Source: an uncultured Bacilli bacterium | GTDB lineage: Bacteria > Bacillota_I > Bacilli_A > RF39 > UBA660 | Direction: 5' to 3' | NCBI GenBank assembly: GCA_947624135.1 | Contig: CANQIV010000002.1 | Coordinates: 1-45,850, forward strand | DNA length: 45,850 nt | The notes under the pieces: model-generated | The model's input: the letters and a program-made list of their open reading frames with translations, nothing else | Databases searched by the model: none | What the model was told of the DNA's origin: nothing | Shown: piece after piece, positions 1 through 45,850 of the stretch | How positions within the stretch are numbered: the first letter of the stretch is position 1 | Layout: each line of letters starts with the position of its first letter | Translations under genes and position numbers: made by a program

Positions 1-9
1 CCCCCCCCC
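1..9. other. C9 homopolymer at the extreme window/contig edge, probably a sequencing or assembly artefact
   Basis: Nine consecutive C at positions 1-9 in otherwise extremely AT-rich DNA, exactly at the sequence end. Confidence 0.6.
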
Positions 10-40
10 TATTCATATTTGTTTGTTTTAATTCTTTCAT
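1..40 (-). CDS. Possible 5' end of a gene running off the left edge (MKELKQTNMN...), truncated and corrupted by the homopolymer
   Basis: ATG at 40..38 is preceded by AAAGGAA 7 nt upstream on the minus strand. The frame stays open to the edge. Only 13 codons are visible. Confidence 0.25.
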   Translation of the reverse strand, partial: MKELKQTNMNRGG

Positions 41-131
41 ATTTCCATTCCTTTCACTCTAATAGAAGCTTTTTCTTACTCTTCTATCTATACTAATAAT
101 ATCACTTAAATCTACTTTTTACAAGATATTT

Positions 132-1007
132 TTATTTATCATCTACTTTTATTGGATTAACATGTATAACTGTTAAATATATTTCTTCTAAATTTTTTGC
201 TATTTCACGTTCTAATTTATCAGCTATTTTATGACTTTTAAATGTACTCATATTTCCATCAACATATATAGTAAATGATATTTGATATCTATAACCTACT
301 GGAGTAGAATTAAAATGATTTACTTTTCTTATTTCACTATGTTTTTTTATTATATCTAAAACTTTTTGTTTAGTTTCACTAGAAATTGATTTATCCATTA
401 AAACATTATAACTTTCAACAAATATTTTTGATGATGTTAATATCATCCATATAGCTATAATAGAACCAACTATTCCATCAAAATAATATATATTAATGAG
501 CGTTAATAAAGCAGATATTAAGTTAAATAATGTTATAACACAATCATTTCTATGGTCATTTGAATTTGATTTTATAAGTAAATTATTATATTTTTTTGAT
601 AGTTTATTTGTATATATAAATAGTAAAAATTTAATTATTATAGTGGTTATACATACAACTATTATCCATACTGAAAATTCATATTTATTGTGATTAAATA
701 TTGAAAAAATTGAATCTTTAAGAACTATTAAAGATGTAAAAATCATAATTACACTTATTAACATTGAATAAATATATTCAGCTTTACCATGTCCTAAATT
801 ATGATCTTCATCTGATGGAATACTTGCTATTTTATTTCCAATAAATGTCATAATTGATGAAAGTATATCACCAGCACTATTAAAAGCATCAGCTATCATT
901 GCTTGACTATTTGTAATAAAACCTATTATTCCTTTAATTATAAGTAAAAATATATTACCTATTATACCTAATATACTAGCAATTTTTACACTCTTAAATC
1001 TATTCAT
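132..1007 (-). CDS. Cation diffusion facilitator (CDF) family metal efflux transporter
   Basis: 291 aa with six hydrophobic segments. It has the DEDHNLGHGKAEY motif typical of FieF/CzcD-type CDF proteins and a C-terminal cytoplasmic domain. Confidence 0.85.
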   Translation of the reverse strand: MNRFKSVKIASILGIIGNIFLLIIKGIIGFITNSQAMIADAFNSAGDILSSIMTFIGNKIASIPSDEDHNLGHGKAEYIYSMLISVIMIFTSLIVLKDSIFSIFNHNKYEFSVWIIVVCITTIIIKFLLFIYTNKLSKKYNNLLIKSNSNDHRNDCVITLFNLISALLTLINIYYFDGIVGSIIAIWMILTSSKIFVESYNVLMDKSISSETKQKVLDIIKKHSEIRKVNHFNSTPVGYRYQISFTIYVDGNMSTFKSHKIADKLEREIAKNLEEIYLTVIHVNPIKVDDK

Positions 1008-1044
1008 AACATCTCCTACAATTTAATAATTTTTATAAAAAATA

Positions 1045-2355
1045 TTAAGAATTTTTGTTTCTTAACATTTCTATTAAATCATTTTCAAGTTTTAATATAT
1101 CGTTTGGGCTCATAAATGCGAATACTGTATTTTCGTTATTTTTTAATTTATAAGCTTCATCAATATTTATTTTATGTCCATTTTTTAATTTTTTTATTAT
1201 TATATCTGATGTAATATCAGGATAATCTTCTTGTAATTCTCTTGCTGGATGTATATCCATTACGTATGCCTCATCAGCTATATTTAATTTATCAGCTATA
1301 GCATCTGCAAATTCTTTTGTTCTTGTAAATGTATGTGGTTGCATTATTGCAATAATTTTTTTATTTGGATATTTTTGTTTAATTGCATTTAAATTAGCCT
1401 CTATCTCATTTGGATGATGTGCATAATCATCTATTACTATATTATTACCTACTATAGTTTGTGAAAATCTTCTTTTCGCACCTTTAAATGTTTTAAATAT
1501 ATTTTGTACATCTTCTGATTTTATATTTTCAAAATAACATACTGTAATAGTAGCAAGTGCATCTAATAACATATGTTTACCATATATTGGAAGATTAAAA
1601 CTACCATAATTTTTACCATATATTATAACATCAAAACTAATTCCTTTTACATTATATTTAATATTACTAGCTATAACATCATTATTTAAATCTAATCCAT
1701 AGTATACAATTTTTTTATTTGTTTTTAAGTTATGTGTATATAAATCATCACCACATGCGATTATCATTTTTGTTGCGTTATTTGCATAATCTTGATATGC
1801 ATCTATTATGTCATTTATATCTTTATAGTAATCTACATGATCTAAATCTATATTTGTTATAACTGCATAATAAGGTGTATAATTCAAAAAATGTCTTTTA
1901 TATTCACAAGATTCAAGTACAAAAAATTCATTTTTTTTATCAGCATATCCATTACCATCACCTATTAAATAATTAGTTCCTTTTATATTATTTAATACAT
2001 GTGATGTCATTGCAGTTGTAGTAGTTTTACCATGACATCCAGCTATACATATTGTTTTAAATTTTTTAGTAAGTATTCCTAACATTTCACTATATGAATA
2101 TATAACTAACTTTAACTCTTTTGCTTTTTTAATTTCAGGATTATCATCTTTTATAGATTCACCTTTTATTATTATCATATCTTTTTTTATATTATCTTCA
2201 TTGTATAATAAAATGGGTATATTTCTTTTTATTAATCCTTCTTCTGTAAAAAAGTGTTCTGCTACATCACTACCTTGTACTTTATAACCAAGTTCATCCA
2301 TCATTTGAGCTAAACTGCTCATTCCAGCTCCTTTAATTCCAATAAAATGATACAT
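1045..2355 (-). CDS. murC: UDP-N-acetylmuramate--L-alanine ligase
   Basis: N-terminus HFIGIKGAGMSSLAQ, P-loop AGCHGKTTTT and Mur ligase length (436 aa). SD GTGAGGTG lies upstream of the ATG. Confidence 0.93.
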   Translation of the reverse strand: MYHFIGIKGAGMSSLAQMMDELGYKVQGSDVAEHFFTEEGLIKRNIPILLYNEDNIKKDMIIIKGESIKDDNPEIKKAKELKLVIYSYSEMLGILTKKFKTICIAGCHGKTTTTAMTSHVLNNIKGTNYLIGDGNGYADKKNEFFVLESCEYKRHFLNYTPYYAVITNIDLDHVDYYKDINDIIDAYQDYANNATKMIIACGDDLYTHNLKTNKKIVYYGLDLNNDVIASNIKYNVKGISFDVIIYGKNYGSFNLPIYGKHMLLDALATITVCYFENIKSEDVQNIFKTFKGAKRRFSQTIVGNNIVIDDYAHHPNEIEANLNAIKQKYPNKKIIAIMQPHTFTRTKEFADAIADKLNIADEAYVMDIHPARELQEDYPDITSDIIIKKLKNGHKINIDEAYKLKNNENTVFAFMSPNDILKLENDLIEMLRNKNS

Positions 2356-2418
2356 ATAAACACCTCACTACTTTAGATTATCATTTATCATATTATATGT
2401 CAAATTAACTAAATTGAT

Positions 2419-5400
2419 TTACTTATCTGTTTCTAAATTTTTATAATATTCATAATTTTGAATAGCATTTTTTTTATTTTCTTCTAATAATTTATTGCTA
2501 TCTTTATTTACTTTAGATAACATTGAATATCTAGTTTGTAAATTTAAAAATTCATTATATTTATCAAAATCAACATTCTTACTATCTAATGTAAATCCAT
2601 TTATAGGATGTCTTCTAAATGTTGGAAAATATCCACATTCTACTGCCATTTTCTCCATGCTTACACTATTTTCCATACCTCCTTTTATACCATGTGATAT
2701 ACAAGGAGCATAAGCAATTACTATAGATGGTCCGTTATAATCATTTGCTTCTTTGAGTGCCTTTAATACTTGTAGCATATTTGCCCCTAAAGATATTTGT
2801 GCGACATACGCATTTTTATATGTAAGAGCAATTTTTGCTAAATCTTTTTTATTTGTTTTTTTACCTGATGTAGCGAATGAAGCGATTGAACCAATTTCAC
2901 TTGCCTTACTTGCTTGACCACCTGTATTTGAATATACTTGAGTATCTAGTACTAATATATTTATATTTTCATTGCTAGCAAGGACATGGTCAATACCTCC
3001 AAAGCCTATATCATAAGCCCATCCATCTCCACCTATACACCAATAATTTCTAGATGGTATATAATCTTTTAACTCTTTTAATTCATCTGGTATTTCATCT
3101 GTTAAGTTATCGTATACTTCTTTAGTAATTTCATAATTATCATAATTATCTATCCATTTTTTAAATAATTCCTTATTTTCATTATCCATATTATTTTCCA
3201 TAATATTTTTAATTCTATTTCTAATCAGATTATTACTTACAAGCATACCATATCCATATTCAGCATTATCTTCAAATAAAGAACTTGCCCAAGGTAAATT
3301 ATATGGAGTTGATGGAGCAGAAGCACCATATATTGATGAACATCCTGTAGCGTTTGCTATTACTAAATTATCTTTAAAAAGTTGTGTTAATAATTTTATA
3401 TATGACGTTTCACCACATCCAGCGCATGCTCCACAATATTCAAATTTAGGTTTAACAAATCCAATTCCTTTTACTGTATTAGTATTAAATTTATTTTTAT
3501 CTTTTATATTTTTATCTAAATAATCAAATACCTCTTGTTCTTTATTTTTTATTTCATCACTTAAACTATTAAAAGTTAAAGCTTTTATATTTTTAATACC
3601 AAGACATGTTTTAATGCATAAGCCACATCCAGTACATTTTTTTATTGCTATACCTATTATAAAATAATAGTCAGATAACATAGATTTTTTGCACCTTGTT
3701 TTTATATAATCTGGTGATGCATCATATTCTTCTTTTGAAAGTAAATATGGTCTTATTACTGAATGAGGACAAACAAAAGAACATTGATTACACTCAATAC
3801 AATTTTCACTTATATAGTGTGGGACTAATTCGCTTATACTTTTATCTTCTAATTTACTTGTACTTGGTTTAAATATTCCACTTGGTATACTTAAAAACGC
3901 AGATACAGGTAAATCATTACCTTTTCTTTTAAACATAGCTTCATATAAATCGTCTATAGTCTTTTTATCTTCATTTATACTATTTCCTATTTTAATTTCT
4001 TTTATGTTATTTTCTGTCATATTGAGTGCGGATATATTAGAATTTACTATATCATCACCCTTTTTACTAAATTTATTTTTTATATATTTTATAAGTTCTT
4101 CTTTAGCAAATTTATAATCAATTATATTAGTAACATAAAAGTAAGCACATTCCATAATCATACTTATTTTATTTTTTAATCCTACTTTTGAAGCTATATC
4201 ATAAGCATTTAATGTATATATTTTAGTATTATTATCTATTAATAATTTCTTTAAGTTAGATGAAAAACTATTAATTAATTCTGTTTCACTTTTATTTGTA
4301 TTTACTATAAATATAGAATCTTTACTTATTTTATCTATTATTTCAAATTCATTAAAATAACTATCTTTAGATACTACTACTATATCAGGATTTTCAACAT
4401 AATAAGTAGATTTTATTTTTTTATCACTTATTCTTAAATGAGAAATAGTTACTCCACCTGATTTTTTAGAATCGTACTGAAAATATCCTTGTACATAATT
4501 TTTTGTATTATCTCCTATTAATTTTATTATTGATTTAGATGCACTTACCATTCCATCTGAACCATATCCATATATTAATATTTCTTTACTTGTTTTAATA
4601 TCAAAGTCTTTAGTTTTTAAACTTAGATTAGTAACATCATCTGTAATACCAATTGTAAAATTATTTTTAGGATTATCTAGCATATCATATACTGCTTTTA
4701 TACATTTAGGAGGTGTATTTTTACTTGAAAGTCCATATCTACCACCTACTATAGTAATTTGTTTGTTTTTTAAAGCAGATACTACATCTAAATATAATGG
4801 TTCTCCATTAGAACCAAATTCTTTTGTTCTATCTAAGACTGCTATTTTTTGAACACTATCTGGTAATACATTTAATAAATATTTTACACTAAATGGTCTA
4901 TATAAATGAACCTCTATTAATCCTAATTCCTCATCTAAATTATCTATTGTTTCTTTTATTGTTTCACAAACTGATCCCATAGCTATTATTACTTTTTTAG
5001 CATTCTTGCTTCCATAGTATTCGAATGGTTTATATGTTGTACCAGCAAGTTTATTTATTTTTTCCATATATTTATTTACTATATCAGGTACTTCATCATA
5101 AAATTTGTTTCTAACCTCTGTAGCTTGAAAATATATATCATCGTTATAAGCAGTACCTCTTGTATTTGGATTCATTGGATTTAAAGCTCTATTTCTAAAT
5201 TTATTTAGTGCGTCTAAATTTATAAGTTTTTTATAATCTTCTAGCTCTAATACCTCTATTTTGTCTATTTCATGACTTGTTCTAAATCCATCAAAAAAGT
5301 GCATAAATGGTAAACTTGATTCTATCGCACTTAAATGAGCAATACCACTTAAATATGATGCATCTTGTACTGATGATGAAGCTAACATACAAAATCCAGT

Positions 5401-5808
5401 AGATCTAGCAGAATATATATCTTGGTGATCGCCAAAAATGCTGAGAGCATGAGTTGAAAGTGAACGAGCTGCAACATGCATAACGCATGGTAACATTTCT
5501 CCAGCCATTTTATACATATTTGGTATCATTAAAAGTAAACCTTGACTTGCAGTAAATGTTGTTGCAAGTACACCATTTTGAAGAGCTCCATGTATAAAAC
5601 CAGCTGCCCCTGCTTCACTTTGCATTTCTACAACTTTAACTTTATCATTAAATATATTTAATGTATCATTGCTCCATTCATCTAAATGTTCTGCCATTGG
5701 ACTTGAGGGTGTTATCGGATATATACCTGCAATTTCTGTAAACATATAAGAGGTTCTAGCGCACGCTTCATTACCATCCATTGTTTTTATTTGTTTCATA
5801 TTTAACAT
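2419..5808 (-). CDS. nifJ: Pyruvate:ferredoxin (flavodoxin) oxidoreductase, single-polypeptide form
   Basis: 1129 aa with N-terminus KTMDGNEA. Two 4Fe-4S motifs are present (CIECNQCSFVCP and CTGCGLCIKTC), plus the TPP motif GGDGWAYDIGFGG. The start could instead be the second ATG at 5799. Confidence 0.93.
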   Translation of the reverse strand: MLNMKQIKTMDGNEACARTSYMFTEIAGIYPITPSSPMAEHLDEWSNDTLNIFNDKVKVVEMQSEAGAAGFIHGALQNGVLATTFTASQGLLLMIPNMYKMAGEMLPCVMHVAARSLSTHALSIFGDHQDIYSARSTGFCMLASSSVQDASYLSGIAHLSAIESSLPFMHFFDGFRTSHEIDKIEVLELEDYKKLINLDALNKFRNRALNPMNPNTRGTAYNDDIYFQATEVRNKFYDEVPDIVNKYMEKINKLAGTTYKPFEYYGSKNAKKVIIAMGSVCETIKETIDNLDEELGLIEVHLYRPFSVKYLLNVLPDSVQKIAVLDRTKEFGSNGEPLYLDVVSALKNKQITIVGGRYGLSSKNTPPKCIKAVYDMLDNPKNNFTIGITDDVTNLSLKTKDFDIKTSKEILIYGYGSDGMVSASKSIIKLIGDNTKNYVQGYFQYDSKKSGGVTISHLRISDKKIKSTYYVENPDIVVVSKDSYFNEFEIIDKISKDSIFIVNTNKSETELINSFSSNLKKLLIDNNTKIYTLNAYDIASKVGLKNKISMIMECAYFYVTNIIDYKFAKEELIKYIKNKFSKKGDDIVNSNISALNMTENNIKEIKIGNSINEDKKTIDDLYEAMFKRKGNDLPVSAFLSIPSGIFKPSTSKLEDKSISELVPHYISENCIECNQCSFVCPHSVIRPYLLSKEEYDASPDYIKTRCKKSMLSDYYFIIGIAIKKCTGCGLCIKTCLGIKNIKALTFNSLSDEIKNKEQEVFDYLDKNIKDKNKFNTNTVKGIGFVKPKFEYCGACAGCGETSYIKLLTQLFKDNLVIANATGCSSIYGASAPSTPYNLPWASSLFEDNAEYGYGMLVSNNLIRNRIKNIMENNMDNENKELFKKWIDNYDNYEITKEVYDNLTDEIPDELKELKDYIPSRNYWCIGGDGWAYDIGFGGIDHVLASNENINILVLDTQVYSNTGGQASKASEIGSIASFATSGKKTNKKDLAKIALTYKNAYVAQISLGANMLQVLKALKEANDYNGPSIVIAYAPCISHGIKGGMENSVSMEKMAVECGYFPTFRRHPINGFTLDSKNVDFDKYNEFLNLQTRYSMLSKVNKDSNKLLEENKKNAIQNYEYYKNLETDK

Positions 5809-5820
5809 CTCATTTCTTTA

Positions 5821-5985
5821 TCAATTCTTTTGATTTTGACTGCTTTTTAATTTAATTAATTCTTCCTTTATTTTTTCTCTATTTGTTTTATATTCATCAT
5901 ACAATTTAAGTCGTTCTTCTCTTGTATGTGACATATATTCATAATGTATTTTAAATAATGCTTGTCTTATTTCTTCTTCTGTCAT
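5821..5985 (-). CDS. Small hypothetical protein, 54 aa (MTEEEIRQALFKIHYEYMSHTREERLKLYDEYKTNREKIKEELIKLKSSQNQKN), absent from the ORF track
   Basis: Its ATG overlaps the esterase stop as ATGA (5985..5982). It fills the otherwise empty 173-nt gap between the esterase gene and nifJ, on the same strand. The sequence is charged and helical with no recognisable family. Confidence 0.35.
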   Translation of the reverse strand: MTEEEIRQALFKIHYEYMSHTREERLKLYDEYKTNREKIKEELIKLKSSQNQKN

Positions 5986-6695
5986 ATATTATCTATTCCT
6001 TCTATTTTTTTACCTTTTAAAAATTTATTTACTATTTCAAAAATTTGTTGTTTATTATTAGATTTAAATAAATCATGTGTAGCTTTATCTATGTAAATAA
6101 GTGCTTTGGAATTAGATTTTACACTGTTATACACATATTCTGACGATGTAAGAGGTACTAGATTATCATTTTTACCTTGTAATATTAATACTTTACAATT
6201 TACATATTTTGGATAATCATAATATTTTTTTACTAATTCCATAAATTCTCTAATTACGATAGGTTTTAATTTTAAAAATCTTGCAACTATTTCATTACTA
6301 CCATAGGTTTTTATAACTTTTGGTGCGGATTTCAATGATTCCGGTAAATTTAAATTATCTTTTATAACTTGCAAATATTGAAATGCTGGTGCGGCTAGTA
6401 CTAGTTTTTTTACTTCTTTATATTTGGTAGATAAATATGTAGCTATTACTCCTCCCATACTATGACCTATTAAATATATATTTTTATATCCATTATTTAT
6501 TAACCATTTTACTTTTTCTTCACTACAATTTATCCAATCAGTGTACTTTACTTTGCTTAAATTTCTTTCATGTCCTGGAAGCGTAAATTGAAAAACATCG
6601 AAATCTCTATTTAGTTCTAAAAAATTAGCAAGTTCTTCTTCGTCGTATGTACCTCCAGCAAATCCATGTATAATTAATATTGCTTTTCTAAACAT
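5982..6695 (-). CDS. Alpha/beta hydrolase, Est/YvaK-type carboxylesterase
   Basis: 237 aa with HGFAGG near the N-terminus, nucleophile elbow GHSMGG and a late His (THDLF). Confidence 0.8.
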   Translation of the reverse strand: MFRKAILIIHGFAGGTYDEEELANFLELNRDFDVFQFTLPGHERNLSKVKYTDWINCSEEKVKWLINNGYKNIYLIGHSMGGVIATYLSTKYKEVKKLVLAAPAFQYLQVIKDNLNLPESLKSAPKVIKTYGSNEIVARFLKLKPIVIREFMELVKKYYDYPKYVNCKVLILQGKNDNLVPLTSSEYVYNSVKSNSKALIYIDKATHDLFKSNNKQQIFEIVNKFLKGKKIEGIDNI

Positions 6696-6750
6696 ATTAA
6701 AACCTCGTATTTCTTTAATAATTATAACATTTAATATACTCTTAAGTAAA

Positions 6751-6777
6751 GAAAAAAAGTTGTAATTTTACAACTTA
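6751..6777 (-). terminator. Rho-independent terminator after greA
   Basis: On the minus strand: AAGTTGTA-(loop)-TACAACTT followed by TTTTTTCTTT. The stem overlaps the greA stop codon. Confidence 0.7.
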
Positions 6778-7245
6778 TTTTATCGACATTATTTTAACAT
6801 CATACTTACCATTAGGACTATCTACTGATACAATTTCTCCTGCTTTTTTACCTAGTATAGCTTTAGCAATAGGTGACTCATTTGATATTTTATTTTCAAA
6901 AGGATCTGCTTCTTTGCTGCCAACTATAGAATATTCTTCGTCCTCATCTTCATCTATATATTTTAAAGTTACTTTACTACCGAGTGTTACTAAATCAGTT
7001 TTTGCTTTTTCTATAACTTTAGCGTTTTCAAGCATTACCTCTAATTCTTTTATTCTAGATTCTACTATTGCTTGTTCAGTTCTAGCAGCATCATATTCAG
7101 CATTTTCACTTAAATCTCCTTGGGCACGTGCATCTTTTAAAGCAGCAATTACCTCAGGACGTTTAACTAACTTTAATTCATCTAATTCTTTTTTTAATTC
7201 ATCTAAACCTTCTTGTGTTAAAAATAAATCTTTTTGTTCAGACAT
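6775..7245 (-). CDS. greA: Transcription elongation factor GreA
   Basis: Motifs LTQEGLDELKKEL...GDLSENAEYDAA are present. I chose the internal ATG at 7245 because AAGAGGTGA lies 5-6 nt upstream. The ORF track extends to 7272. Confidence 0.92.
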   Translation of the reverse strand: MSEQKDLFLTQEGLDELKKELDELKLVKRPEVIAALKDARAQGDLSENAEYDAARTEQAIVESRIKELEVMLENAKVIEKAKTDLVTLGSKVTLKYIDEDEDEEYSIVGSKEADPFENKISNESPIAKAILGKKAGEIVSVDSPNGKYDVKIMSIK

Positions 7246-7310
7246 AATTTTCACCTCTTTATATAAATTCACTTAAGCAAACAAAATAATACTACTTTAT
7301 TTTTATTTTG

Positions 7311-8504
7311 TCAACTCTTTATTCTAATCAAATCATAATTTTCTACAAATTCATCTATTTTTATTTTAACTATTTGTTTAGGATGTCTTACAACGTCTAT
7401 AATATTTCCATCTTCATCAATTATTTTATTAAATGTATATGTAATTATTTCATGATTTGGTCCAAATATTTCTACAATATCTCCTTTTTTTATATAATTT
7501 CTTTCTTCTATAGTTGCTATTTTAGTTTCTTTATTATAGTCAAGTACTATACCTAAAAAATCTTGATTTGATATTTCTTCTCTACCATTATAATAACTAC
7601 AAGTAGAATCATATATATCATTAAAAAACTGTGGTACTGAATCTCTATTTGCGCATCTTCTAAGTACTTTTTCTTTATTTTCTATATCGGTTATTTTACC
7701 AGTTTTATAATATTCATCTATTGCTTTTCTATATATAGAAACAACTGTAGCAATATAGTAAAGTGAACGCATTCTACCTTCTATTTTAAATGATGTTATT
7801 CCCATATCTATCATATCACTTAAATATCTTAACATTGATAAATCTTTAGAACAAAATGTAAATGGTTTTTTACCTTTTATTTGTTTCTTATTTTTATCTA
7901 ATAGATCAAAATCCCATCTACATATTTGACTACATCCACCTCTATTAGCATCTCTATTAGTAAGAAAATTTGACATGACACATCTACCACTATATCCTGC
8001 GCACATAGCGCCGTGTATGAAGGTTTCTATTTCTATATCTACATTATCTATTATTTCTTGTATTTCTTTTTTAGTACATTCACGAGCTAAAACTACTCTA
8101 GTCGCACCTATTTCTTTAAAGAATTTGACAGTTTCTATATTTGTTGTTGAACTTTGAGTTGACACATGGACGTCTAATTTTGTATTATCGATAACTATCT
8201 TTATTACAGCTGGATCACTTACAATAACCGCATCTACACCGCATTTTTCTATTTTTTTTACGTAATCTTTTACTAGAGAAATTTCTTCATTGTGGAGTAA
8301 TATATTTACAGTTACATACACTTTCTTTTTTAATGAATGCGCGAATTTTACACCTTCTTTTATTTCATCAAATGTAAAATTTATAGCGTTTGCTCTTAAG
8401 TTTAACATAGGTCCACCTATATAAACCGCATCCGCACCATACATTAAAGCTACTTTAAGTCTTTCTAAATCTCCTGCTGGAGATAACAATTCTACTTTTT
8501 TCAT
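7311..8504 (-). CDS. yrrO: Peptidase U32 family protein, long member of a YrrN/YrrO-type pair (implicated in tRNA ho5U34 formation in B. subtilis)
   Basis: 397 aa with the U32 signature ETFIHGAMCAGYSGRCVMS. It has an ATGA overlap with the upstream U32 gene. The position upstream of greA matches B. subtilis yrrN-yrrO-(udk)-greA. Confidence 0.8.
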   Translation of the reverse strand: MKKVELLSPAGDLERLKVALMYGADAVYIGGPMLNLRANAINFTFDEIKEGVKFAHSLKKKVYVTVNILLHNEEISLVKDYVKKIEKCGVDAVIVSDPAVIKIVIDNTKLDVHVSTQSSTTNIETVKFFKEIGATRVVLARECTKKEIQEIIDNVDIEIETFIHGAMCAGYSGRCVMSNFLTNRDANRGGCSQICRWDFDLLDKNKKQIKGKKPFTFCSKDLSMLRYLSDMIDMGITSFKIEGRMRSLYYIATVVSIYRKAIDEYYKTGKITDIENKEKVLRRCANRDSVPQFFNDIYDSTCSYYNGREEISNQDFLGIVLDYNKETKIATIEERNYIKKGDIVEIFGPNHEIITYTFNKIIDEDGNIIDVVRHPKQIVKIKIDEFVENYDLIRIKS

Positions 8505-9343
8505 TTTTTCACCTTGTATATAGTTTTTTTATTTAAAAATCCTTCATCAATATTAGTAAACTTTTTATTTATATTTTCATTATATTCTTTTACATTTTCT
8601 TTTGTTACGTTTTTAAAATATTTAATAATAGTTATAAATTTATCTAAATTTATATCAAAACTATTTAATACTATATAATCTACATTTAAGTTTACTACCT
8701 CTTTTATACCATTTAATATATTTGATGAATATACTATAGTTCCTTCTTTTTTATCTATTATTGGATATATATTATTTTCTTTTTCAATGTAATTTAATTT
8801 AGAATTATCTTTTAAATTAAAATAATCTAAATAATTTTTTACTATATGTCTTTTTGATACAAACATAGGTAAATATCCAAACATTGTAATCATTAATTTT
8901 GATTTAGATTTTTTTGTTATTAAGTTTATTTCTTCCATTGATATATCACTTGATATATATGCATAATTCACACCGAATGAATTCCAATAATTTATCGTAT
9001 CATAATTCGTAGTAGCATGTTCTTGGTACCATACTAATTCATATTTATGTTTCTTTTTTTTATATAATGAAAGAACAGCTATATCATAGTATAATACCCC
9101 TTTTATATTTAAATTATCTAATTCATCTAATATTTCTTCTATCTTTTTTAAATCACTATTATGCATATTTTTATTTATACTTATAAATATATCTTTATTT
9201 ATTTTTTTTAAGTCATTTAAATCACTTATACACATATTTGTATTTACAGATAAATTTTCTATTCCAATTATAAAGCCATCTACTATATTTTTAGTTTTTT
9301 CTATTTCTTCCATACTAGATGGGATTGTTAATAATTTAGACAT
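8501..9343 (-). CDS. yrrN: Peptidase U32 family protein, short member of the pair (YrrN-like)
   Basis: About 280 aa and translationally coupled to the next U32 gene. The start is set at ATG 9343 with GAGGTG upstream. The ORF track start is 9355. Confidence 0.7.
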   Translation of the reverse strand: MSKLLTIPSSMEEIEKTKNIVDGFIIGIENLSVNTNMCISDLNDLKKINKDIFISINKNMHNSDLKKIEEILDELDNLNIKGVLYYDIAVLSLYKKKKHKYELVWYQEHATTNYDTINYWNSFGVNYAYISSDISMEEINLITKKSKSKLMITMFGYLPMFVSKRHIVKNYLDYFNLKDNSKLNYIEKENNIYPIIDKKEGTIVYSSNILNGIKEVVNLNVDYIVLNSFDINLDKFITIIKYFKNVTKENVKEYNENINKKFTNIDEGFLNKKTIYKVKK

Positions 9344-9353
9344 ATTACACCTC

Positions 9354-9380
9354 AAAAAAAACGTTTATTTAAAACGTTTT
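9354..9380 (-). terminator. Rho-independent terminator after the 435-aa surface protein gene
   Basis: On the minus strand: AAAACGTTT-TAAAT-AAACGTTTT followed by a T run. The stem is mostly A/T with a central CG. Confidence 0.5.
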
Positions 9381-9381
9381 A

Positions 9382-9410
9382 ATTTTAGCACATTGTCTTA
9401 TTTATGTCAA
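9382..9410 (-). promoter_or_regulatory. Sigma-A-like promoter for the U32 pair
   Basis: On the minus strand: TTGACA (9410..9405, overlapping the upstream stop), a 17-nt spacer, then TGcTAAAAT (extended -10, 9387..9382). Confidence 0.45.
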
Positions 9411-10714
9411 TTTTTATATTGCATTTCGTTTCCACTATAAAAGCCTTCGCAAAGAGTTGGACTATTAGGTTGATATATACTTGCACAATAATATTTACCA
9501 CCTACATTTGTTTTAAAGTATGGTTTACTACACTTATTATCTATGAAACATGCCATACATGATGTAATACTCTTTTGATCATCTTTATCAGCTACTTTAG
9601 TAACTACAAATTGTACTATTGATATAATCATAAATATCATTACTGCAGCAATCACTTTTTTAACAAGTGATTGTTGTGCTTTTTTTATTTCATCTTCTTT
9701 TGATGCCATTGTTGCTTTAACTAAAGTTATTATACCTACTACTATAAGGATTATTGGTGTCGCAATTTTAAGTAAATTAATAGCCATACTTATAAGTTCT
9801 GGTACTTGTATTGGAATATCATGAGCATCGCCACACATTATAAACCTTAAATTATCTACATTACAATATGAATATTTGTCATAAAGTCCTCCACCTTCAT
9901 TCCAAACAAATCTATGATTTATACACTCTTCTTTTCCTAAGTTAAGTTCATTTATGGATTTTGGGTTAAGAGTTATAGCTAAATCCCATCGAGCAAGTAA
10001 ATGAGTTTCACTGCCATCAATAGGAAAATCTACAATATCACCAAATGTTATAGTGACACGATCACTTTTTAAACATTCACCATAAAATTTGTCATTAATG
10101 TTATTTCCCCCACAAAGCCATTGTCCGTTAGCATTTTGTACATACCAACCACTTTGAATATAACCAGTAGTTTCAAACATCCTATTTGGTATTTTATAGC
10201 CAGCTAATTTAATTATATCCATTTCGTCTGTATTAGCAATATAATCAGAAGTTGTTGTTATTTTTAAATTGTTGATGTCTTCTTTATTATCCTTAAAATA
10301 AAATTTAGTAGTTTGTATATTTCTTAATTCAAATCTTATATCAGTTAATAATGTACTATTATTATTTAAATTATAAATATCATCATATAAAACCAAGTAC
10401 TTGTTATTATCGGTCGTGTTAATTTGAGCAAAAGCTGGACATTTACCACTTGCTATTATTGATGAAATATCATCCTCATTTCCTTCTCTATTTGCGTCAA
10501 TTAAATGATATTTTTTACCATTTTCATCATTATAATTAGTAAAATCAGGGTTAGTACTCCAAACATTTAGTGTTGTATCAAGTTCAATATCAAATTTTAT
10601 CCATATAACATCATCATCAACGCCTTGATAAGTACATGTTAATGCTGCAGCATGTATCCCAAAACAAAGAAATGTTATTAAAAATATTACTAAATAATTA
10701 ATTTTTCTTTTCAT
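9407..10714 (-). CDS. Secreted, membrane-anchored surface protein: large Cys-containing ectodomain fused to the C-terminal two-TM pilin-like module (paralogue P1)
   Basis: It has a signal peptide (MKRKINYLVIFLITFLCFGIHAAA). A GY..GWY...ARW segment resembles a Listeria/Bacteroides (Flg_new) repeat. The C-terminus IATPIILIVVG...SKEDEIKKAQQSLVKKVIAAV...SCMACFIDNKC matches the family at 32370-35312. There is an ATGA overlap with pduL and AGGAGAG SD. Confidence 0.8.
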   Translation of the reverse strand: MKRKINYLVIFLITFLCFGIHAAALTCTYQGVDDDVIWIKFDIELDTTLNVWSTNPDFTNYNDENGKKYHLIDANREGNEDDISSIIASGKCPAFAQINTTDNNKYLVLYDDIYNLNNNSTLLTDIRFELRNIQTTKFYFKDNKEDINNLKITTTSDYIANTDEMDIIKLAGYKIPNRMFETTGYIQSGWYVQNANGQWLCGGNNINDKFYGECLKSDRVTITFGDIVDFPIDGSETHLLARWDLAITLNPKSINELNLGKEECINHRFVWNEGGGLYDKYSYCNVDNLRFIMCGDAHDIPIQVPELISMAINLLKIATPIILIVVGIITLVKATMASKEDEIKKAQQSLVKKVIAAVMIFMIISIVQFVVTKVADKDDQKSITSCMACFIDNKCSKPYFKTNVGGKYYCASIYQPNSPTLCEGFYSGNEMQYKN

Positions 10715-11283
10715 AAAATCTCTCCTATATCTCCATTTTTTACAAGGTGAGCATTAGCGTCATCTGTATCTAAATGCATTTCAAAATAAGATTCATCACT
10801 TACTTTTAAATATACATTAGTTATAATTCCACCTTTTTCACCATTTATTTTTACATTTACTTTTTCTATACCTTCTAAGTTATAAGCTTTAACCTGACTA
10901 GGTAATATATGTATATGTCTCGTTGCAATTATACACCCTTCTTTTAATTTTACACAACCTTTAGGTCCAATTATAGTTATTGGACTACTATCCTTTAAAT
11001 CTCCCGAATTTCTAATTGGAGGATTAAGTCCTAATTTATAAGCATCTGTTTTACTTATTTCAACTTGAGTATATTCTCTTAATGGTCCAAGTACTCTTAC
11101 ATTATTAATTTCATCTTTATCTGTTTTAAGTGTTACTAAAGAATTTGTTGCAAACTGTCCTGGCTGATTTAAATCATTCCTTTTTTCTAACTTGTAATCT
11201 TCACCAAATAATATTTGTAAGTGCTTCAAAGTTAAATGAACATGCCTATTTGATACTCCAATACTTACTTTCAATCTTATCAC
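10711..11283 (-). CDS. pduL: Phosphate propanoyl/acetyltransferase PduL
   Basis: Duplicated PduL signature: VSNRHVHL and ATRHIHI. The track start is GTG 11283. TTG at 11274, preceded by AGGTGA, is an alternative. Confidence 0.88.
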   Translation of the reverse strand: MIRLKVSIGVSNRHVHLTLKHLQILFGEDYKLEKRNDLNQPGQFATNSLVTLKTDKDEINNVRVLGPLREYTQVEISKTDAYKLGLNPPIRNSGDLKDSSPITIIGPKGCVKLKEGCIIATRHIHILPSQVKAYNLEGIEKVNVKINGEKGGIITNVYLKVSDESYFEMHLDTDDANAHLVKNGDIGEIL

Positions 11284-11346
11284 CTATTAAAATTATAGCA
11301 TATTTTCATAATTTTTTAAATATATTTTAAAGAAAGGAATGATTTT

Positions 11347-11727
11347 GTGAATAATAGCTATTTAAATAACACTGTTTTTCCAGGAAAACCAATTTATTCT
11401 GGTAATATACCTACTCCAAATCAAACTACCGCACCTACTAATATGCAGGAATATATACCAAATGAACAATCATATATTGAAAATATTTTAAGAGTTAATA
11501 AAGGAAAAAGAGTATCTGTTTATCAATCTTTTGCAGATTCTGGAGAATGGAAAGATAGAATATTTACTGGAATTATAGAGCAATCAGGAAGAGATCATAT
11601 TATTTTAAGTGATCCAACTACTGGTAATTGGTATTTGCTTCTCATGATATATGTAAACTTTATAAAATTTGATGAAGAAATAAATACTGTTGAGCAGTTT
11701 TATCCATCAAATCCGTCTAACAGTTGA
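11347..11727 (+). CDS. gerQ: Spore coat protein GerQ-like
   Basis: The core QSYIENILRVNKGKRVSVYQSF...FTGIIEQSGRDHIILSDPTTGNWYLLLMIYVNFIKF matches the GerQ/YwdL pattern. The start is GTG. Confidence 0.75.
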   Translation: MNNSYLNNTVFPGKPIYSGNIPTPNQTTAPTNMQEYIPNEQSYIENILRVNKGKRVSVYQSFADSGEWKDRIFTGIIEQSGRDHIILSDPTTGNWYLLLMIYVNFIKFDEEINTVEQFYPSNPSNS

Positions 11728-11773
11728 TAATTTTATAAAATTTTGATATAATTAATCTAGGTTAGGTGGTACG

Positions 11774-12316
11774 ATGAATACATTTATAATAACGATTGCA
11801 ATAGTTATTGTTGTGGATTTAATTTTAATATTACTAGTATCTAGTTATAATCATTTTCAAGATTATATTATTAGAATTAACGAAGCAGAGGTAAATATAG
11901 ATGCAACACTTAGAAAAAGATTTGATTTACTTAATAAATCTATTGGTATTATTAAAGAAACCACAAAAACAGAAGATGATGTCTTAGATATAATACCTAA
12001 AATAAGATCAAAAAAGTTAACTAACTTTGAATTAGATAGAGAATTATATGACGCAATTAATGAATTTCATGTTATAAAAGATAAATACTTAGAGTTACAA
12101 TCTTGCAAAGAATTTTTAAAGATTGAAATTAATTTAATTGAATCTGAATCTGAAATAGTTGGTCTTAGAAAATATTATAATGATATTATCACTGATTATA
12201 ATAAATTAGTTAAATCATTTCCATCTAATTTAATAGCAACCTTAAAAAATTATAAAACAAAAGAATACTTTGATGGTAATAATATAGATAATGAAAAAGA
12301 AACTGTTAAACTTTAG
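11774..12316 (+). CDS. lemA: LemA family membrane protein
   Basis: N-terminal TM followed by YNHFQDYIIRINEAEVNIDATLRKRFDLL, typical of LemA. SD is GGTGG. Confidence 0.85.
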   Translation: MNTFIITIAIVIVVDLILILLVSSYNHFQDYIIRINEAEVNIDATLRKRFDLLNKSIGIIKETTKTEDDVLDIIPKIRSKKLTNFELDRELYDAINEFHVIKDKYLELQSCKEFLKIEINLIESESEIVGLRKYYNDIITDYNKLVKSFPSNLIATLKNYKTKEYFDGNNIDNEKETVKL

Positions 12317-12744
12317 TTTCTTTTATTTTTTCTTCTAATAAATATAAACATAAATAATAATATAAAGAATATACTTAAAGCAATTATTACATAGTTTCTA
12401 TTAAGTTCAATTGAAATTTTATCTATTGTTTCATTTGTATCGTTAACATCATCAACTATTTTTAATATATATTCTCCTTCTTTAGAATAAGAATAATGTT
12501 CTCTTACATAGTTTGCTAAATACTTTTCATCATTAAATTTCTCTATATCTATTTTAAGTTGATCTGCTTCTTGTTGGAGTTCTAAATATTTTTCTTCTAA
12601 ATGTTTTTTTTCTATAGTTAAATTATAAATAGTAACTAAATTATATAATAAACTAACTATAAAAACGATTATACATACTAAACTAAGTGGTCCAAGTATT
12701 ATCAGTCTTGATTTTGTTTGTTTTGAAATTTTACCCTTAGTCAT
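12313..12744 (-). CDS. divIC: Septum formation initiator DivIC/FtsB family protein, with an extra C-terminal TM segment
   Basis: TM plus coiled coil (EKKHLEEKYLELQQEADQLKIDIEKF) plus YVREHYSYSKEGEYI. It follows yabP-yabQ as in Bacillus. Start ATG 12744 has GGTGA upstream. The ORF track start is 12789. Confidence 0.75.
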   Translation of the reverse strand: MTKGKISKQTKSRLIILGPLSLVCIIVFIVSLLYNLVTIYNLTIEKKHLEEKYLELQQEADQLKIDIEKFNDEKYLANYVREHYSYSKEGEYILKIVDDVNDTNETIDKISIELNRNYVIIALSIFFILLFMFIFIRRKNKRN

Positions 12745-12766
12745 ACTATCACCATATAATATTCTA

Positions 12767-13054
12767 TCATTTTTTAGAATGTTTTGCAATTAACTTTATT
12801 ATTAAATCATATAGTATAAATCCAATTATAATACTTATTATTGAATATATATGAAATATAGCATACCCTATTTTTTGTATACCAATAAAATATAAAATAG
12901 TAATGAGTGTTACTAAAAGGATAGATAATATAATTTTTATATATTTTTTATATTGTTTTACTTTTTCATTAAACCATTCTAGTAAAAAAGAAAAAAAGAA
13001 ACCAAAAAAAAGTGAAAAAATAATTAATTTAATTTGAATATTTAAATCAATCAT
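12767..13054 (-). CDS. yabQ: Spore cortex biosynthesis protein YabQ-like
   Basis: 95-aa polytopic protein immediately after yabP with a 4-nt overlap. Confidence 0.7.
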   Translation of the reverse strand: MIDLNIQIKLIIFSLFFGFFFSFLLEWFNEKVKQYKKYIKIILSILLVTLITILYFIGIQKIGYAIFHIYSIISIIIGFILYDLIIKLIAKHSKK

Positions 13055-13335
13055 TTAAATAATTTAGCAAGTATGCTTTCTTTATTTTCTTGTTTCTTTT
13101 CTTTTTCTAAATAACTTAAACTATCTATTTTCCCTTTAATAACTACATCTCCTTGATATGTATCTAACTTAATAATTTCTAAATTAGCTCCTTTTATTTG
13201 CATATATCCCATATTTGTTTCAAGTAAAAATTCTGATTCATCAAAATTATCTATTTTCTTTACTCCACTAATATTTATATTTTTTCTTTGAGTAATACTT
13301 ATATTATGAGTACCAGTTACTATATCCTTGTCCAT
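13051..13335 (-). CDS. yabP: Sporulation protein YabP
   Basis: 94 aa. The segment ISGVKKIDNFDESEFLLETNMGYMQIKGANLEIIKLD...VVIKGKIDSLSY fits the YabP pattern. Confidence 0.8.
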   Translation of the reverse strand: MDKDIVTGTHNISITQRKNINISGVKKIDNFDESEFLLETNMGYMQIKGANLEIIKLDTYQGDVVIKGKIDSLSYLEKEKKQENKESILAKLFK

Positions 13336-13389
13336 ATAATCACCTACTTAAAGTTATTCAATAAAAATTATTTTATGAATATTTTAGTC

Positions 13390-13415
13390 AAAAAAAGAAA
13401 ACTCTATAAGAGTTT
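13390..13415 (-). terminator. Rho-independent terminator after spoVG
   Basis: On the minus strand: AAACTCT-TAT-AGAGTTT followed by TCTTTTTTT. It overlaps the spoVG stop. Confidence 0.65.
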
Positions 13416-13671
13416 ATTCTTCAGCTTTATTATATTCTTCAAATATAGCATCTTCAAAAATTTTTCTTGTTTCTGCATTAATTGGGTGTGCGATATCATG
13501 ATATTCACCCTCTGCATTCTTTCTACTTGGCATTGCAATAAACAATCCATCTTTACCTTCGATTATTCTAATATCACGAACTACGAAGCAATCATCTAAT
13601 ACTACAGAAGCTATTCCTTTCATTCTAGTATCATCATTTTTTTTGTGAACATTGACTGACGTTATTTTCAT
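13414..13671 (-). CDS. spoVG: Septation/regulatory protein SpoVG
   Basis: MKITSVNVHKK...GIASVVLDDCFVVRDIRIIEGKDGLFIAMPSRK...DIAHPIN is a classic SpoVG sequence. Confidence 0.93.
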   Translation of the reverse strand: MKITSVNVHKKNDDTRMKGIASVVLDDCFVVRDIRIIEGKDGLFIAMPSRKNAEGEYHDIAHPINAETRKIFEDAIFEEYNKAEE

Positions 13672-13708
13672 AATTAAGCATCTCCTTCCGTTATCATTTC
13701 ACATCTTA

Positions 13709-13737
13709 AGTATATAATAATTTATTTAAAATTGCAA
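13709..13737 (-). promoter_or_regulatory. Sigma-A-like promoter upstream of spoVG
   Basis: On the minus strand: TTGCAA, a 17-nt spacer, then TATACT. SD GGAAGGAGA follows. Confidence 0.45.
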
Positions 13738-13762
13738 GTATTTTATTATATTTTTTTATAGC

Positions 13763-14209
13763 TTAATTAAATTTATTTTTTAATGTTTTATCTAATTCTC
13801 TTTTTATGTCGTTTTTCTTTATAGATTCTCTTTTATCGTAATTCTTTTTACCTTTTCCTAAACCTAATAATATTTTTGCTTTATTATTTTTAAAATAAAG
13901 TTTTAAAGGTACTAATGTATATCCTGTTATTTCTATTTTATCTCTTAATTTTAGTATTTCAGATTTATTTAGTAAAAGTTTTCTAGTTCTTCTTTCTTCA
14001 TGATTAAATACACCTGCATCACTATACTTACCTATGTACATATTAAGTAAAAATATCTCATTATTTCTTATTATTGCGTATGAATCTTTTAAATGCGCAA
14101 GTCCATCTCTTATCGATTTGATTTCTGTACCCTTAAGCACTATTCCAGCTTCTATTTCTTCTTCTATAAAATAATCAAAATAAGCTTTTTTATTCTTTAT
14201 TTCTATCAT
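13763..14209 (-). CDS. smpB: SsrA-binding protein SmpB
   Basis: IKNKKAYFDYFIEEEIEAGIVLKGTEIKSIR plus a basic C-terminal tail. Confidence 0.93.
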   Translation of the reverse strand: MIEIKNKKAYFDYFIEEEIEAGIVLKGTEIKSIRDGLAHLKDSYAIIRNNEIFLLNMYIGKYSDAGVFNHEERRTRKLLLNKSEILKLRDKIEITGYTLVPLKLYFKNNKAKILLGLGKGKKNYDKRESIKKNDIKRELDKTLKNKFN

Positions 14210-14238
14210 ATTTAGGCTCCTTTAATGATTACTATATG

Positions 14239-16329
14239 TTATTTTTTTATTATAAAATCAACTGTATGATTAATTTTACTTGCTGATTTTACCTCTACTT
14301 TAACCTCATCACCTAATCTATAACCTCTTTTATTTTTGTTACCAACAAGTGAAAAAGTTCTTTCATCATATCTATAATAATCGTCTTTTAAATCTTCTAT
14401 TCTTACTAACCCTTCTATTTTATTTGAAAGTTCTATAAATATACCAAAACTCATAACTCCAGATATTATTCCAGTATATTCTTCTCCAATGTGTTTTTCC
14501 ATATATTCAGCCATTTTCATATCGTCAACTTCACGTTCACAATCTATTGCAGCTCTTTCTCTTTCTGATGTATGTTCTGATATTTGTACTAGTTTTTGTT
14601 CCCAATATTTAAGTGTTTCATTACTTATATTTTTATTAAATAGATATGTTCTAAGTAATCTATGAACTGTTGTATCGGGATATCTTCTAATAGGAGATGT
14701 AAAATGTGTGTAGCACTTACTTGCAAGTCCAAAGTGTCCTATATTATTTGAATCATATACTGCCTTTTGCATGCTTCTTAAAAGTAATGTAGATAGTATT
14801 GAATACTCTTTTACATCTTTTAAACTATCAAGTAATTCTTGCATACTTTTTGGAGTTATTTTTTTCATTTTCTTTACACTATATCCTAGTATACTTATAA
14901 AATTTAGGAAATTATTTATTTTTTCTTCATTAGGTTCTCCATGAACACGATATATAAATGGATAATCTAAATATGTTACATGTTTAGCTACTGTTTCATT
15001 AGCCGCAATCATAAAGTCTTCAATTAGTTTTTCACCAATCCCACGTTCTCTTAATTTTACATCTATTGCTTCTCCATCTTGATTTGTTATTATTTTAGCT
15101 TCATCTATTTCAAAATCTATATATCCTTTTCTTATTTTATTTTGTCTTAATATATTAGCAAGTTCTGACATTTGTTTTAATGTATCTGCATAAGGTTCAT
15201 ATCCTTCTGGTATTATATTATTTTCTAGTATACTATTAACTTTTTTATATGTCATTTGTATTCTTGATTTTATGACACTCTCAAATATATCATAATCTAC
15301 TATTTCACCATTTTTATCTATTTCCATGACACAGCTAATAGCAAGCCTATCTACATTTGGATTAAGTGAACATATGCCATTTGAAAGTTCATGAGGTAAC
15401 ATTGGTATTACAGTGTTTGCTAAATAAGAACTAGTACCTCTTTTATATGCTTCTTCATCTAAAGGAGTGTTTTCTTTAACATAATAAGAAACATCGGCTA
15501 TATGAACTCCCAATTTATAATTTCCATTTTCTAGTTTTTCTAAAGATATCGCATCATCTATATCTTTAGTATCATCGCCATCTATAGTAAATATTGTTTT
15601 ATCTCTTAAATCTACTCTATCTTTATATTCATCTTCTAATACATGATCTGGAATTGTTTTAAGTTGTTCCTTTACTGATTCAGGAAATTCATCTTCTATT
15701 TCATATTTGGCTGCTATACTCAATATATCTACACCCGGATCATCTACATGACCAAGTATTTTTATAATCGCACCTTTATATGTTTGATTGTCTATTCTAT
15801 TAAGTAATCTAACAAGTACTTTATGTCCACTTACCGCACCAAGTGTTTTATCACTATCTACTATTATAGTTAAATTTACTTTTTTATCATCTATATCTAT
15901 TAAACATTTATTGTTTTTATAATAAACTTTACCTACAAACTGTTTTAATTTACGTTCTACTACTCTAAGTATTCTACCTTCAAGTTTCAACCCTTTTTTA
16001 GATGTTATTTCTACAACAACTTGATCGCTATTTATCGCACCATTAATATTTTGTTGATCGACAAATACATCTTCATCACCTTCTATGTCTACAAATCCAT
16101 ATCCTTTTTTAGTAGACATAAATCTACCTACTTTAAGATTACTGTTATCAAATAACATGTATTTGTCTTTTTTTGTTCTATAAATTTTTAAATCTTGTTC
16201 TAAAGAATTTAATACTTTTAAAAGTTCTTTTAATTCATCTGCAGTATCAATTCCAAGTTCATCTTCAAGTTCATATATAGATAATGCGTTATTATCTTTA
16301 CTTAATATTTGTAAAATCTTTTCTTCCAT
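14239..16329 (-). CDS. rnr: Ribonuclease R
   Basis: Cold-shock-like segment KKGYGFVD, RNB motif DTKDIDDAISLE and C-terminal S1 domain (YTGIISGVMSFGIFIEL). Start ATG 16329 (MEEKILQ) has AAGGA upstream. The ORF track start is 16350. Confidence 0.92.
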   Translation of the reverse strand: MEEKILQILSKDNNALSIYELEDELGIDTADELKELLKVLNSLEQDLKIYRTKKDKYMLFDNSNLKVGRFMSTKKGYGFVDIEGDEDVFVDQQNINGAINSDQVVVEITSKKGLKLEGRILRVVERKLKQFVGKVYYKNNKCLIDIDDKKVNLTIIVDSDKTLGAVSGHKVLVRLLNRIDNQTYKGAIIKILGHVDDPGVDILSIAAKYEIEDEFPESVKEQLKTIPDHVLEDEYKDRVDLRDKTIFTIDGDDTKDIDDAISLEKLENGNYKLGVHIADVSYYVKENTPLDEEAYKRGTSSYLANTVIPMLPHELSNGICSLNPNVDRLAISCVMEIDKNGEIVDYDIFESVIKSRIQMTYKKVNSILENNIIPEGYEPYADTLKQMSELANILRQNKIRKGYIDFEIDEAKIITNQDGEAIDVKLRERGIGEKLIEDFMIAANETVAKHVTYLDYPFIYRVHGEPNEEKINNFLNFISILGYSVKKMKKITPKSMQELLDSLKDVKEYSILSTLLLRSMQKAVYDSNNIGHFGLASKCYTHFTSPIRRYPDTTVHRLLRTYLFNKNISNETLKYWEQKLVQISEHTSERERAAIDCEREVDDMKMAEYMEKHIGEEYTGIISGVMSFGIFIELSNKIEGLVRIEDLKDDYYRYDERTFSLVGNKNKRGYRLGDEVKVEVKSASKINHTVDFIIKK

Positions 16330-16437
16330 TGTTATCCATCCTTTTATCAATTATATTATAGAATATTTATCTATTTTATTATAGTATTTTAAGTGAAAAA
16401 TTATATATTTTTGTAAATATGTGTAAAGAAAAAGGAA

Positions 16438-17484
16438 TTAGAAAATTCCACATGAATTATAGTTAAATCCCATTTTAGTAATTACAAATTCAAGTATAAA
16501 TGGTACTATAAATATTAAAGCTGCAATTATTAAACGTTTCATAAATTTTTGTTGAGCTTTTTTCATTTCATCGTCTTTATCCGCACCTATGGCTTTCATA
16601 AAATCAATTATACTAAGTATTATTATTAAAGCTGGTACAAGATATTTTATCCATTTTAGTATATTTACTATGAAAGCTATTAACCTATCTGAAAAACCAC
16701 AGTTTCCTGATGCTCCACCCTTACCTTCTAAAGCATATATCTCACTTTCTAAATTCATACATTGAACAACACAGGGATCATAATAATTTCCACTACCAAG
16801 CTTTTGCTTACAATATTCTTTTAAATTTTCTTTTAAGACATTATAATTATTAACTCTATCTTCTTCACAAGACGAACTATTTTTACAATCATCTGAATTA
16901 TATTTTTTTAGTTGACTAAAATAATTATTATATGTAACGCAATATGAAAGACCATTGTCATCTACATTTGGTTTAGTTACAGTATTTGCACGATACCATT
17001 CATAATCTATTTCAGCTTCATAACACTTTTCTGTTTTTAATTCTTTACCATCTGATAAAGTATATTTTTTTTGTCCTTTTGATTTTGCTACTTCGTCTGC
17101 ATATTCCCATAAACCTTTATTAATGATGATACCTCGATCTATTTCTGTTATATTTGTGCAAACTTTAACACTTTTCGGACATAAATCTGTACCATTTGAT
17201 GTAAGCACTTGTACTATAGATTCTTCATTATAACTACTATCCTTTATTAATGGATCTAATATTTCAATAGTTTGACTAACGTTATTATAGGACTCTGAAT
17301 ATAATGCAGTTATTGTTAAATTAGTTTTATCAATTTCTAAACTACCTGTATATGTTTTGTCACCACCCGAAGTTCCTTTTGCATCCACTGTTGTATAAGC
17401 ACAATAATATGTGTCTGCTTTTACACTTAAATTAAATGTCATAAATAAAGCAATTACAAATAGTATATTATATATTTTTTTCAT
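16438..17484 (-). CDS. Secreted Cys-rich surface protein ending in a divergent copy of the two-TM pilin-like module (paralogue P2)
   Basis: It has a signal peptide (MKKIYNILFVIALFMTFNLSVKA). The C-terminus is YLVPALIIILSIIDFMKAIGADKDDEMKKAQQKFMKRLIIAALIF...NSCGIF. Start ATG 17484 has AAGGA upstream. The ORF track start is 17493. Confidence 0.75.
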   Translation of the reverse strand: MKKIYNILFVIALFMTFNLSVKADTYYCAYTTVDAKGTSGGDKTYTGSLEIDKTNLTITALYSESYNNVSQTIEILDPLIKDSSYNEESIVQVLTSNGTDLCPKSVKVCTNITEIDRGIIINKGLWEYADEVAKSKGQKKYTLSDGKELKTEKCYEAEIDYEWYRANTVTKPNVDDNGLSYCVTYNNYFSQLKKYNSDDCKNSSSCEEDRVNNYNVLKENLKEYCKQKLGSGNYYDPCVVQCMNLESEIYALEGKGGASGNCGFSDRLIAFIVNILKWIKYLVPALIIILSIIDFMKAIGADKDDEMKKAQQKFMKRLIIAALIFIVPFILEFVITKMGFNYNSCGIF

Positions 17485-18199
17485 ATTCCACATCCTTTTT
17501 TACATATATTTTATTAATTATTAAACCAACTAGTCCACCTATAAAACCTGCTATAACTAATATTAAAAATCCTATATATTCATTATAAATGTCAAAATTA
17601 ATTAATACCTGACTAGGTCTATTATAATTTGTTCCAAAATCATAATTTATACAATAAGTAATAAGTAATATTCCAATCGAACTTATTGAAGATTTTAATA
17701 AATCTTTAAATTTAAAATGGAGTTTATTAATTCCCATAATTAAAGTAACAAAAACAAGAATTAAATGGTGGCTTATAAACAATGAATAAAATAGAAATGT
17801 ATCTATACCACCTAAAACATCTGGAAAAATTATCGCCCAAAATGAACCAATCCATGTAAGGCCATATATTATTTTATAAAATGGTTTATAATTCATTATT
17901 AAACTAAGTACAAATAAATAATTTACAATATGACAATAATAGAGTGATAAATGTATTTTTACATTATATATTCCATAATACATATATGATCCTCTATATA
18001 TAAACATATTAAGTAATATTATTATTGAAATAATTATTCTAATTTTTTTGAAATTTTTTTTAGTCTTTAATTTATCATTATCTTTTAATTTATATACGAT
18101 TATAAATAAAATAATTGTTACTATAGTCATAAATAGATGTTGGATTCCAAACATTTTAAATGGAAATCTATTATTTCTTGATAACAAAAAATTTTTCAT
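17468..18199 (-). CDS. Polytopic integral membrane protein, possibly YwaF/TIGR02206-like
   Basis: At least 6 hydrophobic segments and an F..FG.QH motif near the N-terminus. ATG 18199 has GAGG 8 nt upstream. The track start 18214 is a GTG. The family call is tentative. Confidence 0.55.
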   Translation of the reverse strand: MKNFLLSRNNRFPFKMFGIQHLFMTIVTIILFIIVYKLKDNDKLKTKKNFKKIRIIISIIILLNMFIYRGSYMYYGIYNVKIHLSLYYCHIVNYLFVLSLIMNYKPFYKIIYGLTWIGSFWAIIFPDVLGGIDTFLFYSLFISHHLILVFVTLIMGINKLHFKFKDLLKSSISSIGILLITYCINYDFGTNYNRPSQVLINFDIYNEYIGFLILVIAGFIGGLVGLIINKIYVKKDVEYEKNI

Positions 18200-18265
18200 A
18201 CGATGATACCTCACAAATATTTATATCTACAATCTAATTATATCAAAAAAGATAAACAATGTAAA

Positions 18266-18859
18266 TTAATTTAAAATACTTATAAATTTTTTTATTAATA
18301 AGTTGTTGTTCCATTTATCTTCAAAATAGTACATCATGGATATTATTATAGAGCCTAAAAAAGCTACTATAATATCTTCCATTGTATCATGAACTCCTGT
18401 TAATTTTACTCTTTGTGGATCAACGTTAAATAAACAACTTGATGTAAATTCAAACATTTCCCAAATCGCTGCAACCATAAGGGTAACAGATATTATAAAG
18501 AATATATTAAATTTTCTATTACTATTTACTTTTGATTTTACTAGAATAAATATCGCACCAAGTGAACTTATTATACCTGATATAAAATGTGTATATTTAT
18601 CAAACCAATATATTTTAGTATAAAAATTCATTATAACTCCTAAGAAATGTGCGTTAAATATAAATAATATATAAATAAAATTTATTCCATCATTTATATC
18701 TATTTTAAATATTTTTTTAACTATATATAAAGCATTTATTGTAAATATTATTGATATATCTTTTAGTATATAAACTAAACTTCTATCTTTAGTAATTGTT
18801 ATATAAATACTTCCAACTACAGCTATTAAAACAAGAATTATATTAATTTTCTTTATCAT
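18266..18859 (-). CDS. Polytopic membrane protein, possibly DUF2238/YjdF-like
   Basis: 197 aa with motifs FDKYTHFISG and WEMFEF, and AGGAGA SD. It overlaps the rmuC end by 17 nt. The family call is tentative. Confidence 0.55.
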   Translation of the reverse strand: MIKKINIILVLIAVVGSIYITITKDRSLVYILKDISIIFTINALYIVKKIFKIDINDGINFIYILFIFNAHFLGVIMNFYTKIYWFDKYTHFISGIISSLGAIFILVKSKVNSNRKFNIFFIISVTLMVAAIWEMFEFTSSCLFNVDPQRVKLTGVHDTMEDIIVAFLGSIIISMMYYFEDKWNNNLLIKKFISILN

Positions 18860-19907
18860 CTATTTCTCCTATCTCTACTTGGTTTATACTGTTAAATCTT
18901 TTTGTTATTTTATCTGTTGTAGTATATATATCTTTAACATCACGACTTACTGTTTCTATGCTTCTATATAATTTATCCCATCTATCTTTATAACGTTTAA
19001 ATTCTTCATCTAAAAGTCTAAGTTCATTATGAATAACTTTAGTATATTTGTCTCTTTCTATATTTTTAAGTATTATTTGTATTGTTGTAAGTGTACTTAT
19101 TAAAGTAGTTGGGCTTGTTATCCATACTCTATTTTTATATGCATAATCTAATATATCTGTGTGATATGCATTAACCTCTGCAAATATAGCTTCTGCTGGT
19201 AAAAAAAGAATTGCTTGATCACTAGTTTCACCAGGTATTATATATTTAGTGCTTATTGCATCGATATGTTTTTTCATATCACTCTTAAACATTTTTTCTG
19301 CATGTTCTCTTATAGAAGCACTGTTGTTTTTATCAACCATTATTTGATAGTGCTCCAAAGGGAATTTAGAATCGATTGCTATTGTTCCAAGTGGTTCTGG
19401 TGTAAAAAGTACACAATCTGCTATTGTACCATTTGAAAGTGTGTATTGTGTTTTATATATTTTATCATTATTTAAACCAAATACATTAGATAGAATGTGT
19501 TCTAAATTTACCTCACCAAATATTCCTCTTGTTTTTTTATCTGTTAAAACTCCTTGTAGTGATACTATATCACCAGATAAGGTATCTATCTTTTTTTGTG
19601 CTTCATCTATTTTTGATAATCTTTCAAGTACATTTGTAAATGTCTTATTTGTTTTTTCAAAGTTTTCATCTAATCTTTCGTTTACTTTATCATTTATTAA
19701 TCTAAGTCTATTATCTAATTTTTCTGTTTGATTATTGAAATCAGTAGTTAAACTATGTGAAAAATCATTTTTAAAGTCTCCTATTTCTTTTATTAAACTT
19801 ATTTCTAATTTATTTATTTTATCATCTGAATTATTATTCTTTTTTAGTAGTAATATAACTATTAAAACTAATATTATTATTAACAGAGCTAAAACTATAT
19901 ATTCCAT
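18843..19907 (-). CDS. rmuC: DNA recombination protein RmuC
   Basis: N-terminal TM, a long coiled coil, then GIFGEVNLEHIL...IAIDSKFPLEHY...LFLPAEAIF, characteristic of RmuC. Confidence 0.88.
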   Translation of the reverse strand: MEYIVLALLIIILVLIVILLLKKNNNSDDKINKLEISLIKEIGDFKNDFSHSLTTDFNNQTEKLDNRLRLINDKVNERLDENFEKTNKTFTNVLERLSKIDEAQKKIDTLSGDIVSLQGVLTDKKTRGIFGEVNLEHILSNVFGLNNDKIYKTQYTLSNGTIADCVLFTPEPLGTIAIDSKFPLEHYQIMVDKNNSASIREHAEKMFKSDMKKHIDAISTKYIIPGETSDQAILFLPAEAIFAEVNAYHTDILDYAYKNRVWITSPTTLISTLTTIQIILKNIERDKYTKVIHNELRLLDEEFKRYKDRWDKLYRSIETVSRDVKDIYTTTDKITKRFNSINQVEIGEIDDKEN

Positions 19908-19982
19908 ATTAACTACCTTCTTTCTATATTAAAACTATATACATTATATTATAACATTAATTGTTTGTAAAGTTTTTGATTT

Positions 19983-20007
19983 AAAAAAAATAAGCAGAAA
20001 CTGCTTA
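19983..20007 (-). terminator. Rho-independent terminator closing the rhodanese / T4SS transcription unit
   Basis: On the minus strand: TAAGCAG-TTT-CTGCTTA followed by TTTTTTTT. It overlaps the rhodanese stop codon. Confidence 0.75.
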
Positions 20008-20292
20008 TTCACTTAAAATCCATGCCTCATACCCACCTTGAATATTTACTACACTAAATCCTTTATTTGTAAGTATTTGACATAATTTTCTACTTTGTAT
20101 TCCTTTTTGACAATATATATAATATCTATTACTTTTATTTAAATATTTATCTGGATTTATTAATAATTGATTTAATTCTATATTTACTGCATTTTTTATA
20201 TGATTATTATTGTATTGTTCCATGTTCCTTATATCTATTAAGTTTATATTATCAAGTTTTTTGAGTTCAGATACAGAAATACTATTAATCAT
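20005..20292 (-). CDS. Single-domain rhodanese-like sulfurtransferase
   Basis: 95 aa with active-site loop YCQKGIQS and C-terminal GGYEAW. Confidence 0.85.
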   Translation of the reverse strand: MINSISVSELKKLDNINLIDIRNMEQYNNNHIKNAVNIELNQLLINPDKYLNKSNRYYIYCQKGIQSRKLCQILTNKGFSVVNIQGGYEAWILSE

Positions 20293-20356
20293 ATAACCAC
20301 CCTAATACATTATATGAGGTGATTTATATTTTATAAAGTTAAAAAGTTTATAAACC

Positions 20357-22414
20357 TTATTCATCTGCAAAGAAATCATCAAAAAATTCATCATCTGTAA
20401 TACCATTTTTAGTATTATTTTGACTTTCCTGATTATTTGGTTCAGGATTAATTATGTCTTTATTATCAATTTCTTCAATAGTTGTATGATTTTCTAATTT
20501 TTTATTAGCCTGTGCTTTAGCAGTTTCTTGTTTTTCTTCTTCTTCAATTTCTGCTATTTTTGCATCAATTCTTTTTATAATATCATCTACATTTAATCCC
20601 ATACCAGGATTCATTTGTGGTTTACTCATAAATGGATTAAATGGCATATCAGGCATTTTAGGTGGTATATCCCCATTTAACATTCCATTTATTTTTTCTT
20701 CTCTTTTTTTATTTACAAAACCTTTTATATCAAATGTTTTTACCTCTGTTTTATCTCTATGTGGATATTCAGCTTTAGGAAATTGATGTCCCCAATTCAT
20801 TTCAAAATTAGGAGTTAATTTTGTTTTAAAAGGCATTGTTCTAAGTCTTAATATTATTGTTTCCCATTGTTTTAATCTTTGTAAATCACTTACTGTAACA
20901 AGAGGTGTTGAAGAGGTTTTTTCTTTTTCTTTGGATTTAACCTCTCCACACATTTTACTTATTTCTTCAAGTGCGGAAAGTTCTGTACTTATTAAATAAA
21001 TAATATTACCACAGTTACCTTTTATTGTCTCTCCATTTTCTTTTCCATAAACTTCATATAATTGTGCGAAGTTTTGGATAATGAATGTAAATCTTATATT
21101 TCTTGAACGGGCTGCTGTTACCATTGTTGTTACGTCTTTTAAAGGAGGCATATTAGCAAATTCATCTAGTATAAAATTTGTTCTGTGTAAAAGTTTACCA
21201 TTTGATTCTTGCGCTACTGATATTAATGTTTCGTAACACTGCTTTAAAAAGATAGTAACAAGTGAGTGATATGTTCTTTTTTCATCTTGTATTACTATAA
21301 ATACTGCTGTCTTTTTTCTTCCTATATCACGCATATCAAAATCATTATTTGAAAGCATTTCTGATAAATTAGCTCTTGATGCGAATAACTGTATTTTTTG
21401 TTTAAATACTGATAAGATACTTCCTTTAGTTTCTGAAGGAGCCATCAAAGTAGAAGATGCTTTAGTGTATGCTGTACTTGCTGGATTTTTATAACTAAAA
21501 TAATCTTTTATATAAGTAGTATTGGCAAGTTTTTCTTCACCTACTGTTGTCATTAAACTGATACTATTTAAATTAATTTCATCTGGTGCGGCATCTTCAA
21601 AAAGAGCACATGCAAGTCCTGCAAAATAATCTGCTGATGTATTTTCCCAGAATGGATCTTGACCTTTTGCTGTTGGATCATGCAATATATTAGCGGCTAA
21701 ATCTTCAAGTAATTCTATAGATTTATCTATATTTCCAGCTTTATAAAGTGAATATGGTAAATACATAGGATTCCATGCATTACCTTGCTGTGGATCACGG
21801 AAATTAAGTAATACAATATTGTATCCTAAGCTTCTTAAATAATTAGATGTGTTTTCGTATATTTCACCTTTTGGGTCTGTAATTATCATTGATTCATCAT
21901 GTTTTGCAAGTAAATTAACCATAGGCAAAACTGTAGTTTGAGTTTTACCTGCACCAGTAGAACCTATTACAAGGTTATGATATCCACCATTATCTACCCA
22001 AACTTTTTTTGGAGTCATCATAAGTGGTATACCTGCTGCATCAGCTTTTGGAGAAAGAGGATCTACTGCTTTAACATCTAATCCATTTTGTATCTCACTT
22101 TCTTTAGCCCATCTTGAATAATTATTTTCTTTCTTTTCACCTATTATTAAACCTATACCTTTTTCATCTTTTTCTCTTTCAAATATTTTTGATTTAACTC
22201 CTAAAAACATAGCTATTAATCCTGCAAAAAACAAGACAAGAGTGGTTGCTAAATTCTTAGGCATAAAGGCTAAGAAAAAATTAATTGTAAATGGTTCATT
22301 ATTTATAAATGCAGAAACATTTACAACTGCTAAAGCTATAATTATTAGCCATGCAACTGAAAAAGCACAAAAAACTGACATATCTCTAGCATTTGCTCTA
22401 AATCTTAATTTCAT
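20357..22414 (-). CDS. Type IV coupling protein (VirD4/TraG/TcpA family)
   Basis: Two N-terminal TM segments, Walker A GSTGAGKT, DPKGE, and Walker B ILDEFAN. The C-terminal tail is acidic/aromatic (DDEFFDDFFADE). Confidence 0.88.
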   Translation of the reverse strand: MKLRFRANARDMSVFCAFSVAWLIIIALAVVNVSAFINNEPFTINFFLAFMPKNLATTLVLFFAGLIAMFLGVKSKIFEREKDEKGIGLIIGEKKENNYSRWAKESEIQNGLDVKAVDPLSPKADAAGIPLMMTPKKVWVDNGGYHNLVIGSTGAGKTQTTVLPMVNLLAKHDESMIITDPKGEIYENTSNYLRSLGYNIVLLNFRDPQQGNAWNPMYLPYSLYKAGNIDKSIELLEDLAANILHDPTAKGQDPFWENTSADYFAGLACALFEDAAPDEINLNSISLMTTVGEEKLANTTYIKDYFSYKNPASTAYTKASSTLMAPSETKGSILSVFKQKIQLFASRANLSEMLSNNDFDMRDIGRKKTAVFIVIQDEKRTYHSLVTIFLKQCYETLISVAQESNGKLLHRTNFILDEFANMPPLKDVTTMVTAARSRNIRFTFIIQNFAQLYEVYGKENGETIKGNCGNIIYLISTELSALEEISKMCGEVKSKEKEKTSSTPLVTVSDLQRLKQWETIILRLRTMPFKTKLTPNFEMNWGHQFPKAEYPHRDKTEVKTFDIKGFVNKKREEKINGMLNGDIPPKMPDMPFNPFMSKPQMNPGMGLNVDDIIKRIDAKIAEIEEEEKQETAKAQANKKLENHTTIEEIDNKDIINPEPNNQESQNNTKNGITDDEFFDDFFADE

Positions 22415-22422
22415 TATATCAC

Positions 22423-22908
22423 CTAAATTTCTATTGTAGTATCGTCTAAATAAACCTCATATTCCATAACACTAAATACTCTAAATATATAAAGATTATC
22501 TAGTTTATCATATACGTAATAACAAACCTCGTCTCCACAACTTTTCTTACCATATTTTGAAACAGTCATGTTTAATAAATTTATAGAATTTACATAATTT
22601 TTAAACGTTTCTATATTTGGATATTTAATATTTCTATATTCTTCATTGAGTAAATTATAAGCTTCATTTATATCATTCATAAGAAAATTTTTATAATCTG
22701 TTAAATATGCATTTGACATTTGTTCTTCGCTAGTACTAACTAAAGAATATTCATTAATGCCATATTTTTTTGGTGTTAAAACAAAATTTTCATCGGGTGT
22801 TAATATTTGTTGACGACCTTTATAGTATCTAACAAGTACTATAGCAAGTATTATAACAAATATTCCAATTGGTATTATAAGTAATTTATTTTCTTTTATT
22901 TCTTTCAT
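22423..22908 (-). CDS. Small N-terminally anchored protein, possible NTF2-like (VirB8/TcpC-type) T4SS component
   Basis: 161 aa with one TM. The segment AYNLLNEEYRNIKYPNIETFKNYV parallels the neighbouring gene. The fold assignment is inferred only. Confidence 0.5.
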   Translation of the reverse strand: MKEIKENKLLIIPIGIFVIILAIVLVRYYKGRQQILTPDENFVLTPKKYGINEYSLVSTSEEQMSNAYLTDYKNFLMNDINEAYNLLNEEYRNIKYPNIETFKNYVNSINLLNMTVSKYGKKSCGDEVCYYVYDKLDNLYIFRVFSVMEYEVYLDDTTIEI

Positions 22909-23414
22909 TTTTTATCACCAAACATTTCACCATCATAAGGCATTATTGAAAATGTTAAATTTGATTGATCCATAATGACTATAACATAATAAATTTGTTT
23001 TTCACTAGTTTGAAAAATTGTATTTGTCTGAATATATCCTTTTACATAATATTTATATACATTTTTTGATAATCTTTGCTCAAAAATTTTACGTGCATTA
23101 AAAGATATATCACCTTCAACATTACCAATATAATTATATATATTATCTTTTGTTATATTATTTTCTTTTTTATATGTTTCATCTAATAATAAATATAAAT
23201 TGTCATTATCTTTAGCTGATAAATATGTTAGATATTTATATACACAAGATGAAACTGTATAAAATCTATTATTATCTTTAACAACTGAAATAGTCTTTGT
23301 ATCTATTTTTTCTTCTTTAGGCTTACTAAAAAAGATTTTATATATACCAAGTATTAATAATATTATGACTAAAACAATAGCTAATATTTTTTTGTTTCTT
23401 TCTTCGTTATCCAT
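22905..23414 (-). CDS. Small N-terminally anchored protein, paralogue of 22423-22908
   Basis: 169 aa with one TM. The segment LYLLLDETYKKENNITKDNIYNYI parallels its neighbour. There is a 4-nt overlap with the next gene. Confidence 0.5.
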   Translation of the reverse strand: MDNEERNKKILAIVLVIILLILGIYKIFFSKPKEEKIDTKTISVVKDNNRFYTVSSCVYKYLTYLSAKDNDNLYLLLDETYKKENNITKDNIYNYIGNVEGDISFNARKIFEQRLSKNVYKYYVKGYIQTNTIFQTSEKQIYYVIVIMDQSNLTFSIMPYDGEMFGDKK

Positions 23415-23422
23415 ATTATCTC

Positions 23423-24847
23423 CTATAATCCAAACATATCATATCTAAATTCTATTTTTTGATTTAATTGATAAACTGTATAATCATTTTGTTCACAAAC
23501 TGTAGTTCTAGATTCTTCACTACAATTGTCATAATCAGTACATGATGGATTTGTAACGCAATAATTATCATCATTATATATATATTTTAATACACCACAT
23601 CCACCAAGTCCAGAACTACCTGGATTATATCTATAATCTCCTACCCAAGAATATACTGATTGCATACCTGCTAGTGTTCCAGGTAATCCATGCCCTGCAT
23701 CATCACAACCTGCATTATGTCTATCGTTATATCTTTGTGTAATCATAGAAGCAAGGCTTCCACCTTCATTATATTTTGAGAGTACCTCAGCATAAGCTGC
23801 TACTCCTTCTGACATACTTGAAAATGTTGGCCCATCACTACAAGTTTTTCCATTTGGTATATTTATTCCCCAATAATTTCCTGTATATGCACAAGGTATA
23901 AAACTTGATTCTGCCCTTGCAGTTACAACTACAAGTTCTGGATTTACATTATTTTCTACCGAAGCATCATATATTTCTTCTGCTTTTGATAAAAAATTAT
24001 TTTTAAAATTTTCATCATGTTTTCTATCATAATAATCTTGCATTTTTGCTACAAACTCTGCTTTTGATAAAGATGTTGTAGTTAGTGAAAATGAATCTGA
24101 AGATGCAGATGATGATGATAATGGTCTTGGATCATTAAAATCAATAAATGGTTCTGGATCTATTCTATCATCATTGACATTATATATTTCAAAATGTAGA
24201 TGGATTCCAAGTGAAAATCCACTATTTCCCATTTTACCTATAACTTGTCCTTGTTCAACAACATCGCCAGCCATTACTGTTATACTACCTTTAGCTAAAT
24301 GTGCATAATTTGTATAAGTACCATCAGCATGTTTAATTTTTACATGGTTTCCCCATCCACCAGCATCATTGGGATTTCCATTATCTTCAAAATTAATTTG
24401 AGAACTATCTGTTGGATAAACTACTACTCCGCTTTTAGAAGCTATTATATTTATCTCACCTACTACAGTTCCACCATCAATAGCAAAATCTATTCCTTTA
24501 TGTGGACTATCTCCTCTAAAGGCTTCTTGACTTTCAAAATGTGAAGATATAGATGACGCAGGTGGCATACCATCAGCATACAATTTTCCATTAACCTCTC
24601 TTGTTTCATTACTACCTATTGGTAACCAATATTTATTAGAATTAGTAGCAGGTTTTATTTTTACCTCTTCTACTTTTTCACCAGCTAAATCTTCATACTG
24701 TTCTTTCGCATCATATATTTCATTAATCAAATTTTCTATAGTTGACTCATTTTCTGAATTAATATATTCGTATGCATATATAATATTTTGATTAAAGTAA
24801 AATAATGTTAATAACACTATAACTAACTTACTTATTTTTTTTAACAT
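23423..24847 (-). CDS. Secreted bifunctional cell-wall hydrolase: M23 metallopeptidase plus a C-terminal lysozyme-like (SLT/GH73-type) domain
   Basis: Signal/anchor at the N-terminus. M23 motifs HKGIDF and GIHLHFE are present. The C-terminal part has TARAESSF...NYWGINIP, resembling the catalytic Glu region of muramidase/glucosaminidase domains. Confidence 0.8.
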   Translation of the reverse strand: MLKKISKLVIVLLTLFYFNQNIIYAYEYINSENESTIENLINEIYDAKEQYEDLAGEKVEEVKIKPATNSNKYWLPIGSNETREVNGKLYADGMPPASSISSHFESQEAFRGDSPHKGIDFAIDGGTVVGEINIIASKSGVVVYPTDSSQINFEDNGNPNDAGGWGNHVKIKHADGTYTNYAHLAKGSITVMAGDVVEQGQVIGKMGNSGFSLGIHLHFEIYNVNDDRIDPEPFIDFNDPRPLSSSSASSDSFSLTTTSLSKAEFVAKMQDYYDRKHDENFKNNFLSKAEEIYDASVENNVNPELVVVTARAESSFIPCAYTGNYWGINIPNGKTCSDGPTFSSMSEGVAAYAEVLSKYNEGGSLASMITQRYNDRHNAGCDDAGHGLPGTLAGMQSVYSWVGDYRYNPGSSGLGGCGVLKYIYNDDNYCVTNPSCTDYDNCSEESRTTVCEQNDYTVYQLNQKIEFRYDMFGL

Positions 24848-24863
24848 TATTTCACCTCCAAAA

Positions 24864-25520
24864 TCATATTTTATTATTTGCCTTATTTCTTTTATTTATA
24901 ACATACAATACTGATACAATAATAACTATTACTATTAAAACTAAAACAATTGTCATTTTACCATCAGTATTTATTTTTTCTTTATAAGAAAATTTAATAT
25001 TTTTATTACCATCTTTAGTTATATTCCATATATATGAATTACCTTTTTTTTCATCAGCATTGCTATCGATTACTTTATGATTAGTATTAATAACAACTCT
25101 AACATTATCTAAAAGTTCATAATATTCGTAACACTTAAAATCTTTTCCTGTTTCAACTGTTACTATTCCATTTTCTATTTCAATTTTAGGATTACTGTAA
25201 CATGTATTTAATCCACCTAAAACCTCTATTTCATCATTTTTTTTTGCAGAATTATACTCAATACCTAATGTATCACTCGTATTTATTTCTTTAATATTGT
25301 ATTTTGGTTCAGCAAATGGATCTTTATAATTAACTATGCTTTCAAATAATTCTCTTATTGTAGAACCACTTTCTAATTTTTTATCAAAAAGTGTAGGATT
25401 ATTTTCAACTAATTTTAAATTTTCTGTTATTTTATTATTTTTTATAGTAATTTCATAGTTAGCAGAACAGCCAGTTAAAAGAAATATACATATTATTATC
25501 AAAATTTTTTTAAATTTCAT
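24864..25520 (-). CDS. Lipoprotein with an additional C-terminal TM anchor (T4SS-associated)
   Basis: Lipobox in MKFKKILIIICIFLLTGCS and C-terminal MTIVLVLIVIVIIVSVLYVI. Start ATG 25520 has GAAGGA upstream. The ORF track start is 25544. Confidence 0.7.
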   Translation of the reverse strand: MKFKKILIIICIFLLTGCSANYEITIKNNKITENLKLVENNPTLFDKKLESGSTIRELFESIVNYKDPFAEPKYNIKEINTSDTLGIEYNSAKKNDEIEVLGGLNTCYSNPKIEIENGIVTVETGKDFKCYEYYELLDNVRVVINTNHKVIDSNADEKKGNSYIWNITKDGNKNIKFSYKEKINTDGKMTIVLVLIVIVIIVSVLYVINKRNKANNKI

Positions 25521-25521
25521 A

Positions 25522-27558
25522 TTAATCCTTCTTTTCATATACAATTACATATTGAATGATATCATTCGCATAAGCTTCAAATAATTTTGGATTATCATTT
25601 TTCGCTGGATCAATTATGTATACCTCATTATTTTCTATATCAACATAATCAATAGCTACATAATGTGATGTGGCTAAGCTTGGTAAATACATTTGTAAAA
25701 CCATATAATAATTTTCTTTATTAAATTCGTTTAATTTTTCTACTATGCTTTTTCTTCCCAAAACTCTAAGGTTTGCTTCATCAACCTCTACAAAGTTTGG
25801 CGCAAGTTTTTGTTGGCTTCCCCAAATATAAATACCATCACTAAATGTAAATGTTTTAGCTGCAACACTAGGATCTATTGGAGTTATAGTTGTTTTTGTT
25901 CCACTACGTGCGATTTGCATCGCAATTGATGTAATTAAGCAACCCCACTTGCATATTGTATGAGCACTGTTTTGTAGTGTAACACTACCCCATTTTGAAT
26001 CACATTGTTTCCATGTTCTCCAATTTCCAGGATTTTGATTTGGTTTTATCGTTGTTCCACCAGTTGATGGAGTTTGTGGATTTTGCGATGAACCAGTTGA
26101 TGAGCCAGGTGTTGGTTTTGCATTTAAAGGAACCTCTTCTTCTAAAAAATATTTCTTCTCTAAAAATTGTTTTAAAAAATCTCTATATTTTTCATCATCA
26201 TCTCGCCATTTTGGTTCGGATACATTATAAGTTTCACCTTCGTCACATTCTAATACTTGTGTACCTATTTGGTCATCTACTATTTCATTTTGTTTAGTTA
26301 CTTTACCATCTTCATCTGTACATGTTTCAGTGGCATATTTAGTAAACATGTGTTGAACTAATATCTCTATATCATGTTCACTTGTACTAAGCGTTGTTAC
26401 ATAACTTGACCAATCTTTATCATAATCAAAATTTGATAAATAGTCATCGTCTTTTATTTCTGCTCTATCTGCAGCACTTAAATTTAATCTAAATACTTCG
26501 TTCATATCATCTGATTGAATAATTAAAGTTGACATAAGTAGTGGTAAATCAATTTCTACTTTATATTCATCTCTATATACTTTATATATATTAAGCAATT
26601 TAAAGAAGAAATCGTATACCATATTTTCATCATATTCTCTAGCCATATCAGTAACTGATGGATAAAAATCTCTTAATTGAGATAAATCTGCTTCATTATA
26701 TTTTCTTACTTTTGCTGTTGATACTAAATTAGATTTCAATTTAGAATTTACAAACTTTAAATTTCTATCGCCTAAATCAATGTAAGCAACATCATCTGTT
26801 ATTTCTTCATTAACATCATCTTCTTTTGCTTCATTTATTTTGTTTTCAGCATCAGTTGCAGATATTGAATCTGCATGACCCAATTTTACTGAATTTAAAT
26901 ATATTTGTGATGCTGAAATCATAAGGCAACAAAAGACAATTATACCAAAAGATGGCCCCATAGCTATTAAAGCCCACTTAATAACTTTTAAAGGTACTTT
27001 AAATACTGCTTGAAGGGAACTATCCTCTTCTTGTTCTTGAACCTCATTTTGTCCCATTATTCCTCCAAGTAAATTGGTTAATGGATTCTTTTTCTTTTTT
27101 TTATTTCCAAATTTTTGTATGATATCAGTACTTGATGATTCATCATTTGCTGCATTGAGATTTGCACCTTGGTTGTTTGGATTAGAATTTGTTTGTGGAT
27201 TAATTCCATTATTTGGCATTAAACCATTTCTATTATTTGGATTAATACCTCTATTTGGGTTAATACCACTATTTGAATTAATACCACTACTTGGATTATT
27301 CAAGCCACTAGAATTATTATTCATATTATTTGATGGGGTATTTGGATTATTTTGTAAATTTCTACCTCCACCTAAATTATTATGATTATTACTAGACATC
27401 ATTGGTTTACTACTTTTTTGATTTTTATTAAAATTTTTTAAATTTCTATCATATGAATTTACTTTTTGATGTAATCTTTGTGCTTCATTAGAGGCATTTA
27501 AATTCTTCATATAATTTTCTTTATTATTTTTTGCTAAAGTTTCTTGGTTATTATTCAT
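25522..27558 (-). CDS. Membrane protein with an N-terminal Asn/Pro/Gly-rich disordered region and a C-terminal papain-like (peptidase C39-like) domain
   Basis: 678 aa with AGGAGG SD. Residues ~40-137 are low-complexity. A TM segment follows (WALIAMGPSFGIIVFCCLMISA). The C-terminus has Q...CKWGCLITSIAMQIA ... SHYVAIDYVD ... IIDP, which fits a Cys/His/Asp triad arrangement. Confidence 0.65.
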   Translation of the reverse strand: MNNNQETLAKNNKENYMKNLNASNEAQRLHQKVNSYDRNLKNFNKNQKSSKPMMSSNNHNNLGGGRNLQNNPNTPSNNMNNNSSGLNNPSSGINSNSGINPNRGINPNNRNGLMPNNGINPQTNSNPNNQGANLNAANDESSSTDIIQKFGNKKKKKNPLTNLLGGIMGQNEVQEQEEDSSLQAVFKVPLKVIKWALIAMGPSFGIIVFCCLMISASQIYLNSVKLGHADSISATDAENKINEAKEDDVNEEITDDVAYIDLGDRNLKFVNSKLKSNLVSTAKVRKYNEADLSQLRDFYPSVTDMAREYDENMVYDFFFKLLNIYKVYRDEYKVEIDLPLLMSTLIIQSDDMNEVFRLNLSAADRAEIKDDDYLSNFDYDKDWSSYVTTLSTSEHDIEILVQHMFTKYATETCTDEDGKVTKQNEIVDDQIGTQVLECDEGETYNVSEPKWRDDDEKYRDFLKQFLEKKYFLEEEVPLNAKPTPGSSTGSSQNPQTPSTGGTTIKPNQNPGNWRTWKQCDSKWGSVTLQNSAHTICKWGCLITSIAMQIARSGTKTTITPIDPSVAAKTFTFSDGIYIWGSQQKLAPNFVEVDEANLRVLGRKSIVEKLNEFNKENYYMVLQMYLPSLATSHYVAIDYVDIENNEVYIIDPAKNDNPKLFEAYANDIIQYVIVYEKKD
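27196..27309 (-). repeat. Imperfect in-frame ~18-nt tandem repeats encoding (S/R/N)GINPN units
   Basis: Repeated ATTTGGATTAATACC-like units on the plus strand. The protein reads SGINSNSGINPNRGINPNNRNGLMPNNGINPQ. Confidence 0.7.
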
Positions 27559-27578
27559 TTAAATACCTCCTATCTTTA

Positions 27579-29366
27579 TTATAATCCTCCACCACTACCA
27601 AATGAATCTAATTCTTCATCTGATACTATTACATTTATTCTCATACGTCTAGATCCACATATAAATAGTGCTTCTCCTTGAGAATATTGTTTTATACTTT
27701 CTTTTTCATTATCGTTTAAATCTATTAATCTAGATAAATCATCAACAGCTTGTTTCTTAAGTCCCATAACTAAATAATATGATGCATTATCAAATATTGC
27801 TTTTCCTTGAGTTATAACGCTTGGATCACTAAAATCTGTTGGTTGTTGAGTTATTATTATTGTACCTGTATTATATTTTCTTGAACGTCTTTGAATTTGC
27901 GCTAAAAAGTCAGCCCCTAACGTATTTCCACCACTTAAAAGTACATGTGCTTCATCTACCATCATTATAGTATTTATCGCACTATTTAATGTAAGTCCCC
28001 AAGCATATTTTAATATATTAAAGAATAATGCATTTCTTATATTAGTATCTGCATTCATAATTTCTTTTATATTAAATACTATAAAATTACTTTGTGGTTT
28101 AATTGTAGTATGACCATCAAAATAATATTTAAGTTCTTTAACTATTGGTCTTATTTTTATTTCTAGTCTTTCAAGAACATCTTTTTCTTGTGTCTTTTCA
28201 GGCATAGATAATATTCTACCCTTTATAGTAGCATACACATCTTTAAATGTTGGATAATCTTCAGAATTATATTTAGAAAAATCAGAATTAAAATCTATTC
28301 CAAATCTTTTATATGTTTCTTGAACTACTTCACTAAACATATTAACTACATCTTCTTCTATAGTTGGGTCATAATATTTTAAAAACGCTTTTATAGTTTG
28401 TAGTGTTCTAGTGAATACAGTAAAACCTAGTCCTTGTTTAATTTCATCATCATCTGCATCTACTACTACCTCAAGTGGATTAATCATACCAAATGATCCA
28501 CCTTTACCTAAACTTATGAAATCTCCATCAAAAGTTGTTGTCATCTCTTCAAGTTCTCCTTCTGGATCGATTACAACTATTTGATTATTATTTCTAATAT
28601 GGCTTCTTAAAAGTAATTTAGCTGCAGTAGATTTACCACTACCACTAGTACCAAGTATTATCATATTAGCATTATTTCTATTTGCTTCTTTTTTAATTTG
28701 ATATAAAAATTGATTAAATAAAATTACTCCTCCTGAAAAATCTATTCCAAGTAGTGTAGAAAGTCCAGGATCTTTTATACTATCAAATATAAATGGATAC
28801 ATTGCAGCAATAGTTGGAGATGGCATTGGAGTACCAATTCTATCTTCAATATCTTGCTTTTCATATATAGGCAATATTGATTTTAAAACTTTATCTTGTT
28901 CAAATCTAAGTGGTACTGCTCTCATTTCCATAGCTTCTAGATAATTTTTTACTTGAATTTTTTTCATATCAAGATCTTCTTGCGTATTAGCAGTAATCAT
29001 AACATGCATTTGAAAATCATATATTTTTGATTGACTTGCAGCAAGTTCTGTTATGAACATTTCAAGAGATTCATAATCTTGACGTATTCTCTCTTGTATA
29101 GTTTTATCATGTTCATCTTGATATCTTTGCTTTAAATCAGCAAGTTCTTTATTAAGCATTTTACTAATACTACTAAATGGAAGAGGTATATGTTTTATAA
29201 CTACTTTAATTCCTGACATACTTGTTAAACTACTTAAATATCCAGGATATACAAATTTAGGATAAGATATTATTGTTAATATACAAGCATATTTATCACT
29301 TATAATAAATTCATTAGGTTTAAACTCTAAACCTTTAGGCGCTATTTGACTTTTTATATCCATCAT
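27579..29366 (-). CDS. VirB4-family conjugative ATPase, C-terminal (motor) part
   Basis: 595 aa with IAPKGLEFKPNEFIISDKYACILTIISYP near the N-terminus. Walker A is GTSGSGKST and Walker B is MMVDEAH. Confidence 0.88.
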   Translation of the reverse strand: MMDIKSQIAPKGLEFKPNEFIISDKYACILTIISYPKFVYPGYLSSLTSMSGIKVVIKHIPLPFSSISKMLNKELADLKQRYQDEHDKTIQERIRQDYESLEMFITELAASQSKIYDFQMHVMITANTQEDLDMKKIQVKNYLEAMEMRAVPLRFEQDKVLKSILPIYEKQDIEDRIGTPMPSPTIAAMYPFIFDSIKDPGLSTLLGIDFSGGVILFNQFLYQIKKEANRNNANMIILGTSGSGKSTAAKLLLRSHIRNNNQIVVIDPEGELEEMTTTFDGDFISLGKGGSFGMINPLEVVVDADDDEIKQGLGFTVFTRTLQTIKAFLKYYDPTIEEDVVNMFSEVVQETYKRFGIDFNSDFSKYNSEDYPTFKDVYATIKGRILSMPEKTQEKDVLERLEIKIRPIVKELKYYFDGHTTIKPQSNFIVFNIKEIMNADTNIRNALFFNILKYAWGLTLNSAINTIMMVDEAHVLLSGGNTLGADFLAQIQRRSRKYNTGTIIITQQPTDFSDPSVITQGKAIFDNASYYLVMGLKKQAVDDLSRLIDLNDNEKESIKQYSQGEALFICGSRRMRINVIVSDEELDSFGSGGGL

Positions 29367-29905
29367 ACTAACACCGTCCCAAAAGTAGTAGTTTGACCAC
29401 CATTTAAGAAATTATCAAGAATCATTCTTAAATCGTCATTATTAGTTTGAAATGCAGTAAGTCCTGCACTAGCAAAATTATTTATTAAATTACGAATTCT
29501 TTTTTGTATTAAATCGTTATCTTTATCTTTAAACAATAAGAAATATTCAGTATCAACTACGTTGTTATTCATAAACATATTTGCTTTATTTATATCTTCC
29601 ATAATTAATTTTCTTTTTTTAGTGTCTGTAACTTGATTAAACAAAAGTTGAAGATTAGATAGATATACATTAATATCAACTGGTCTATCAGCTACAACAA
29701 TCCAAAATTCATAATCTATAGCATTATAAACATTTTTTAAATTGGCTATTATAGCATTTTGCATATCTGGATCTAGTATAAAGATATTTCTTGGCATTAT
29801 TTTTACTCCAGTAACTTTTTGATTATTATCAAGTACAATAACACCATTAACAATATTTTTTACAGGTACATCTGTATATTTACTTTTTACTTGTTTCTTC
29901 GCCAT
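29363..29905 (-). CDS. VirB4 N-terminal domain encoded as a separate 180-aa ORF
   Basis: VPVKNIVNGVIVLDNNQKVTGVKIMPRNIFILDPDMQNAII...EFWIVVADRPVDINVYL resembles the N-terminal region of Gram-positive VirB4 proteins. There is an ATGA overlap with the motor ORF. The lengths sum to 180+595 aa, close to a full-length VirB4. Confidence 0.6.
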   Translation of the reverse strand: MAKKQVKSKYTDVPVKNIVNGVIVLDNNQKVTGVKIMPRNIFILDPDMQNAIIANLKNVYNAIDYEFWIVVADRPVDINVYLSNLQLLFNQVTDTKKRKLIMEDINKANMFMNNNVVDTEYFLLFKDKDNDLIQKRIRNLINNFASAGLTAFQTNNDDLRMILDNFLNGGQTTTFGTVLV

Positions 29906-30200
29906 CGTCTAAACACCAACCCTTCCATATATATCTTTGTCTAGTAGTATAAAAATTCCATGCATTTTTTATCACAGTCCTTACATTGTGGTAATTAGGT
30001 ACTGGTATTACCAAAAAACCACATATAAGTCCGGGAGCAATAGCAATAACCGCAATTGAAAATTGGTTAACATTAAGTATCATCATGAGTAAAAATGATA
30101 CTGCTATTCCACTCCCAAATATTATTAAATCTACTGTGTTTAACCATCCAAATTTAAGCATACTTTTCTTTGAATTTGCTGGTATTAAATATGAATTCAT
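29880..30200 (-). CDS. TcpE/PrgI family (VirB3-like) small membrane protein
   Basis: 106 aa with YLIPANSKKSMLKFGWLNTVDLIIFGSGIAVSFLL and a second TM. It sits immediately upstream of VirB4, as in Gram-positive T4SSs. Confidence 0.7.
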   Translation of the reverse strand: MNSYLIPANSKKSMLKFGWLNTVDLIIFGSGIAVSFLLMMILNVNQFSIAVIAIAPGLICGFLVIPVPNYHNVRTVIKNAWNFYTTRQRYIWKGWCLDDGEETSKK

Positions 30201-30241
30201 CTAGTATCACACCCTTTTTATTTTTATTTTGAAAAATTTCA

Positions 30242-32272
30242 TTAATGTCTATTCTCTCTTTGTGCTTGTTGTTCAATAAGTTGCGCTCTTCTATATTTTG
30301 AACTACCTTGAATTTCAGCAGTTCTATCTTCTGCTCTTTGAACTGCAGCGCCAATGTCTGCTGCATTAACTGATTGTCCCATATCGTAATCACTATTCAT
30401 TTGTTCCATTTTATGAACATTTGAAGATACTATATAGTCTTGTGTTGCATCCTTAAACGCATTATCAAATCCTGATATTTGTGAATTTCCAATGTTTATT
30501 GAACTTTGACTTAAACTAGAAGCATTATTAATATATGCGTTTACTGCCGCTTTTCTCGCTTTAAAATATTCAGCGTTAGCTTCTGCAGCATTTTTAGCTT
30601 GAGTATTTAATCTATCTTGGAACTCTTCATCTGATTCATTTTCTTGTCTTTGAACTTGAGTATTTTTTAATATTTCATATTTATCTCTAAGAGCAGCTAA
30701 ATTTTTGCCATCAACCTGTATCATATTAGCTTTTTTATCTATTTCACTTTCAGCTCTACTTTTTGCTGCCTTACCAGCTTCAGCAAATTCTTTTAAGTGT
30801 TCAAGTTCAGTCTTATATTTAAGCGCTTCATTAGGTATAGATAAATGTCTTCTAATATTTTCTCCTGCTAATTCTAAACCACTAATGCCTAGTTGTTCTC
30901 TACTAGCACGATTTACCCTAGCTTGCATTGCTCTAGAATAAGCATTTGAAAAATTCTTACCAAATTTTTCTCCTCTAAGTGCTCCTCTTAATCCTCTAGC
31001 ACTTGCACTTAAACCACCTGCGACTGCGCTACTTAAGCTTCTAGCTGCAAAAAGGTTTGTTCCGAGTGCTGCTGCACCTGCTAATCCTGCACCTGCTAAT
31101 CCTTTAGTGAATCCAACAATTTTTTTACCACCTAATGCTTCATTTTTAAACTTTTTAATTGGATTTAATTGGAATCCTCCTCCATCAAGTTTAAGTCCTA
31201 ATCCTTCAAGTATTTTAGGAAATTGTTGAGCAAACATTAGGGCACCTATAAGTATAAATAAAAATACGAAAAAATTTGTTTGAGTAGAACCATCTACTAT
31301 ATCCGTCATAGTACCAAGCTTACCTATAATGTAAATTGCAAAGTATAAAGCAATTAACCTTAAAAATAAACTTGCATATGTTTTTAAACACATTTGATAC
31401 CATTTTTTAAATAAACCATCTTTACCGCTTTTAGGATCAACATAAGAAATAATTGGAACAGGTGCGATTAATTGTAAAAAAGCTAGTTTTATGCTTCTTA
31501 GTGCAACATCCATACAAAATGAAATAAGTATAAGCACTACTACCACTCCAAGTATTGTACTAAATAAGAATCTATATTGCATAATAAAGTTATCATTTTT
31601 TTTATCTGTTGCAAGTGCTAAATCCTGCCTAAATACTAAATCAAAATCATTAACTTGATAGCCATTTTCATAATTACCCAATGTTGTAGTGCTGAAATTA
31701 CTATTATTTTCCGTAAATTTTTCCATAGCATCAAAACATTTTTTATCTACACTGATACAATCTTGCATACCATCAATTGACGAATTAGGAAGGAAAAATG
31801 GTCGCATTGTATTATATACAATAACATCGCCAGCTTTACTAAAAAAGTTTGAACTAGTTTCATCATTTTCATTACCTAAAATAAGTTCTGCAAGAGAATT
31901 GTCTTCTAGCACTATTGTTTGGAGTTGAATTGCTGCATTAAATATATAAGGAGTTAAAACTAAAAGTCCCAAAGATATTACTATATTTAAACCAAGTTTT
32001 GATACACCTTTTGATTTATCCGAAAAATCATCAGGATTAACAATGTACATTATCAAAGAAAATGTTACTTTAAATACCATAAATACTGCAAGTAACTTAT
32101 AAATTTTATCTGCCATATTTATAATATCAGATTGAGATAATATTGAGGTTCTTGCTATAACTATTAATAAATTATAAACGTCGCCCATAAATCCATATAT
32201 GATGTTATCTAACGCAAAGAAAAATTGTCTAATCAATTTTTGGAACCACATATTTAGTGATAATACGTACAT
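30242..32272 (-). CDS. VirB6/TrbL/TcpH-like polytopic channel protein with a long Ala/Gly-rich and coiled-coil C-terminal tail
   Basis: 676 aa with about 6-7 TM segments in the first ~360 aa. These are followed by GLAGAGLAGAAALG..., then a charged helical region. SD is TAGGAGGAG. Confidence 0.7.
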   Translation of the reverse strand: MYVLSLNMWFQKLIRQFFFALDNIIYGFMGDVYNLLIVIARTSILSQSDIINMADKIYKLLAVFMVFKVTFSLIMYIVNPDDFSDKSKGVSKLGLNIVISLGLLVLTPYIFNAAIQLQTIVLEDNSLAELILGNENDETSSNFFSKAGDVIVYNTMRPFFLPNSSIDGMQDCISVDKKCFDAMEKFTENNSNFSTTTLGNYENGYQVNDFDLVFRQDLALATDKKNDNFIMQYRFLFSTILGVVVVLILISFCMDVALRSIKLAFLQLIAPVPIISYVDPKSGKDGLFKKWYQMCLKTYASLFLRLIALYFAIYIIGKLGTMTDIVDGSTQTNFFVFLFILIGALMFAQQFPKILEGLGLKLDGGGFQLNPIKKFKNEALGGKKIVGFTKGLAGAGLAGAAALGTNLFAARSLSSAVAGGLSASARGLRGALRGEKFGKNFSNAYSRAMQARVNRASREQLGISGLELAGENIRRHLSIPNEALKYKTELEHLKEFAEAGKAAKSRAESEIDKKANMIQVDGKNLAALRDKYEILKNTQVQRQENESDEEFQDRLNTQAKNAAEANAEYFKARKAAVNAYINNASSLSQSSINIGNSQISGFDNAFKDATQDYIVSSNVHKMEQMNSDYDMGQSVNAADIGAAVQRAEDRTAEIQGSSKYRRAQLIEQQAQRENRH

Positions 32273-32318
32273 GTTAACTCCTCCTAAAAGTATATAAAGA
32301 CTTTTATACCTATATCAC

Positions 32319-32327
32319 ATTATAACA
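32319..32327 (-). promoter_or_regulatory. Extended -10 element (TGtTATAAT) upstream of the VirB6-like gene
   Basis: It directly follows the terminator T-tract on the minus strand. No good -35 is present. Confidence 0.35.
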
Positions 32328-32360
32328 AAAAAAGTACAAATAATCAATATATTTGTACTT
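32326..32360 (-). terminator. Strong rho-independent terminator after paralogue P3
   Basis: On the minus strand: 11-bp stem AAGTACAAATA / TATTTGTACTT, a 7-nt loop, then TTTTTGTT. Confidence 0.8.
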
Positions 32361-32369
32361 AATTAATCA

Positions 32370-32756
32370 TTATTCAACTACATCAGCAGGTTCGCAAGCA
32401 TTAACACTTTCTTCACCTGTTATAAAGCAATTAAAGCATTTAACTACAGATGGAGCATCTTTACCAGATACGAATCTAATAATAGTTTGAGTTAATTGTA
32501 TTACAAAGAATACTATTACAGCAGCAACTATTCTTTTTATAAAAGTTTGTTGACCTTTTTTAATTTCATCTTCCTTAGAAGCCATTACTGCCTTTCCTAA
32601 ATCTAACATACCAAATACTATTAATAATATTGGTACTACAATTTTAATAATCAAAACTATTGTTGATATTACTTTTGGAAATGTACCAGAAAACACTAAG
32701 CCACCTGAACCACAAGTGTAATCTAAATCCATTGAAGCTTTCGCTAAAAACATCAT
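32370..32756 (-). CDS. Two-TM pilin-like protein with VirB2/TrbC-like topology (paralogue P3), candidate major subunit
   Basis: 128 aa: YTCGSGG...VVPILLIVFGMLDLGKAVMASKEDEIKKGQQTFIKRIVAAVIVFFV...KCFNCFITGEESVNAC. It has its own promoter, AGGAGG SD and terminator. Confidence 0.75.
   Translation of the reverse strand: MMFLAKASMDLDYTCGSGGLVFSGTFPKVISTIVLIIKIVVPILLIVFGMLDLGKAVMASKEDEIKKGQQTFIKRIVAAVIVFFVIQLTQTIIRFVSGKDAPSVVKCFNCFITGEESVNACEPADVVE
32503..32573. repeat. 71-nt segment near-identical (single mismatch) to 34987-35057
   Basis: ACAAAGAATACTATTACAGCAGCAACTATTCTTTTTATAAAAGTTTGTTGACCTTTTTT is identical in both copies. One T/A difference follows, then ATTTCATCTTC is again identical. Confidence 0.85.
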
Positions 32757-32779
32757 ATTTTTTCCTCCTAATCAATTAA

Positions 32780-32809
32780 ATTATAATATATATTGATACT
32801 AAATGTCAA
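32780..32809 (-). promoter_or_regulatory. Near-consensus sigma-A promoter for P3
   Basis: On the minus strand: TTGACA (32809..32804), an 18-nt spacer, then TATAAT (32785..32780). AGGAGG SD follows. Confidence 0.6.
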
Positions 32810-32814
32810 TATTT

Positions 32815-33939
32815 TTATTTTATTATATATGGATTTTCACTTGAACCAATACCTTCAGTGTATAATTCATTACCATCTACATATATAACGATATTATAAT
32901 CATTATAATCATTCGCATTTGTAGTACGCATCATACCATTGGATAAATATATTACTCCATATGTATTATCACTTACAGAGTTTAAAGTCCAAGTTGATTG
33001 AGCTACTCTATATAAATAGTTATAGTTATTGCAAGCTCTAGAATTTGTAGAATTACAATCTTGATCTAAACTAGCAGATGCATAATCAGATACATTTATT
33101 AGTGATATTACTTGTCCTTGTAATACCTCAGAACAATCTGTACTTTTGTTTATGGAATAATCATTTGATGAACGTTTTCCTATACAAACATCATAAGCTA
33201 CAATGTGCTCTCTAGCTTTTTTACTTATTACTTTAGAATTGTTATAATCATTTAGTAAATATTTTAATATTTGACTATCTTTATAAATATTTTTCCCATA
33301 ATAATGTTCAACATCAACATTATATTTATTATCCCAAATTCTATCTATATCTTCAGAATCTTCTTTAACTAATTTTAAAACTCCATTTGAATCTATGCTC
33401 ATTATTCTATAGTTAACCCCAAAGAATGTTATATAATTTTTAGGATTATCTCCTTTAAATATATATGTATTATCTATTTGATATAATCCTGAATCAGACG
33501 TAACTACATTTTCTTTTAATTTATCTACTAAATGAACTGTAGAATAATCTTTACATTTTAAATCAACTGTATAATTTAAGAATCCTTCTGCATTTTTTTC
33601 AACTGAATTTCCATTTCTTCTTACAGTAACGCTACCTGTACAAGTATCATCTTTAAGAGCCTTCGCAGGATCTTTTAAAGATGTATTTTTTACTAATTCA
33701 TCAAGAGTTACTTTAGCAGTTTGAGCTTCTTTTGTTGGTATCATATCTTTATTTTTAAAGTATACATTTGCAGCTGAAATCATTTTTTTCTCATACGCAT
33801 CATAATTCATTTTACGATTACTACAACCTTGAATGATTGCTAAAAAGATTATTAATAAAATTGGCAACACAAGTAAAGAAATCGCTATTATCAAAAATTT
33901 TCTATCTAATTTTTTTAGTGCATTTATCATGTCTTTCAC
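32815..33939 (-). CDS. N-terminally anchored, Cys-containing surface protein (possible pilus-associated adhesin)
   Basis: 374 aa with one TM (FLIIAISLLVLPILLIIFLAII). The ectodomain has paired Cys (DDTCTGSV...DLKC) and ends in GSSENPYIIK. No confident family assignment. Confidence 0.65.
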   Translation of the reverse strand: MKDMINALKKLDRKFLIIAISLLVLPILLIIFLAIIQGCSNRKMNYDAYEKKMISAANVYFKNKDMIPTKEAQTAKVTLDELVKNTSLKDPAKALKDDTCTGSVTVRRNGNSVEKNAEGFLNYTVDLKCKDYSTVHLVDKLKENVVTSDSGLYQIDNTYIFKGDNPKNYITFFGVNYRIMSIDSNGVLKLVKEDSEDIDRIWDNKYNVDVEHYYGKNIYKDSQILKYLLNDYNNSKVISKKAREHIVAYDVCIGKRSSNDYSINKSTDCSEVLQGQVISLINVSDYASASLDQDCNSTNSRACNNYNYLYRVAQSTWTLNSVSDNTYGVIYLSNGMMRTTNANDYNDYNIVIYVDGNELYTEGIGSSENPYIIK

Positions 33940-33945
33940 CTACTA

Positions 33946-34512
33946 CTATTTACATTCGCCACTTGAATTAACACCATTTAAGAAACAATTAGCGCAATTC
34001 ATTATACCACCATTATTATCTGATACAAAGCTAATTACTAATTTAACTATCGCGATAACAAAGAATACTATTGCTGCAGCAATTACTCTTTTAATCAAAG
34101 TTTGTTGACCTTTTTTTATTTCATCTTCTTTTTGTCCCATAACTGCTTTTACTAAATCCATCATACCAAATACTACAAGTAATACTGGTACTATTATTTG
34201 AATTATCATAATTATGTTATGAACTGTATTTGGAATTTTAGGATCGATATCAACTCCTGGAAGCACTGCTGCACATCCTGACAATTCATTTATCGAAGCT
34301 GTACCTGTAGATGTTGCTCCTGTGGATGTTTTATTTGATTCAGTTGATGTACCTACTTCATCATCCCATTCTAAGCATTCACCTCTTTGTGTATGATTAC
34401 AAGTAGGATCTTGACAAATTGTATCCCATTTTTTACAAGTTCTTGCAGATACATTTGGAATCATCAACATAGTAAGCATAATTAAAGTTACAAATATAAA
34501 TCTTTTTTTCAT
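33946..34512 (-). CDS. Two-TM pilin-like protein (paralogue P4) with signal peptide and an extra Cys-rich / Thr-Ser-Gly-rich N-terminal extension
   Basis: 188 aa: signal peptide ...NVSA, RTCKKWDTICQDPTCNHTQRGEC, then SGCAAV...IVPVLLVVFGMMDLVKAVMGQKEDEIKKGQQTLIKRVIAAAIVFFV...NCANCFLNGVNSSGEC. Confidence 0.75.
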   Translation of the reverse strand: MKKRFIFVTLIMLTMLMIPNVSARTCKKWDTICQDPTCNHTQRGECLEWDDEVGTSTESNKTSTGATSTGTASINELSGCAAVLPGVDIDPKIPNTVHNIIMIIQIIVPVLLVVFGMMDLVKAVMGQKEDEIKKGQQTLIKRVIAAAIVFFVIAIVKLVISFVSDNNGGIMNCANCFLNGVNSSGECK

Positions 34513-34515
34513 AAA

Positions 34516-34869
34516 TTACCACTCTTTCTTACATTTATTACTTATAAAGCAATCAACGCATTCTACTAAATTTGCTTTGCCAGTATTTGAAACCACACTA
34601 ACTATTAATTTTACAGCAGCTACAACAAAAAATACCATAGCTCCTGCAATTAATCTTTTTACAAATATTTGTCTTCCCTTTTTCATTTCATCTTCTTTTT
34701 GACTTGTTATACCTTTTACTAAATCAAGGCTTCCCATTATTACTAAAATTATTGGAACAGCTATCATTAGTATATTAATAAAATCACTTGTAAGTTCTGG
34801 TATTTTAGCAGGTATTGAGGTTACATTACCACAACTAACTTTACTAGTTAAAATCATAAAATTCATCAT
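34516..34869 (-). CDS. Two-TM pilin-like protein (paralogue P5)
   Basis: 117 aa: VSCGNVTSIPAKIPEL...AVPIILVIMGSLDLVKGITSQKEDEMKKGRQIFVKRLIAGAMVFFV...ECVDCFISNKC. There is an ATGA overlap with P6. Confidence 0.75.
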   Translation of the reverse strand: MMNFMILTSKVSCGNVTSIPAKIPELTSDFINILMIAVPIILVIMGSLDLVKGITSQKEDEMKKGRQIFVKRLIAGAMVFFVVAAVKLIVSVVSNTGKANLVECVDCFISNKCKKEW

Positions 34870-35312
34870 GTATTACCTCCCGTAGTTGTACATTTATTAT
34901 TTATAAAACATTCAATACAATCTACCATATTTCCAGTTTGACTCTTATCAGCTACCATACTAACTACAATTTTTACTGCAGCAAGTACAAAGAATACTAT
35001 TACAGCAGCAACTATTCTTTTTATAAAAGTTTGTTGACCTTTTTTTATTTCATCTTCTTTTTGACCCATTATTCCTTTTACTAAATCAAGGCTTCCAAAA
35101 ATTACAAGAACTATAGGAACAACTATTTGAATTATATTATATATTATATTTACCATTTTGGGTATAGAAGCTGGAATATTATTTACATTTCCACAACTGA
35201 CAACTGAACTTGAGAAATTATCATAACTTATAGCTCCTACAATGTCAATAAATATTACATTAATTAACAATATTATAGTTAAAATTAATATTGTTTTTTT
35301 ACCTTTCTGCAT
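34866..35312 (-). CDS. Two-TM pilin-like protein (paralogue P6) with signal peptide
   Basis: 148 aa: VSCGNVNNIPASIPKM...VVPIVLVIFGSLDLVKGIMGQKEDEIKKGQQTFIKRIVAAVIVFFV...DCIECFINNKC. SD is AGGGGG. Confidence 0.75.
   Translation of the reverse strand: MQKGKKTILILTIILLINVIFIDIVGAISYDNFSSSVVSCGNVNNIPASIPKMVNIIYNIIQIVVPIVLVIFGSLDLVKGIMGQKEDEIKKGQQTFIKRIVAAVIVFFVLAAVKIVVSMVADKSQTGNMVDCIECFINNKCTTTGGNT
34987..35057. repeat. Second copy of the 71-nt near-identical segment (see 32503-32573)
   Basis: Direct repeat in the same orientation, inside P6. It covers the loop/TM2 coding region. Confidence 0.85.
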
Positions 35313-35322
35313 ATACTGCCCC

Positions 35323-36315
35323 CTATTTAAGTCTACTAAATCCTAGTTCAATTAACATTTTATCTAGTTCAGGAATACTCCTCAATCTATCATTTAGAGG
35401 CGCTAAATTATAGAACACTTTAAGTTTTGACTCATATTCAAAATTAGATACATCACTTTGACTTAATAAACTTTTATTTAATACTACTTTCTTACCCTTT
35501 AATGTAGTTAAACAATTAGGATTAAAAGTCATTAATTTTTGTAATTTTATTATAGATGGTTCGATTAAATAAAGTACATCATGACAAAATCCTAAAGCAG
35601 AATCACTATTATTTACATCTATTATTATTACATCTTTATTCTTATAATTGTTTATTGTAGATCCTACATTATTAGATGTTGTAGAAATCATATATTTATC
35701 TCTATAATATGAAAAGTCAGTTTTATCCACTTCAATTGCAACAACATCATAATTTTTACTTAATTCTTGTTTCATCATGTATGCTAAACTTGTCGCACCT
35801 GCTTGTTTAGTAACGTTTTTTATACCTATTATGGTTTTATCAAAAGAGTCACTTACAGGTTCTGGTTTAGATAGCATTGAAAATGAAAACGCAGGCTTTT
35901 TAGGTTGCTCAACTGGTTCTGGTTGCTCAACAACATTTATTTTATGAAATTGTGCGACATCTCTATAAGTATTTGGAGTATTATATAAATATTGAATACC
36001 ATCAGCATTCTTTGTAAAATTATAAATACCCATAGATACTAAATTAGATAAAAATGTTGGATTTTCTGTTGCTTCTGTTCCGTCTAAAAGTAATATTAAC
36101 TTTTCAGTATCAAGAGAAATTGATAATTTTTGCAAATTACTAATATCAGTATAGTTTTTTATTGCTGTTATGTCAAGTATCATTCTTTGATAAAAGAAAT
36201 TTTGAAATGTTGATATTATGGTATCTACATCAAATTCTCCTTCCATCTCTTTAATTATATCTACACCTAAATTATCTAATAAATATTTTTGTTTATTTGC
36301 TATTATAACATTCAT
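35323..36315 (-). CDS. TadZ/CpaE-like ParA/MinD-fold protein with a degenerate Walker A and an N-terminal receiver-like domain
   Basis: 330 aa. IIGIKNVTKQAGATSLAYMMKQEL aligns with the KGGxGxT(T/S)xA region, but KGG is replaced by KQA. A later IIIDV (Walker B-like) is present. It lies within a Tad gene context. Confidence 0.6.
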   Translation of the reverse strand: MNVIIANKQKYLLDNLGVDIIKEMEGEFDVDTIISTFQNFFYQRMILDITAIKNYTDISNLQKLSISLDTEKLILLLDGTEATENPTFLSNLVSMGIYNFTKNADGIQYLYNTPNTYRDVAQFHKINVVEQPEPVEQPKKPAFSFSMLSKPEPVSDSFDKTIIGIKNVTKQAGATSLAYMMKQELSKNYDVVAIEVDKTDFSYYRDKYMISTTSNNVGSTINNYKNKDVIIIDVNNSDSALGFCHDVLYLIEPSIIKLQKLMTFNPNCLTTLKGKKVVLNKSLLSQSDVSNFEYESKLKVFYNLAPLNDRLRSIPELDKMLIELGFSRLK

Positions 36316-36330
36316 AATCTATTTCCCCTT

Positions 36331-36759
36331 TTAATAACGATATTTTTTACCAAGTATTTTTGTTTCACCCTTAATAGGAATATTTAACATATCACCTATC
36401 AAAGGAATATCAAATTGCATATATGTTACTACTTTATAATATTCGCCATTATTTGTTTTAAATGGCCCATATATACAATATTTATAATTTGATTTATTAA
36501 GATTTGTCATACCATCCATCATTGGACAATTAAGACTTCTAACCGTAATATAGCCTGCTTTATGTAAATCCTCATTTATCATTGCTATTGAGTTTGGATT
36601 ATTATCATAACCATTGTTGTTTTCTACAACCTCAATAATTCTATCCTTTATTCTATATGCTTTTGAATAAGCTAAAACACCTACGAATAAAAGCATAACA
36701 ATAGAAATTATAAAAATCGCTATATTTAAAAGATATCCTCCACCAAGAGCAGCTTTCAT
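36331..36759 (-). CDS. TadE-like minor pilin / pseudopilin (paralogue A)
   Basis: 142 aa: short leader MKAALGGG followed by a hydrophobic helix. The C-terminus YCIYGPF...GEYYKVVTYMQFDIPLIGDMLNIPIKGET parallels the next gene. Confidence 0.6.
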   Translation of the reverse strand: MKAALGGGYLLNIAIFIISIVMLLFVGVLAYSKAYRIKDRIIEVVENNNGYDNNPNSIAMINEDLHKAGYITVRSLNCPMMDGMTNLNKSNYKYCIYGPFKTNNGEYYKVVTYMQFDIPLIGDMLNIPIKGETKILGKKYRY

Positions 36760-36771
36760 TATATCACACCC

Positions 36772-37236
36772 TTATCCAAATTTTTTTTCAAAATCATAAA
36801 ATCTAATTGTATTTGTATATATAGGTACATTTACTATATCTTTTATTATTGGTATATTTAATTGCGCATTTGTTTTAATTTTATAGTAATAGTATGGTTC
36901 ACCGTTAGCATCACTTGTATCACATAGATAAATACAATATCCTTCTGAACCCTTGTTTCCATCTTTATCTAATGAACATACAGACCCACTTTTTTCATTA
37001 ACACTTTTATCACATGTTATTTTATTTTTATTATAACCAATACTAGTAATTTTATTTTCTATCTCTTTTTTAGCTAATTCATTATAGCCTTCATGTCTTT
37101 CGATAGCATCGGTTATAATATTATTTGTTTTATTTTCTTTAAAATATATAAAGGTTCCAGTTATAAAGAAAAATATTATTACTATAAATACAATCATAAT
37201 ATTGAGTGTTACTGTATAACCAATACTTTCATTCAT
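36772..37236 (-). CDS. TadE-like minor pilin / pseudopilin (paralogue B)
   Basis: 154 aa: leader MNESIG followed by a hydrophobic helix. The C-terminus is YCIYLCD...GEPYYYYKIKTNAQLNIPIIKDIVNVPIYTNT. SD is AAGGAGG. Confidence 0.6.
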   Translation of the reverse strand: MNESIGYTVTLNIMIVFIVIIFFFITGTFIYFKENKTNNIITDAIERHEGYNELAKKEIENKITSIGYNKNKITCDKSVNEKSGSVCSLDKDGNKGSEGYCIYLCDTSDANGEPYYYYKIKTNAQLNIPIIKDIVNVPIYTNTIRFYDFEKKFG

Positions 37237-37262
37237 AGCAAACCTCCTTATTATCTATAACA

Positions 37263-37292
37263 ATTATAACAATTTGTAGGTCATTTTGTCAA
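37263..37292 (-). promoter_or_regulatory. Near-consensus sigma-A promoter for the pseudopilin/TadZ/pilin-like paralogue operon
   Basis: On the minus strand: TTGACA (37292..37287), an 18-nt spacer, then TGtTATAAT (-10 at 37268..37263). AAGGAGG follows. Confidence 0.6.
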
Positions 37293-37360
37293 TTAATTTT
37301 AGTATTTCAAACACATTATACATATTTTTTTACATTTAATTTATACTTTTATTATATTTA

Positions 37361-37388
37361 AACAAAAAAAGAGATTTATTATCTCTTT
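37361..37388 (-). terminator. Rho-independent terminator after the pilin gene
   Basis: On the minus strand: AAAGAGAT-AATAA-ATCTCTTT followed by TTTTGTTT. Confidence 0.75.
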
Positions 37389-37407
37389 ATAGGTTAATTA
37401 AATAATA

Positions 37408-37650
37408 TTATTTACACTCTGTACTAATCTGGTCTAGTCCTGTACAATTCTTCTTTTCACCATTGTCACCTATCTCACATGATGCATAACAATGACCATT
37501 ATTCCATACACCACCATTTGATGTACAACAAGAACTTTTTGAGGTATTACTCATCATATTTCTTACTATTACTGTACCTACCGCAAGTACTATAGCTATT
37601 AATACTATTGTTATTACTGTCATGTTTGCCTCTCCAGCTGCTTCTTTCAT
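37408..37650 (-). CDS. Small Cys-rich Flp/Tad-type pilin candidate
   Basis: 80 aa: MKEAAG / EANMTVITIVLIAIVLAVGTVIV, then a 45-residue tail with seven Cys (SSCCTSNGGVWNNGHCYASCEIGDNGEKKNCTGLDQISTEC). It lies immediately downstream of tadC. It has its own promoter, AAAGGAGGAG SD and terminator. Confidence 0.7.
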   Translation of the reverse strand: MKEAAGEANMTVITIVLIAIVLAVGTVIVRNMMSNTSKSSCCTSNGGVWNNGHCYASCEIGDNGEKKNCTGLDQISTECK

Positions 37651-37681
37651 TAATATCTCCTCCTTTATTTTTCCTAACTTG

Positions 37682-37711
37682 ATTATATAACATTTAAATT
37701 ATAAAAATCAA
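37682..37711 (-). promoter_or_regulatory. Sigma-A-like promoter for the pilin gene
   Basis: On the minus strand: TTGATT (37711..37706), an 18-nt spacer, then TATAAT (37687..37682). Confidence 0.5.
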
Positions 37712-37756
37712 TACTTTTATATTATTATTTACATCTTTTTTACACTATATACATAA

Positions 37757-38551
37757 TTATGCTACATTCATCATTAATGTCATTGATATAAATAGTACTA
37801 AAAGAACTCCACCGCCTGTTACAAATAACATCATAAGTGTTCTTTTTTCCATTGCTTCAAGACGATCTTTATATTTTTGTTCACGTGCTTTATTTTGAAG
37901 TTGTGAAACTGTTCTTGAAAACATCATTATTTGTTCATGTTTATCTTCATTTGATCCAAGTCCAACACGATATAAAAGTCTCATCATTCTCATTGAGTCT
38001 CTTACTGGATATTCATTAGCAAAGTCAACATATGGTTGTATAGTTGAATCACCTGCATCTATTTTAGCAGTTAATTCTCTAAGTCCAGATTGAAATATTT
38101 CTGGAGCTGTATCTATACTTTTTGAAATTGCTACTGGAACTGTATAGTGTTGAACTAATATTTCCAAACTCTTTAAATAATATGGAAGCATTGAATCCAT
38201 ATAATGTAATCTTGCTTTATAATAACTTTTTAAATTTGAATATCCACTTTTAAATATGATAAATCCTAAAATTATTACAAATAAGACGTACATATAACTA
38301 AATGAACCTGTAATTAGTAAGAAAAATATTCCAACTAATATAGTTATTACACCATTTCTTATTCTTGCTTCAAAAAGCTTATTTATGTCTAAATCTTGAT
38401 TTGGATATTTTACTCTAAGTAAAAATTCATAATCTTTTTCCATAAATTTTTTTAAAAATGGATTAACTCTTCTTATAAATGATTTTGCATCTAATATTTG
38501 GTTATAAACAAATATCAATATTACAGCAACTATTACTATTAAAAATTCCAT
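37757..38551 (-). CDS. tadC: Tad pilus platform protein TadC-like (T2SSF family)
   Basis: 264 aa. TM segments flank a cytoplasmic helical domain. It is the second of two consecutive T2SSF-like genes after the ATPase, with a 1-nt overlap with tadB. Confidence 0.75.
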   Translation of the reverse strand: MEFLIVIVAVILIFVYNQILDAKSFIRRVNPFLKKFMEKDYEFLLRVKYPNQDLDINKLFEARIRNGVITILVGIFFLLITGSFSYMYVLFVIILGFIIFKSGYSNLKSYYKARLHYMDSMLPYYLKSLEILVQHYTVPVAISKSIDTAPEIFQSGLRELTAKIDAGDSTIQPYVDFANEYPVRDSMRMMRLLYRVGLGSNEDKHEQIMMFSRTVSQLQNKAREQKYKDRLEAMEKRTLMMLFVTGGGVLLVLFISMTLMMNVA

Positions 38552-39450
38552 TATTCAGCCCCCACATTCTCATTATAAAATTTAGTACCTGCTATTAAAA
38601 AGGCAGAATTAATGATAACTATTATATGTAATAAAAGTTGACCATACCATAAAGTTAACATTTGGTGATAAGAATCTCCTAACATTATTTGAGCTAAACC
38701 TATCATTAGATACAAAACCAAACCGAATTGAACAAATTTTTTATAGAAAGCTGCTCTATCAATTCTATCTCTATAAACAGCCTCTACAAGCATATCTATG
38801 TCTAGTGACATGTTTTCAAGCGAATCACTAGCATCTTTAGAACCTTCATTAGTTATTTGAAGGAATAATTGATGCATATTTCTTACGATAAAATAATCGT
38901 ATTTTTCATTCATATAAGTTAGTGAATCATTTATTGTTCCGTTTTCATACGCCATATCTATCATTTGTTTTACATCTGATTTTACTGGATCTTCAAGTAC
39001 TCCTGATGAATATACACCTTCGAGTGCTTTTACGAAACTTTGTGTAGTAGCAAATTCCATTATAACGTTTGTAGTATATACTTGAATTTGTTCAAAAATA
39101 AATTCACTATAAATTCTTTTACATCTAAGGTAATTTATATATGGAACTACTGACGCTGCAGCAACTGCATATATAAGTGATATAATTAAGTTATAAAAGT
39201 ATAGATATGTTACAACTCCTCCACCAACAGCAAATAAAATGGTTTGTCCAATATATTGCGCCATTGTATAATCTTGCCCCATATCTTTAATTTTCTGACG
39301 TATTTCTTTATATGTATAAGGAGCAACTTTGCCATATACTTGCATGCTTTTTTTCTTTATAGAATTAGTTACATATTCGCCTAAACCACTCCTATAGATT
39401 ACTAAGAATACTATAAGAATTGCAACTATAATAAAAGCTATTTTATACAT
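38551..39450 (-). CDS. tadB: Tad pilus platform protein TadB-like (T2SSF family)
   Basis: 299 aa with an N-terminal TM, a helical cytoplasmic domain and C-terminal TM pairs. It lies directly downstream of the TadA-type ATPase. Confidence 0.75.
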   Translation of the reverse strand: MYKIAFIIVAILIVFLVIYRSGLGEYVTNSIKKKSMQVYGKVAPYTYKEIRQKIKDMGQDYTMAQYIGQTILFAVGGGVVTYLYFYNLIISLIYAVAAASVVPYINYLRCKRIYSEFIFEQIQVYTTNVIMEFATTQSFVKALEGVYSSGVLEDPVKSDVKQMIDMAYENGTINDSLTYMNEKYDYFIVRNMHQLFLQITNEGSKDASDSLENMSLDIDMLVEAVYRDRIDRAAFYKKFVQFGLVLYLMIGLAQIMLGDSYHQMLTLWYGQLLLHIIVIINSAFLIAGTKFYNENVGAE

Positions 39451-39452
39451 AT

Positions 39453-40688
39453 CTATACCTCCTCATCAAAAATTATTTCATTTCCTCCTACACTATTTAT
39501 AGGAACACTTTGTTGTTGTACCATTTGTTTAAATTGATCATTTACATTAACTTGAGGTGCTTGACTTGCTAAAATGTCTTCGTTACCTACTCTAGCATCA
39601 AAGCTTTCAGCACCCGTTTCAGAATTATATGCTTCATCATTTTTAATAAAGCCCTCTGGAAGTCTTACACCTTGTGCTTCTAAATAATCAATTAAATATT
39701 TACTAGGATTTTTCCTATATACATGTCCATCTGGAGTCTTTTTATAAATTACATTATATTTTGCTTCATTATCTTCTGTTACATAAAATTCAGTAATTTC
39801 TCCTATTTCCCTAACAAAACTATGTGTAACTTTACTCATAAAACCTCTTATATATACACCAATTTGAATATATCTATATATAGATTTTAAAAACTGTTCG
39901 ATATCTTGATTTGTTTCAAGTAAACTATACATACGATTAGGAATAGAAGATGCTTTATCAGCATGTATTGTAGATAAAATATAATGTCCTGAAGAAATTG
40001 AGTTTCTTACTGCCATAACTGCTTCAGCACTACGTACCTCTGATAATAATATCCATTTTGGATTTTGTCTCATACATGTTACAAGAACATCTGAATAACT
40101 TGCTATATTATTAGTTTTCATAGCAACTATATCTCTATTTGGATATATTTTATCTAAGTGAAGTTCTAGTGTATCTTCTATTGTTATTAACTTTTCATTT
40201 TCTATTGTATTTGAAGCCAAGAATTTAATAAATTCTGTCTTACCACTACCTGTCTCACCACAAGCAATTATGTTACAATGTCCATGAACACAAGTTATTA
40301 AGAAATTTAGCATTTCTTCAGTTATATATTTTTCATTTATTATTTTGTTTCTTTCAAGTCTTATCTTGGCTGGCGTTTTACGAATAACGCATGCAATACC
40401 ATTTCTAGCAATAGAGTCATGTATGAAATTCATACGAAGTTCAGAACTTTCACTATCCAAAAATGGATGTGCTGCATTAAAACTTTTTCCCATTACGTTA
40501 GAGCACTGGAAAGCAAGTTTTTCCATAAAACTATTATTAACTGCAGGGTTTTCAACCCTAAAAATCCCCTTTGACAAAGTTTTTAACCATAATTGACCAT
40601 TATTGCTATAAGAAATATCGGTAATATCATCATTGTCTAAATATTCTTTTAATGGACCAAAGTCCATTCCCTCAAAAACGTTATCCAT
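39453..40688 (-). CDS. tadA: TadA/CpaF-type secretion ATPase (T2SSE/VirB11 superfamily)
   Basis: Walker A GETGSGKT, Asp box ITIEDTLEL, Walker B ILLSEVR and His box ILSTIHA. Confidence 0.88.
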   Translation of the reverse strand: MDNVFEGMDFGPLKEYLDNDDITDISYSNNGQLWLKTLSKGIFRVENPAVNNSFMEKLAFQCSNVMGKSFNAAHPFLDSESSELRMNFIHDSIARNGIACVIRKTPAKIRLERNKIINEKYITEEMLNFLITCVHGHCNIIACGETGSGKTEFIKFLASNTIENEKLITIEDTLELHLDKIYPNRDIVAMKTNNIASYSDVLVTCMRQNPKWILLSEVRSAEAVMAVRNSISSGHYILSTIHADKASSIPNRMYSLLETNQDIEQFLKSIYRYIQIGVYIRGFMSKVTHSFVREIGEITEFYVTEDNEAKYNVIYKKTPDGHVYRKNPSKYLIDYLEAQGVRLPEGFIKNDEAYNSETGAESFDARVGNEDILASQAPQVNVNDQFKQMVQQQSVPINSVGGNEIIFDEEV

Positions 40689-41551
40689 TATTGATTTGGA
40701 GTAACTGTTTTATCATCAGTTGTAGTTGTATTATCTGTAGTATCTGTAGTATTATCGTCTATTTCTTCCTGAATAGCATCTTCCTCAATTGTAGTTGTTA
40801 GGGCGTCAATATAATCTCTTAAAGTTGCGCTTGTTACGATTATATAATTTTCTGTTGGAACAGTTGTTCCTCTTGGCGCTAAAATAAGTTCTACGTTATT
40901 TAAGTATTCTGTTTTCTTTAATAGTATATACATATCTTGTCTAGCAGCAAATCCTATTTTAGCTGGAGTTAATACCTCATCAGTATCTCCAAATACATCA
41001 TCACCATTACTATCGTGTACTGCAAGAACTTTAATGTTCTTCATAAGTTTACCAAATAGTATAGCTCCATTTTCATCTGTTGCTTTCATATATATATCTA
41101 CATATGAATCTGGAAGAACGTTATTTCCTAATGTACTTTCAACAGTAACGTCCATGTAATAACCATATTCACCATTTTTTACATCCAATTTTTCAATCCA
41201 ATTTCCTGGAACATCTTTTTCATCTACTAACCATTCACTATAAAATAAGCTTCCCTCTGGAATTGTTACATTTATATTTGTATATTTACCTATTATAGCA
41301 TTTGAAGCACGTAAAGCATTCTCACTTATCATACTACCTGGTATTTGTTTATAAACAACATCTTCTCCAGTTATTTCAGTTTTTGGATTAATCTTTTGTG
41401 CTGCAGTTGGCATATTAACTGGACTAGTTTCTCTTTTTATACTTGATGTATATCCCCAATATAACACAATCAATATTACTATTACAAGAATAACAGTAAC
41501 AACATTTTTATTAGTAAAGAATTTTTTTAAACCTATAACAAAATTATTCAT
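40688..41551 (-). CDS. cpaB: Flp pilus assembly protein CpaB/RcpC-like (SAF domain)
   Basis: N-terminal TM, then a SAF-like segment (ITGEDVVYKQIPGSMISENAL...IIGKYTNINVTIPEGSLF). An RcpC-like segment follows (LPDSYVDIYMKA...IKVLAVHD), then an acidic Thr/Asp-rich tail. Confidence 0.75.
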   Translation of the reverse strand: MNNFVIGLKKFFTNKNVVTVILVIVILIVLYWGYTSSIKRETSPVNMPTAAQKINPKTEITGEDVVYKQIPGSMISENALRASNAIIGKYTNINVTIPEGSLFYSEWLVDEKDVPGNWIEKLDVKNGEYGYYMDVTVESTLGNNVLPDSYVDIYMKATDENGAILFGKLMKNIKVLAVHDSNGDDVFGDTDEVLTPAKIGFAARQDMYILLKKTEYLNNVELILAPRGTTVPTENYIIVTSATLRDYIDALTTTIEEDAIQEEIDDNTTDTTDNTTTTDDKTVTPNQ

Positions 41552-41564
41552 TTTTTATCTCCTC

Positions 41565-41975
41565 TCAATATTCTGTTTCTAATATTGCATCTATATTATT
41601 TACAATATTAAAGTCTATTACTTCACCTGTAGAAGTATTTGATTTAGCGCTTGATACTCTCAAACTTACCTTAGGTGGAGTTTCTGTGATATCGTATATT
41701 TCTATTTTATATTCATTTGATAAATCTGCACTTTCAGCAAATCTACGAATAAAATTTTCAAGAAATTTTTGATCTTCTATTCTAACAGTTCCATCTTTTC
41801 TATAAGCTGCTAAATCTACTGCATCATACATAGATGCTTCAACAGCTTCTTTAAGTAAATTATAATTATGCTGATCAGTATTAGTAGAGGTTGATAAAAA
41901 CCATATAATTCCTATCGCAAGTACTCCTAATACTATGACTGCATACCCCCATATAGATTCTCTCAAAAATATCAC
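41565..41975 (-). CDS. TadE-like / pseudopilin-like protein
   Basis: The track start is GTG 41975. TTG at 41966, preceded by AGGTGG 9 nt upstream, would give MRESIWG/YAVIVLGVLAI, closely matching the MNESIG/Y leader at 36772-37236. Confidence 0.55.
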   Translation of the reverse strand: MIFLRESIWGYAVIVLGVLAIGIIWFLSTSTNTDQHNYNLLKEAVEASMYDAVDLAAYRKDGTVRIEDQKFLENFIRRFAESADLSNEYKIEIYDITETPPKVSLRVSSAKSNTSTGEVIDFNIVNNIDAILETEY

Positions 41976-42007
41976 CCACCTAACATATAGTGCCTACTAT
42001 TAATTTA

Positions 42008-42036
42008 ATTTTATCACATATTAAATTTTAAAACAA
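42008..42036 (-). promoter_or_regulatory. Possible internal promoter ahead of the TadE-like/cpaB/tadABC genes
   Basis: On the minus strand: TTGTTT, a 17-nt spacer, then TGaTAAAAT. AT-rich DNA makes chance matches likely. Confidence 0.35.
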
Positions 42037-42044
42037 CATTTTTT

Positions 42045-42698
42045 TTAAAATTTAAATCTTTCTTTCTTCCTTTTTATATATATTACCAATCCACAAGCTA
42101 TTATTATAAACGGTAATATTAAATAATAATATTTTACATAAAAACTAATTATATAATCAAATAAAGATCTAGTATCTGTTTCTTCTGTTTTCTCTGGTTT
42201 TGTATCCTCTTTGTTTGATGCATTAATATAATCCATAAATTCTTTATAAGTAATTTTCGATTTTACCCATTTTTTACAAACGTCATAATCATTATCTGCG
42301 CAAAGTGGATCACCATAAAATTCATTATATATAGGAAAGTTATAATATTTTGTACCATATAATATTCTTTCACATCCACTTATCGTAGAATAAAATTTAT
42401 AACTACCTGAGTTTGTCGTATATCCTCTTATAGTAATTTCTCCATTATTAGTATCTTGATAAGTATAAACATTACTTGTTACACTATCTTTAAATGACAT
42501 TTCCGGTGTTATATTAACTAAAGTAACATCAAACACAATACGATCATTTTCATATCGATAGTCGTATGTTATATTTACATTGGTTACTAGTGATTTTAAT
42601 CTAGATACTGTAGAATAATCACACCCTGCATAAGTAAGTGCGAATACTCCTTTTATAGAAATAAATAACATACATATCAAAAATAATATCTTTTTCAT
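42045..42698 (-). CDS. Secreted Cys-containing protein with a C-terminal TM anchor, unknown function
   Basis: 217 aa with signal peptide MKKILFLICMLFISIKGVFA. The mature N-terminus LTYAGCDY resembles the mature N-termini of P1 (LTCTY) and P2 (TYYCAY). C-terminal anchor is LILPFIIIACGLVIYI. Confidence 0.65.
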   Translation of the reverse strand: MKKILFLICMLFISIKGVFALTYAGCDYSTVSRLKSLVTNVNITYDYRYENDRIVFDVTLVNITPEMSFKDSVTSNVYTYQDTNNGEITIRGYTTNSGSYKFYSTISGCERILYGTKYYNFPIYNEFYGDPLCADNDYDVCKKWVKSKITYKEFMDYINASNKEDTKPEKTEETDTRSLFDYIISFYVKYYYLILPFIIIACGLVIYIKRKKERFKF

Positions 42699-44263
42699 AT
42701 TTCACCTTTTAGTATATATTCTTTTGTTTTTGATCTTATATTAAATACAATTTTAATTTCACTAGCGTTATAAATATCAGAATTTATTCCTATATATATA
42801 TTATCTTTATCATTAGATTTATTACTTTTTATTTCTTCAAAATCACTATTTTGGCTATACCAATTATCACCTATTTTATATTTTATCTCACCAAATTTAG
42901 ATAACAAACTATAAAAAGAATTCATATTTAATTTATCGGTTCCATCGTATTTTATTTTTAATCTAAGAACATATTTATCAAAATCAGTATTCAATGTTCC
43001 TTTTAAATATTCTTTAGATAAAACACAATCATCTTTTTTTATACAATAATTATATTCTACTAAAAATCTATCTCTTATTTCATATTCATCTATTGTAAAC
43101 TTAATATCTTGCAATTCTTCTAGTGTAAGTTCTTCTCCTATATTAAATGTATTTGTTTCTCCTTTTGTTTCTATTTTTTCGGGTGTAAGTTTTATATCAA
43201 AGTTTTGTCCTTGATTAGAATATCTAAAAAACATTTTTTTATCTATATAATTACTTGGTATTTCAAAGACAAATAAGTAATCTTTAAGTTCATTAGATAA
43301 ATCTTGATTTTTATATACGCTTCCTAAATCAAGTAAGTATTGATTATAATTATCTAAAGGCTTAAATATTAAGTTATTTATTATAAGTGAAAAATCTTTT
43401 ATATATAAATCATGTGGATAAATAGCTTTTAATCTAGTATCTACAACTAATAAATAGTTGTCAGTAATTTTATTGCCTTTAAAATCTGTATTTACAATCA
43501 TACTTTTATTTACTTGATAATTAAAACCATTTACTTGATACATTACGTTTTCTTTATTTACTCTATTTTTTTTAACTGTTAAAAATATAGTTGTAACAAT
43601 TATTATTATAGAAAGTAAGCCTATTAAACAATTGTAAATAAATTTATTTTCATAATATATATATTTTAGTTGTCTTATTATATTTTTTCTTTTTCTTCTT
43701 GATTCATCAAAATCTACATTTATATTTAATTCAAATTCTTCTCTATCACTTTCTGTTATATTTATATCTGATATGTCAGAATCAAAATCAAATTTTTTTA
43801 TGTTAATTCCAATACCACGTATTATAAGTATTATTACTATTATTATTTCTATTATTACATTTATCATTACGATATCATGTATTAATTTAGCCGCTTTTAT
43901 TGTTACTATGTTTTTTTCAAGTATTTTCAAAAAATTAAATGTATAAATATTTATTACTATGACTGCTAAAAGTGAGAATGTTGATACTACATAAAACGCA
44001 GAAGGTTTCTTTTTTCTTATCATTATTCCTAAAATTATTATAAATAGTATTATTAATATGACAGGAATTATTATTAATAAGTTATTACCAAATGTATTTA
44101 CTAAATTCATTCCAATTGTATTTAAATTTGTATTTATGTATTCATTTAAAAATGATAATATCCTATTTTGAAGCACTAATAAGATTATTGTTAAAAATGC
44201 CATTAATAAATGAAGCGGTTTAAATACTTTTATAAAAAATGCATATGGTTTTCTAAGTATCAT
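42695..44263 (-). CDS. Polytopic membrane protein with a large C-terminal extracytoplasmic domain, unknown function
   Basis: 522 aa. About 4 TM segments occupy the first 160 aa, followed by a charged linker, a further TM and a ~290-aa beta-rich-looking domain. SD is AGGAGA. It is the first gene of the locus. Confidence 0.65.
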   Translation of the reverse strand: MILRKPYAFFIKVFKPLHLLMAFLTIILLVLQNRILSFLNEYINTNLNTIGMNLVNTFGNNLLIIIPVILIILFIIILGIMIRKKKPSAFYVVSTFSLLAVIVINIYTFNFLKILEKNIVTIKAAKLIHDIVMINVIIEIIIVIILIIRGIGINIKKFDFDSDISDINITESDREEFELNINVDFDESRRKRKNIIRQLKYIYYENKFIYNCLIGLLSIIIIVTTIFLTVKKNRVNKENVMYQVNGFNYQVNKSMIVNTDFKGNKITDNYLLVVDTRLKAIYPHDLYIKDFSLIINNLIFKPLDNYNQYLLDLGSVYKNQDLSNELKDYLFVFEIPSNYIDKKMFFRYSNQGQNFDIKLTPEKIETKGETNTFNIGEELTLEELQDIKFTIDEYEIRDRFLVEYNYCIKKDDCVLSKEYLKGTLNTDFDKYVLRLKIKYDGTDKLNMNSFYSLLSKFGEIKYKIGDNWYSQNSDFEEIKSNKSNDKDNIYIGINSDIYNASEIKIVFNIRSKTKEYILKGEI

Positions 44264-44313
44264 ATTACTATCTCCTATTCTTTTTTATTATACATTAAAT
44301 TGAAAAAAAAAGA

Positions 44314-44342
44314 TAGACAATTTTTGTTTAATCAATTATAAT
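44314..44342 (+). promoter_or_regulatory. Sigma-A-like promoter for scpA-scpB
   Basis: TAGACA (44314-44319), a 17-nt spacer, then TATAAT (44337-44342). Confidence 0.5.
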
Positions 44343-44361
44343 ATTTTTTGGAGTGATACTG

Positions 44362-45075
44362 ATGTATGAAATAAATATTCCTGAATTTGAGGGGCCACTT
44401 GATTTGTTGCTTCATCTAATAAAAAAAGATAATATAAGTATTAACGACATTAGTATTGAAAATATTACTAATCAATATTTAGCTTATTTAAATAAAATGG
44501 AAAATTTAAATTTAAACATTGCTAGTGAATACTTAGTTATGTCTGCGGAACTGATATATATTAAATCTTTGTCACTGCTTCCTAAAATGGAGAATGAAGA
44601 GGAAGAGGAAGATTTAAGAGAAAATTTAATAAATAGATTAGTTGAATATGAGCAATATAAAAATATTACTAGTACTTTTAAAAGGTTAGAAGAAACAAGA
44701 AAAGATGTATTTACTAAATCCCCTAGTAATTTACTAGAATATAAGGATGAAGAAAATAATATTGATTATGGTGTTGACTTAAATGATTTAATATGTGCTT
44801 TAAACAGTTTTCTAAATGAAAAAAAATTAGAAAAGCCATTAAAAACTAAAGTAACTAACAAGGAATATAGTGTTTCTAAAAGAAGCATCGAAATAAAAAA
44901 TATTTTAAAAGAAAAAAAGAAAGTAAATTTTGTAGATCTTTTTGATGTTTTTAGTAAAGAATATGTAGTTGTTACGTTCCTTTCAATATTATCTATGGCT
45001 AGAAATCAAGAAATAGATATTGAGCAAGAACAAAATTTTAAAAATATTATAATTAAAGAAAAAGGTGTGTTATGA
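44362..45075 (+). CDS. scpA: Segregation and condensation protein A
   Basis: The FEGPLDLLLHLI signature is present. ATG 44362 has GGAG 8 nt upstream. The track start is GTG 44353. Confidence 0.92.
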   Translation: MYEINIPEFEGPLDLLLHLIKKDNISINDISIENITNQYLAYLNKMENLNLNIASEYLVMSAELIYIKSLSLLPKMENEEEEEDLRENLINRLVEYEQYKNITSTFKRLEETRKDVFTKSPSNLLEYKDEENNIDYGVDLNDLICALNSFLNEKKLEKPLKTKVTNKEYSVSKRSIEIKNILKEKKKVNFVDLFDVFSKEYVVVTFLSILSMARNQEIDIEQEQNFKNIIIKEKGVL

Positions 45076-45641
45076 AAAACTTAAAAGCAATTATAGAAGG
45101 ATTATTATTTGTTAGTGGTGAGGATGGTCTTACTATAATAGAACTTTCTAGTATTATAAATGAAAGTGAAGAAGAAATTACAAAAGCTATTAAAGAATTA
45201 TATAATGATTATAATAGTGAAGATAGAGGAATTACTATAGAATATCTTGGTAATCATTATAAGTTAACTACAAAAGAGGAACATAAAGATTACTATAAAA
45301 AATTAGTATCAGAAGAAGAAAATTCTATTCTTTCTCAATCTGCTTTGGAGACTTTAGCAATCATTGCGTATAACTGTCCTATTACGAGAATTGATGTTGA
45401 TAATATAAGAGGAATTAATAGTAGTTACGCTATTAGGAAATTATTAATTAAGGGGCTTATAGAGGAAGCAGGAAGAGCTGATACTGCAGGCAGGCCTAGA
45501 CTTTATAAGGTTACTGACAAATTTTTAGATTATTTTGGATTGGGTAGTTTAGATGAATTACCTAAAATAGAAATGACGGAAGAAAATATTGATGATGAAA
45601 AAAATCTTTTTGATTCAAAATATGTTGAAATTGAAAAATAG
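45072..45641 (+). CDS. scpB: Segregation and condensation protein B
   Basis: Motifs IIEGLLFVSGEDGLT and ETLAIIAYNCPITRIDVDNIRG. There is an ATGA overlap with scpA. Confidence 0.92.
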   Translation: MKNLKAIIEGLLFVSGEDGLTIIELSSIINESEEEITKAIKELYNDYNSEDRGITIEYLGNHYKLTTKEEHKDYYKKLVSEEENSILSQSALETLAIIAYNCPITRIDVDNIRGINSSYAIRKLLIKGLIEEAGRADTAGRPRLYKVTDKFLDYFGLGSLDELPKIEMTEENIDDEKNLFDSKYVEIEK

Positions 45642-45658
45642 AAAGTTCTATTTTTTTT
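45636..45658 (+). terminator. Weak candidate terminator after scpB
   Basis: A short A/T-rich stem (ATAGA-AAGT-TCTAT) is followed by T8. The stem is marginal. Confidence 0.3.
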
Positions 45659-45746
45659 GTTGGTTACATTTTAAATAAATTTGGTATTTGTTTATAAAAT
45701 TATTTTAATAAAATTGCAAATTTTTATTTTACTTTTGTGAAATTAT

Positions 45747-45755
45747 TGTTATAAT
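45747..45755 (+). promoter_or_regulatory. Extended -10 element (TGtTATAAT) upstream of tRNA-Leu
   Basis: It ends 11 nt before the mature tRNA 5' end. Confidence 0.45.
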
Positions 45756-45766
45756 ATAGTAGTAAT

Positions 45767-45850
45767 GCCTGTGTGGTGAAATTGGTATACACGAAGCACT
45801 CAAAATGCTTTGACTTGTTCGTGTCGGTTCGAGTCCGACCACAGGCACCA
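45767..45850 (+). tRNA. tRNA-Leu (anticodon CAA), class II, genomically encoded CCA
   Basis: Acceptor stem GCCTGTG/CACAGGC. Anticodon stem AAGCA/TGCTT with loop CTCAAAA. T-arm GTCGG-TTCGAGT-CCGAC. A 12-nt variable region, discriminator A and CCA complete it. It ends exactly at the window edge. Confidence 0.85.

What the first reader, a model, noticed from the sequence alone, without database searches (positions are those of the whole stretch)
20357..44263. Tad (type IVc) pilus module and a Gram-positive-type T4SS module fused into one ~24-kb co-oriented chromosomal locus
Seen directly: 27 consecutive minus-strand genes with intergenic gaps of at most 171 nt and many 1-4-nt overlaps.

The upstream half carries the Tad signature set:
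- TadA ATPase with all four motor boxes
- two T2SSF platform proteins
- a CpaB/SAF protein
- a small pilin
- three TadE-like proteins
- a TadZ-like ParA-fold protein

The downstream half carries the minimal Gram-positive conjugation-type T4SS set:
- a VirB6-like channel protein
- a TcpE/PrgI (VirB3-like) protein
- VirB4
- cell-wall hydrolases
- small anchored proteins
- the VirD4 coupling protein

The junction is occupied by four paralogous proteins with VirB2-like topology and a surface protein.

Established knowledge: Firmicute MPF-type T4SSs are generally described as pilus-less and relying on adhesins. A type IVb thin pilus assisting a T4SS is known from IncI1 plasmid R64. Tad machines have been co-opted for transformation (Micrococcus luteus) and contact-dependent killing (Myxococcus Kil).

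Inference: the fusion suggests one coordinated cell-contact and transfer (or uptake, or killing) apparatus that I do not recognise as a described system.
Basis: partly seen in the sequence, partly recalled or inferred. Interest (0 to 1): 0.85.

Follow-up and report, generated by a model that had tools for sequence, protein, structure and literature searches.

The report
Chromosomal Tad-like plus T4SS transfer machine
A 24-kb gene cluster that pairs a Tad-like filament machine with a Gram-positive-type type IV secretion system is real and sits at the same chromosomal site in the 80 related uncultured gut Bacilli species examined (VirB4 relatives in at least 481), but the same two-module design already exists, largely unrecognised, on known Bacillus and Enterococcus conjugative plasmids, so it is a chromosomally fixed variant with no relaxase nearby rather than a new kind of machine.

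Summary
There are 26 solid co-oriented genes (a 27th ORF is doubtful), and the largest gap is 171 nt.

The T4SS half is well supported: VirD4, a three-way split VirB3 / TrsD-like / VirB4, a VirB6-like protein, an M23 hydrolase and an array of VirB2-like pilins (PF18895).

The "Tad" half is highly divergent. Only the ATPase and, weakly, CpaB are seen by sequence. Structure and profile tests support two paralogous GspF-like platform proteins, and four pilin-like families share one leader motif. TadZ is only a fold-level guess.

The whole arrangement sits at the same chromosomal site (scpAB | locus | rhodanese-RmuC-RNase R) in every one of 80 related species with enough flank. Its divergence tracks that of the flanking genes. 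No relaxase or integrase was found.

It is not an unknown fusion. Plasmids pBMB67 (B. thuringiensis), pBS72 (pLS20 family) and pZB18 (E. faecium) carry homologous modules in the same order together with MobP relaxases. There the ATPase is simply called VirB11.

The closest chromosomal analogue is the relaxase-less Patescibacteria T4SS with VirB2-like arrays.

Verdict: a new variant of a known kind. Interest 0.55.

The parts
42695..44263 (-). First gene, 522 aa: polytopic N-terminal membrane region plus a large extracytoplasmic C-terminal domain; function unknown
   Evidence: No Pfam/NCBIfam hit. Conserved as the first gene next to the divergent scpA in L001-L003 (53% identity). A large protein occupies the same position in pBMB67 and L092.
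42045..42698 (-). 217-aa protein with a signal peptide and a C-terminal anchor; function unknown
   Evidence: No family hit. 50% identical in L003.
41565..41975 (-). DUF5411 protein, pseudopilin-like (leader ...RESIWG then a hydrophobic helix)
   Evidence: PF17424, 1.8e-49. Leader shared with Flp-like/E1/E2. Same position in L087, L092 and (weakly) pZB18.
40688..41551 (-). CpaB/RcpC-like SAF-domain protein with an N-terminal anchor
   Evidence: TIGR03177, 9.5e-8, below cutoff. 33% identical to the L085 homologue that carries PF16976 RcpC and to the pBMB67 SAF protein.
39453..40688 (-). T2SSE-superfamily ATPase (CpaF/TadA/VirB11-like); motor of the filament module
   Evidence: PF00437, 3.2e-25. 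VirB11 1e-30 and TadA-conjugal 7e-24, all below cutoffs. 76-90% identical among the 120 best-scoring homologues, all from metagenomes/MAGs. 25-33% identical to plasmid 'CpaF/VirB11 family' proteins.
38551..39450 (-). TadB-like platform protein (GspF-like cytoplasmic domain flanked by TM helices)
   Evidence: No T2SSF Pfam hit. AF2 pLDDT 83. Foldseek top compact hits are EpsF 2vmb (prob .98, TM .66) and OutF 5nbg (TM .70). hhalign to the pBS72 neighbour of VirB11 97.9%, and to the pZB18 one 93.8%.
37757..38551 (-). TadC-like second platform paralogue
   Evidence: hhalign against the TadB-like profile: probability 96.6%, E 5.8e-10, 148 columns covering the GspF-like domain.
37408..37650 (-). Flp-sized pilin (80 aa): invariant leader MKEAAG|EANMTV, a hydrophobic helix and a variable Cys-rich tail
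   Evidence: Alignment of 29 orthologues. No Pfam hit. No G/XXXXEY motif.
37263..37388 (-). AT-rich hairpin plus U-run (37388-37361), then a perfect sigma-70 consensus (37292-37263); a local feature only
   Evidence: Not conserved: hairpin in 5 and promoter-like site in 10 of 56 related loci, where the median gap is 25 nt.
36772..37236 (-). Pseudopilin-like E1 (leader MNESIG|Y..., a hydrophobic helix, then the ...IE+YEG motif)
   Evidence: N-terminal conservation across species. No Pfam TadE hit.
36331..36759 (-). Pseudopilin-like E2, a paralogue of E1
   Evidence: No family hit.
35323..36315 (-). TadZ-like candidate: N-terminal alpha/beta domain, disordered linker, C-terminal SIMIBI-fold domain with a degenerate Walker A
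   Evidence: AF2 pLDDT 65.5. Foldseek hits FlhF, HypB, MinD, ParF and ParA, 48 hits at E<=1e-3. No sequence-level support. 40% identical in the remote locus L085, where it directly precedes VirB6.
34866..35312 (-). VirB2-like T4SS pilin paralogue A
   Evidence: Family: 38/100 members hit PF18895 and 1 hits PF04956. TM-loop(KEDEIKKGQQ)-TM plus CxxCF.
34516..34869 (-). VirB2-like T4SS pilin paralogue B
   Evidence: PF18895, 3.7e-3.
33946..34512 (-). VirB2-like T4SS pilin paralogue C, with a Cys-rich N-terminal extension
   Evidence: PF18895, 7.4e-4.
32815..33939 (-). 374-aa N-terminally anchored surface protein (putative adhesin), variably present
   Evidence: No family hit. Present in 35 of 80 loci.
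32370..32756 (-). VirB2-like T4SS pilin paralogue D, directly upstream of VirB6-like; perfect sigma-70 consensus at 32809-32780
   Evidence: PF18895, 1.5e-3. pBMB67 has a 2-TM ORF in the same position.
30242..32272 (-). VirB6/TrbL-like polytopic channel protein with a long Gly/Ala/Gln-rich tail
   Evidence: NF045889 Mbov_0396, 9.6e-12. PF19597 TrbL_4, 9e-6. The L003 orthologue carries TrbL_4.
29880..30200 (-). VirB3/PrgI/TcpE-like small membrane protein
   Evidence: 18/38 orthologues hit PrgI (best 8e-5), 10 hit TcpE and 2 hit VirB3.
29363..29905 (-). TrsD-like protein, i.e. a free-standing VirB4 N-terminal domain
   Evidence: Matches positions 102-276 of NF045975 VirB4_plasma, 9e-14. A separate ORF in all 80 species. 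27% identical to the ORF upstream of pBMB67 virB4. TrsD concept from PMC12102498.
27579..29366 (-). VirB4 ATPase (C-terminal motor part)
   Evidence: NF045975 345 bits; NF045971 175 bits; PF19044. At least 80% identical in 80 species; relatives in 481 species.
25522..27558 (-). 678-aa protein: low-complexity N-terminus, one TM, large extracytoplasmic part with a Cys/His-containing C-terminal domain (putative wall hydrolase; inferred)
   Evidence: No Pfam/NCBIfam/PDB hit. Lies in the variable region.
24864..25544 (-). 226-aa lipoprotein-like protein with a C-terminal anchor
   Evidence: Lipobox-like N-terminus. Poorly conserved.
23423..24847 (-). Secreted M23 peptidoglycan endopeptidase with an extra C-terminal domain (VirB1-type role)
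   Evidence: PF01551, 4e-23. PDB M23 hits.
22423..23414 (-). Two small N-terminally anchored proteins (169 and 161 aa), VirB8-like by position and size only
   Evidence: No family hit. Found only in the closer relatives. Fold not tested.
20357..22414 (-). VirD4 coupling protein, CD1115 family, with an acidic C-terminal tail
   Evidence: NF045973, 294 bits, above the cutoff of 250. PF02534, 3e-56. Last gene of the locus in all species.
19988..20010 (-). Intrinsic terminator after the rhodanese gene; the first convincing terminator downstream of the locus
   Evidence: 10-bp stem plus T-run.
16438..17493 (-). Extra VirB2-like pilin fused to a large Cys-rich ectodomain, outside the locus
   Evidence: PF18895, 1.5e-3. 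Aligned with the locus paralogues.
9407..10714 (-). Second extra VirB2-like pilin fusion outside the locus
   Evidence: Shares TM-loop-TM and CxxCF with the locus paralogues.

Best explanation
The locus encodes one composite cell-envelope machine. It is a chromosomally fixed derivative of the monoderm conjugation apparatus found on pXO2/pAW63/pBMB67-, pLS20- and pZB18-type plasmids, and it has no relaxase nearby.

Proposed mechanism (inferred):
1. A CpaF/VirB11-family ATPase docks on two paralogous GspF-like platform proteins.
2. This motor polymerises a short filament from an 80-aa Flp-like pilin and three pseudopilin-like proteins that share one leader motif. A CpaB/SAF protein and a SIMIBI-fold positioning protein assist.
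3. Beside it, a minimal Gram-positive T4SS forms the translocation channel: VirB6-like, VirB3-like, TrsD-like plus VirB4, wall hydrolases and VirD4.
4. An array of VirB2-like pilins decorates or extends the channel.
5. The filament makes or stabilises contact with another cell.
6. The VirD4-coupled channel then moves a macromolecule (DNA or protein) out of the cell into that partner.

In this lineage of small-genome gut Bacilli the machine is inherited vertically as a core trait rather than as a mobile element.

Shown: the parts list, the homology to plasmid systems, the fixed chromosomal site, the co-divergence and the absence of a nearby relaxase. Inferred: that a filament is assembled, that the two modules work together, and the direction and nature of the substrate.
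For: Family assignments.

Filament module:
- GspF-like fold of the TadB-like protein.
- TadB/TadC paralogy.
- One shared leader on four pilin-like families.
- SIMIBI fold of the TadZ-like protein.

Conservation:
- Identical gene order and identical chromosomal neighbours in all 80 species loci with enough flank; VirB4 relatives in 481 species.
- VirB4 (median 82%) and the ATPase (77%) are at least as conserved as flanking RmuC (76%) and scpA (70%).
- Identity of locus genes correlates with RmuC (rho .58-.77), and the two modules correlate with each other (rho about .7).

Remote lineages keep the modules adjacent:
- L085: RcpC-TadB-TadC-TadZ followed by a VirB6-like gene.
- L091: RcpC-ATPase-TadB-TadC-pilin-T4SS_pilin-TrbL.

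Plasmid homologues with the same order, as identity / E-value against pBMB67:
- VirD4 30% / 2e-57
- VirB4 29% / 2e-81
- TrsD-like 27% / 9e-13
- SAF 33% / 4e-21
- ATPase 25% / 2e-33
- TadB-like 20% / 3e-7
- hhalign of the TadB-like profile to the pBS72 protein: 97.9%

No relaxase or integrase. No internal terminator; in most species the genes are contiguous.
Against: - No prepilin peptidase is in the window or flanks, and the pilin lacks the Flp G/XXXXEY motif. Filament assembly is therefore unproven.
- TadB/C and TadZ have no sequence-level link to T2SSF or ParA families.
- The Foldseek E-values for GspF are weak (1.1 and 2.4), and the TadZ model has moderate confidence.
- VirB8-like proteins were not verified.
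- Only about 10 kb on each side was inspected, so a relaxase elsewhere in these genomes cannot be excluded.
- The region between VirB4 and VirD4 varies a lot between species.
- All related genomes are MAGs. No expression or phenotype data exist.
Confidence: 0.6

Rival explanations
1. Patescibacteria-like lifestyle machine. The T4SS with its VirB2-like pilin array (plus the filament module) has been repurposed. It is a near-essential conduit for acquiring molecules from, or attaching to, other gut microbes or host cells, compensating for the reduced metabolism of these 1.5-1.9 Mb genomes. It no longer transfers DNA.
For: - The locus is chromosomal, with no relaxase nearby, at a fixed site, and extremely conserved.
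- It has the same part set and order as the Southlakia T4SS: a VirB2-like array (PF18895), VirB6, PrgI, TrsD, VirB4, then peptidase/lysozyme genes (PMC12102498, PMC12857230).
- The pilin number and ectodomain fusions vary as in Patescibacteria arrays.
- The lineage has small genomes and amino-acid auxotrophies (PMC7301438).
Against: - VirD4 is the conserved last gene of the locus here. In Patescibacteria the T4CP is usually unlinked and is not essential (PMC12102498). A coupling protein points to export of a recruited substrate.
- There is no evidence that these Bacilli are epibionts.
- No VirB4 phylogeny was done, so a specific relationship to the Patescibacteria clade is untested.
Confidence: 0.25
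2. Ordinary integrative conjugative element, or a decaying remnant of one, sitting at an insertion hot spot, with its relaxase and integrase lying outside the inspected region.
For: - All recognisable parts are homologous to plasmid/ICE conjugation genes.
- The nearest NCBIfam models are Mycoplasma ICE families.
- One relative has an unrelated PcfJ/PcfK element next to scpB, so the area can accept insertions.
Against: - Both flanks are the same housekeeping genes in every species locus with enough flank.
- Divergence of the locus tracks the flanking genes.
- The motor genes are more conserved than their housekeeping neighbours.
- No integrase, relaxase, replication or partition genes lie within 10 kb in 80 species.
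- All ORFs are intact and there is no composition break.
Confidence: 0.07
3. Two functionally independent systems that merely stay adjacent: an adhesive Tad-like pilus for gut colonisation, and a separate T4SS.
For: - L087 shows the Tad-like module followed by a giant adhesin fused to a pseudopilin-like N-terminus, with no T4SS gene in view.
- L092 shows the module followed by WxL surface proteins.
- Tad pili are known colonisation factors in Bifidobacterium (cited in PMC5696575).
Against: - The adjacency is kept in 80 species, in remote lineages and on three plasmid families.
- In L085 the TadZ-like gene directly abuts VirB6, and in pBS72 the platform gene directly abuts VirB6.
- The pseudopilin, TadZ-like and VirB2-like genes are interleaved between the two motors with gaps of a few nucleotides.
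Confidence: 0.08

Closest known systems
Transfer regions of Bacillus cereus-group plasmids of the pBMB67 / pAW63 / pXO2 type
   Same: - Both modules are present, co-oriented, and have the same internal order.
- Filament module: large protein, DUF5411-like, SAF/CpaB, (AAA ATPase), T2SSE ATPase, TadB-like, a second membrane protein, a small pilin, then DUF4320-type pseudopilins.
- T4SS module: VirD4(CD1115), a 2-TM VirB2-like ORF, TrbL/VirB6, PrgI/VirB3, TrsD-like, VirB4.
- Six proteins are homologous at BLAST level; L092 has the same layout.
   Different: - They are on plasmids with a MobP3 relaxase, partition and replication genes.
- The modules are about 8 kb apart.
- VirD4 is at the start of the T4SS module, not the end.
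- There is a single VirB2-like gene, not an array.
- Identity is only 20-33%.
- The literature names only VirB4, VirB11 and VirD4 (PMC9673590).
pLS20-family (pBS72) and enterococcal pZB18 conjugation operons
   Same: - A CpaF/VirB11 ATPase is followed by a TadB-like membrane protein (hhalign 97.9% and 93.8%).
- VirD4 CD1115 family, a VirB6-like protein, a VirB3-like DUF5592 protein and VirB4 are present.
- pZB18 also has a true TrbC/VirB2, a weak DUF5411 protein, and small pilin- and pseudopilin-like ORFs.
- pLS20 genes 36-41 have the matching sizes and topologies (PMC8557374).
   Different: - They are plasmid-borne with a MobP2 relaxase.
- No CpaB or TadZ-like gene is evident.
- A second platform paralogue is not detectable.
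- The pLS20 family is described as lacking pilus components.
Chromosomal T4SS of Patescibacteria (Ca. Southlakia epibionticum type)
   Same: - Monoderm MPF_FATA-type T4SS on the chromosome without a relaxase.
- An array of divergent VirB2-like pilins (PF18895) next to VirB6, PrgI, TrsD and VirB4, followed by peptidase/lysozyme genes.
- Found in small-genome, metabolically dependent organisms (PMC12102498, PMC12857230).
   Different: - No Tad-like module adjoins the Patescibacteria T4SS; their T4P is a separate locus.
- Their T4CP is usually unlinked and dispensable.
- Essentiality is shown there and unknown here.
- The phylogenetic relation of the VirB4s was not tested.
Mycoplasma ICE conjugation core (Mbov_0396 / Mbov_0397 families; CDS16, CDS17, CDS5)
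   Same: These are the best NCBIfam matches for VirB4 (345 bits), its N-domain and the VirB6-like protein. Both belong to related host lineages within Bacilli/Mollicutes. Neither has a canonical relaxase nearby.
   Different: - Scores are below the equivalog cutoffs (590 and 70 bits).
- Mycoplasma ICEs are mobile (DDE transposase).
- They have fused VirB3-VirB4-type proteins and lack hydrolases, VirB8 and any Tad-like module (PMC12857230).
T4SS assisted by a type IV pilus (IncI1 R64 thin pilus; PAPI-1) and tad-carrying Cutibacterium acnes plasmids
   Same: The functional logic is the same: a type IV filament machine encoded with a T4SS to make donor-recipient contact. C. acnes plasmids combine a tad locus with VirB4/TcpC genes, and Flp pili were seen by EM (PMC12857230, PMC5696575).
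   Different: - R64 and PAPI-1 are diderm systems with type IVb pili and are not homologous in detail.
- C. acnes has a canonical Tad locus (G/SSTVET pilin motif) on a linear plasmid.

Membership tests
Tad (type IVc) pilus system | T2SSE-family assembly ATPase of the TadA/CpaF subfamily | tested here: inconclusive
   Superfamily membership is clear (PF00437, 3e-25). The subfamily is unresolved: VirB11 1e-30, TadA-conjugal 7e-24, TrbB 8e-24, FlaI 9e-23, all far below the curated cutoffs.
Tad (type IVc) pilus system | Two separate platform proteins (TadB, TadC), each matching the T2SSF domain (PF00482) | tested here: not met
   No PF00482 hit for either protein, for 28 orthologues at E<=10, or for 10 remote relatives. 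No PDB sequence hit.
Tad (type IVc) pilus system | Two paralogous platform proteins with a GspF-like cytoplasmic helical domain (fold level) | tested here: met
   AF2 pLDDT 83. The best compact Foldseek hits are EpsF 2vmb (prob .98, TM .66, rmsd 3.4) and OutF 5nbg (TM .70). TadB-like against TadC-like by hhalign: 96.6%, E 5.8e-10.
Tad (type IVc) pilus system | Flp pilin with the G/XXXXEY processing motif | tested here: not met
   The 80-aa protein has an invariant MKEAAG|EANMTVITIV and no E5-Y6.
Tad (type IVc) pilus system | TadE/TadF pseudopilins (PF07811) sharing the pilin's leader | tested here: inconclusive
   No PF07811 hit. E1, E2 and DUF5411 do share a [KR]-E-[SA]-x-G leader plus a hydrophobic helix with the pilin.
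Tad (type IVc) pilus system | TadZ/CpaE ParA-type localisation ATPase | tested here: inconclusive
   Moderate-confidence model (pLDDT 65.5) with a SIMIBI fold: FlhF 7.7e-6, MinD, ParF, ParA. Walker A is degenerate. No sequence-level signal.
Tad (type IVc) pilus system | CpaB/RcpC protein | tested here: met
   TIGR03177, 9.5e-8, below cutoff. 33% identical to homologues that carry PF16976 RcpC or are annotated SAF.
Tad (type IVc) pilus system | Dedicated prepilin peptidase (TadV/CpaA, peptidase A24) | not testable with these tools
   None in the window or in the Pfam-annotated flanks of L001-L003.
Monoderm (MPF_FATA-type) conjugative T4SS | VirB4 ATPase | tested here: met
   NF045975 345 bits, NF045971 175 bits, PF19044. 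It is split from its TrsD-like N-domain.
Monoderm (MPF_FATA-type) conjugative T4SS | VirD4-type coupling protein | tested here: met
   NF045973 CD1115 family, 294 bits, above the cutoff of 250. PF02534, 3e-56.
Monoderm (MPF_FATA-type) conjugative T4SS | VirB6-like, VirB3-like and VirB1-like components | tested here: met
   - VirB6-like: Mbov_0396 1e-11 and TrbL_4.
- VirB3-like: PrgI/TcpE/VirB3 in 18/10/2 of 38 orthologues.
- VirB1-like: M23 hydrolase.
Monoderm (MPF_FATA-type) conjugative T4SS | VirB8-like (NTF2-fold) component | not tested
   The two small anchored proteins at 22423-23414 are candidates by size and position only.
Conjugative element (ICE or plasmid) | Relaxase (MOB) and oriT linked to the T4SS | tested here: not met
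   No relaxase family among the locus proteins or in the annotated flanks. No MobP2/MobP3 homologue in 1.72 Mb of window plus 91 loci. Other MOB classes elsewhere in the genomes were not examined.
Conjugative element (ICE or plasmid) | Integrase/excision functions, and variable presence or insertion site | tested here: not met
   No integrase found. The locus has the same housekeeping flanks in all species loci with enough flank and co-diverges with RmuC.
Patescibacteria-type chromosomal T4SS | Chromosomal MPF_FATA-like T4SS without a relaxase, with an array of PF18895 VirB2-like pilins plus TrsD, PrgI and VirB6 | tested here: met
   Definition from PMC12102498.
Patescibacteria-type chromosomal T4SS | VirB4 falls in the monophyletic Patescibacteria clade | not tested

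The most novel reading that the evidence does not exclude
The locus is the Bacilli counterpart, and possibly the ancestral or donor form, of the essential Patescibacteria T4SS. It would be a lineage-defining, near-essential contact machine in which a Tad-like filament and a piliated monoderm T4SS together tap other cells. That would imply that the abundant RF39/RFN20-type gut 'Tenericutes-like' Bacilli live as contact-dependent symbionts or parasites of other microbes. It would also mean that the 'VirB11' of Gram-positive conjugative plasmids is really the motor of an unrecognised mating filament.
Probability: 0.15. Interest if true: 0.85.

Novelty: new variant of a known kind. Interest (0 to 1): 0.55.

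Why it matters
1. A major, uncultured, human- and animal-associated gut lineage keeps a full T4SS plus filament machine as a core chromosomal trait. Outside Patescibacteria, such domesticated monoderm T4SSs are essentially undescribed. A December 2025 review calls the Patescibacteria system unique among monoderms for its potential pili. This locus suggests that feature is broader.

2. The comparison exposes an overlooked Tad-like sub-module (ATPase, platform proteins, small pilin, pseudopilins, SAF protein) and VirB2-like genes in well-known Gram-positive conjugative plasmids: the pLS20 family, pBMB67/pAW63/pXO2 type, and pZB18. These plasmids are genetically tractable, so the question 'what does the VirB11-linked module do in Gram-positive conjugation?' can be tested directly. 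Its results would transfer to the uncultured lineage.

3. It gives a concrete hypothesis for how small-genome gut Bacilli interact with neighbouring cells.

Tried and rejected
- **Platform and TadZ profiles against PDB sequences.** The TadB-, TadC- and TadZ-like families found nothing useful.
- **Permissive Pfam scans.** 28 TadB-like orthologues, 10 remote relatives and 37 TadZ-like members gave no T2SSF, ParA or AAA_31 signal.
- **First TadB/TadC comparison.** Shallow alignments gave no paralogy. The result became significant only with deeper alignments.
- **Second platform candidates in pBS72 and pZB18.** Neither could be linked to TadC-like or TadB-like.
- **pBMB67 AAA ATPase.** It could not be linked to the TadZ-like protein.
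- **678-aa protein.** No PDB match.
- **Hairpin plus perfect promoter after the pilin gene.** It looked like a pilin-stoichiometry device but is not conserved: 5 and 10 of 56 loci. I dropped it as a general feature.
- **Promoter-like sites overall.** They do not exceed chance.
- **SpoIIIA/SpoIIQ-like sporulation channel (ATPase plus M23).** Considered and rejected, because VirB4, VirD4, VirB6 and VirB3 are unambiguous.
- **ComB-like DNA-uptake T4SS.** Considered unlikely because a VirD4 coupling protein is conserved in the locus. This is an inference from the known lack of a T4CP in ComB systems.
- **Literature searches.** Searches for DUF5411, RF39/RFN20 with secretion terms, and Tad with VirB4 in Gram-positives found no description of this locus.

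Full report
**1. Observation**

The window has very low GC, about 25%. Between 20357 and 44263 every substantial ORF is on the minus strand.

I count 26 solid genes. The 27th ORF (30154-30393) overlaps both neighbours and is nearly unconserved. The largest gap is 171 nt (37237-37407), and seven junctions overlap by 1-26 nt.

The flanks are housekeeping genes. On one side are rhodanese, RmuC, a membrane protein, RNase R and SmpB. On the other are the divergent scpA and scpB.

**2. The T4SS half**

| Coordinates | Assignment | Evidence |
|---|---|---|
| 20357-22414 | VirD4, CD1115 family | 294 bits, cutoff 250; PF02534 3e-56 |
| 27579-29366 | VirB4 motor part | Mbov_0397 family 345 bits; CD1110 family 175 bits |
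| 29363-29905 | Free-standing VirB4 N-domain | positions 102-276 of the same model, 9e-14 |
| 29880-30200 | VirB3-like | PrgI in 18, TcpE in 10, VirB3 in 2 of 38 orthologues |
| 30242-32272 | VirB6/TrbL-like | Mbov_0396 family 1e-11; TrbL_4 |
| 23423-24847 | M23 wall hydrolase | |

The three-ORF split of VirB3, the N-domain and VirB4 is present in all 80 related species. It is therefore an architecture, not a pseudogene. It corresponds to the TrsD component of the pGO1-type MPF_FATA subclass (PMC12102498).

The four 'junction' paralogues share several features: a signal or anchor, then TM1, a KEDEIKKGQQ loop, TM2 and a C-terminal CxxCF. Of 100 family members taken from related loci, 38 hit Pfam T4SS_pilin (PF18895; best 3.6e-7) and one hits TrbC/VirB2. 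They are VirB2-like pilins.

Two further copies lie outside the locus, at 9407-10714 and 16438-17493. Both are fused to large Cys-rich ectodomains.

The 678-aa protein, the lipoprotein and the two small anchored proteins remain unassigned.

**3. The 'Tad' half**

Sequence methods recognise only three parts:
- the ATPase (PF00437, 3e-25; its subfamily is unresolved between VirB11, TadA, TrbB and FlaI)
- a weak CpaB (TIGR03177, 9.5e-8)
- DUF5411 (1.8e-49)

That holds even at permissive thresholds across orthologues and remote relatives.

*Platform proteins.* A scan of 1.84 billion representative proteins found only 184 clusters for the TadB-like protein. An AlphaFold model built on the diverse members is confident (pLDDT 83, pTM 0.73).

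Its only compact, low-rmsd Foldseek matches are the cytoplasmic domains of the T2SS platform proteins EpsF (2vmb: prob 0.98, TM 0.66, rmsd 3.4 Å) and OutF (5nbg: TM 0.70). Their E-values are weak.

With deeper alignments, the TadB-like and TadC-like families are paralogues over exactly that domain (hhalign 96.6%, E 5.8e-10). This reproduces the split-platform arrangement typical of Tad systems.

*Pilin-like proteins.* The 80-aa protein has an invariant MKEAAG|EANMTV N-terminus, then a hydrophobic helix and a variable Cys-rich tail. E1, E2 and the DUF5411 protein carry the same [KR]-E-[SA]-x-G leader before a hydrophobic helix. That makes four pilin-like families with one leader motif. It is not the Flp G/XXXXEY motif, and no prepilin peptidase is in view.

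*TadZ-like protein.* The model has moderate confidence (pLDDT 65.5). It shows an N-terminal α/β domain, a disordered linker and a C-terminal domain that matches SIMIBI NTPases: FlhF, HypB, MinD, ParF and ParA, with 48 hits at E ≤ 1e-3. Walker A is degenerate and there is no sequence-level support.

Overall, 'Tad-like type IV filament module' is justified. Strict Tad membership is not.

**4. Distribution**

The ATPase's 120 best-scoring homologues are all 76-100% identical; they come from metagenomes and MAGs, and the two that carry a name are labelled 'Bacilli bacterium' and 'bacterium'.

A scan of species-representative genomes with VirB4 found relatives in 481 species. The best 80 are at least 80% identical. 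They come from gut MAGs labelled Bacilli, Tenericutes, Mollicutes or Erysipelotrichaceae, and include Acholeplasma sp. CAG:878 and Ca. Fimihabitans.

These are the small-genome RF39/RFN20-type lineages (PMC7301438, PMC10868615). I could not fix the exact GTDB order.

In every locus with enough flank the order is the same:
- the Tad-like module
- 1-6 VirB2-like genes, with or without the surface protein
- VirB6, VirB3, TrsD and VirB4
- a variable hydrolase region
- VirD4

The neighbours are the same as well.

Median identities to the window are:

| Gene | Median identity |
|---|---|
| VirB4 | 82% |
| TrsD-like | 77% |
| ATPase | 77% |
| VirD4 | 65% |
| RmuC (flank) | 76% |
| scpA (flank) | 70% |

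Identity of locus genes correlates with RmuC (ρ 0.58-0.77), and the two modules correlate with each other (ρ about 0.7). This is a crude proxy, but it is what vertical co-inheritance would give.

No integrase or relaxase appears in the locus or the annotated flanks. The MobP2 and MobP3 relaxases of the homologous plasmids have no counterpart in 1.72 Mb of related sequence.

**5. More distant relatives**

Remote TadB-like homologues (24-34% identity) keep the module:
- **L085:** RcpC (clear Pfam hit), TadB, TadC, TadZ-like (40% identical), then directly a VirB6-like protein.
- **L091:** probably a mobile element (SSB and an ArdC-like gene). Its order is RcpC, ATPase, TadB, TadC, small pilin, T4SS_pilin, TrbL_4 and onward.
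- **L087 and L092:** these show the module followed by adhesin-type genes instead.

**6. The decisive comparison**

tblastn against plasmids showed 'CpaF/VirB11 family' ATPases on Gram-positive conjugative plasmids.

*pBMB67* (B. thuringiensis; MobP3 relaxase) has two co-oriented modules:
- relaxase, VirD4(CD1115), a 2-TM VirB2-like ORF, TrbL, PrgI, a TrsD-like ORF and VirB4
- about 8 kb further on: a large protein, a DUF5411-sized protein, a SAF protein, an AAA ATPase, a T2SSE ATPase, 305-aa and 244-aa membrane proteins, an 89-aa protein and DUF4320

Six of its proteins are homologous to the window's at BLAST level.

*pBS72* (pLS20 family) and *pZB18* (E. faecium) have a TadB-like protein next to the ATPase (hhalign 97.9% and 93.8%). 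pZB18 also has a bona fide TrbC/VirB2 (PF04956, 2.5e-14) and a weak DUF5411 protein.

The pLS20-family paper lists genes 36-41 with matching sizes and topologies. It calls them 'putative VirB11' plus unknowns, and states that the family lacks pilus components (PMC8557374).

C. acnes plasmids combining a tad locus with VirB4/TcpC genes are also published (PMC5696575).

So the two-module design is an existing, under-annotated feature of monoderm conjugation systems. It is not a novel fusion.

**7. What is new**

Three things are new:
- The machine is fixed in the chromosome of a large lineage, without mobility genes.
- It carries a VirB2-like pilin array. According to recent literature, that is otherwise known in monoderms only from the chromosomal, relaxase-less and essential T4SS of Patescibacteria (PMC12102498, PMC12857230).
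- It adds second-platform, CpaB and TadZ-like parts.

The lineage papers do not mention any such system.

**8. Mechanism and confidence**

I commit to a single composite contact-and-translocation machine. The filament module makes or stabilises contact, and the VirD4-coupled T4SS exports a macromolecule. It is inherited as a core trait. Confidence is 0.6.

The conserved VirD4 favours export of a recruited substrate. Whether that substrate is DNA or protein is open.

The main functional rival is a Patescibacteria-like acquisition or attachment role (0.25). An ordinary ICE (0.07) and two independent systems (0.08) are disfavoured by the synteny and co-divergence data.

**9. Transcription**

No convincing terminator lies inside the locus; the first is after the rhodanese gene. 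The window has a hairpin plus a perfect promoter after the pilin gene. This is not conserved: in most species the genes are contiguous.

Noticed in passing
window 9407-10714 and 16438-17493: Two further VirB2-like pilin genes lie 3-10 kb outside the locus among housekeeping genes. Each is fused to a large Cys-rich N-terminal ectodomain. Related species also scatter such copies, for example between VirD4 and rhodanese in L039 and L055.
   Followed up: partly
window 29363-30200 and 27579-29366: VirB3-like, the VirB4 N-domain (TrsD-like) and the VirB4 motor are three separate overlapping ORFs in all 80 species. The nearest NCBIfam model (Mycoplasma ICE VirB4) is a single 894-aa protein covering all three.
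   Followed up: yes
It overlaps both neighbours in other frames and is essentially unconserved, so it is probably spurious.
   Followed up: yes
window 37263-37388: There is an AT-rich hairpin with a U-run right after the small pilin gene, then a perfect TTGACA-18-TATAAT with a TG extension. It is present only in close relatives; the median gap elsewhere is 25 nt.
   Followed up: yes
window 37408-37650 and the pilin paralogues: The extracellular tails of the Flp-like pilin (2-6 Cys) and of the VirB2-like proteins (conserved CxxCF) are Cys-rich. This suggests disulfide- or metal-stabilised surface structures in an anaerobic gut organism.
   Followed up: no
L090 (pZB18) 23479-23757; L094 (pBMB67) 17649-18029: Known Gram-positive conjugative plasmids encode a bona fide TrbC/VirB2 (PF04956, 2.5e-14) or a 2-TM VirB2-like ORF just before VirB6. 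Reviews state that Gram-positive T4SSs lack VirB2.
   Followed up: partly
L087 12535-16449: In a remote lineage the Tad-like module ends with a pseudopilin-like N-terminus fused to an adhesin of more than 1300 aa made of many GYTF-x-GWY-type repeats. It looks like a tip adhesin.
   Followed up: no
L002 1-4693: One close relative has an element with PcfJ, PcfK and DnaB_C genes inserted just beyond scpB. The neighbourhood can therefore receive mobile DNA even though the T4SS locus itself is fixed.
   Followed up: no
L010, L032, L053, L067, L068, L076, L077: These loci, with the same Bacilli-type locus and flanks, come from MAGs labelled Bacteroidaceae or Muribaculaceae. These are probably binning or labelling errors in the public records.
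   Followed up: no
window 12767-13671 and 1045-2355: yabP-like, yabQ-like and spoVG-like genes and murC are present. The organism probably has a peptidoglycan wall and at least remnants of a sporulation programme, which fits the walled RF39-type rather than the wall-less families.
   Followed up: no
window 45767-45847: A tRNA gene is the only Rfam hit in the window.
   Followed up: no

Follow-up and report, generated by a model that had tools for sequence, protein, structure and literature searches.

An uncultured, low-GC gut bacterium of the class Bacilli carries four neighboring genes for two-helix hairpin proteins, and two further genes of the same family lie elsewhere in the window (the whole 45,850-nucleotide stretch of DNA analyzed). 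With a probability of roughly 55%, we read all six proteins as a divergent, gut-Bacilli-restricted branch of the T4SS_pilin family (PF18895) and as VirB2-like subunits of the adjacent chromosomal monoderm-type T4SS. The array sits between a Tad-like pilus gene set and the T4SS genes for VirB6, a VirB3-like protein, a split VirB4, hydrolases, and VirD4 (Table 1).

Table 1. Features of the hairpin array and its surroundings (window coordinates)
Feature	Position	Strand	Details
435-aa secreted protein	9407..10714	-	C-terminal module aa 291-396 = nt 9527-9844
351-aa secreted protein	16438..17493	-	Terminal module aa 258-351 = nt 16441-16722
Rest of T4SS, including lipoprotein-like h226, h678	20357..27558	-	
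VirD4 coupling protein	20357-22414	-	CD1115 family, 294 bits, above its cut-off
Two small single-TM proteins	22423-23414	-	
M23 peptidase	23423-24847	-	
VirB4 ATPase	27579-29366	-	NF045975 positions 295-891, E 7e-103 (Mbov_0397)
h180	29363-29905	-	NF045975 profile positions 102-276
VirB3-like h106	29880-30200	-	NF045975 positions 2-77, E 0.062 (weak)
VirB6-like polytopic membrane protein (TrbL_4; Mbov_0396 family)	30242..32272	-	E 9e-6 (TrbL_4); E 1e-11 (Mbov_0396)
Promoter-like site before VirB6-like gene	32347..32319	-	10/12 match, TG extension; overlaps P3 terminator-like element
Intrinsic-terminator-like element	32327..32359	-	9-bp stem, -7.4 kcal/mol, plus T7 run (RNAfold)
P3, 128-aa hairpin protein	32370..32756	-	No signal peptide; module aa 13-118 = nt 32403-32720
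P3 tip motif KEDEIKKGQQ	32547-32576	-	
P3 promoter	32780..32809	-	Perfect sigma-70 consensus TTGACA-18 nt-TATAAT; strong AGGAGG ribosome-binding site next
h374	32815..33939	-	Likely start 33930 (371 aa); membrane-anchored, Cys-containing extracytoplasmic protein, unrelated to module
P4, 188 aa	33946..34512	-	Signal peptide and Cys-rich, T/S/G-rich N-extension; module aa 80-185 = nt 33958-34275
P5, 117 aa	34516..34869	-	Module only, aa 10-115 = nt 34525-34842
P6, 148 aa	34866..35312	-	Signal peptide and module aa 37-142 = nt 34887-35204
Tad-like pilus gene set	35323..44263	-	Co-oriented, nearly contiguous with array
Second perfect promoter	37292..37263	-	Precedes h154-h142-h330-P6-P5-P4-h374

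Six genes share one module

An HMM search of the six-frame translation of the window recovers a module of approximately 106 aa in exactly six ORFs (full-sequence E-values of 1e-49 to 4e-28), and pairwise BLASTP among these copies gives E-values of 1e-11 to 3e-45, far past chance. An earlier note on this DNA had described four local genes (P3 to P6) sharing one module, and these ORFs are present exactly as described, all on the minus strand; the same HMM places the module at the C termini of the two distant genes, where the note had also seen it. In nucleotide sequence, the four local copies belong to one family of 221-nt repeats that are 65 to 76% identical. The region 32370-35312 does hold the four genes, but it also holds a fifth, h374, which interrupts the array at a position conserved in related loci and whose AF2 model (pLDDT 85, pTM 0.81) finds no match by Foldseek against the PDB (all E > 0.6). 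A profile search shows the family to be large: 9,296 cluster representatives reach E ≤ 1e-3, and 4,366 of these reach E ≤ 1e-10.

The charged loop described as near-invariant, K(E/D)DE(I/M)KK(G/A)QQ, holds in five copies (KEDEIKKGQQ in P3, P4, and P6; KEDEIKKAQQ in 9407-10714; KDDEMKKAQQ in 16438-17493) but not in P5, where KEDEMKKGRQ departs once, with R replacing Q. The proline expected in TM1 is invariant, and the proposed DLxKA motif retains its D and K. A CxxCF tail is found in five of the six copies, the exception being 16438-17493, the most divergent copy, which terminates in NSCGIF. The N-terminal decorations likewise match the earlier description. P3 and P5 have none, P6 has a signal peptide, and in P4 a signal peptide precedes a Cys-rich and T/S/G-rich stretch. 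The 9407-10714 protein bears a large, Cys-containing N-terminal ectodomain.

Predicted topology and conservation

From its sequence, the module is predicted to form a helical hairpin whose two ends face outward and whose near-invariant charged tip is cytoplasmic, and several features back this N-out/C-out orientation, which had been proposed before. Signal-peptide-like N termini occur in 80 to 97% of the copies at array positions 1 to 3 in related loci, lysine plus arginine averages 6.1 in the tip versus 0.95 and 0.85 in the two flanks, and cysteines are confined to the flanks (0.75 and 2.3 per copy). The AF2 model of P6 (pLDDT 79) pairs helices 49-82 and 86-120 in a hairpin and adds a small beta-hairpin plus a helix at the C terminus. 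The frequency of the most common residue is highest in the tip (0.79), lower in the TM segments (0.60 to 0.62), and lowest in the outer flanks (0.46 to 0.50), a pattern that would be expected of a filament subunit.

Family assignment

All six window proteins align to PF18895 near full length, at 15.5 to 20 bits against a gathering threshold of 26.6 bits, and NF045849 reaches 13.7 bits in the window against a cut-off of 40 bits (best E 0.0049 among 38 family members). The proposed check against T4SS pilin-type and Mollicutes ICE models thus leaves the window proteins below both thresholds. Of the 38 members, 23 match PF18895 at E ≤ 0.01, versus 0 of 38 reversed sequences; however, in the same control the unrelated DUF973 is matched equally well by 27 of 38 reversed sequences (best E 2.9e-5). 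Because reversed sequences reach such values by composition, the weak PF18895 and NF045849 scores of the window copies prove nothing alone. The module carries little sequence signal and also matches many unrelated membrane families weakly.

The link of the window proteins to PF18895 is transitive, running through divergent orthologues and relatives above the threshold. Proteins from three related loci (L017, L023, and L072) exceed the gathering score, with 28.4 to 28.5 bits, and the same proteins score 39 to 73 bits with an HMM built solely from the small proteins; the one from L017 is a relative of 16438-17493. Precomputed PF18895 annotation is found on two relatives, one of them 69% identical to the 16438-17493 protein. 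Both PF18895 and NF045849 owe their “pilin” name to prediction. As for the resemblance to VirB2/TrbC claimed earlier, the predicted topology agrees with it but the sequence does not: we detect no similarity to TrbC/VirB2 (PF04956) by sequence or by profile (hhalign probability, 0.09%), no match to solved pilin sequences in the PDB, and no pilin among the Foldseek matches (all E > 2).

A conserved chromosomal block

We compared the locus with 74 fetched loci from related “Bacilli/Tenericutes” gut MAG contigs of different species. Their VirB4 proteins are 80 to 95% identical and the position of the array is strictly conserved; where the fetched contig reaches that far, the VirB6-like, VirB3-like, and VirB4 genes always lie directly downstream and the Tad-like set adjoins the array. 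The same housekeeping flanks surround the ~24-kb block of Tad-like genes, array, and T4SS in most related loci with contigs long enough. Neither a relaxase nor an integrase was found at the locus, so we regard the block as chromosomal rather than as an ICE: a conserved T4SS and Tad-like unit and not a Tn916- or pCW3-type ICE or plasmid.

This setting bears on whether the module might be a general two-TM anchor or small membrane effector (holin-, immunity-, or signaling-like), mechanistically unconnected to secretion, that neighbors the T4SS purely through lineage history. Two copies occur at a distance from the T4SS, amid housekeeping genes, where they anchor large ectodomains, and the weak matches to unrelated membrane families would also fit, yet we consider this reading improbable given the strict positional conservation across the 74 species-level loci. 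Moreover, the closest match of 16438-17493 sits inside the T4SS block in many related loci, between the P3-type and VirB6-like genes, phage and plasmid comparisons gave no match, and neither lysis nor toxin genes occur in the vicinity. The predicted N-out/C-out orientation, with signal peptides in most module copies, is not known to be a holin pattern.

Taken together, the ORFs for h106, h180, and the VirB4 ATPase (27579..30200) span NF045975, the model of a VirB4 that is one fused protein in Mycoplasma ICEs; this split is conserved across related loci, and h106 overlaps the following piece. The NCBI “pilin-like” family of Mollicutes ICEs that the earlier note had named as perhaps related does exist (NF045849), and the neighbors of the array match Mbov_0396 and Mbov_0397 in the same order. 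A recent review classes CDS13 and CDS15 of the Mycoplasma ICE, which presumably include the counterpart of NF045849, as VirB3-like. VirB3, too, is small and has two TM segments, and its gene adjoins that of VirB4; on this reading, the window proteins would be VirB3-like rather than VirB2-like. This is highly improbable in our view, since h106 already fills that slot (weakly, E 0.062, over the N-terminal 77 positions of the fused VirB3-VirB4 model) and its basic N- and C-terminal ends indicate an N-in/C-in topology, opposite to the N-out/C-out module with its signal peptides.

Transcription signals and proposed subunit roles

The P3-type position is the most conserved of the array: its copies are 72% identical from locus to locus, 3% of them are signal-peptide-like, and their N-extension has a median of 13 aa. 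Its promoter is kept in 60 of 74 related loci with 11 to 12 of 12 matches and at equal distance from the start codon. The terminator-like hairpin lies directly 3' of the P3 stop codon; almost every related locus has a T5 to T10 run after its P3-type gene, and 31 have a hairpin of ≤ -5 kcal/mol. Because of its own consensus promoter and T-run or terminator, P3 is the candidate major subunit, and together with its higher conservation these signals strengthen the earlier idea of one major subunit plus variants.

The same signals weigh on a less probable but serious alternative, that the hairpins are integral-membrane T4SS channel subunits that never polymerize outside the membrane, with the tip docking VirB4 or VirD4. 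The T4SS gene context fits equally, the most conserved part is predicted to be cytoplasmic as expected of an ATPase-docking element, and reviews describe monoderm T4SSs as pilus-less and VirB2 as needed for transfer even where a system makes no pilus. However, the dedicated promoter and terminator of P3 suggest a stoichiometry well above that of the channel genes. Another three to six paralogues, whose secreted N-extensions vary and reach 347 aa, would be hard to account for in an invariant channel component, and relatives exceed the pilin family threshold.

The other array genes share their transcription signals with the Tad-like set, which comprises h522, h217, DUF5411, CpaB-like h287, a CpaF/FlaI/VirB11-like ATPase, two polytopic proteins, the small Cys-rich single-TM protein h80, h154, h142, and h330, in an order conserved in related loci. 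Behind the second perfect promoter, h154-h142-h330 are followed by P6, P5, P4, and h374 with gaps of 3 to 15 nt or overlaps (P6 starts 10 nt past h330, and the end of P6 and the beginning of P5 share 4 nt). Since P6, P5, and P4 share a transcription unit with Tad-like genes, the T4SS assignment rests on gene order and the Mycoplasma parallel. This close spacing, and the adjacency of both sets wherever the contig reaches, would suit accessory or anchoring subunits of the Tad-like pilus, a reading we find quite improbable. The Tad-like set has its own candidate pilin (h80) and pseudopilins (h154 and h142), while P3, the universally retained copy (71/74 loci by best match), is immediately upstream of the VirB6-like gene. 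The gene order is that of Mbov_0395-0396-0397, an ICE module without described Tad genes, and the module matches no Tad family except for a trivial TadE hit (E 0.44).

Comparison with known systems

The earlier statement that VirB2 lies outside the classical Gram-positive T4SS parts agrees with reviews, which report the pilus subunit as absent from monoderm systems except in Patescibacteria. PF18895 comprises predicted T4SS pilins reported chiefly from Patescibacteria and, like the window module, describes a hydrophobic two-helix hairpin (~70 residues). The window branch differs in its longer, near-invariant charged tip, a conserved four-Cys set on the outer ends, the fusion of some members to large ectodomains, and its occurrence in gut Bacilli.

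Quinonero-Coronel et al. 2025 (PMC12102498) and Wang et al. 2023 (as cited in PMC12857230) describe tandem arrays of 2 to 11 divergent VirB2-like genes in Patescibacteria (CPR), near virB4, sometimes broken by a non-pilin gene, and beside chromosomal, monoderm (MPF_FATA-like) T4SSs with no relaxase nearby and a co-occurring type-IV-filament system, all as in the window. In contrast, the window host belongs to a Bacilli lineage, its array genes keep a fixed 3+1 arrangement around a conserved intervening gene, and one copy carries a promoter and terminator of its own. Its paralogues are 44 to 59% identical to one another, versus the ~25% average for CPR arrays.

In the Mycoplasma ICE, the Mbov_0395 family (NF045849) also consists of small hairpin proteins just upstream of Mbov_0396-like (VirB6-like) and Mbov_0397-like (VirB4) genes, though these are mobile elements of wall-less cells, whereas the window locus is chromosomal and its VirB4 is split into three ORFs. 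With VirB2/TrbC/TraA (PF04956) of the T-pilus and F-pilus, the proteins share predicted topology, hairpin size, a signal peptide in several copies, and a T4SS operon position beside VirB3, VirB4, and VirB6 genes. The classical loop is short and basic, whereas the window tip is longer, more acidic, of mixed charge, and helical; classical hosts are diderm, and classical pilins lack the conserved Cys set. The classical pilins have been shown to build pili that contain bound lipid, whereas pilus formation by the window proteins is a prediction.

Archaeal Ced/Ted DNA-import systems (Beltran et al. 2023, PMC9905601) offer VirB2-like pilins of monoderms. Compared in organization rather than sequence, CedA1 and TedC are chromosomal hairpin pilins encoded with VirB6-like and VirB4-like genes, in systems without mobile-element transfer, and they include an unprocessed (CedA1) and a signal-peptidase-processed (TedC) form, as do P3/P5 versus P4/P6. 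The window system adds a VirD4 coupling protein and cell-wall hydrolases. A relation between pilin and VirB6 like that of the CedA N terminus was sought in the window proteins and not found.

A proposed model and its meaning

Under the preferred VirB2-like reading, each protein would insert into the cytoplasmic membrane as a two-helix hairpin, with its N terminus outside after signal-peptide cleavage (P4 and P6) or directly (P3 and P5), and its C terminus outside as well. The Cys before TM1 and the CxxC...C cluster after TM2 probably join the outer ends into a small cap, and the helical charged tip of ~25 residues, LDLxKAVMAQKEDEIKKGQQTFIKR, would lie in the cytoplasm. P3 may be the abundant major subunit, and P6, P5, P4, and h374, co-transcribed with upstream genes, may be lower-abundance variants or accessory subunits exposing variable N-extensions; the 435-aa and 351-aa proteins would be versions bearing whole ectodomains. 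By analogy with VirB2, CedA1, and TedC, the VirB6/VirB3/VirB4 machine would pull the hairpins out of the membrane and stack them into a wall-spanning conduit or pilus, with the conserved tip lining the lumen and the variable ends facing outward.

Because the block is chromosomal and lineage-conserved with no relaxase in view, a host-cell function is likelier than mobile-element transfer; it might exchange or import DNA, or make contact with other cells. A VirB2-like pilin array, its pilin role being predicted, would give a Bacilli T4SS the very part that reviews deny to Gram-positives outside Patescibacteria.

Module copies and predicted membrane hairpin

The earlier note had called four ORFs, P3 to P6, as an array of two-helix proteins in this window of ~25% GC, in which the minus strand carries nearly all genes, and all four prove real at exactly the coordinates tabulated below. 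An HMM search of the six-frame translation finds six module copies in the window and no more, namely P3 to P6 and the C-termini of two ectodomain proteins (9407-10714 and 16438-17493), with scores of 92 to 162 bits and BLASTP E-values between pairs of 1e-11 to 3e-45. The motifs quoted for the module are present with two deviations: the tip motif KEDEIKKGQQ reads KEDEMKKGRQ in P5, and 16438-17493 is without CxxCF. Within the interval claimed for the family lies a further gene, h374 (window ORFs are named by their length in amino acids), which is unrelated to the module and divides the array 3+1.

Features of the window discussed in the text
Feature	Position	Strand	Description
P6	34866-35312	minus	module copy
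P5	34516-34869	minus	module copy
P4	33946-34512	minus	module copy
h374	32815-33939		371/374 aa; N-terminal membrane helix
P3 promoter	32809..32780	minus	perfect TTGACA-18-TATAAT, then AGGAGG site
P3	32370-32756	minus	module copy
Terminator-like element after P3	32359..32327	minus	9-bp hairpin and T7
Second promoter	37292..37263	minus	perfect sigma-70 consensus, upstream of h154-h142-h330 and P6, P5, P4, h374
h80	37408-37650		80 aa; one N-terminal hydrophobic helix, six-Cys C-terminal domain
DUF5411 protein	41565-41975		E 2e-49
VirB4	27579-30200		three ORFs (h106, h180, 595-aa ATPase), overlaps 26 and 4 nt
h678	25522-27558		long Asn/Pro/Gly/Ser-rich low-complexity N-terminal region
Repeats in h678	27234-27287		three tandem 18-nt repeats
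Ectodomain protein	9407-10714		C-terminal module copy
Ectodomain protein	16438-17493		C-terminal module copy
Supercluster	20357-44263		~24 kb, co-oriented

The AlphaFold2 model of P6, built on a 40-sequence alignment, is a helical hairpin (mean pLDDT 79) with helices at 49-82 and 86-120 (pLDDT about 86-91 each), preceded by a small beta-hairpin (37-47) and followed by a short helix (129-138). Across related loci, conservation and positive charge are concentrated in the tip between the two helices, and cysteines in the flanks. At array positions 1-3, 80-97% of copies have a signal-peptide-like start, and the N-terminal extensions of these copies can be as long as 347 aa. From the signal peptides, the distribution of K+R and Cys, and the modeled hairpin, we predict that the module sits in the membrane pool as a two-helix hairpin with both termini outside and the conserved loop in the cytoplasm, which is the topology that had been proposed from the sequence alone.

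Conservation, charge and cysteine content by region, from an alignment of 218 module copies in 74 related loci
Region	Top-residue frequency	K+R	Cys per copy
N-terminal flank	0.50	0.95	0.75
Two hydrophobic helices	0.60-0.62	0.6-0.7	0.01-0.05
25-residue tip between the helices	0.79	6.1	0.01
C-terminal flank	0.46	0.85	2.3

The intervening protein h374 has many invariant Cys, Tyr, and Trp residues and is kept inside the array. Its AlphaFold2 model is confident (pLDDT 85, pTM 0.81), with no Pfam, NCBIfam, or PDB sequence match to the protein and only matches of E>0.6 in a Foldseek search of the model against the PDB. Thus, h374 may, judging from the model, represent a new extracytoplasmic fold, perhaps that of an adhesin or assembly factor.

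The two ectodomain proteins are encoded among housekeeping genes, far from the T4SS, and their N-terminal domains have no family match. A module-bearing gene occupies the same place in a related locus, directly downstream of the RNase R gene (L063:9179-10333), and the 16438-type gene of many other loci is part of the T4SS block, placed between P3 and the VirB6-like gene.

Relationship of the module to T4SS pilin families

All six window proteins match PF18895 (T4SS_pilin) at 15.5-20 bits (E 7e-4 to 0.019), below its gathering score of 26.6 bits, and each spans nearly the whole model of 71 positions. With trimmed modules, 23/38 match at E<=0.01 (best 1.2e-5), and the same modules reversed give 0/38 for PF18895 and 27/38 for the unrelated DUF973 (best 2.9e-5). 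The match is specific in direction, but E-values of such size are within noise for these hairpins; since the reversed control yields unrelated matches of equal strength, weak Pfam and NCBIfam matches alone were not counted as evidence, and those of the module to MamI, MscL, and DUF621 were treated as noise.

Related proteins nevertheless tie the module to the family. Three ORFs from related loci (L017:11947-13245, L023:9092-10192, and L072:10455-11831) score 28.4-28.5 bits, above the gathering score, and reach 39-73 bits with an HMM made solely from small P3-P6-type proteins. Of ten 16438-type proteins, a more divergent group whose genes lie between P3 and VirB6 in related loci, three pass the gathering score and seven have PF18895 as their top or only match. 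In addition, precomputed PF18895 annotations are carried by P0112, a protein 51% identical to P6, and by P0381, which shares 69% identity with the 16438-17493 module and was one of two proteins returned by a word-index homologue search with this divergent module, neither of them from Patescibacteria or Mycoplasma. We therefore accept the module family as a divergent branch of PF18895.

A relationship to VirB2/TrbC, as had been suggested on grounds of topology, is not detected. The module has no match to PF04956, and its alignment against eight annotated plasmid VirB2/TrbC proteins gives an hhalign probability of 0.09%. The family profile recovers no pilin among all PDB sequences at E<=10, with chance matches only, and Foldseek places the P6 model with generic helical hairpins (ATP synthase c-subunit, HtrII) rather than pilins, all at E>2, a bare helical hairpin being a poor Foldseek query. 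This lack of similarity is not decisive, because pilins evolve too fast for cross-class profile matches (Guglielmini 2014). "VirB2-like" here denotes the fold, the topology, where the genes lie, and the PF18895 label, and not demonstrated homology. A derivation of the pilin from the VirB6 N-terminus, on the pattern of the CedA/CedA1-type relation, was also considered and rejected (hhalign probability of 0.4% against the VirB6-like family of these loci).

One family of Mycoplasma ICEs, NF045849 (cut-off, 40 bits), already bears the name "pilin-like", given to it by NCBI curators. Only P4 among the window proteins matches it, below the cut-off (13.7 bits, E 0.038), and 12/38 family members do so at E<=0.1 (best 0.0049).

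A Tad-like and T4SS block with constant gene order

The array is embedded in a supercluster in which a Tad-like pilus gene set is joined directly to a monoderm-type T4SS. Both the set of genes and their order vary strikingly little across related loci. In transcription order, scpB and scpA on the opposite strand are followed by h522, h217, the DUF5411 gene, and the CpaB-like h287 (CpaB at 9.5e-8); then come a CpaF/FlaI/VirB11-like ATPase, two polytopic proteins, the small single-TM h80, and h154, h142, and h330. The array P6, P5, P4, h374, P3 comes next, in many loci with a 16438-type protein behind it, and leads into the VirB6-like gene, h106, h180, VirB4, h678, h226, an M23 peptidase, VirD4, a rhodanese-like gene, and rmuC.

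Assignment of the T4SS genes rests on matches of VirD4 to PF02534 (3e-56) and, above the cut-off, to the CD1115 family, of VirB4 to the Mbov_0397 family NF045975 (7e-103), and of the VirB6-like gene to the Mbov_0396 family NF045889 (1e-11) and TrbL_4 (9e-6). The models closest to VirB4 are those of Mycoplasma ICEs and Clostridioides CD1110. VirB4 is encoded as three ORFs that jointly cover the single fused Mycoplasma ICE VirB3-VirB4 model NF045975: the ATPase, h180 (9e-14, N-terminal part of the model), and h106, with a weak alignment (E 0.062) to positions 2-77. Since h106 and h180 align to the N-terminal parts of this fused model, we read h106 as a VirB3-like piece and VirB4 as split in three; the split recurs across related loci and is therefore no sequencing frameshift.

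This arrangement bears on the possibility that the module proteins are themselves VirB3-like, that is, two-TM proteins with cytoplasmic ends, adjacent to or fused with the VirB4 N-terminus. Such a reading is contradicted by the predicted orientation of the module, which is the opposite, and by h106, which takes the VirB3 position, weak as its match is. Alternatively, the array could serve the Tad-like machine. In the window, P3 is followed by the VirB6-like, VirB3-like, and VirB4 genes, an adjacency that recurs in the 74 loci wherever the contig reaches those genes. The array thereby lies directly upstream of Mbov_0396-like and Mbov_0397-like genes, a parallel with the Mycoplasma gene order (as deduced from consecutive locus tags) that makes service to the Tad-like machine less likely than a role in the T4SS.

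Several other members of the block are of interest in their own right. We consider h80, just upstream of the second promoter, the likely pilin of the Tad-like system; no obvious Flp G/XXXXEY motif was seen in it. The DUF5411 protein holds a fixed place between h217 and the CpaB-like gene in the loci reaching that far, which suggests that it is a component of this Tad-like pilus system. The low-complexity region of h678 is partly encoded by tandem repeats, and its C-terminal "WGCLITS...HYVAIDY" stretch resembles by eye a cysteine-peptidase motif; h678, which has no family match, is thus a possible second cell-wall hydrolase.

The block appears to belong to the chromosome. The housekeeping flanks are constant in loci reaching far enough, with scpA/scpB on one side and, at the far end, the rhodanese-like gene, rmuC, RNase R, and smpB. 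Of the window proteins scanned, none matched a relaxase or integrase family, no direct repeats flank the block, and no tRNA gene adjoins it, the sole one in the window lying beyond scpB at the window end. We therefore regard the block as a vertically inherited chromosomal system. An ICE or plasmid origin is rejected on these grounds (no relaxase, integrase, or att repeat in the window, and conserved housekeeping flanks), together with the lack of any match to the module family in plasmid and phage collections. VirB4 is 76-95% identical across loci versus 64-80% for scpA, and is the better conserved of the two in loci showing both.

Transcription signals and specialization within the array

The sequence contains signals by which P3 would be transcribed separately and probably strongly. 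In 60 of the 74 related loci, a promoter matching at 11-12/12 positions stands at the same distance before the P3-type gene. A T5-T10 run stands behind the P3-type stop codon in nearly all loci, with a hairpin of -5 kcal/mol or stronger in 31. The remaining genes P6, P5, P4, and h374, by comparison, follow closely on h154-h142-h330, with no gap above 15 nt, downstream of the second promoter. P3-type proteins, which are without a signal peptide, are the best-conserved paralogues (72% identity between loci versus 55-62% at the other positions), are encoded closest to the VirB6-like gene (97 nt upstream of it in the window), and are the copies kept in shrunken arrays.

The number of copies per related locus ranges from 1 to 7, the commonest layout being 3 + h374 + 1 (30 loci). 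Module copies resemble their positional counterparts in other loci more closely than they resemble the copies at other positions of their own locus, and thus the duplication is old and the paralogues have specialized. The layout is that expected of an abundant major subunit, P3, with lower-copy variants, and so supports the earlier suggestion of a major subunit accompanied by variant ones.

Distribution of the family

Searched with the family profile, 1.84 billion cluster representatives give 9,296 matches at E<=1e-3, of which 4,366 reach E<=1e-10. In the lists examined, the homologues are almost all unnamed metagenomic proteins, and among the best 120 relatives of P6 only one carries a precomputed PF18895 annotation; an improved family model would remedy this near-total lack of naming. 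Scanning one genome per species yields 129 matches in 74 loci, nearly all from MAGs of the rabbit, ruminant, mouse, and human gut, and mostly labeled by their submitters as Bacilli, Tenericutes, Mollicutes, or Bacillota.

GC content is 24-34% across the related loci, contigs labeled Muribaculaceae, Bacteroidaceae, or Roseburia included. Nine such contigs (L004, L030, L043, L045, L048, L060, L061, L067, and L074) carry the same locus at a GC of 25-32%. These values seem low for Bacteroidaceae, Muribaculaceae, and Roseburia, and mis-binning or mislabeling of those public records is therefore likely.

Proposed role and comparison with known systems

We consider the array to encode a T4SS-associated, PF18895-family, VirB2-like subunit set, with a probability of about 0.55. 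The first reading of this locus is thus supported in part, by the predicted hairpin topology and by the layout expected of major and variant subunits, and not by any detectable similarity to VirB2/TrbC. In the mechanism that we propose, the proteins would be inserted in the membrane as N-out/C-out hairpins, with the conserved tip predicted on the cytoplasmic side, where the T4SS ATPases sit. By analogy with VirB2, CedA1, and TedC (Beltran et al. 2023, PMC9905601), the VirB4/VirB6 machine would then pull the hairpins from the membrane and build a conduit or pilus that would have the tip along its lumen and, on its outer face, the variable, Cys-tied ends and the N-terminal extensions. That these proteins form an extracellular filament is a rather doubtful step. 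Most of the remaining probability falls to hairpins that stay in the membrane as non-polymerizing channel subunits of the T4SS.

Reference works describe monoderm T4SSs as being without VirB2-type pilins, the original T4SS classification stating "no homologs to T4SS pilins in MPF_FATA" (Guglielmini 2014), and a 2025 review names Patescibacteria as the single monoderm exception. The T4SS of Patescibacteria resides on the chromosome, is related to MPF_FATA, has as a rule no relaxase, occurs together with type IV pili, and has 2-11 divergent tandem VirB2-like genes (PF04956/PF18895) near virB4, among which a non-pilin gene may intervene (Quinonero-Coronel et al. 2025, PMC12102498). Because MPF_FATA systems were thought to be pilin-free, that study left open a co-option of pilins from other T4SS classes. 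The Patescibacteria system is the nearest described case to the present VirB2-like subunit set, which shares with it the array and the lack of a nearby relaxase. The host here, however, is not one of the Patescibacteria, as the labels of the MAGs indicate.

Given these arrays and the named "pilin-like" NF045849, the module family represents a distinct variant, in a host group not reported before, rather than a new kind of thing. Its own features are the extended invariant charged tip, the four-Cys outer cap, and the ectodomain-bearing versions. To these the array adds the fixed 3+1 layout, interrupted by a protein for whose predicted fold the PDB offers no match, and the separately promoted major copy, and the locus adds the physical coupling to a Tad-like gene set. 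Our literature searches found no paper describing the family and nothing relevant on RF39 and type IV secretion.

What the locus contributes is a pilin-like array, related to PF18895, within the MPF_FATA-related T4SS of a Bacilli lineage found repeatedly in gut metagenomes of humans, rodents, rabbits, and ruminants. If a filament is formed, the rule that Gram-positive conjugation-type systems have no pili would fall for Bacillota, phylogeny could test the origin of the Patescibacteria pilins, and the chromosomal T4SS and Tad-like supercluster would be a candidate route of contact with other cells for these gut bacteria. A broader reading, which we regard as unlikely, is that a lineage of low-GC gut Bacilli keeps the Tad-like and T4SS block in its core chromosome, and that the T4SS builds a VirB2-type pilus or conduit of P3, decorated by the paralogues, for a function of the host. 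Were this true, it would be the first conjugative-type pilus in Bacillota, and pilins would be native to MPF_FATA-type systems and not an acquisition specific to Patescibacteria. The host function would then be cell-to-cell exchange of DNA or nutrients and not the spread of a mobile element, comparable to the essential T4SS of Patescibacteria and the archaeal Ced/Ted DNA importers.

Follow-up and report, generated by a model that had tools for sequence, protein, structure and literature searches.

The locus described here raises the question of why small two-helix membrane proteins, in a host which looks anaerobic and carries a PFOR gene in the analyzed DNA, should keep a fixed set of cysteines at both of their ends. 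The window, i.e., the whole stretch of DNA that was analyzed (45,850 nt, contig CANQIV010000002.1 of assembly GCA_947624135.1, uncultured Bacilli bacterium; RF39; UBA660), holds four tandem pilin-like genes on the minus strand (32370-35312), with a fifth module at a distance (Table 1). Their shared layout consists of a signal or N-tail, one Cys, a first transmembrane helix (TM1), a KEDEIKKGQQ loop, a second helix (TM2), and a CxxCF...C motif. A preliminary description had quoted Cys motifs for five modules, and all 5 were found exactly as quoted. Cysteines are numbered here according to P4 (C40, C132, C135, C141).

The start of P3, which lacks a signal peptide in the window's species, overlaps the stop of P4 by 4 bases. 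P2 carries an N-terminal extension with 4 extra Cys ahead of the 1+3 pattern, for a total of 8 Cys. The fifth module, located outside the region to which the preliminary description had assigned it, belongs to a secreted protein in which the pilin-like module (1+3) is C-terminal, preceded by a head of about 290 aa that also contains Cys and followed by a tail with 2 further Cys; this protein gave no Pfam match, and it matches P4 with an E-value of 1.2e-30. A sixth, more divergent module with only 1+1 Cys, previously overlooked, was detected in a secreted protein where it is joined to a Cys-rich head; this protein scores 23.3 bits against PF18895. Between 4 and 6 pilin paralogues are co-encoded in all genomes of the genus.

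Table 1. Features of the window, with their coordinates and the motifs or profile matches that characterize them.
Feature	Position	Strand	Length (aa)	Motifs, cysteines or matches
Secreted protein with fifth module	9407-10714	-	435	IMCGDA ... SCMACFIDNKC
Secreted protein with sixth module	16438-17493	-	351	GNCGFSD ... NSCGIF
VirD4-type coupling protein	20357-22414	-	685	PF02534, 191.6 bits
Secreted M23 peptidase	23423-24847	-		Cys-rich C-terminal part (8 Cys); PF01551, 81.8 bits
VirB4-like ATPase	27579-29366	-	595	PF19044, 46.1 bits; PF12846, 43.3 bits
VirB6/TrbL-like polytopic membrane protein	30242-32272	-	676	PF19597 and NF045889, both below cut-off
P1 pilin-like module	32370-32756	-	128	Leaderless, 1+3 Cys; YTCGSGG ... 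KCFNCFITGEESVNAC
Non-pilin gene	32815-33930	-	371 (from ATG)	Within pilin array
P2 pilin-like module	33946-34512	-	188	LSGCAAV ... NCANCFLNGVNSSGEC
P3 pilin-like module	34516-34869	-	117	1+3 Cys; VSCGNV ... ECVDCFISNKC
P4 pilin-like module	34866-35312	-	148	Signal peptide, Cys40, TM1, KEDEIKKGQQ loop, TM2, C132xxC135F...C141; VSCGNV ... DCIECFINNKC
Flp-like small pilin	37408-37650	-	80	6 Cys; Tad-like locus adjoining T4SS genes
Tad/T2SSE-type pilus ATPase	39453-40688	-	411	PF00437, 89 bits

Judged from profile comparisons, the modules appear to be a divergent branch of the VirB2-like Pfam family T4SS_pilin (PF18895). P1, P2, and P3 score 19, 20, and 17.7 bits, respectively, below the curated cut-off of 26.6 bits, and P4 gave no match to this family. 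Among 111 diverse family members, 47 match PF18895 at E ≤ 0.01 (best 5.3e-7), and in the PF18895 test of a family-profile genome scan, 15 of 16 genomes of the window's bacterial family matched at E ≤ 0.001. Also, a PF18895.6 domain is precomputed for two close homologues with 1+1 Cys, and among ESM Atlas clusters the nearest with a name belong to PF18895. The family PF04956 (TrbC/VirB2) was found in none of the four modules at E ≤ 0.01, and it is absent from the top 25 of the 32 families matched by the 111 members, ranked by match frequency.

The genetic context is that of a type IV secretion system (T4SS). The VirB6-like, VirB4-like, and VirD4 genes share one strand with the modules, which is the neighborhood expected for T4SS_pilin genes. 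The 676-aa protein scores 25.7 bits against PF19597 (TrbL_4; cut-off 27) and 45 bits against NF045889 (Mbov_0396 ICE membrane protein; cut-off 70), and the M23 peptidase is probably the cell-wall hydrolase of the machine. The module family was found in 34/34 sampled genomes of the bacterial family. The modules belong to a chromosomal, core-genome T4SS machine of a small-genome family of uncultured gut Bacilli.

Topology signals are consistent throughout the genus. In 77 same-genus modules, the inter-helix loop contains on average 6.1 K+R, compared with 1.4 for the N-tail and 1.8 for the C-tail, and a crude pattern detected a signal-peptide-like leader in 40 of them. This places the loop in the cytoplasm and the four Cys outward, on one extracytoplasmic side, as had been proposed. 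The single Cys ahead of TM1, formerly given as 10-25 residues upstream, lies 12-17 residues upstream in 77/77 modules; in signal-peptide members it follows the AxA site by a few residues, and the last Cys is 0-3 residues from the C-terminus in most sequences. The AF2 model of P4 (pLDDT 80.2) shows helices 49-82 and 86-120, a beta hairpin (37-47) carrying C40, and a short helix (127-138) carrying C132 and C135. Two TM helices, a short cytoplasmic loop and both ends outside are the traits of T4SS_pilin-type proteins, which supports the preliminary reading of the modules as pilin-like hairpins. In fold searches, the module hairpin was indistinguishable from unrelated hairpins. Assignment to bacterial lipoproteins found no support, as the lipobox L-(A/S)-(G/A)-C is missing and the N-Cys stands 3-15 residues past AxA or in a leaderless N-tail.

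The alignment of homologues that had been suggested as a check clearly showed that the cysteines are conserved. All four are invariant in 32/32 modules from 12 species, where the mean column identity is 38% and 15 columns are invariant, 4 of them Cys. This exceeds chance, Cys representing about 1.0-1.2% of residues in the predicted proteins of the window's genome. Twenty further arrays of the genus supplied the 77 modules mentioned above, none of which lacks C40, C132 or C135; their Cys classes are (1,3) in 66 and (1,5) in 11. A profile search retained Cys at the four columns in 145, 150, 149, and 145 of the best 150 of 8629 representatives. Across the 111 diverse modules, only C40 and C132 reach at least 90% conservation, C135 and C141 being below. 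Homologues of the two-Cys type have both Cys in 120/120 cases, of which 119 are (1,1) and 1 is (1,3), and 48 ORFs from other genera were distributed into (1,1) (29), (1,3) (12), (2,x) (5), (0,0) (1), and (1,8) (1), the extra Cys of the five (2,x) ORFs sitting in the leader or in upstream untranslated sequence. The 1+3 signature first described is therefore valid for the window's subfamily, of which it is an elaboration, but not as a general rule: the general signature is 1+1. This family-wide core, composed of the N-terminal Cys and the first C-terminal Cys, is the new feature reported here.

The remaining cysteines come and go in pairs. In complete sequences the C-terminal Cys number 1 or 3, or 5, 7, etc. 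when domains are added, and never 2, and no odd total was seen in a complete module; the class (1,2) was encountered in only 2/119 sequences, both of which stop ahead of the position of the third Cys and are apparently cut off. The second and third C-terminal Cys (C135, C141) appear and vanish jointly. For example, modules from G249 and G127 (L026, L028) that are closely related to the 1+3 type have kept C40 and C132 and lack both C135 and C141. On a tree of 73 modules based only on the TM1-loop-TM2 core, the C-terminal state switches at least 6 times between 1 and at least 3 Cys, and a C-terminal count of 2 occurs in 0/73. Extra domains also bring their Cys pairwise, with totals of 4, 6, 8, and 12, not counting Cys in signal peptides. 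A 1+1 core with joint gain and loss of the other two Cys points to a disulfide between the N- and C-terminal ends, with a local loop as an option, and speaks against a Cys4 metal site.

The same parity is observed in an independent protein of the window, the Flp-like pilin encoded in the adjoining Tad-like locus, which had rightly been noted as unusually Cys-rich. It was found in 23/24 other genomes of the genus, and the 27 full-length sequences, that of the window included, contain 2 (n = 7), 4 (n = 12), or 6 (n = 8) Cys, all even numbers, at positions that vary among the sequences. Thus, both the modules and this pilin present even, pairwise-conserved outward Cys, as disulfide-bonded exported proteins do.

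We propose that the outward-facing ends of the modules are probably tied by an intramolecular disulfide clip within VirB2-like hairpins. Export through the signal peptide, or insertion of the short acidic N-tail, would leave both ends outside the membrane; the N-Cys, 12-17 residues before TM1, could then bond with the first Cys past TM2, so that a C40-C132 staple would hold the two free ends together. A small C-terminal loop may be closed in the window's subfamily by the pair C135-C141, formed by the second Cys of the CxxC and the last Cys, usually 5 or 7 residues apart. The clip would give stability to the subunit's exposed tip, both in the membrane pool and within any oligomer or pilus formed. 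The preliminary description had envisaged two disulfides stapling the ends; the Cys do behave as disulfide partners, C40 and C132 being conserved in at least 90%, and the likely pairing is C40-C132 plus C135-C141 rather than an undefined cluster of four Cys. The role of the clip would be that of the head-to-tail peptide cyclization of TrbC, VirB2, and TrhA. RP4 TrbC, Ti-plasmid VirB2, and the H-pilus TrhA are cyclic conjugative pilins, in which a dedicated peptidase closes the chain through a head-to-tail peptide bond. Like them, the modules are two-helix hairpins with a cytoplasmic loop and termini outside, which the predicted Cys pair would likewise join covalently; unlike them, the proposed link is a disulfide located a few residues inside each end. 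No cyclase candidate (signal-peptidase-like, TraF-type peptidase) was noted in the window.

The oxidant would likely be a membrane-anchored thioredoxin-fold protein, or else small-molecule disulfides or oxygen from the environment. The search for oxidoreductases suggested earlier covered a genome of 94% completeness, and yielded 0 matches to PF01323 (DSBA), PF13462 (Thioredoxin_4, BdbD-like), PF02600 (DsbB), PF07884 (VKOR), and PF02683 (DsbD/CcdA). Instead of a Dsb-type oxidase with a DsbB/VKOR-type partner, only membrane-anchored thioredoxin-fold proteins were found. The candidate is a membrane-anchored protein of 298 aa with two thioredoxin domains (CGWC, CSHC), scoring 30.5 bits against PF13728 (TraF), above cut-off, although it could be a reductase of the ResA/StoA kind in a spore-former. 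Relatives of this tandem thioredoxin occur in 28/34 genomes of the family vs 30/265 others in the class. Pilin arrays of two other genera have such a relative directly beside them (G312, CTAC; G157, CIHC). By hand count, the relatives lie at most 15 kb from pilin genes in 9/28 genomes, a nearness which is only suggestive of a functional tie. In a crude, lipobox-corrected test, the exported proteome comprised 45 proteins with an even and 49 with an odd number of Cys, so that oxidative folding appears to be no general habit of this cell. The earlier remark that disulfides would be surprising in a PFOR-dependent anaerobe was a fair one.

Other uses of the same cysteines have to be weighed against the intramolecular clip. 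The bond could instead link subunits, the N-Cys of one pairing with the C-terminal Cys of its neighbor to cross-link a pilus, sheath or membrane oligomer. Even parity and paired gain and loss fit this arrangement equally well, and the 4-6 co-encoded paralogues per genome of the genus would permit mixed polymers. We nevertheless regard it as unlikely: within one hairpin chain, TM1 begins next to where TM2 ends, the AF2 monomer puts the Cys-bearing beta hairpin and C-terminal helix at one end, and members with bulky fused heads retain the same pair, which is easier within one chain. A somewhat more serious possibility, still an improbable one, concerns function: the hairpins may be T4SS membrane anchors or channel-lining parts displaying variable outer domains, with the Cys pair stabilizing a membrane-proximal knob. 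Many members carry large N- or C-terminal domains, as do the 435-aa and 351-aa proteins of the window, and many of the best 150 of 8629 representatives measure 200-450 aa. Moreover, the window's modules score under the PF18895 cut-off and Gram-positive T4SS classes reportedly lack VirB2 pilins (PMC12102498). However, this possibility is compatible with a disulfide, as it bears on function alone. The tandem members, which are small (117-148 aa), resemble plain major-subunit candidates, and the same article describes arrays of 2-11 VirB2-like genes in Patescibacteria also (PMC12102498).

Non-disulfide chemistry seems far less probable. In the 1+3 subfamily, the four Cys might bind a metal in a Zn(Cys)4-type knuckle joining the ends, which would require no oxidant in an anaerobe whose genome yielded no DsbA, DsbB or VKOR. 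A CxxC with two more Cys is a common zinc-site pattern. Yet only two outward Cys are available in 119/120 homologues of the two-Cys type and in 29/48 ORFs from other genera, so that such a site is impossible in most of the family. The extra pair is gained or lost as a unit with the core pair unchanged, and in the neighboring Flp-like pilin the Cys are always even in number and variable in spacing. We thus give a metal link, also listed in the preliminary description, very little chance. It is perhaps slightly less credible still that the N-Cys carries a lipid, as the preliminary description also considered, or another covalently bound group (through lipoprotein-type acylation, thioester or thioether), with another use for the C-terminal Cys. 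Contexts such as VVSC and IASC are loosely lipobox-like, but the Cys is 3-15 residues past an AxA-type signal-peptidase site and away from the hydrophobic core, about half of the modules are leaderless, and complete sequences never have the N-Cys without its C-terminal partner. The thioether formerly suggested finds no supporting enzyme family, whether lanthipeptide, sactipeptide or radical-SAM, among the Pfam matches to the window's ORFs.

The strongest PF18895 matches in the phylum sample (33-64 bits) came from mycoplasma- and spiroplasma-type genomes, where these proteins are probably ICE-borne. They bear the name "Mbov_0395" in NCBIfam. They resemble the modules in size and two-helix layout, and the 676-aa protein of the window matches the family of their VirB6-like neighbor, of the Mbov_0396 type. 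Unlike the window's family, their small ORFs, translated with table 4 and inspected by eye, lack Cys altogether or have it only within hydrophobic helices. PF18895 as a whole is thus not marked by the outward Cys pair, which characterizes the window's family and a few relatives.

Disulfide formation encoded by a T4SS has been noted (EMBO J 2025, PMC12624023). The F-plasmid helpers TrbB (a disulfide isomerase) and TraF are thioredoxin-fold proteins brought by a machine with disulfide-bonded outer parts; similarly, the tandem thioredoxin of the window's genome passes the TraF cut-off, with relatives that adjoin pilin arrays. Those helpers are periplasmic and Gram-negative, whereas the present enzyme is membrane-anchored in a single-membrane cell, and the suspected substrate in the window's family is the pilin-like subunit. 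To our knowledge, F-pilin itself is not disulfide-bonded.

Among the closest known systems are those of Patescibacteria, for which a recent study reports chromosomal T4SS with VirB2-like pilin arrays (PF18895/PF04956) (Microb Genom 2025, PMC12102498). According to this source, those systems are also chromosomal, of the monoderm MPF-FATA-like kind, and borne by reduced-genome hosts, and their divergent small pilin genes are arranged in tandem or interrupted by a single non-pilin gene (PMC12102498). In the present analysis, too, PF18895 is the best-matching Pfam family. A relaxase is usually absent from the clusters, which is a shared trait (PMC12102498). On the side of the differences, the window's genome does have Mob_Pre relaxase matches elsewhere, and the present host is not one of the Patescibacteria: it belongs to a Bacilli-class lineage, and genes for sporulation and murein were found in the window. 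Pilin cysteines or disulfides are not mentioned in the article; its text contains the word "disulfide" 0 times and "cysteine" once, in connection with a CHAP-type VirB1 domain (PMC12102498).

The non-pilin gene of the window's array was found in 20/20 same-genus arrays. Its 371-aa product starts with a helix ending in a lipobox-like (I/V)xQ(G/A/S)C, followed by six conserved Cys, and consists of a pilin-like N-domain and a larger C-domain (AF2 model: pLDDT 81, pTM 0.78). In a fold search, residues 132-371 matched the IgA peptidase of Thomasclavelia ramosa in its N-terminal part (9qa6_A; Z 10.7, rmsd 4.1, 182 aligned residues), and residues 40-133 gave weak matches to minor (pseudo)pilins (Z 4.3-5.0).

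The four small ORFs of the array (P4, P3, P2 and P1) share one plan, namely an N-terminal leader or short tail, a single Cys, a hydrophobic helix (TM1), a loop with the motif (Q/S)KEDE(I/M)KKGQQ..(I/V)KR, a second hydrophobic helix (TM2), and a Cys tail with the motif CxxCF(I/L)...C. Every gene discussed from the window, whose G+C content is 26%, lies on the minus strand. A fifth module (IMCGDA ... SCMACFIDNKC) was recognized outside the array, and a search of the organism's own genome (1.24 Mb, 77 contigs) added a sixth, divergent module with 1+1 Cys. In this species P3 and P1 have no signal peptide and carry 13-14 residues ahead of the Cys; P3 orthologues elsewhere in the genus carry a full leader (for example L009:1928-2329). 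The 4-base overlap of the P4 stop and the P3 start suggests that the translation of these two ORFs is coupled.

Features discussed and their coordinates (window positions, unless a contig of the same genome, C, is named)
Feature	Coordinates	Strand	Basis or remark
Four paralogous small ORFs, P4, P3, P2, P1 (148, 117, 188, 128 aa)	32370-35312	-	ORF reading
Module P3	34516-34869	-	
Module P1	32370-32756	-	
Non-pilin gene separating the third and fourth small ORFs (371-374 aa)	32815-33939 or 32815-33930	-	
Secreted protein with C-terminal module (435 aa)	9407-10714	-	Fifth example
Protein with divergent C-terminal module (351 aa)	16438-17493	-	Own-genome search
Flp-like pilin	37408-37650	-	In 23/24 other genomes of the genus
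Rhodanese	20005-20292		
GerQ, YabQ, YabP, SpoVG, DivIC	11347-13671		Sporulation-type genes
Tandem thioredoxin-like protein (298 aa)	G000:C24:7135-8028 (locus L019:1108-2001)	-	Domain matches
Mob_Pre (MOBV) relaxase match	C68:2583-3149	+	169 bits
Mob_Pre (MOBV) relaxase match	C1:35410-35913	-	54 bits
Giant pilin-like proteins	C1:51426-55685, C16:12400-16062, C8:19935-22823, C3:42512-44284, C6:30244-32010		

The preliminary description had proposed that one Cys before TM1 and three after TM2 form a conserved signature, and this was borne out within the genus and then extended beyond it. The module was present in all 24 other genomes of the genus, at about six copies each. In a first set of 32 modules (12 species, 41-62% identity to P4, mean column identity 38%), the four Cys (C40, C132, C135 and C141 in P4 numbering) were invariant in 32/32 and belonged to just 15 invariant columns, against a background of about 1% Cys among the residues of the genome's predicted proteins. 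C40, C132 and C135 were each kept in 77/77 modules of 20 further arrays of the genus, with three C-terminal Cys in 66 modules and five in 11. When 1.84 billion cluster representatives were searched with a profile, 8629 relatives were obtained at E ≤0.001 (328 at E ≤1e-30), and in the best 150 of these 8629 the four columns held Cys in 145, 150, 149 and 145 sequences, respectively.

The module was also found in all 34 sampled genomes of the same bacterial family (27 other genera) and, in the rest of the class, in only 4 of 265 genomes. Most modules of the other genera have two outward Cys, one ahead of TM1 and another behind TM2, where a W..CW context is frequent. Expressed as Cys counts on the N- and C-terminal sides of the hairpin, 48 ORFs of these genera comprised 29 (1,1), 12 (1,3), 4 (2,1) and one each of (2,3), (0,0) and (1,8), the surplus Cys of the five (2,x) ORFs lying within the leader or upstream of the start codon. 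Starting from 25 two-Cys modules, a further search gave 754 relatives, the best 120 of which all possessed both Cys (119 of class (1,1), one of class (1,3)). In the joint alignment of 111 modules, retention of at least 90% was observed for C40 and C132 alone. Two loci of one genus close to the subfamily of the window (L026, L028) keep C40 and C132 and lack both C135 and C141, and two C-terminal Cys were seen in two sequences alone, which both stop short of the position of the third Cys and were apparently cut off. On a core tree of 73 modules (TM1-loop-TM2 only, tails excluded), the state "one versus at least three C-terminal Cys" changed at least six times, a rough count since the tree rests on few columns (79). 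The spacing between C135 and C141 was five residues in 154 sequences and seven in 49. The simplest reading of this pattern would be a universal C40-C132 link with an optional C135-C141 loop.

Many members carry a signal peptide, with an AxA-like site a few residues ahead of the N-terminal Cys, and the others merely have a short, often acidic N-tail. Lys and Arg amount on average to 6.1 in the loop versus 1.4 and 1.8 in the tails. The AlphaFold2 model calculated with the 111-sequence alignment (pLDDT 80.2, pTM 0.60) comprised a signal helix (3-24), a beta hairpin bearing C40 (37-47), two long helices (49-82 and 86-120) and a short helix bearing C132 and C135 (127-138). Because of this layout of beta hairpin and short helix, both Cys-bearing parts are predicted to share the outer end of the hairpin. 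Foldseek gave no match of the module model to the PDB at E ≤0.001. A wide VIA fold search returned generic helical hairpins alone (Z 5.8-6.9), with two archaeal conjugative pilins, 8dfu_B (Z 6.3) and 8dft_A (Z 5.9), amid many unrelated proteins. These fold comparisons speak neither for nor against a pilin fold. In many members, large and variable outer domains are fused to the hairpin at either end (the 435- and 351-aa proteins, cluster representatives P0006-P0151), with an extension of about 390 aa at locus L030 and, by eye, a GDS(K/E)-type motif in the C-terminal part of some representatives such as P0055 and P0060.

A disulfide that clips the N- to the C-terminal end is, in our opinion, the best reading of the modules and a fairly probable one. 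The earlier interpretation is supported in part; the likeness to TrbC/VirB2 cyclisation, which it also put forward, is retained as a functional analogy only. The disulfide reading is favoured because Cys parity is strictly even, because Cys pairs are gained or lost around a fixed core pair, and because extra domains bring Cys in twos. The Flp-like pilin independently points the same way, as the 27 full-length sequences, including that of the window, contain two (7), four (12) or six (8) Cys whose positions vary, as counted after removal of two partial second hits. In this pilin (window, L110-L132), an invariant N-terminus, MKEAAGEANMTV(I/V)TIVLIAIVL..., is followed by a fast-changing tail whose number of Cys is even throughout. 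According to PMC2823432, exported proteins of Firmicutes generally avoid Cys, so the conserved pairs of the modules stand out.

The main rival keeps the disulfides and places them between modules, as inter-subunit links. The Cys might otherwise form a metal site, which is impossible for the two-Cys majority form, or be lipidated, against which speak the absent lipobox geometry and the many leaderless members. The cell encodes PFOR, which counts against the disulfide reading or is at any rate left unexplained by it. Also, a rough comparison of even and odd Cys counts in the exported proteome, based on our own gene calls and a crude rule for signal peptides, gave 39 versus 63 before lipobox correction and 45 versus 49 after, with no sign of general oxidative folding in the cell.

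The search for DsbA/BdbD-like or VKOR-like oxidoreductases that the preliminary description had proposed was negative, as DSBA, Thioredoxin_4, DsbB, VKOR and DsbD_TM had no match in the 94%-complete genome, a result that likewise counts against the disulfide reading or is left unexplained by it. No thioredoxin-like gene was found inside the window, whose rhodanese gene is an ordinary single-domain one. Elsewhere in the genome, a cytoplasmic thioredoxin gene adjoins a gene that, judging by eye from its translation, probably codes for a thioredoxin-reductase-like protein. The only outward-facing candidate for a thiol-disulfide oxidoreductase that we found was the 298-aa protein, in which a membrane anchor at the N-terminus is joined through a Ser/Gly (SSG-repeat) linker to two thioredoxin-like domains with CGWC and CSHC motifs, and which scores above the Thioredoxin and PF13728 TraF cut-offs. 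Its relatives occur in 28 of 34 family genomes versus 30 of 265 others. In genomes G312 (CTAC) and G157 (CIHC), a single-domain membrane-anchored version directly adjoins the pilin array; by hand count, a relative lies within 15 kb of a module in 9 of 28 genomes, a closeness that is only suggestive of a link to the pilins. In clostridia, DsbA proteins can be recycled by small disulfides and then need neither DsbB nor VKOR (PMC12453122).

Regarding identity, PF18895 (T4SS_pilin) was the sole recurring family match, under the cut-off in three of the four tandem modules and at E ≤0.01 in 47 of 111 members. A precomputed PF18895 domain is present on two close homologues, and the nearest annotated ESM Atlas clusters are named PF18895; public records of homologues read solely "hypothetical protein [Bacilli bacterium]". 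The modules did not fall within PF04956, and the NCBIfam scan gave no pilin family, just spurious sub-threshold matches to MscL and MamI. The modules are neighboured by a VirB6/TrbL-like protein, a VirB4-like ATPase, a secreted M23 peptidase and a VirD4 coupling protein, and on the opposite side by a Tad-like pilus set with a T2SSE ATPase and the Flp-like pilin. No window ORF matched relaxase or integrase families, and housekeeping genes (RmuC, rhodanese, ScpA/ScpB) flank the locus, which behaves as core genome, the module being family-wide. The T4SS locus might still serve DNA transfer, given the two Mob_Pre matches outside it. The stronger of these is on a 3.3-kb contig, possibly a small mobilisable plasmid.

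Across the phylum, 101 of 399 scanned genomes gave PF18895 matches, the strongest of them in TGA-as-sense genomes of mycoplasma or spiroplasma type. In the small PF18895 ORFs of this type (table 4, by eye), Cys were absent or inside helices only, which rules out the end-Cys pair as a general PF18895 trait; on these sequences, the pair belongs to the window's family and to a small number of relatives, for example genome G037. Class-level relatives of the host also include genomes reading TGA as sense. The closest published description is the chromosomal T4SS of Patescibacteria, with arrays of 2-11 VirB2-like genes sometimes interrupted by a non-pilin gene; that article (PMC12102498) does not mention pilin cysteines. 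Among the papers listed by literature searches on T4SS/conjugative pilins, PF18895, RF39 and disulfides, none dealt with a disulfide-clipped VirB2-like pilin.

Taken jointly, these data could describe a small-genome anaerobic gut Bacilli family with a core, relaxase-less chromosomal T4SS and a Tad-like pilus, paralleling epibiotic Patescibacteria, whose VirB2-like subunits swapped peptide cyclisation for an N-to-C disulfide clip, put in place by a so far unrecognised membrane-anchored (tandem) thioredoxin oxidase that needs neither DsbB nor VKOR. We put this forward as a tentative and rather doubtful combination. If true, it would represent a new route to a "closed" pilin and, for bacteria whose envelope is of the Gram-positive type, the first VirB2-type pilus; the occurrence of the VirB2-like family in all sampled family genomes contrasts with textbooks and recent reviews, according to which T4SSs of Gram-positive bacteria have no VirB2-type pilins, and with the absence of virB2 homologues from Gram-positive T4SS classes stated in PMC12102498. 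The paired end-Cys is a chemical feature missing from the strongest PF18895 matches examined. Should the clip prove to be a disulfide, evolution would have found two ways of fixing the ends of a two-helix pilin, peptide cyclisation in Proteobacteria and a disulfide here, and this would suggest targeted oxidative folding in an anaerobe that lacks the classical Dsb machinery. The invariant Cys pair also offers a simple experimental handle (reductant sensitivity, Cys-to-Ser changes, thiol labelling of surface filaments), which might open up a so far unstudied surface organelle of gut bacteria that are abundant and uncultured.

Other genes deserve mention. The 1.24-Mb genome contains, within the window, a set of sporulation-type genes. 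The non-pilin gene of the array was kept in 20/20 same-genus arrays, and its product shows a lipobox-like (I/V)xQ(G/A/S)C behind the N-terminal helix, with six more Cys conserved. When its AlphaFold2 model was compared with known folds, residues 132-371 were similar to the N-terminal part of the IgA peptidase of Thomasclavelia ramosa (9qa6_A; Z 10.7 versus 5.0 for the next best match), and residues 40-133 showed weak similarity to minor type IV (pseudo)pilins (Z 4.3-5.0). The protein may act as a tip or as an adhesin-like subunit. Finally, the genome encodes giant proteins of 588-1419 aa with 5-26 Cys, which open with a type IV prepilin-like KAFTL(I/V)ELL... segment and look like a third, Com/T4P-like surface system.
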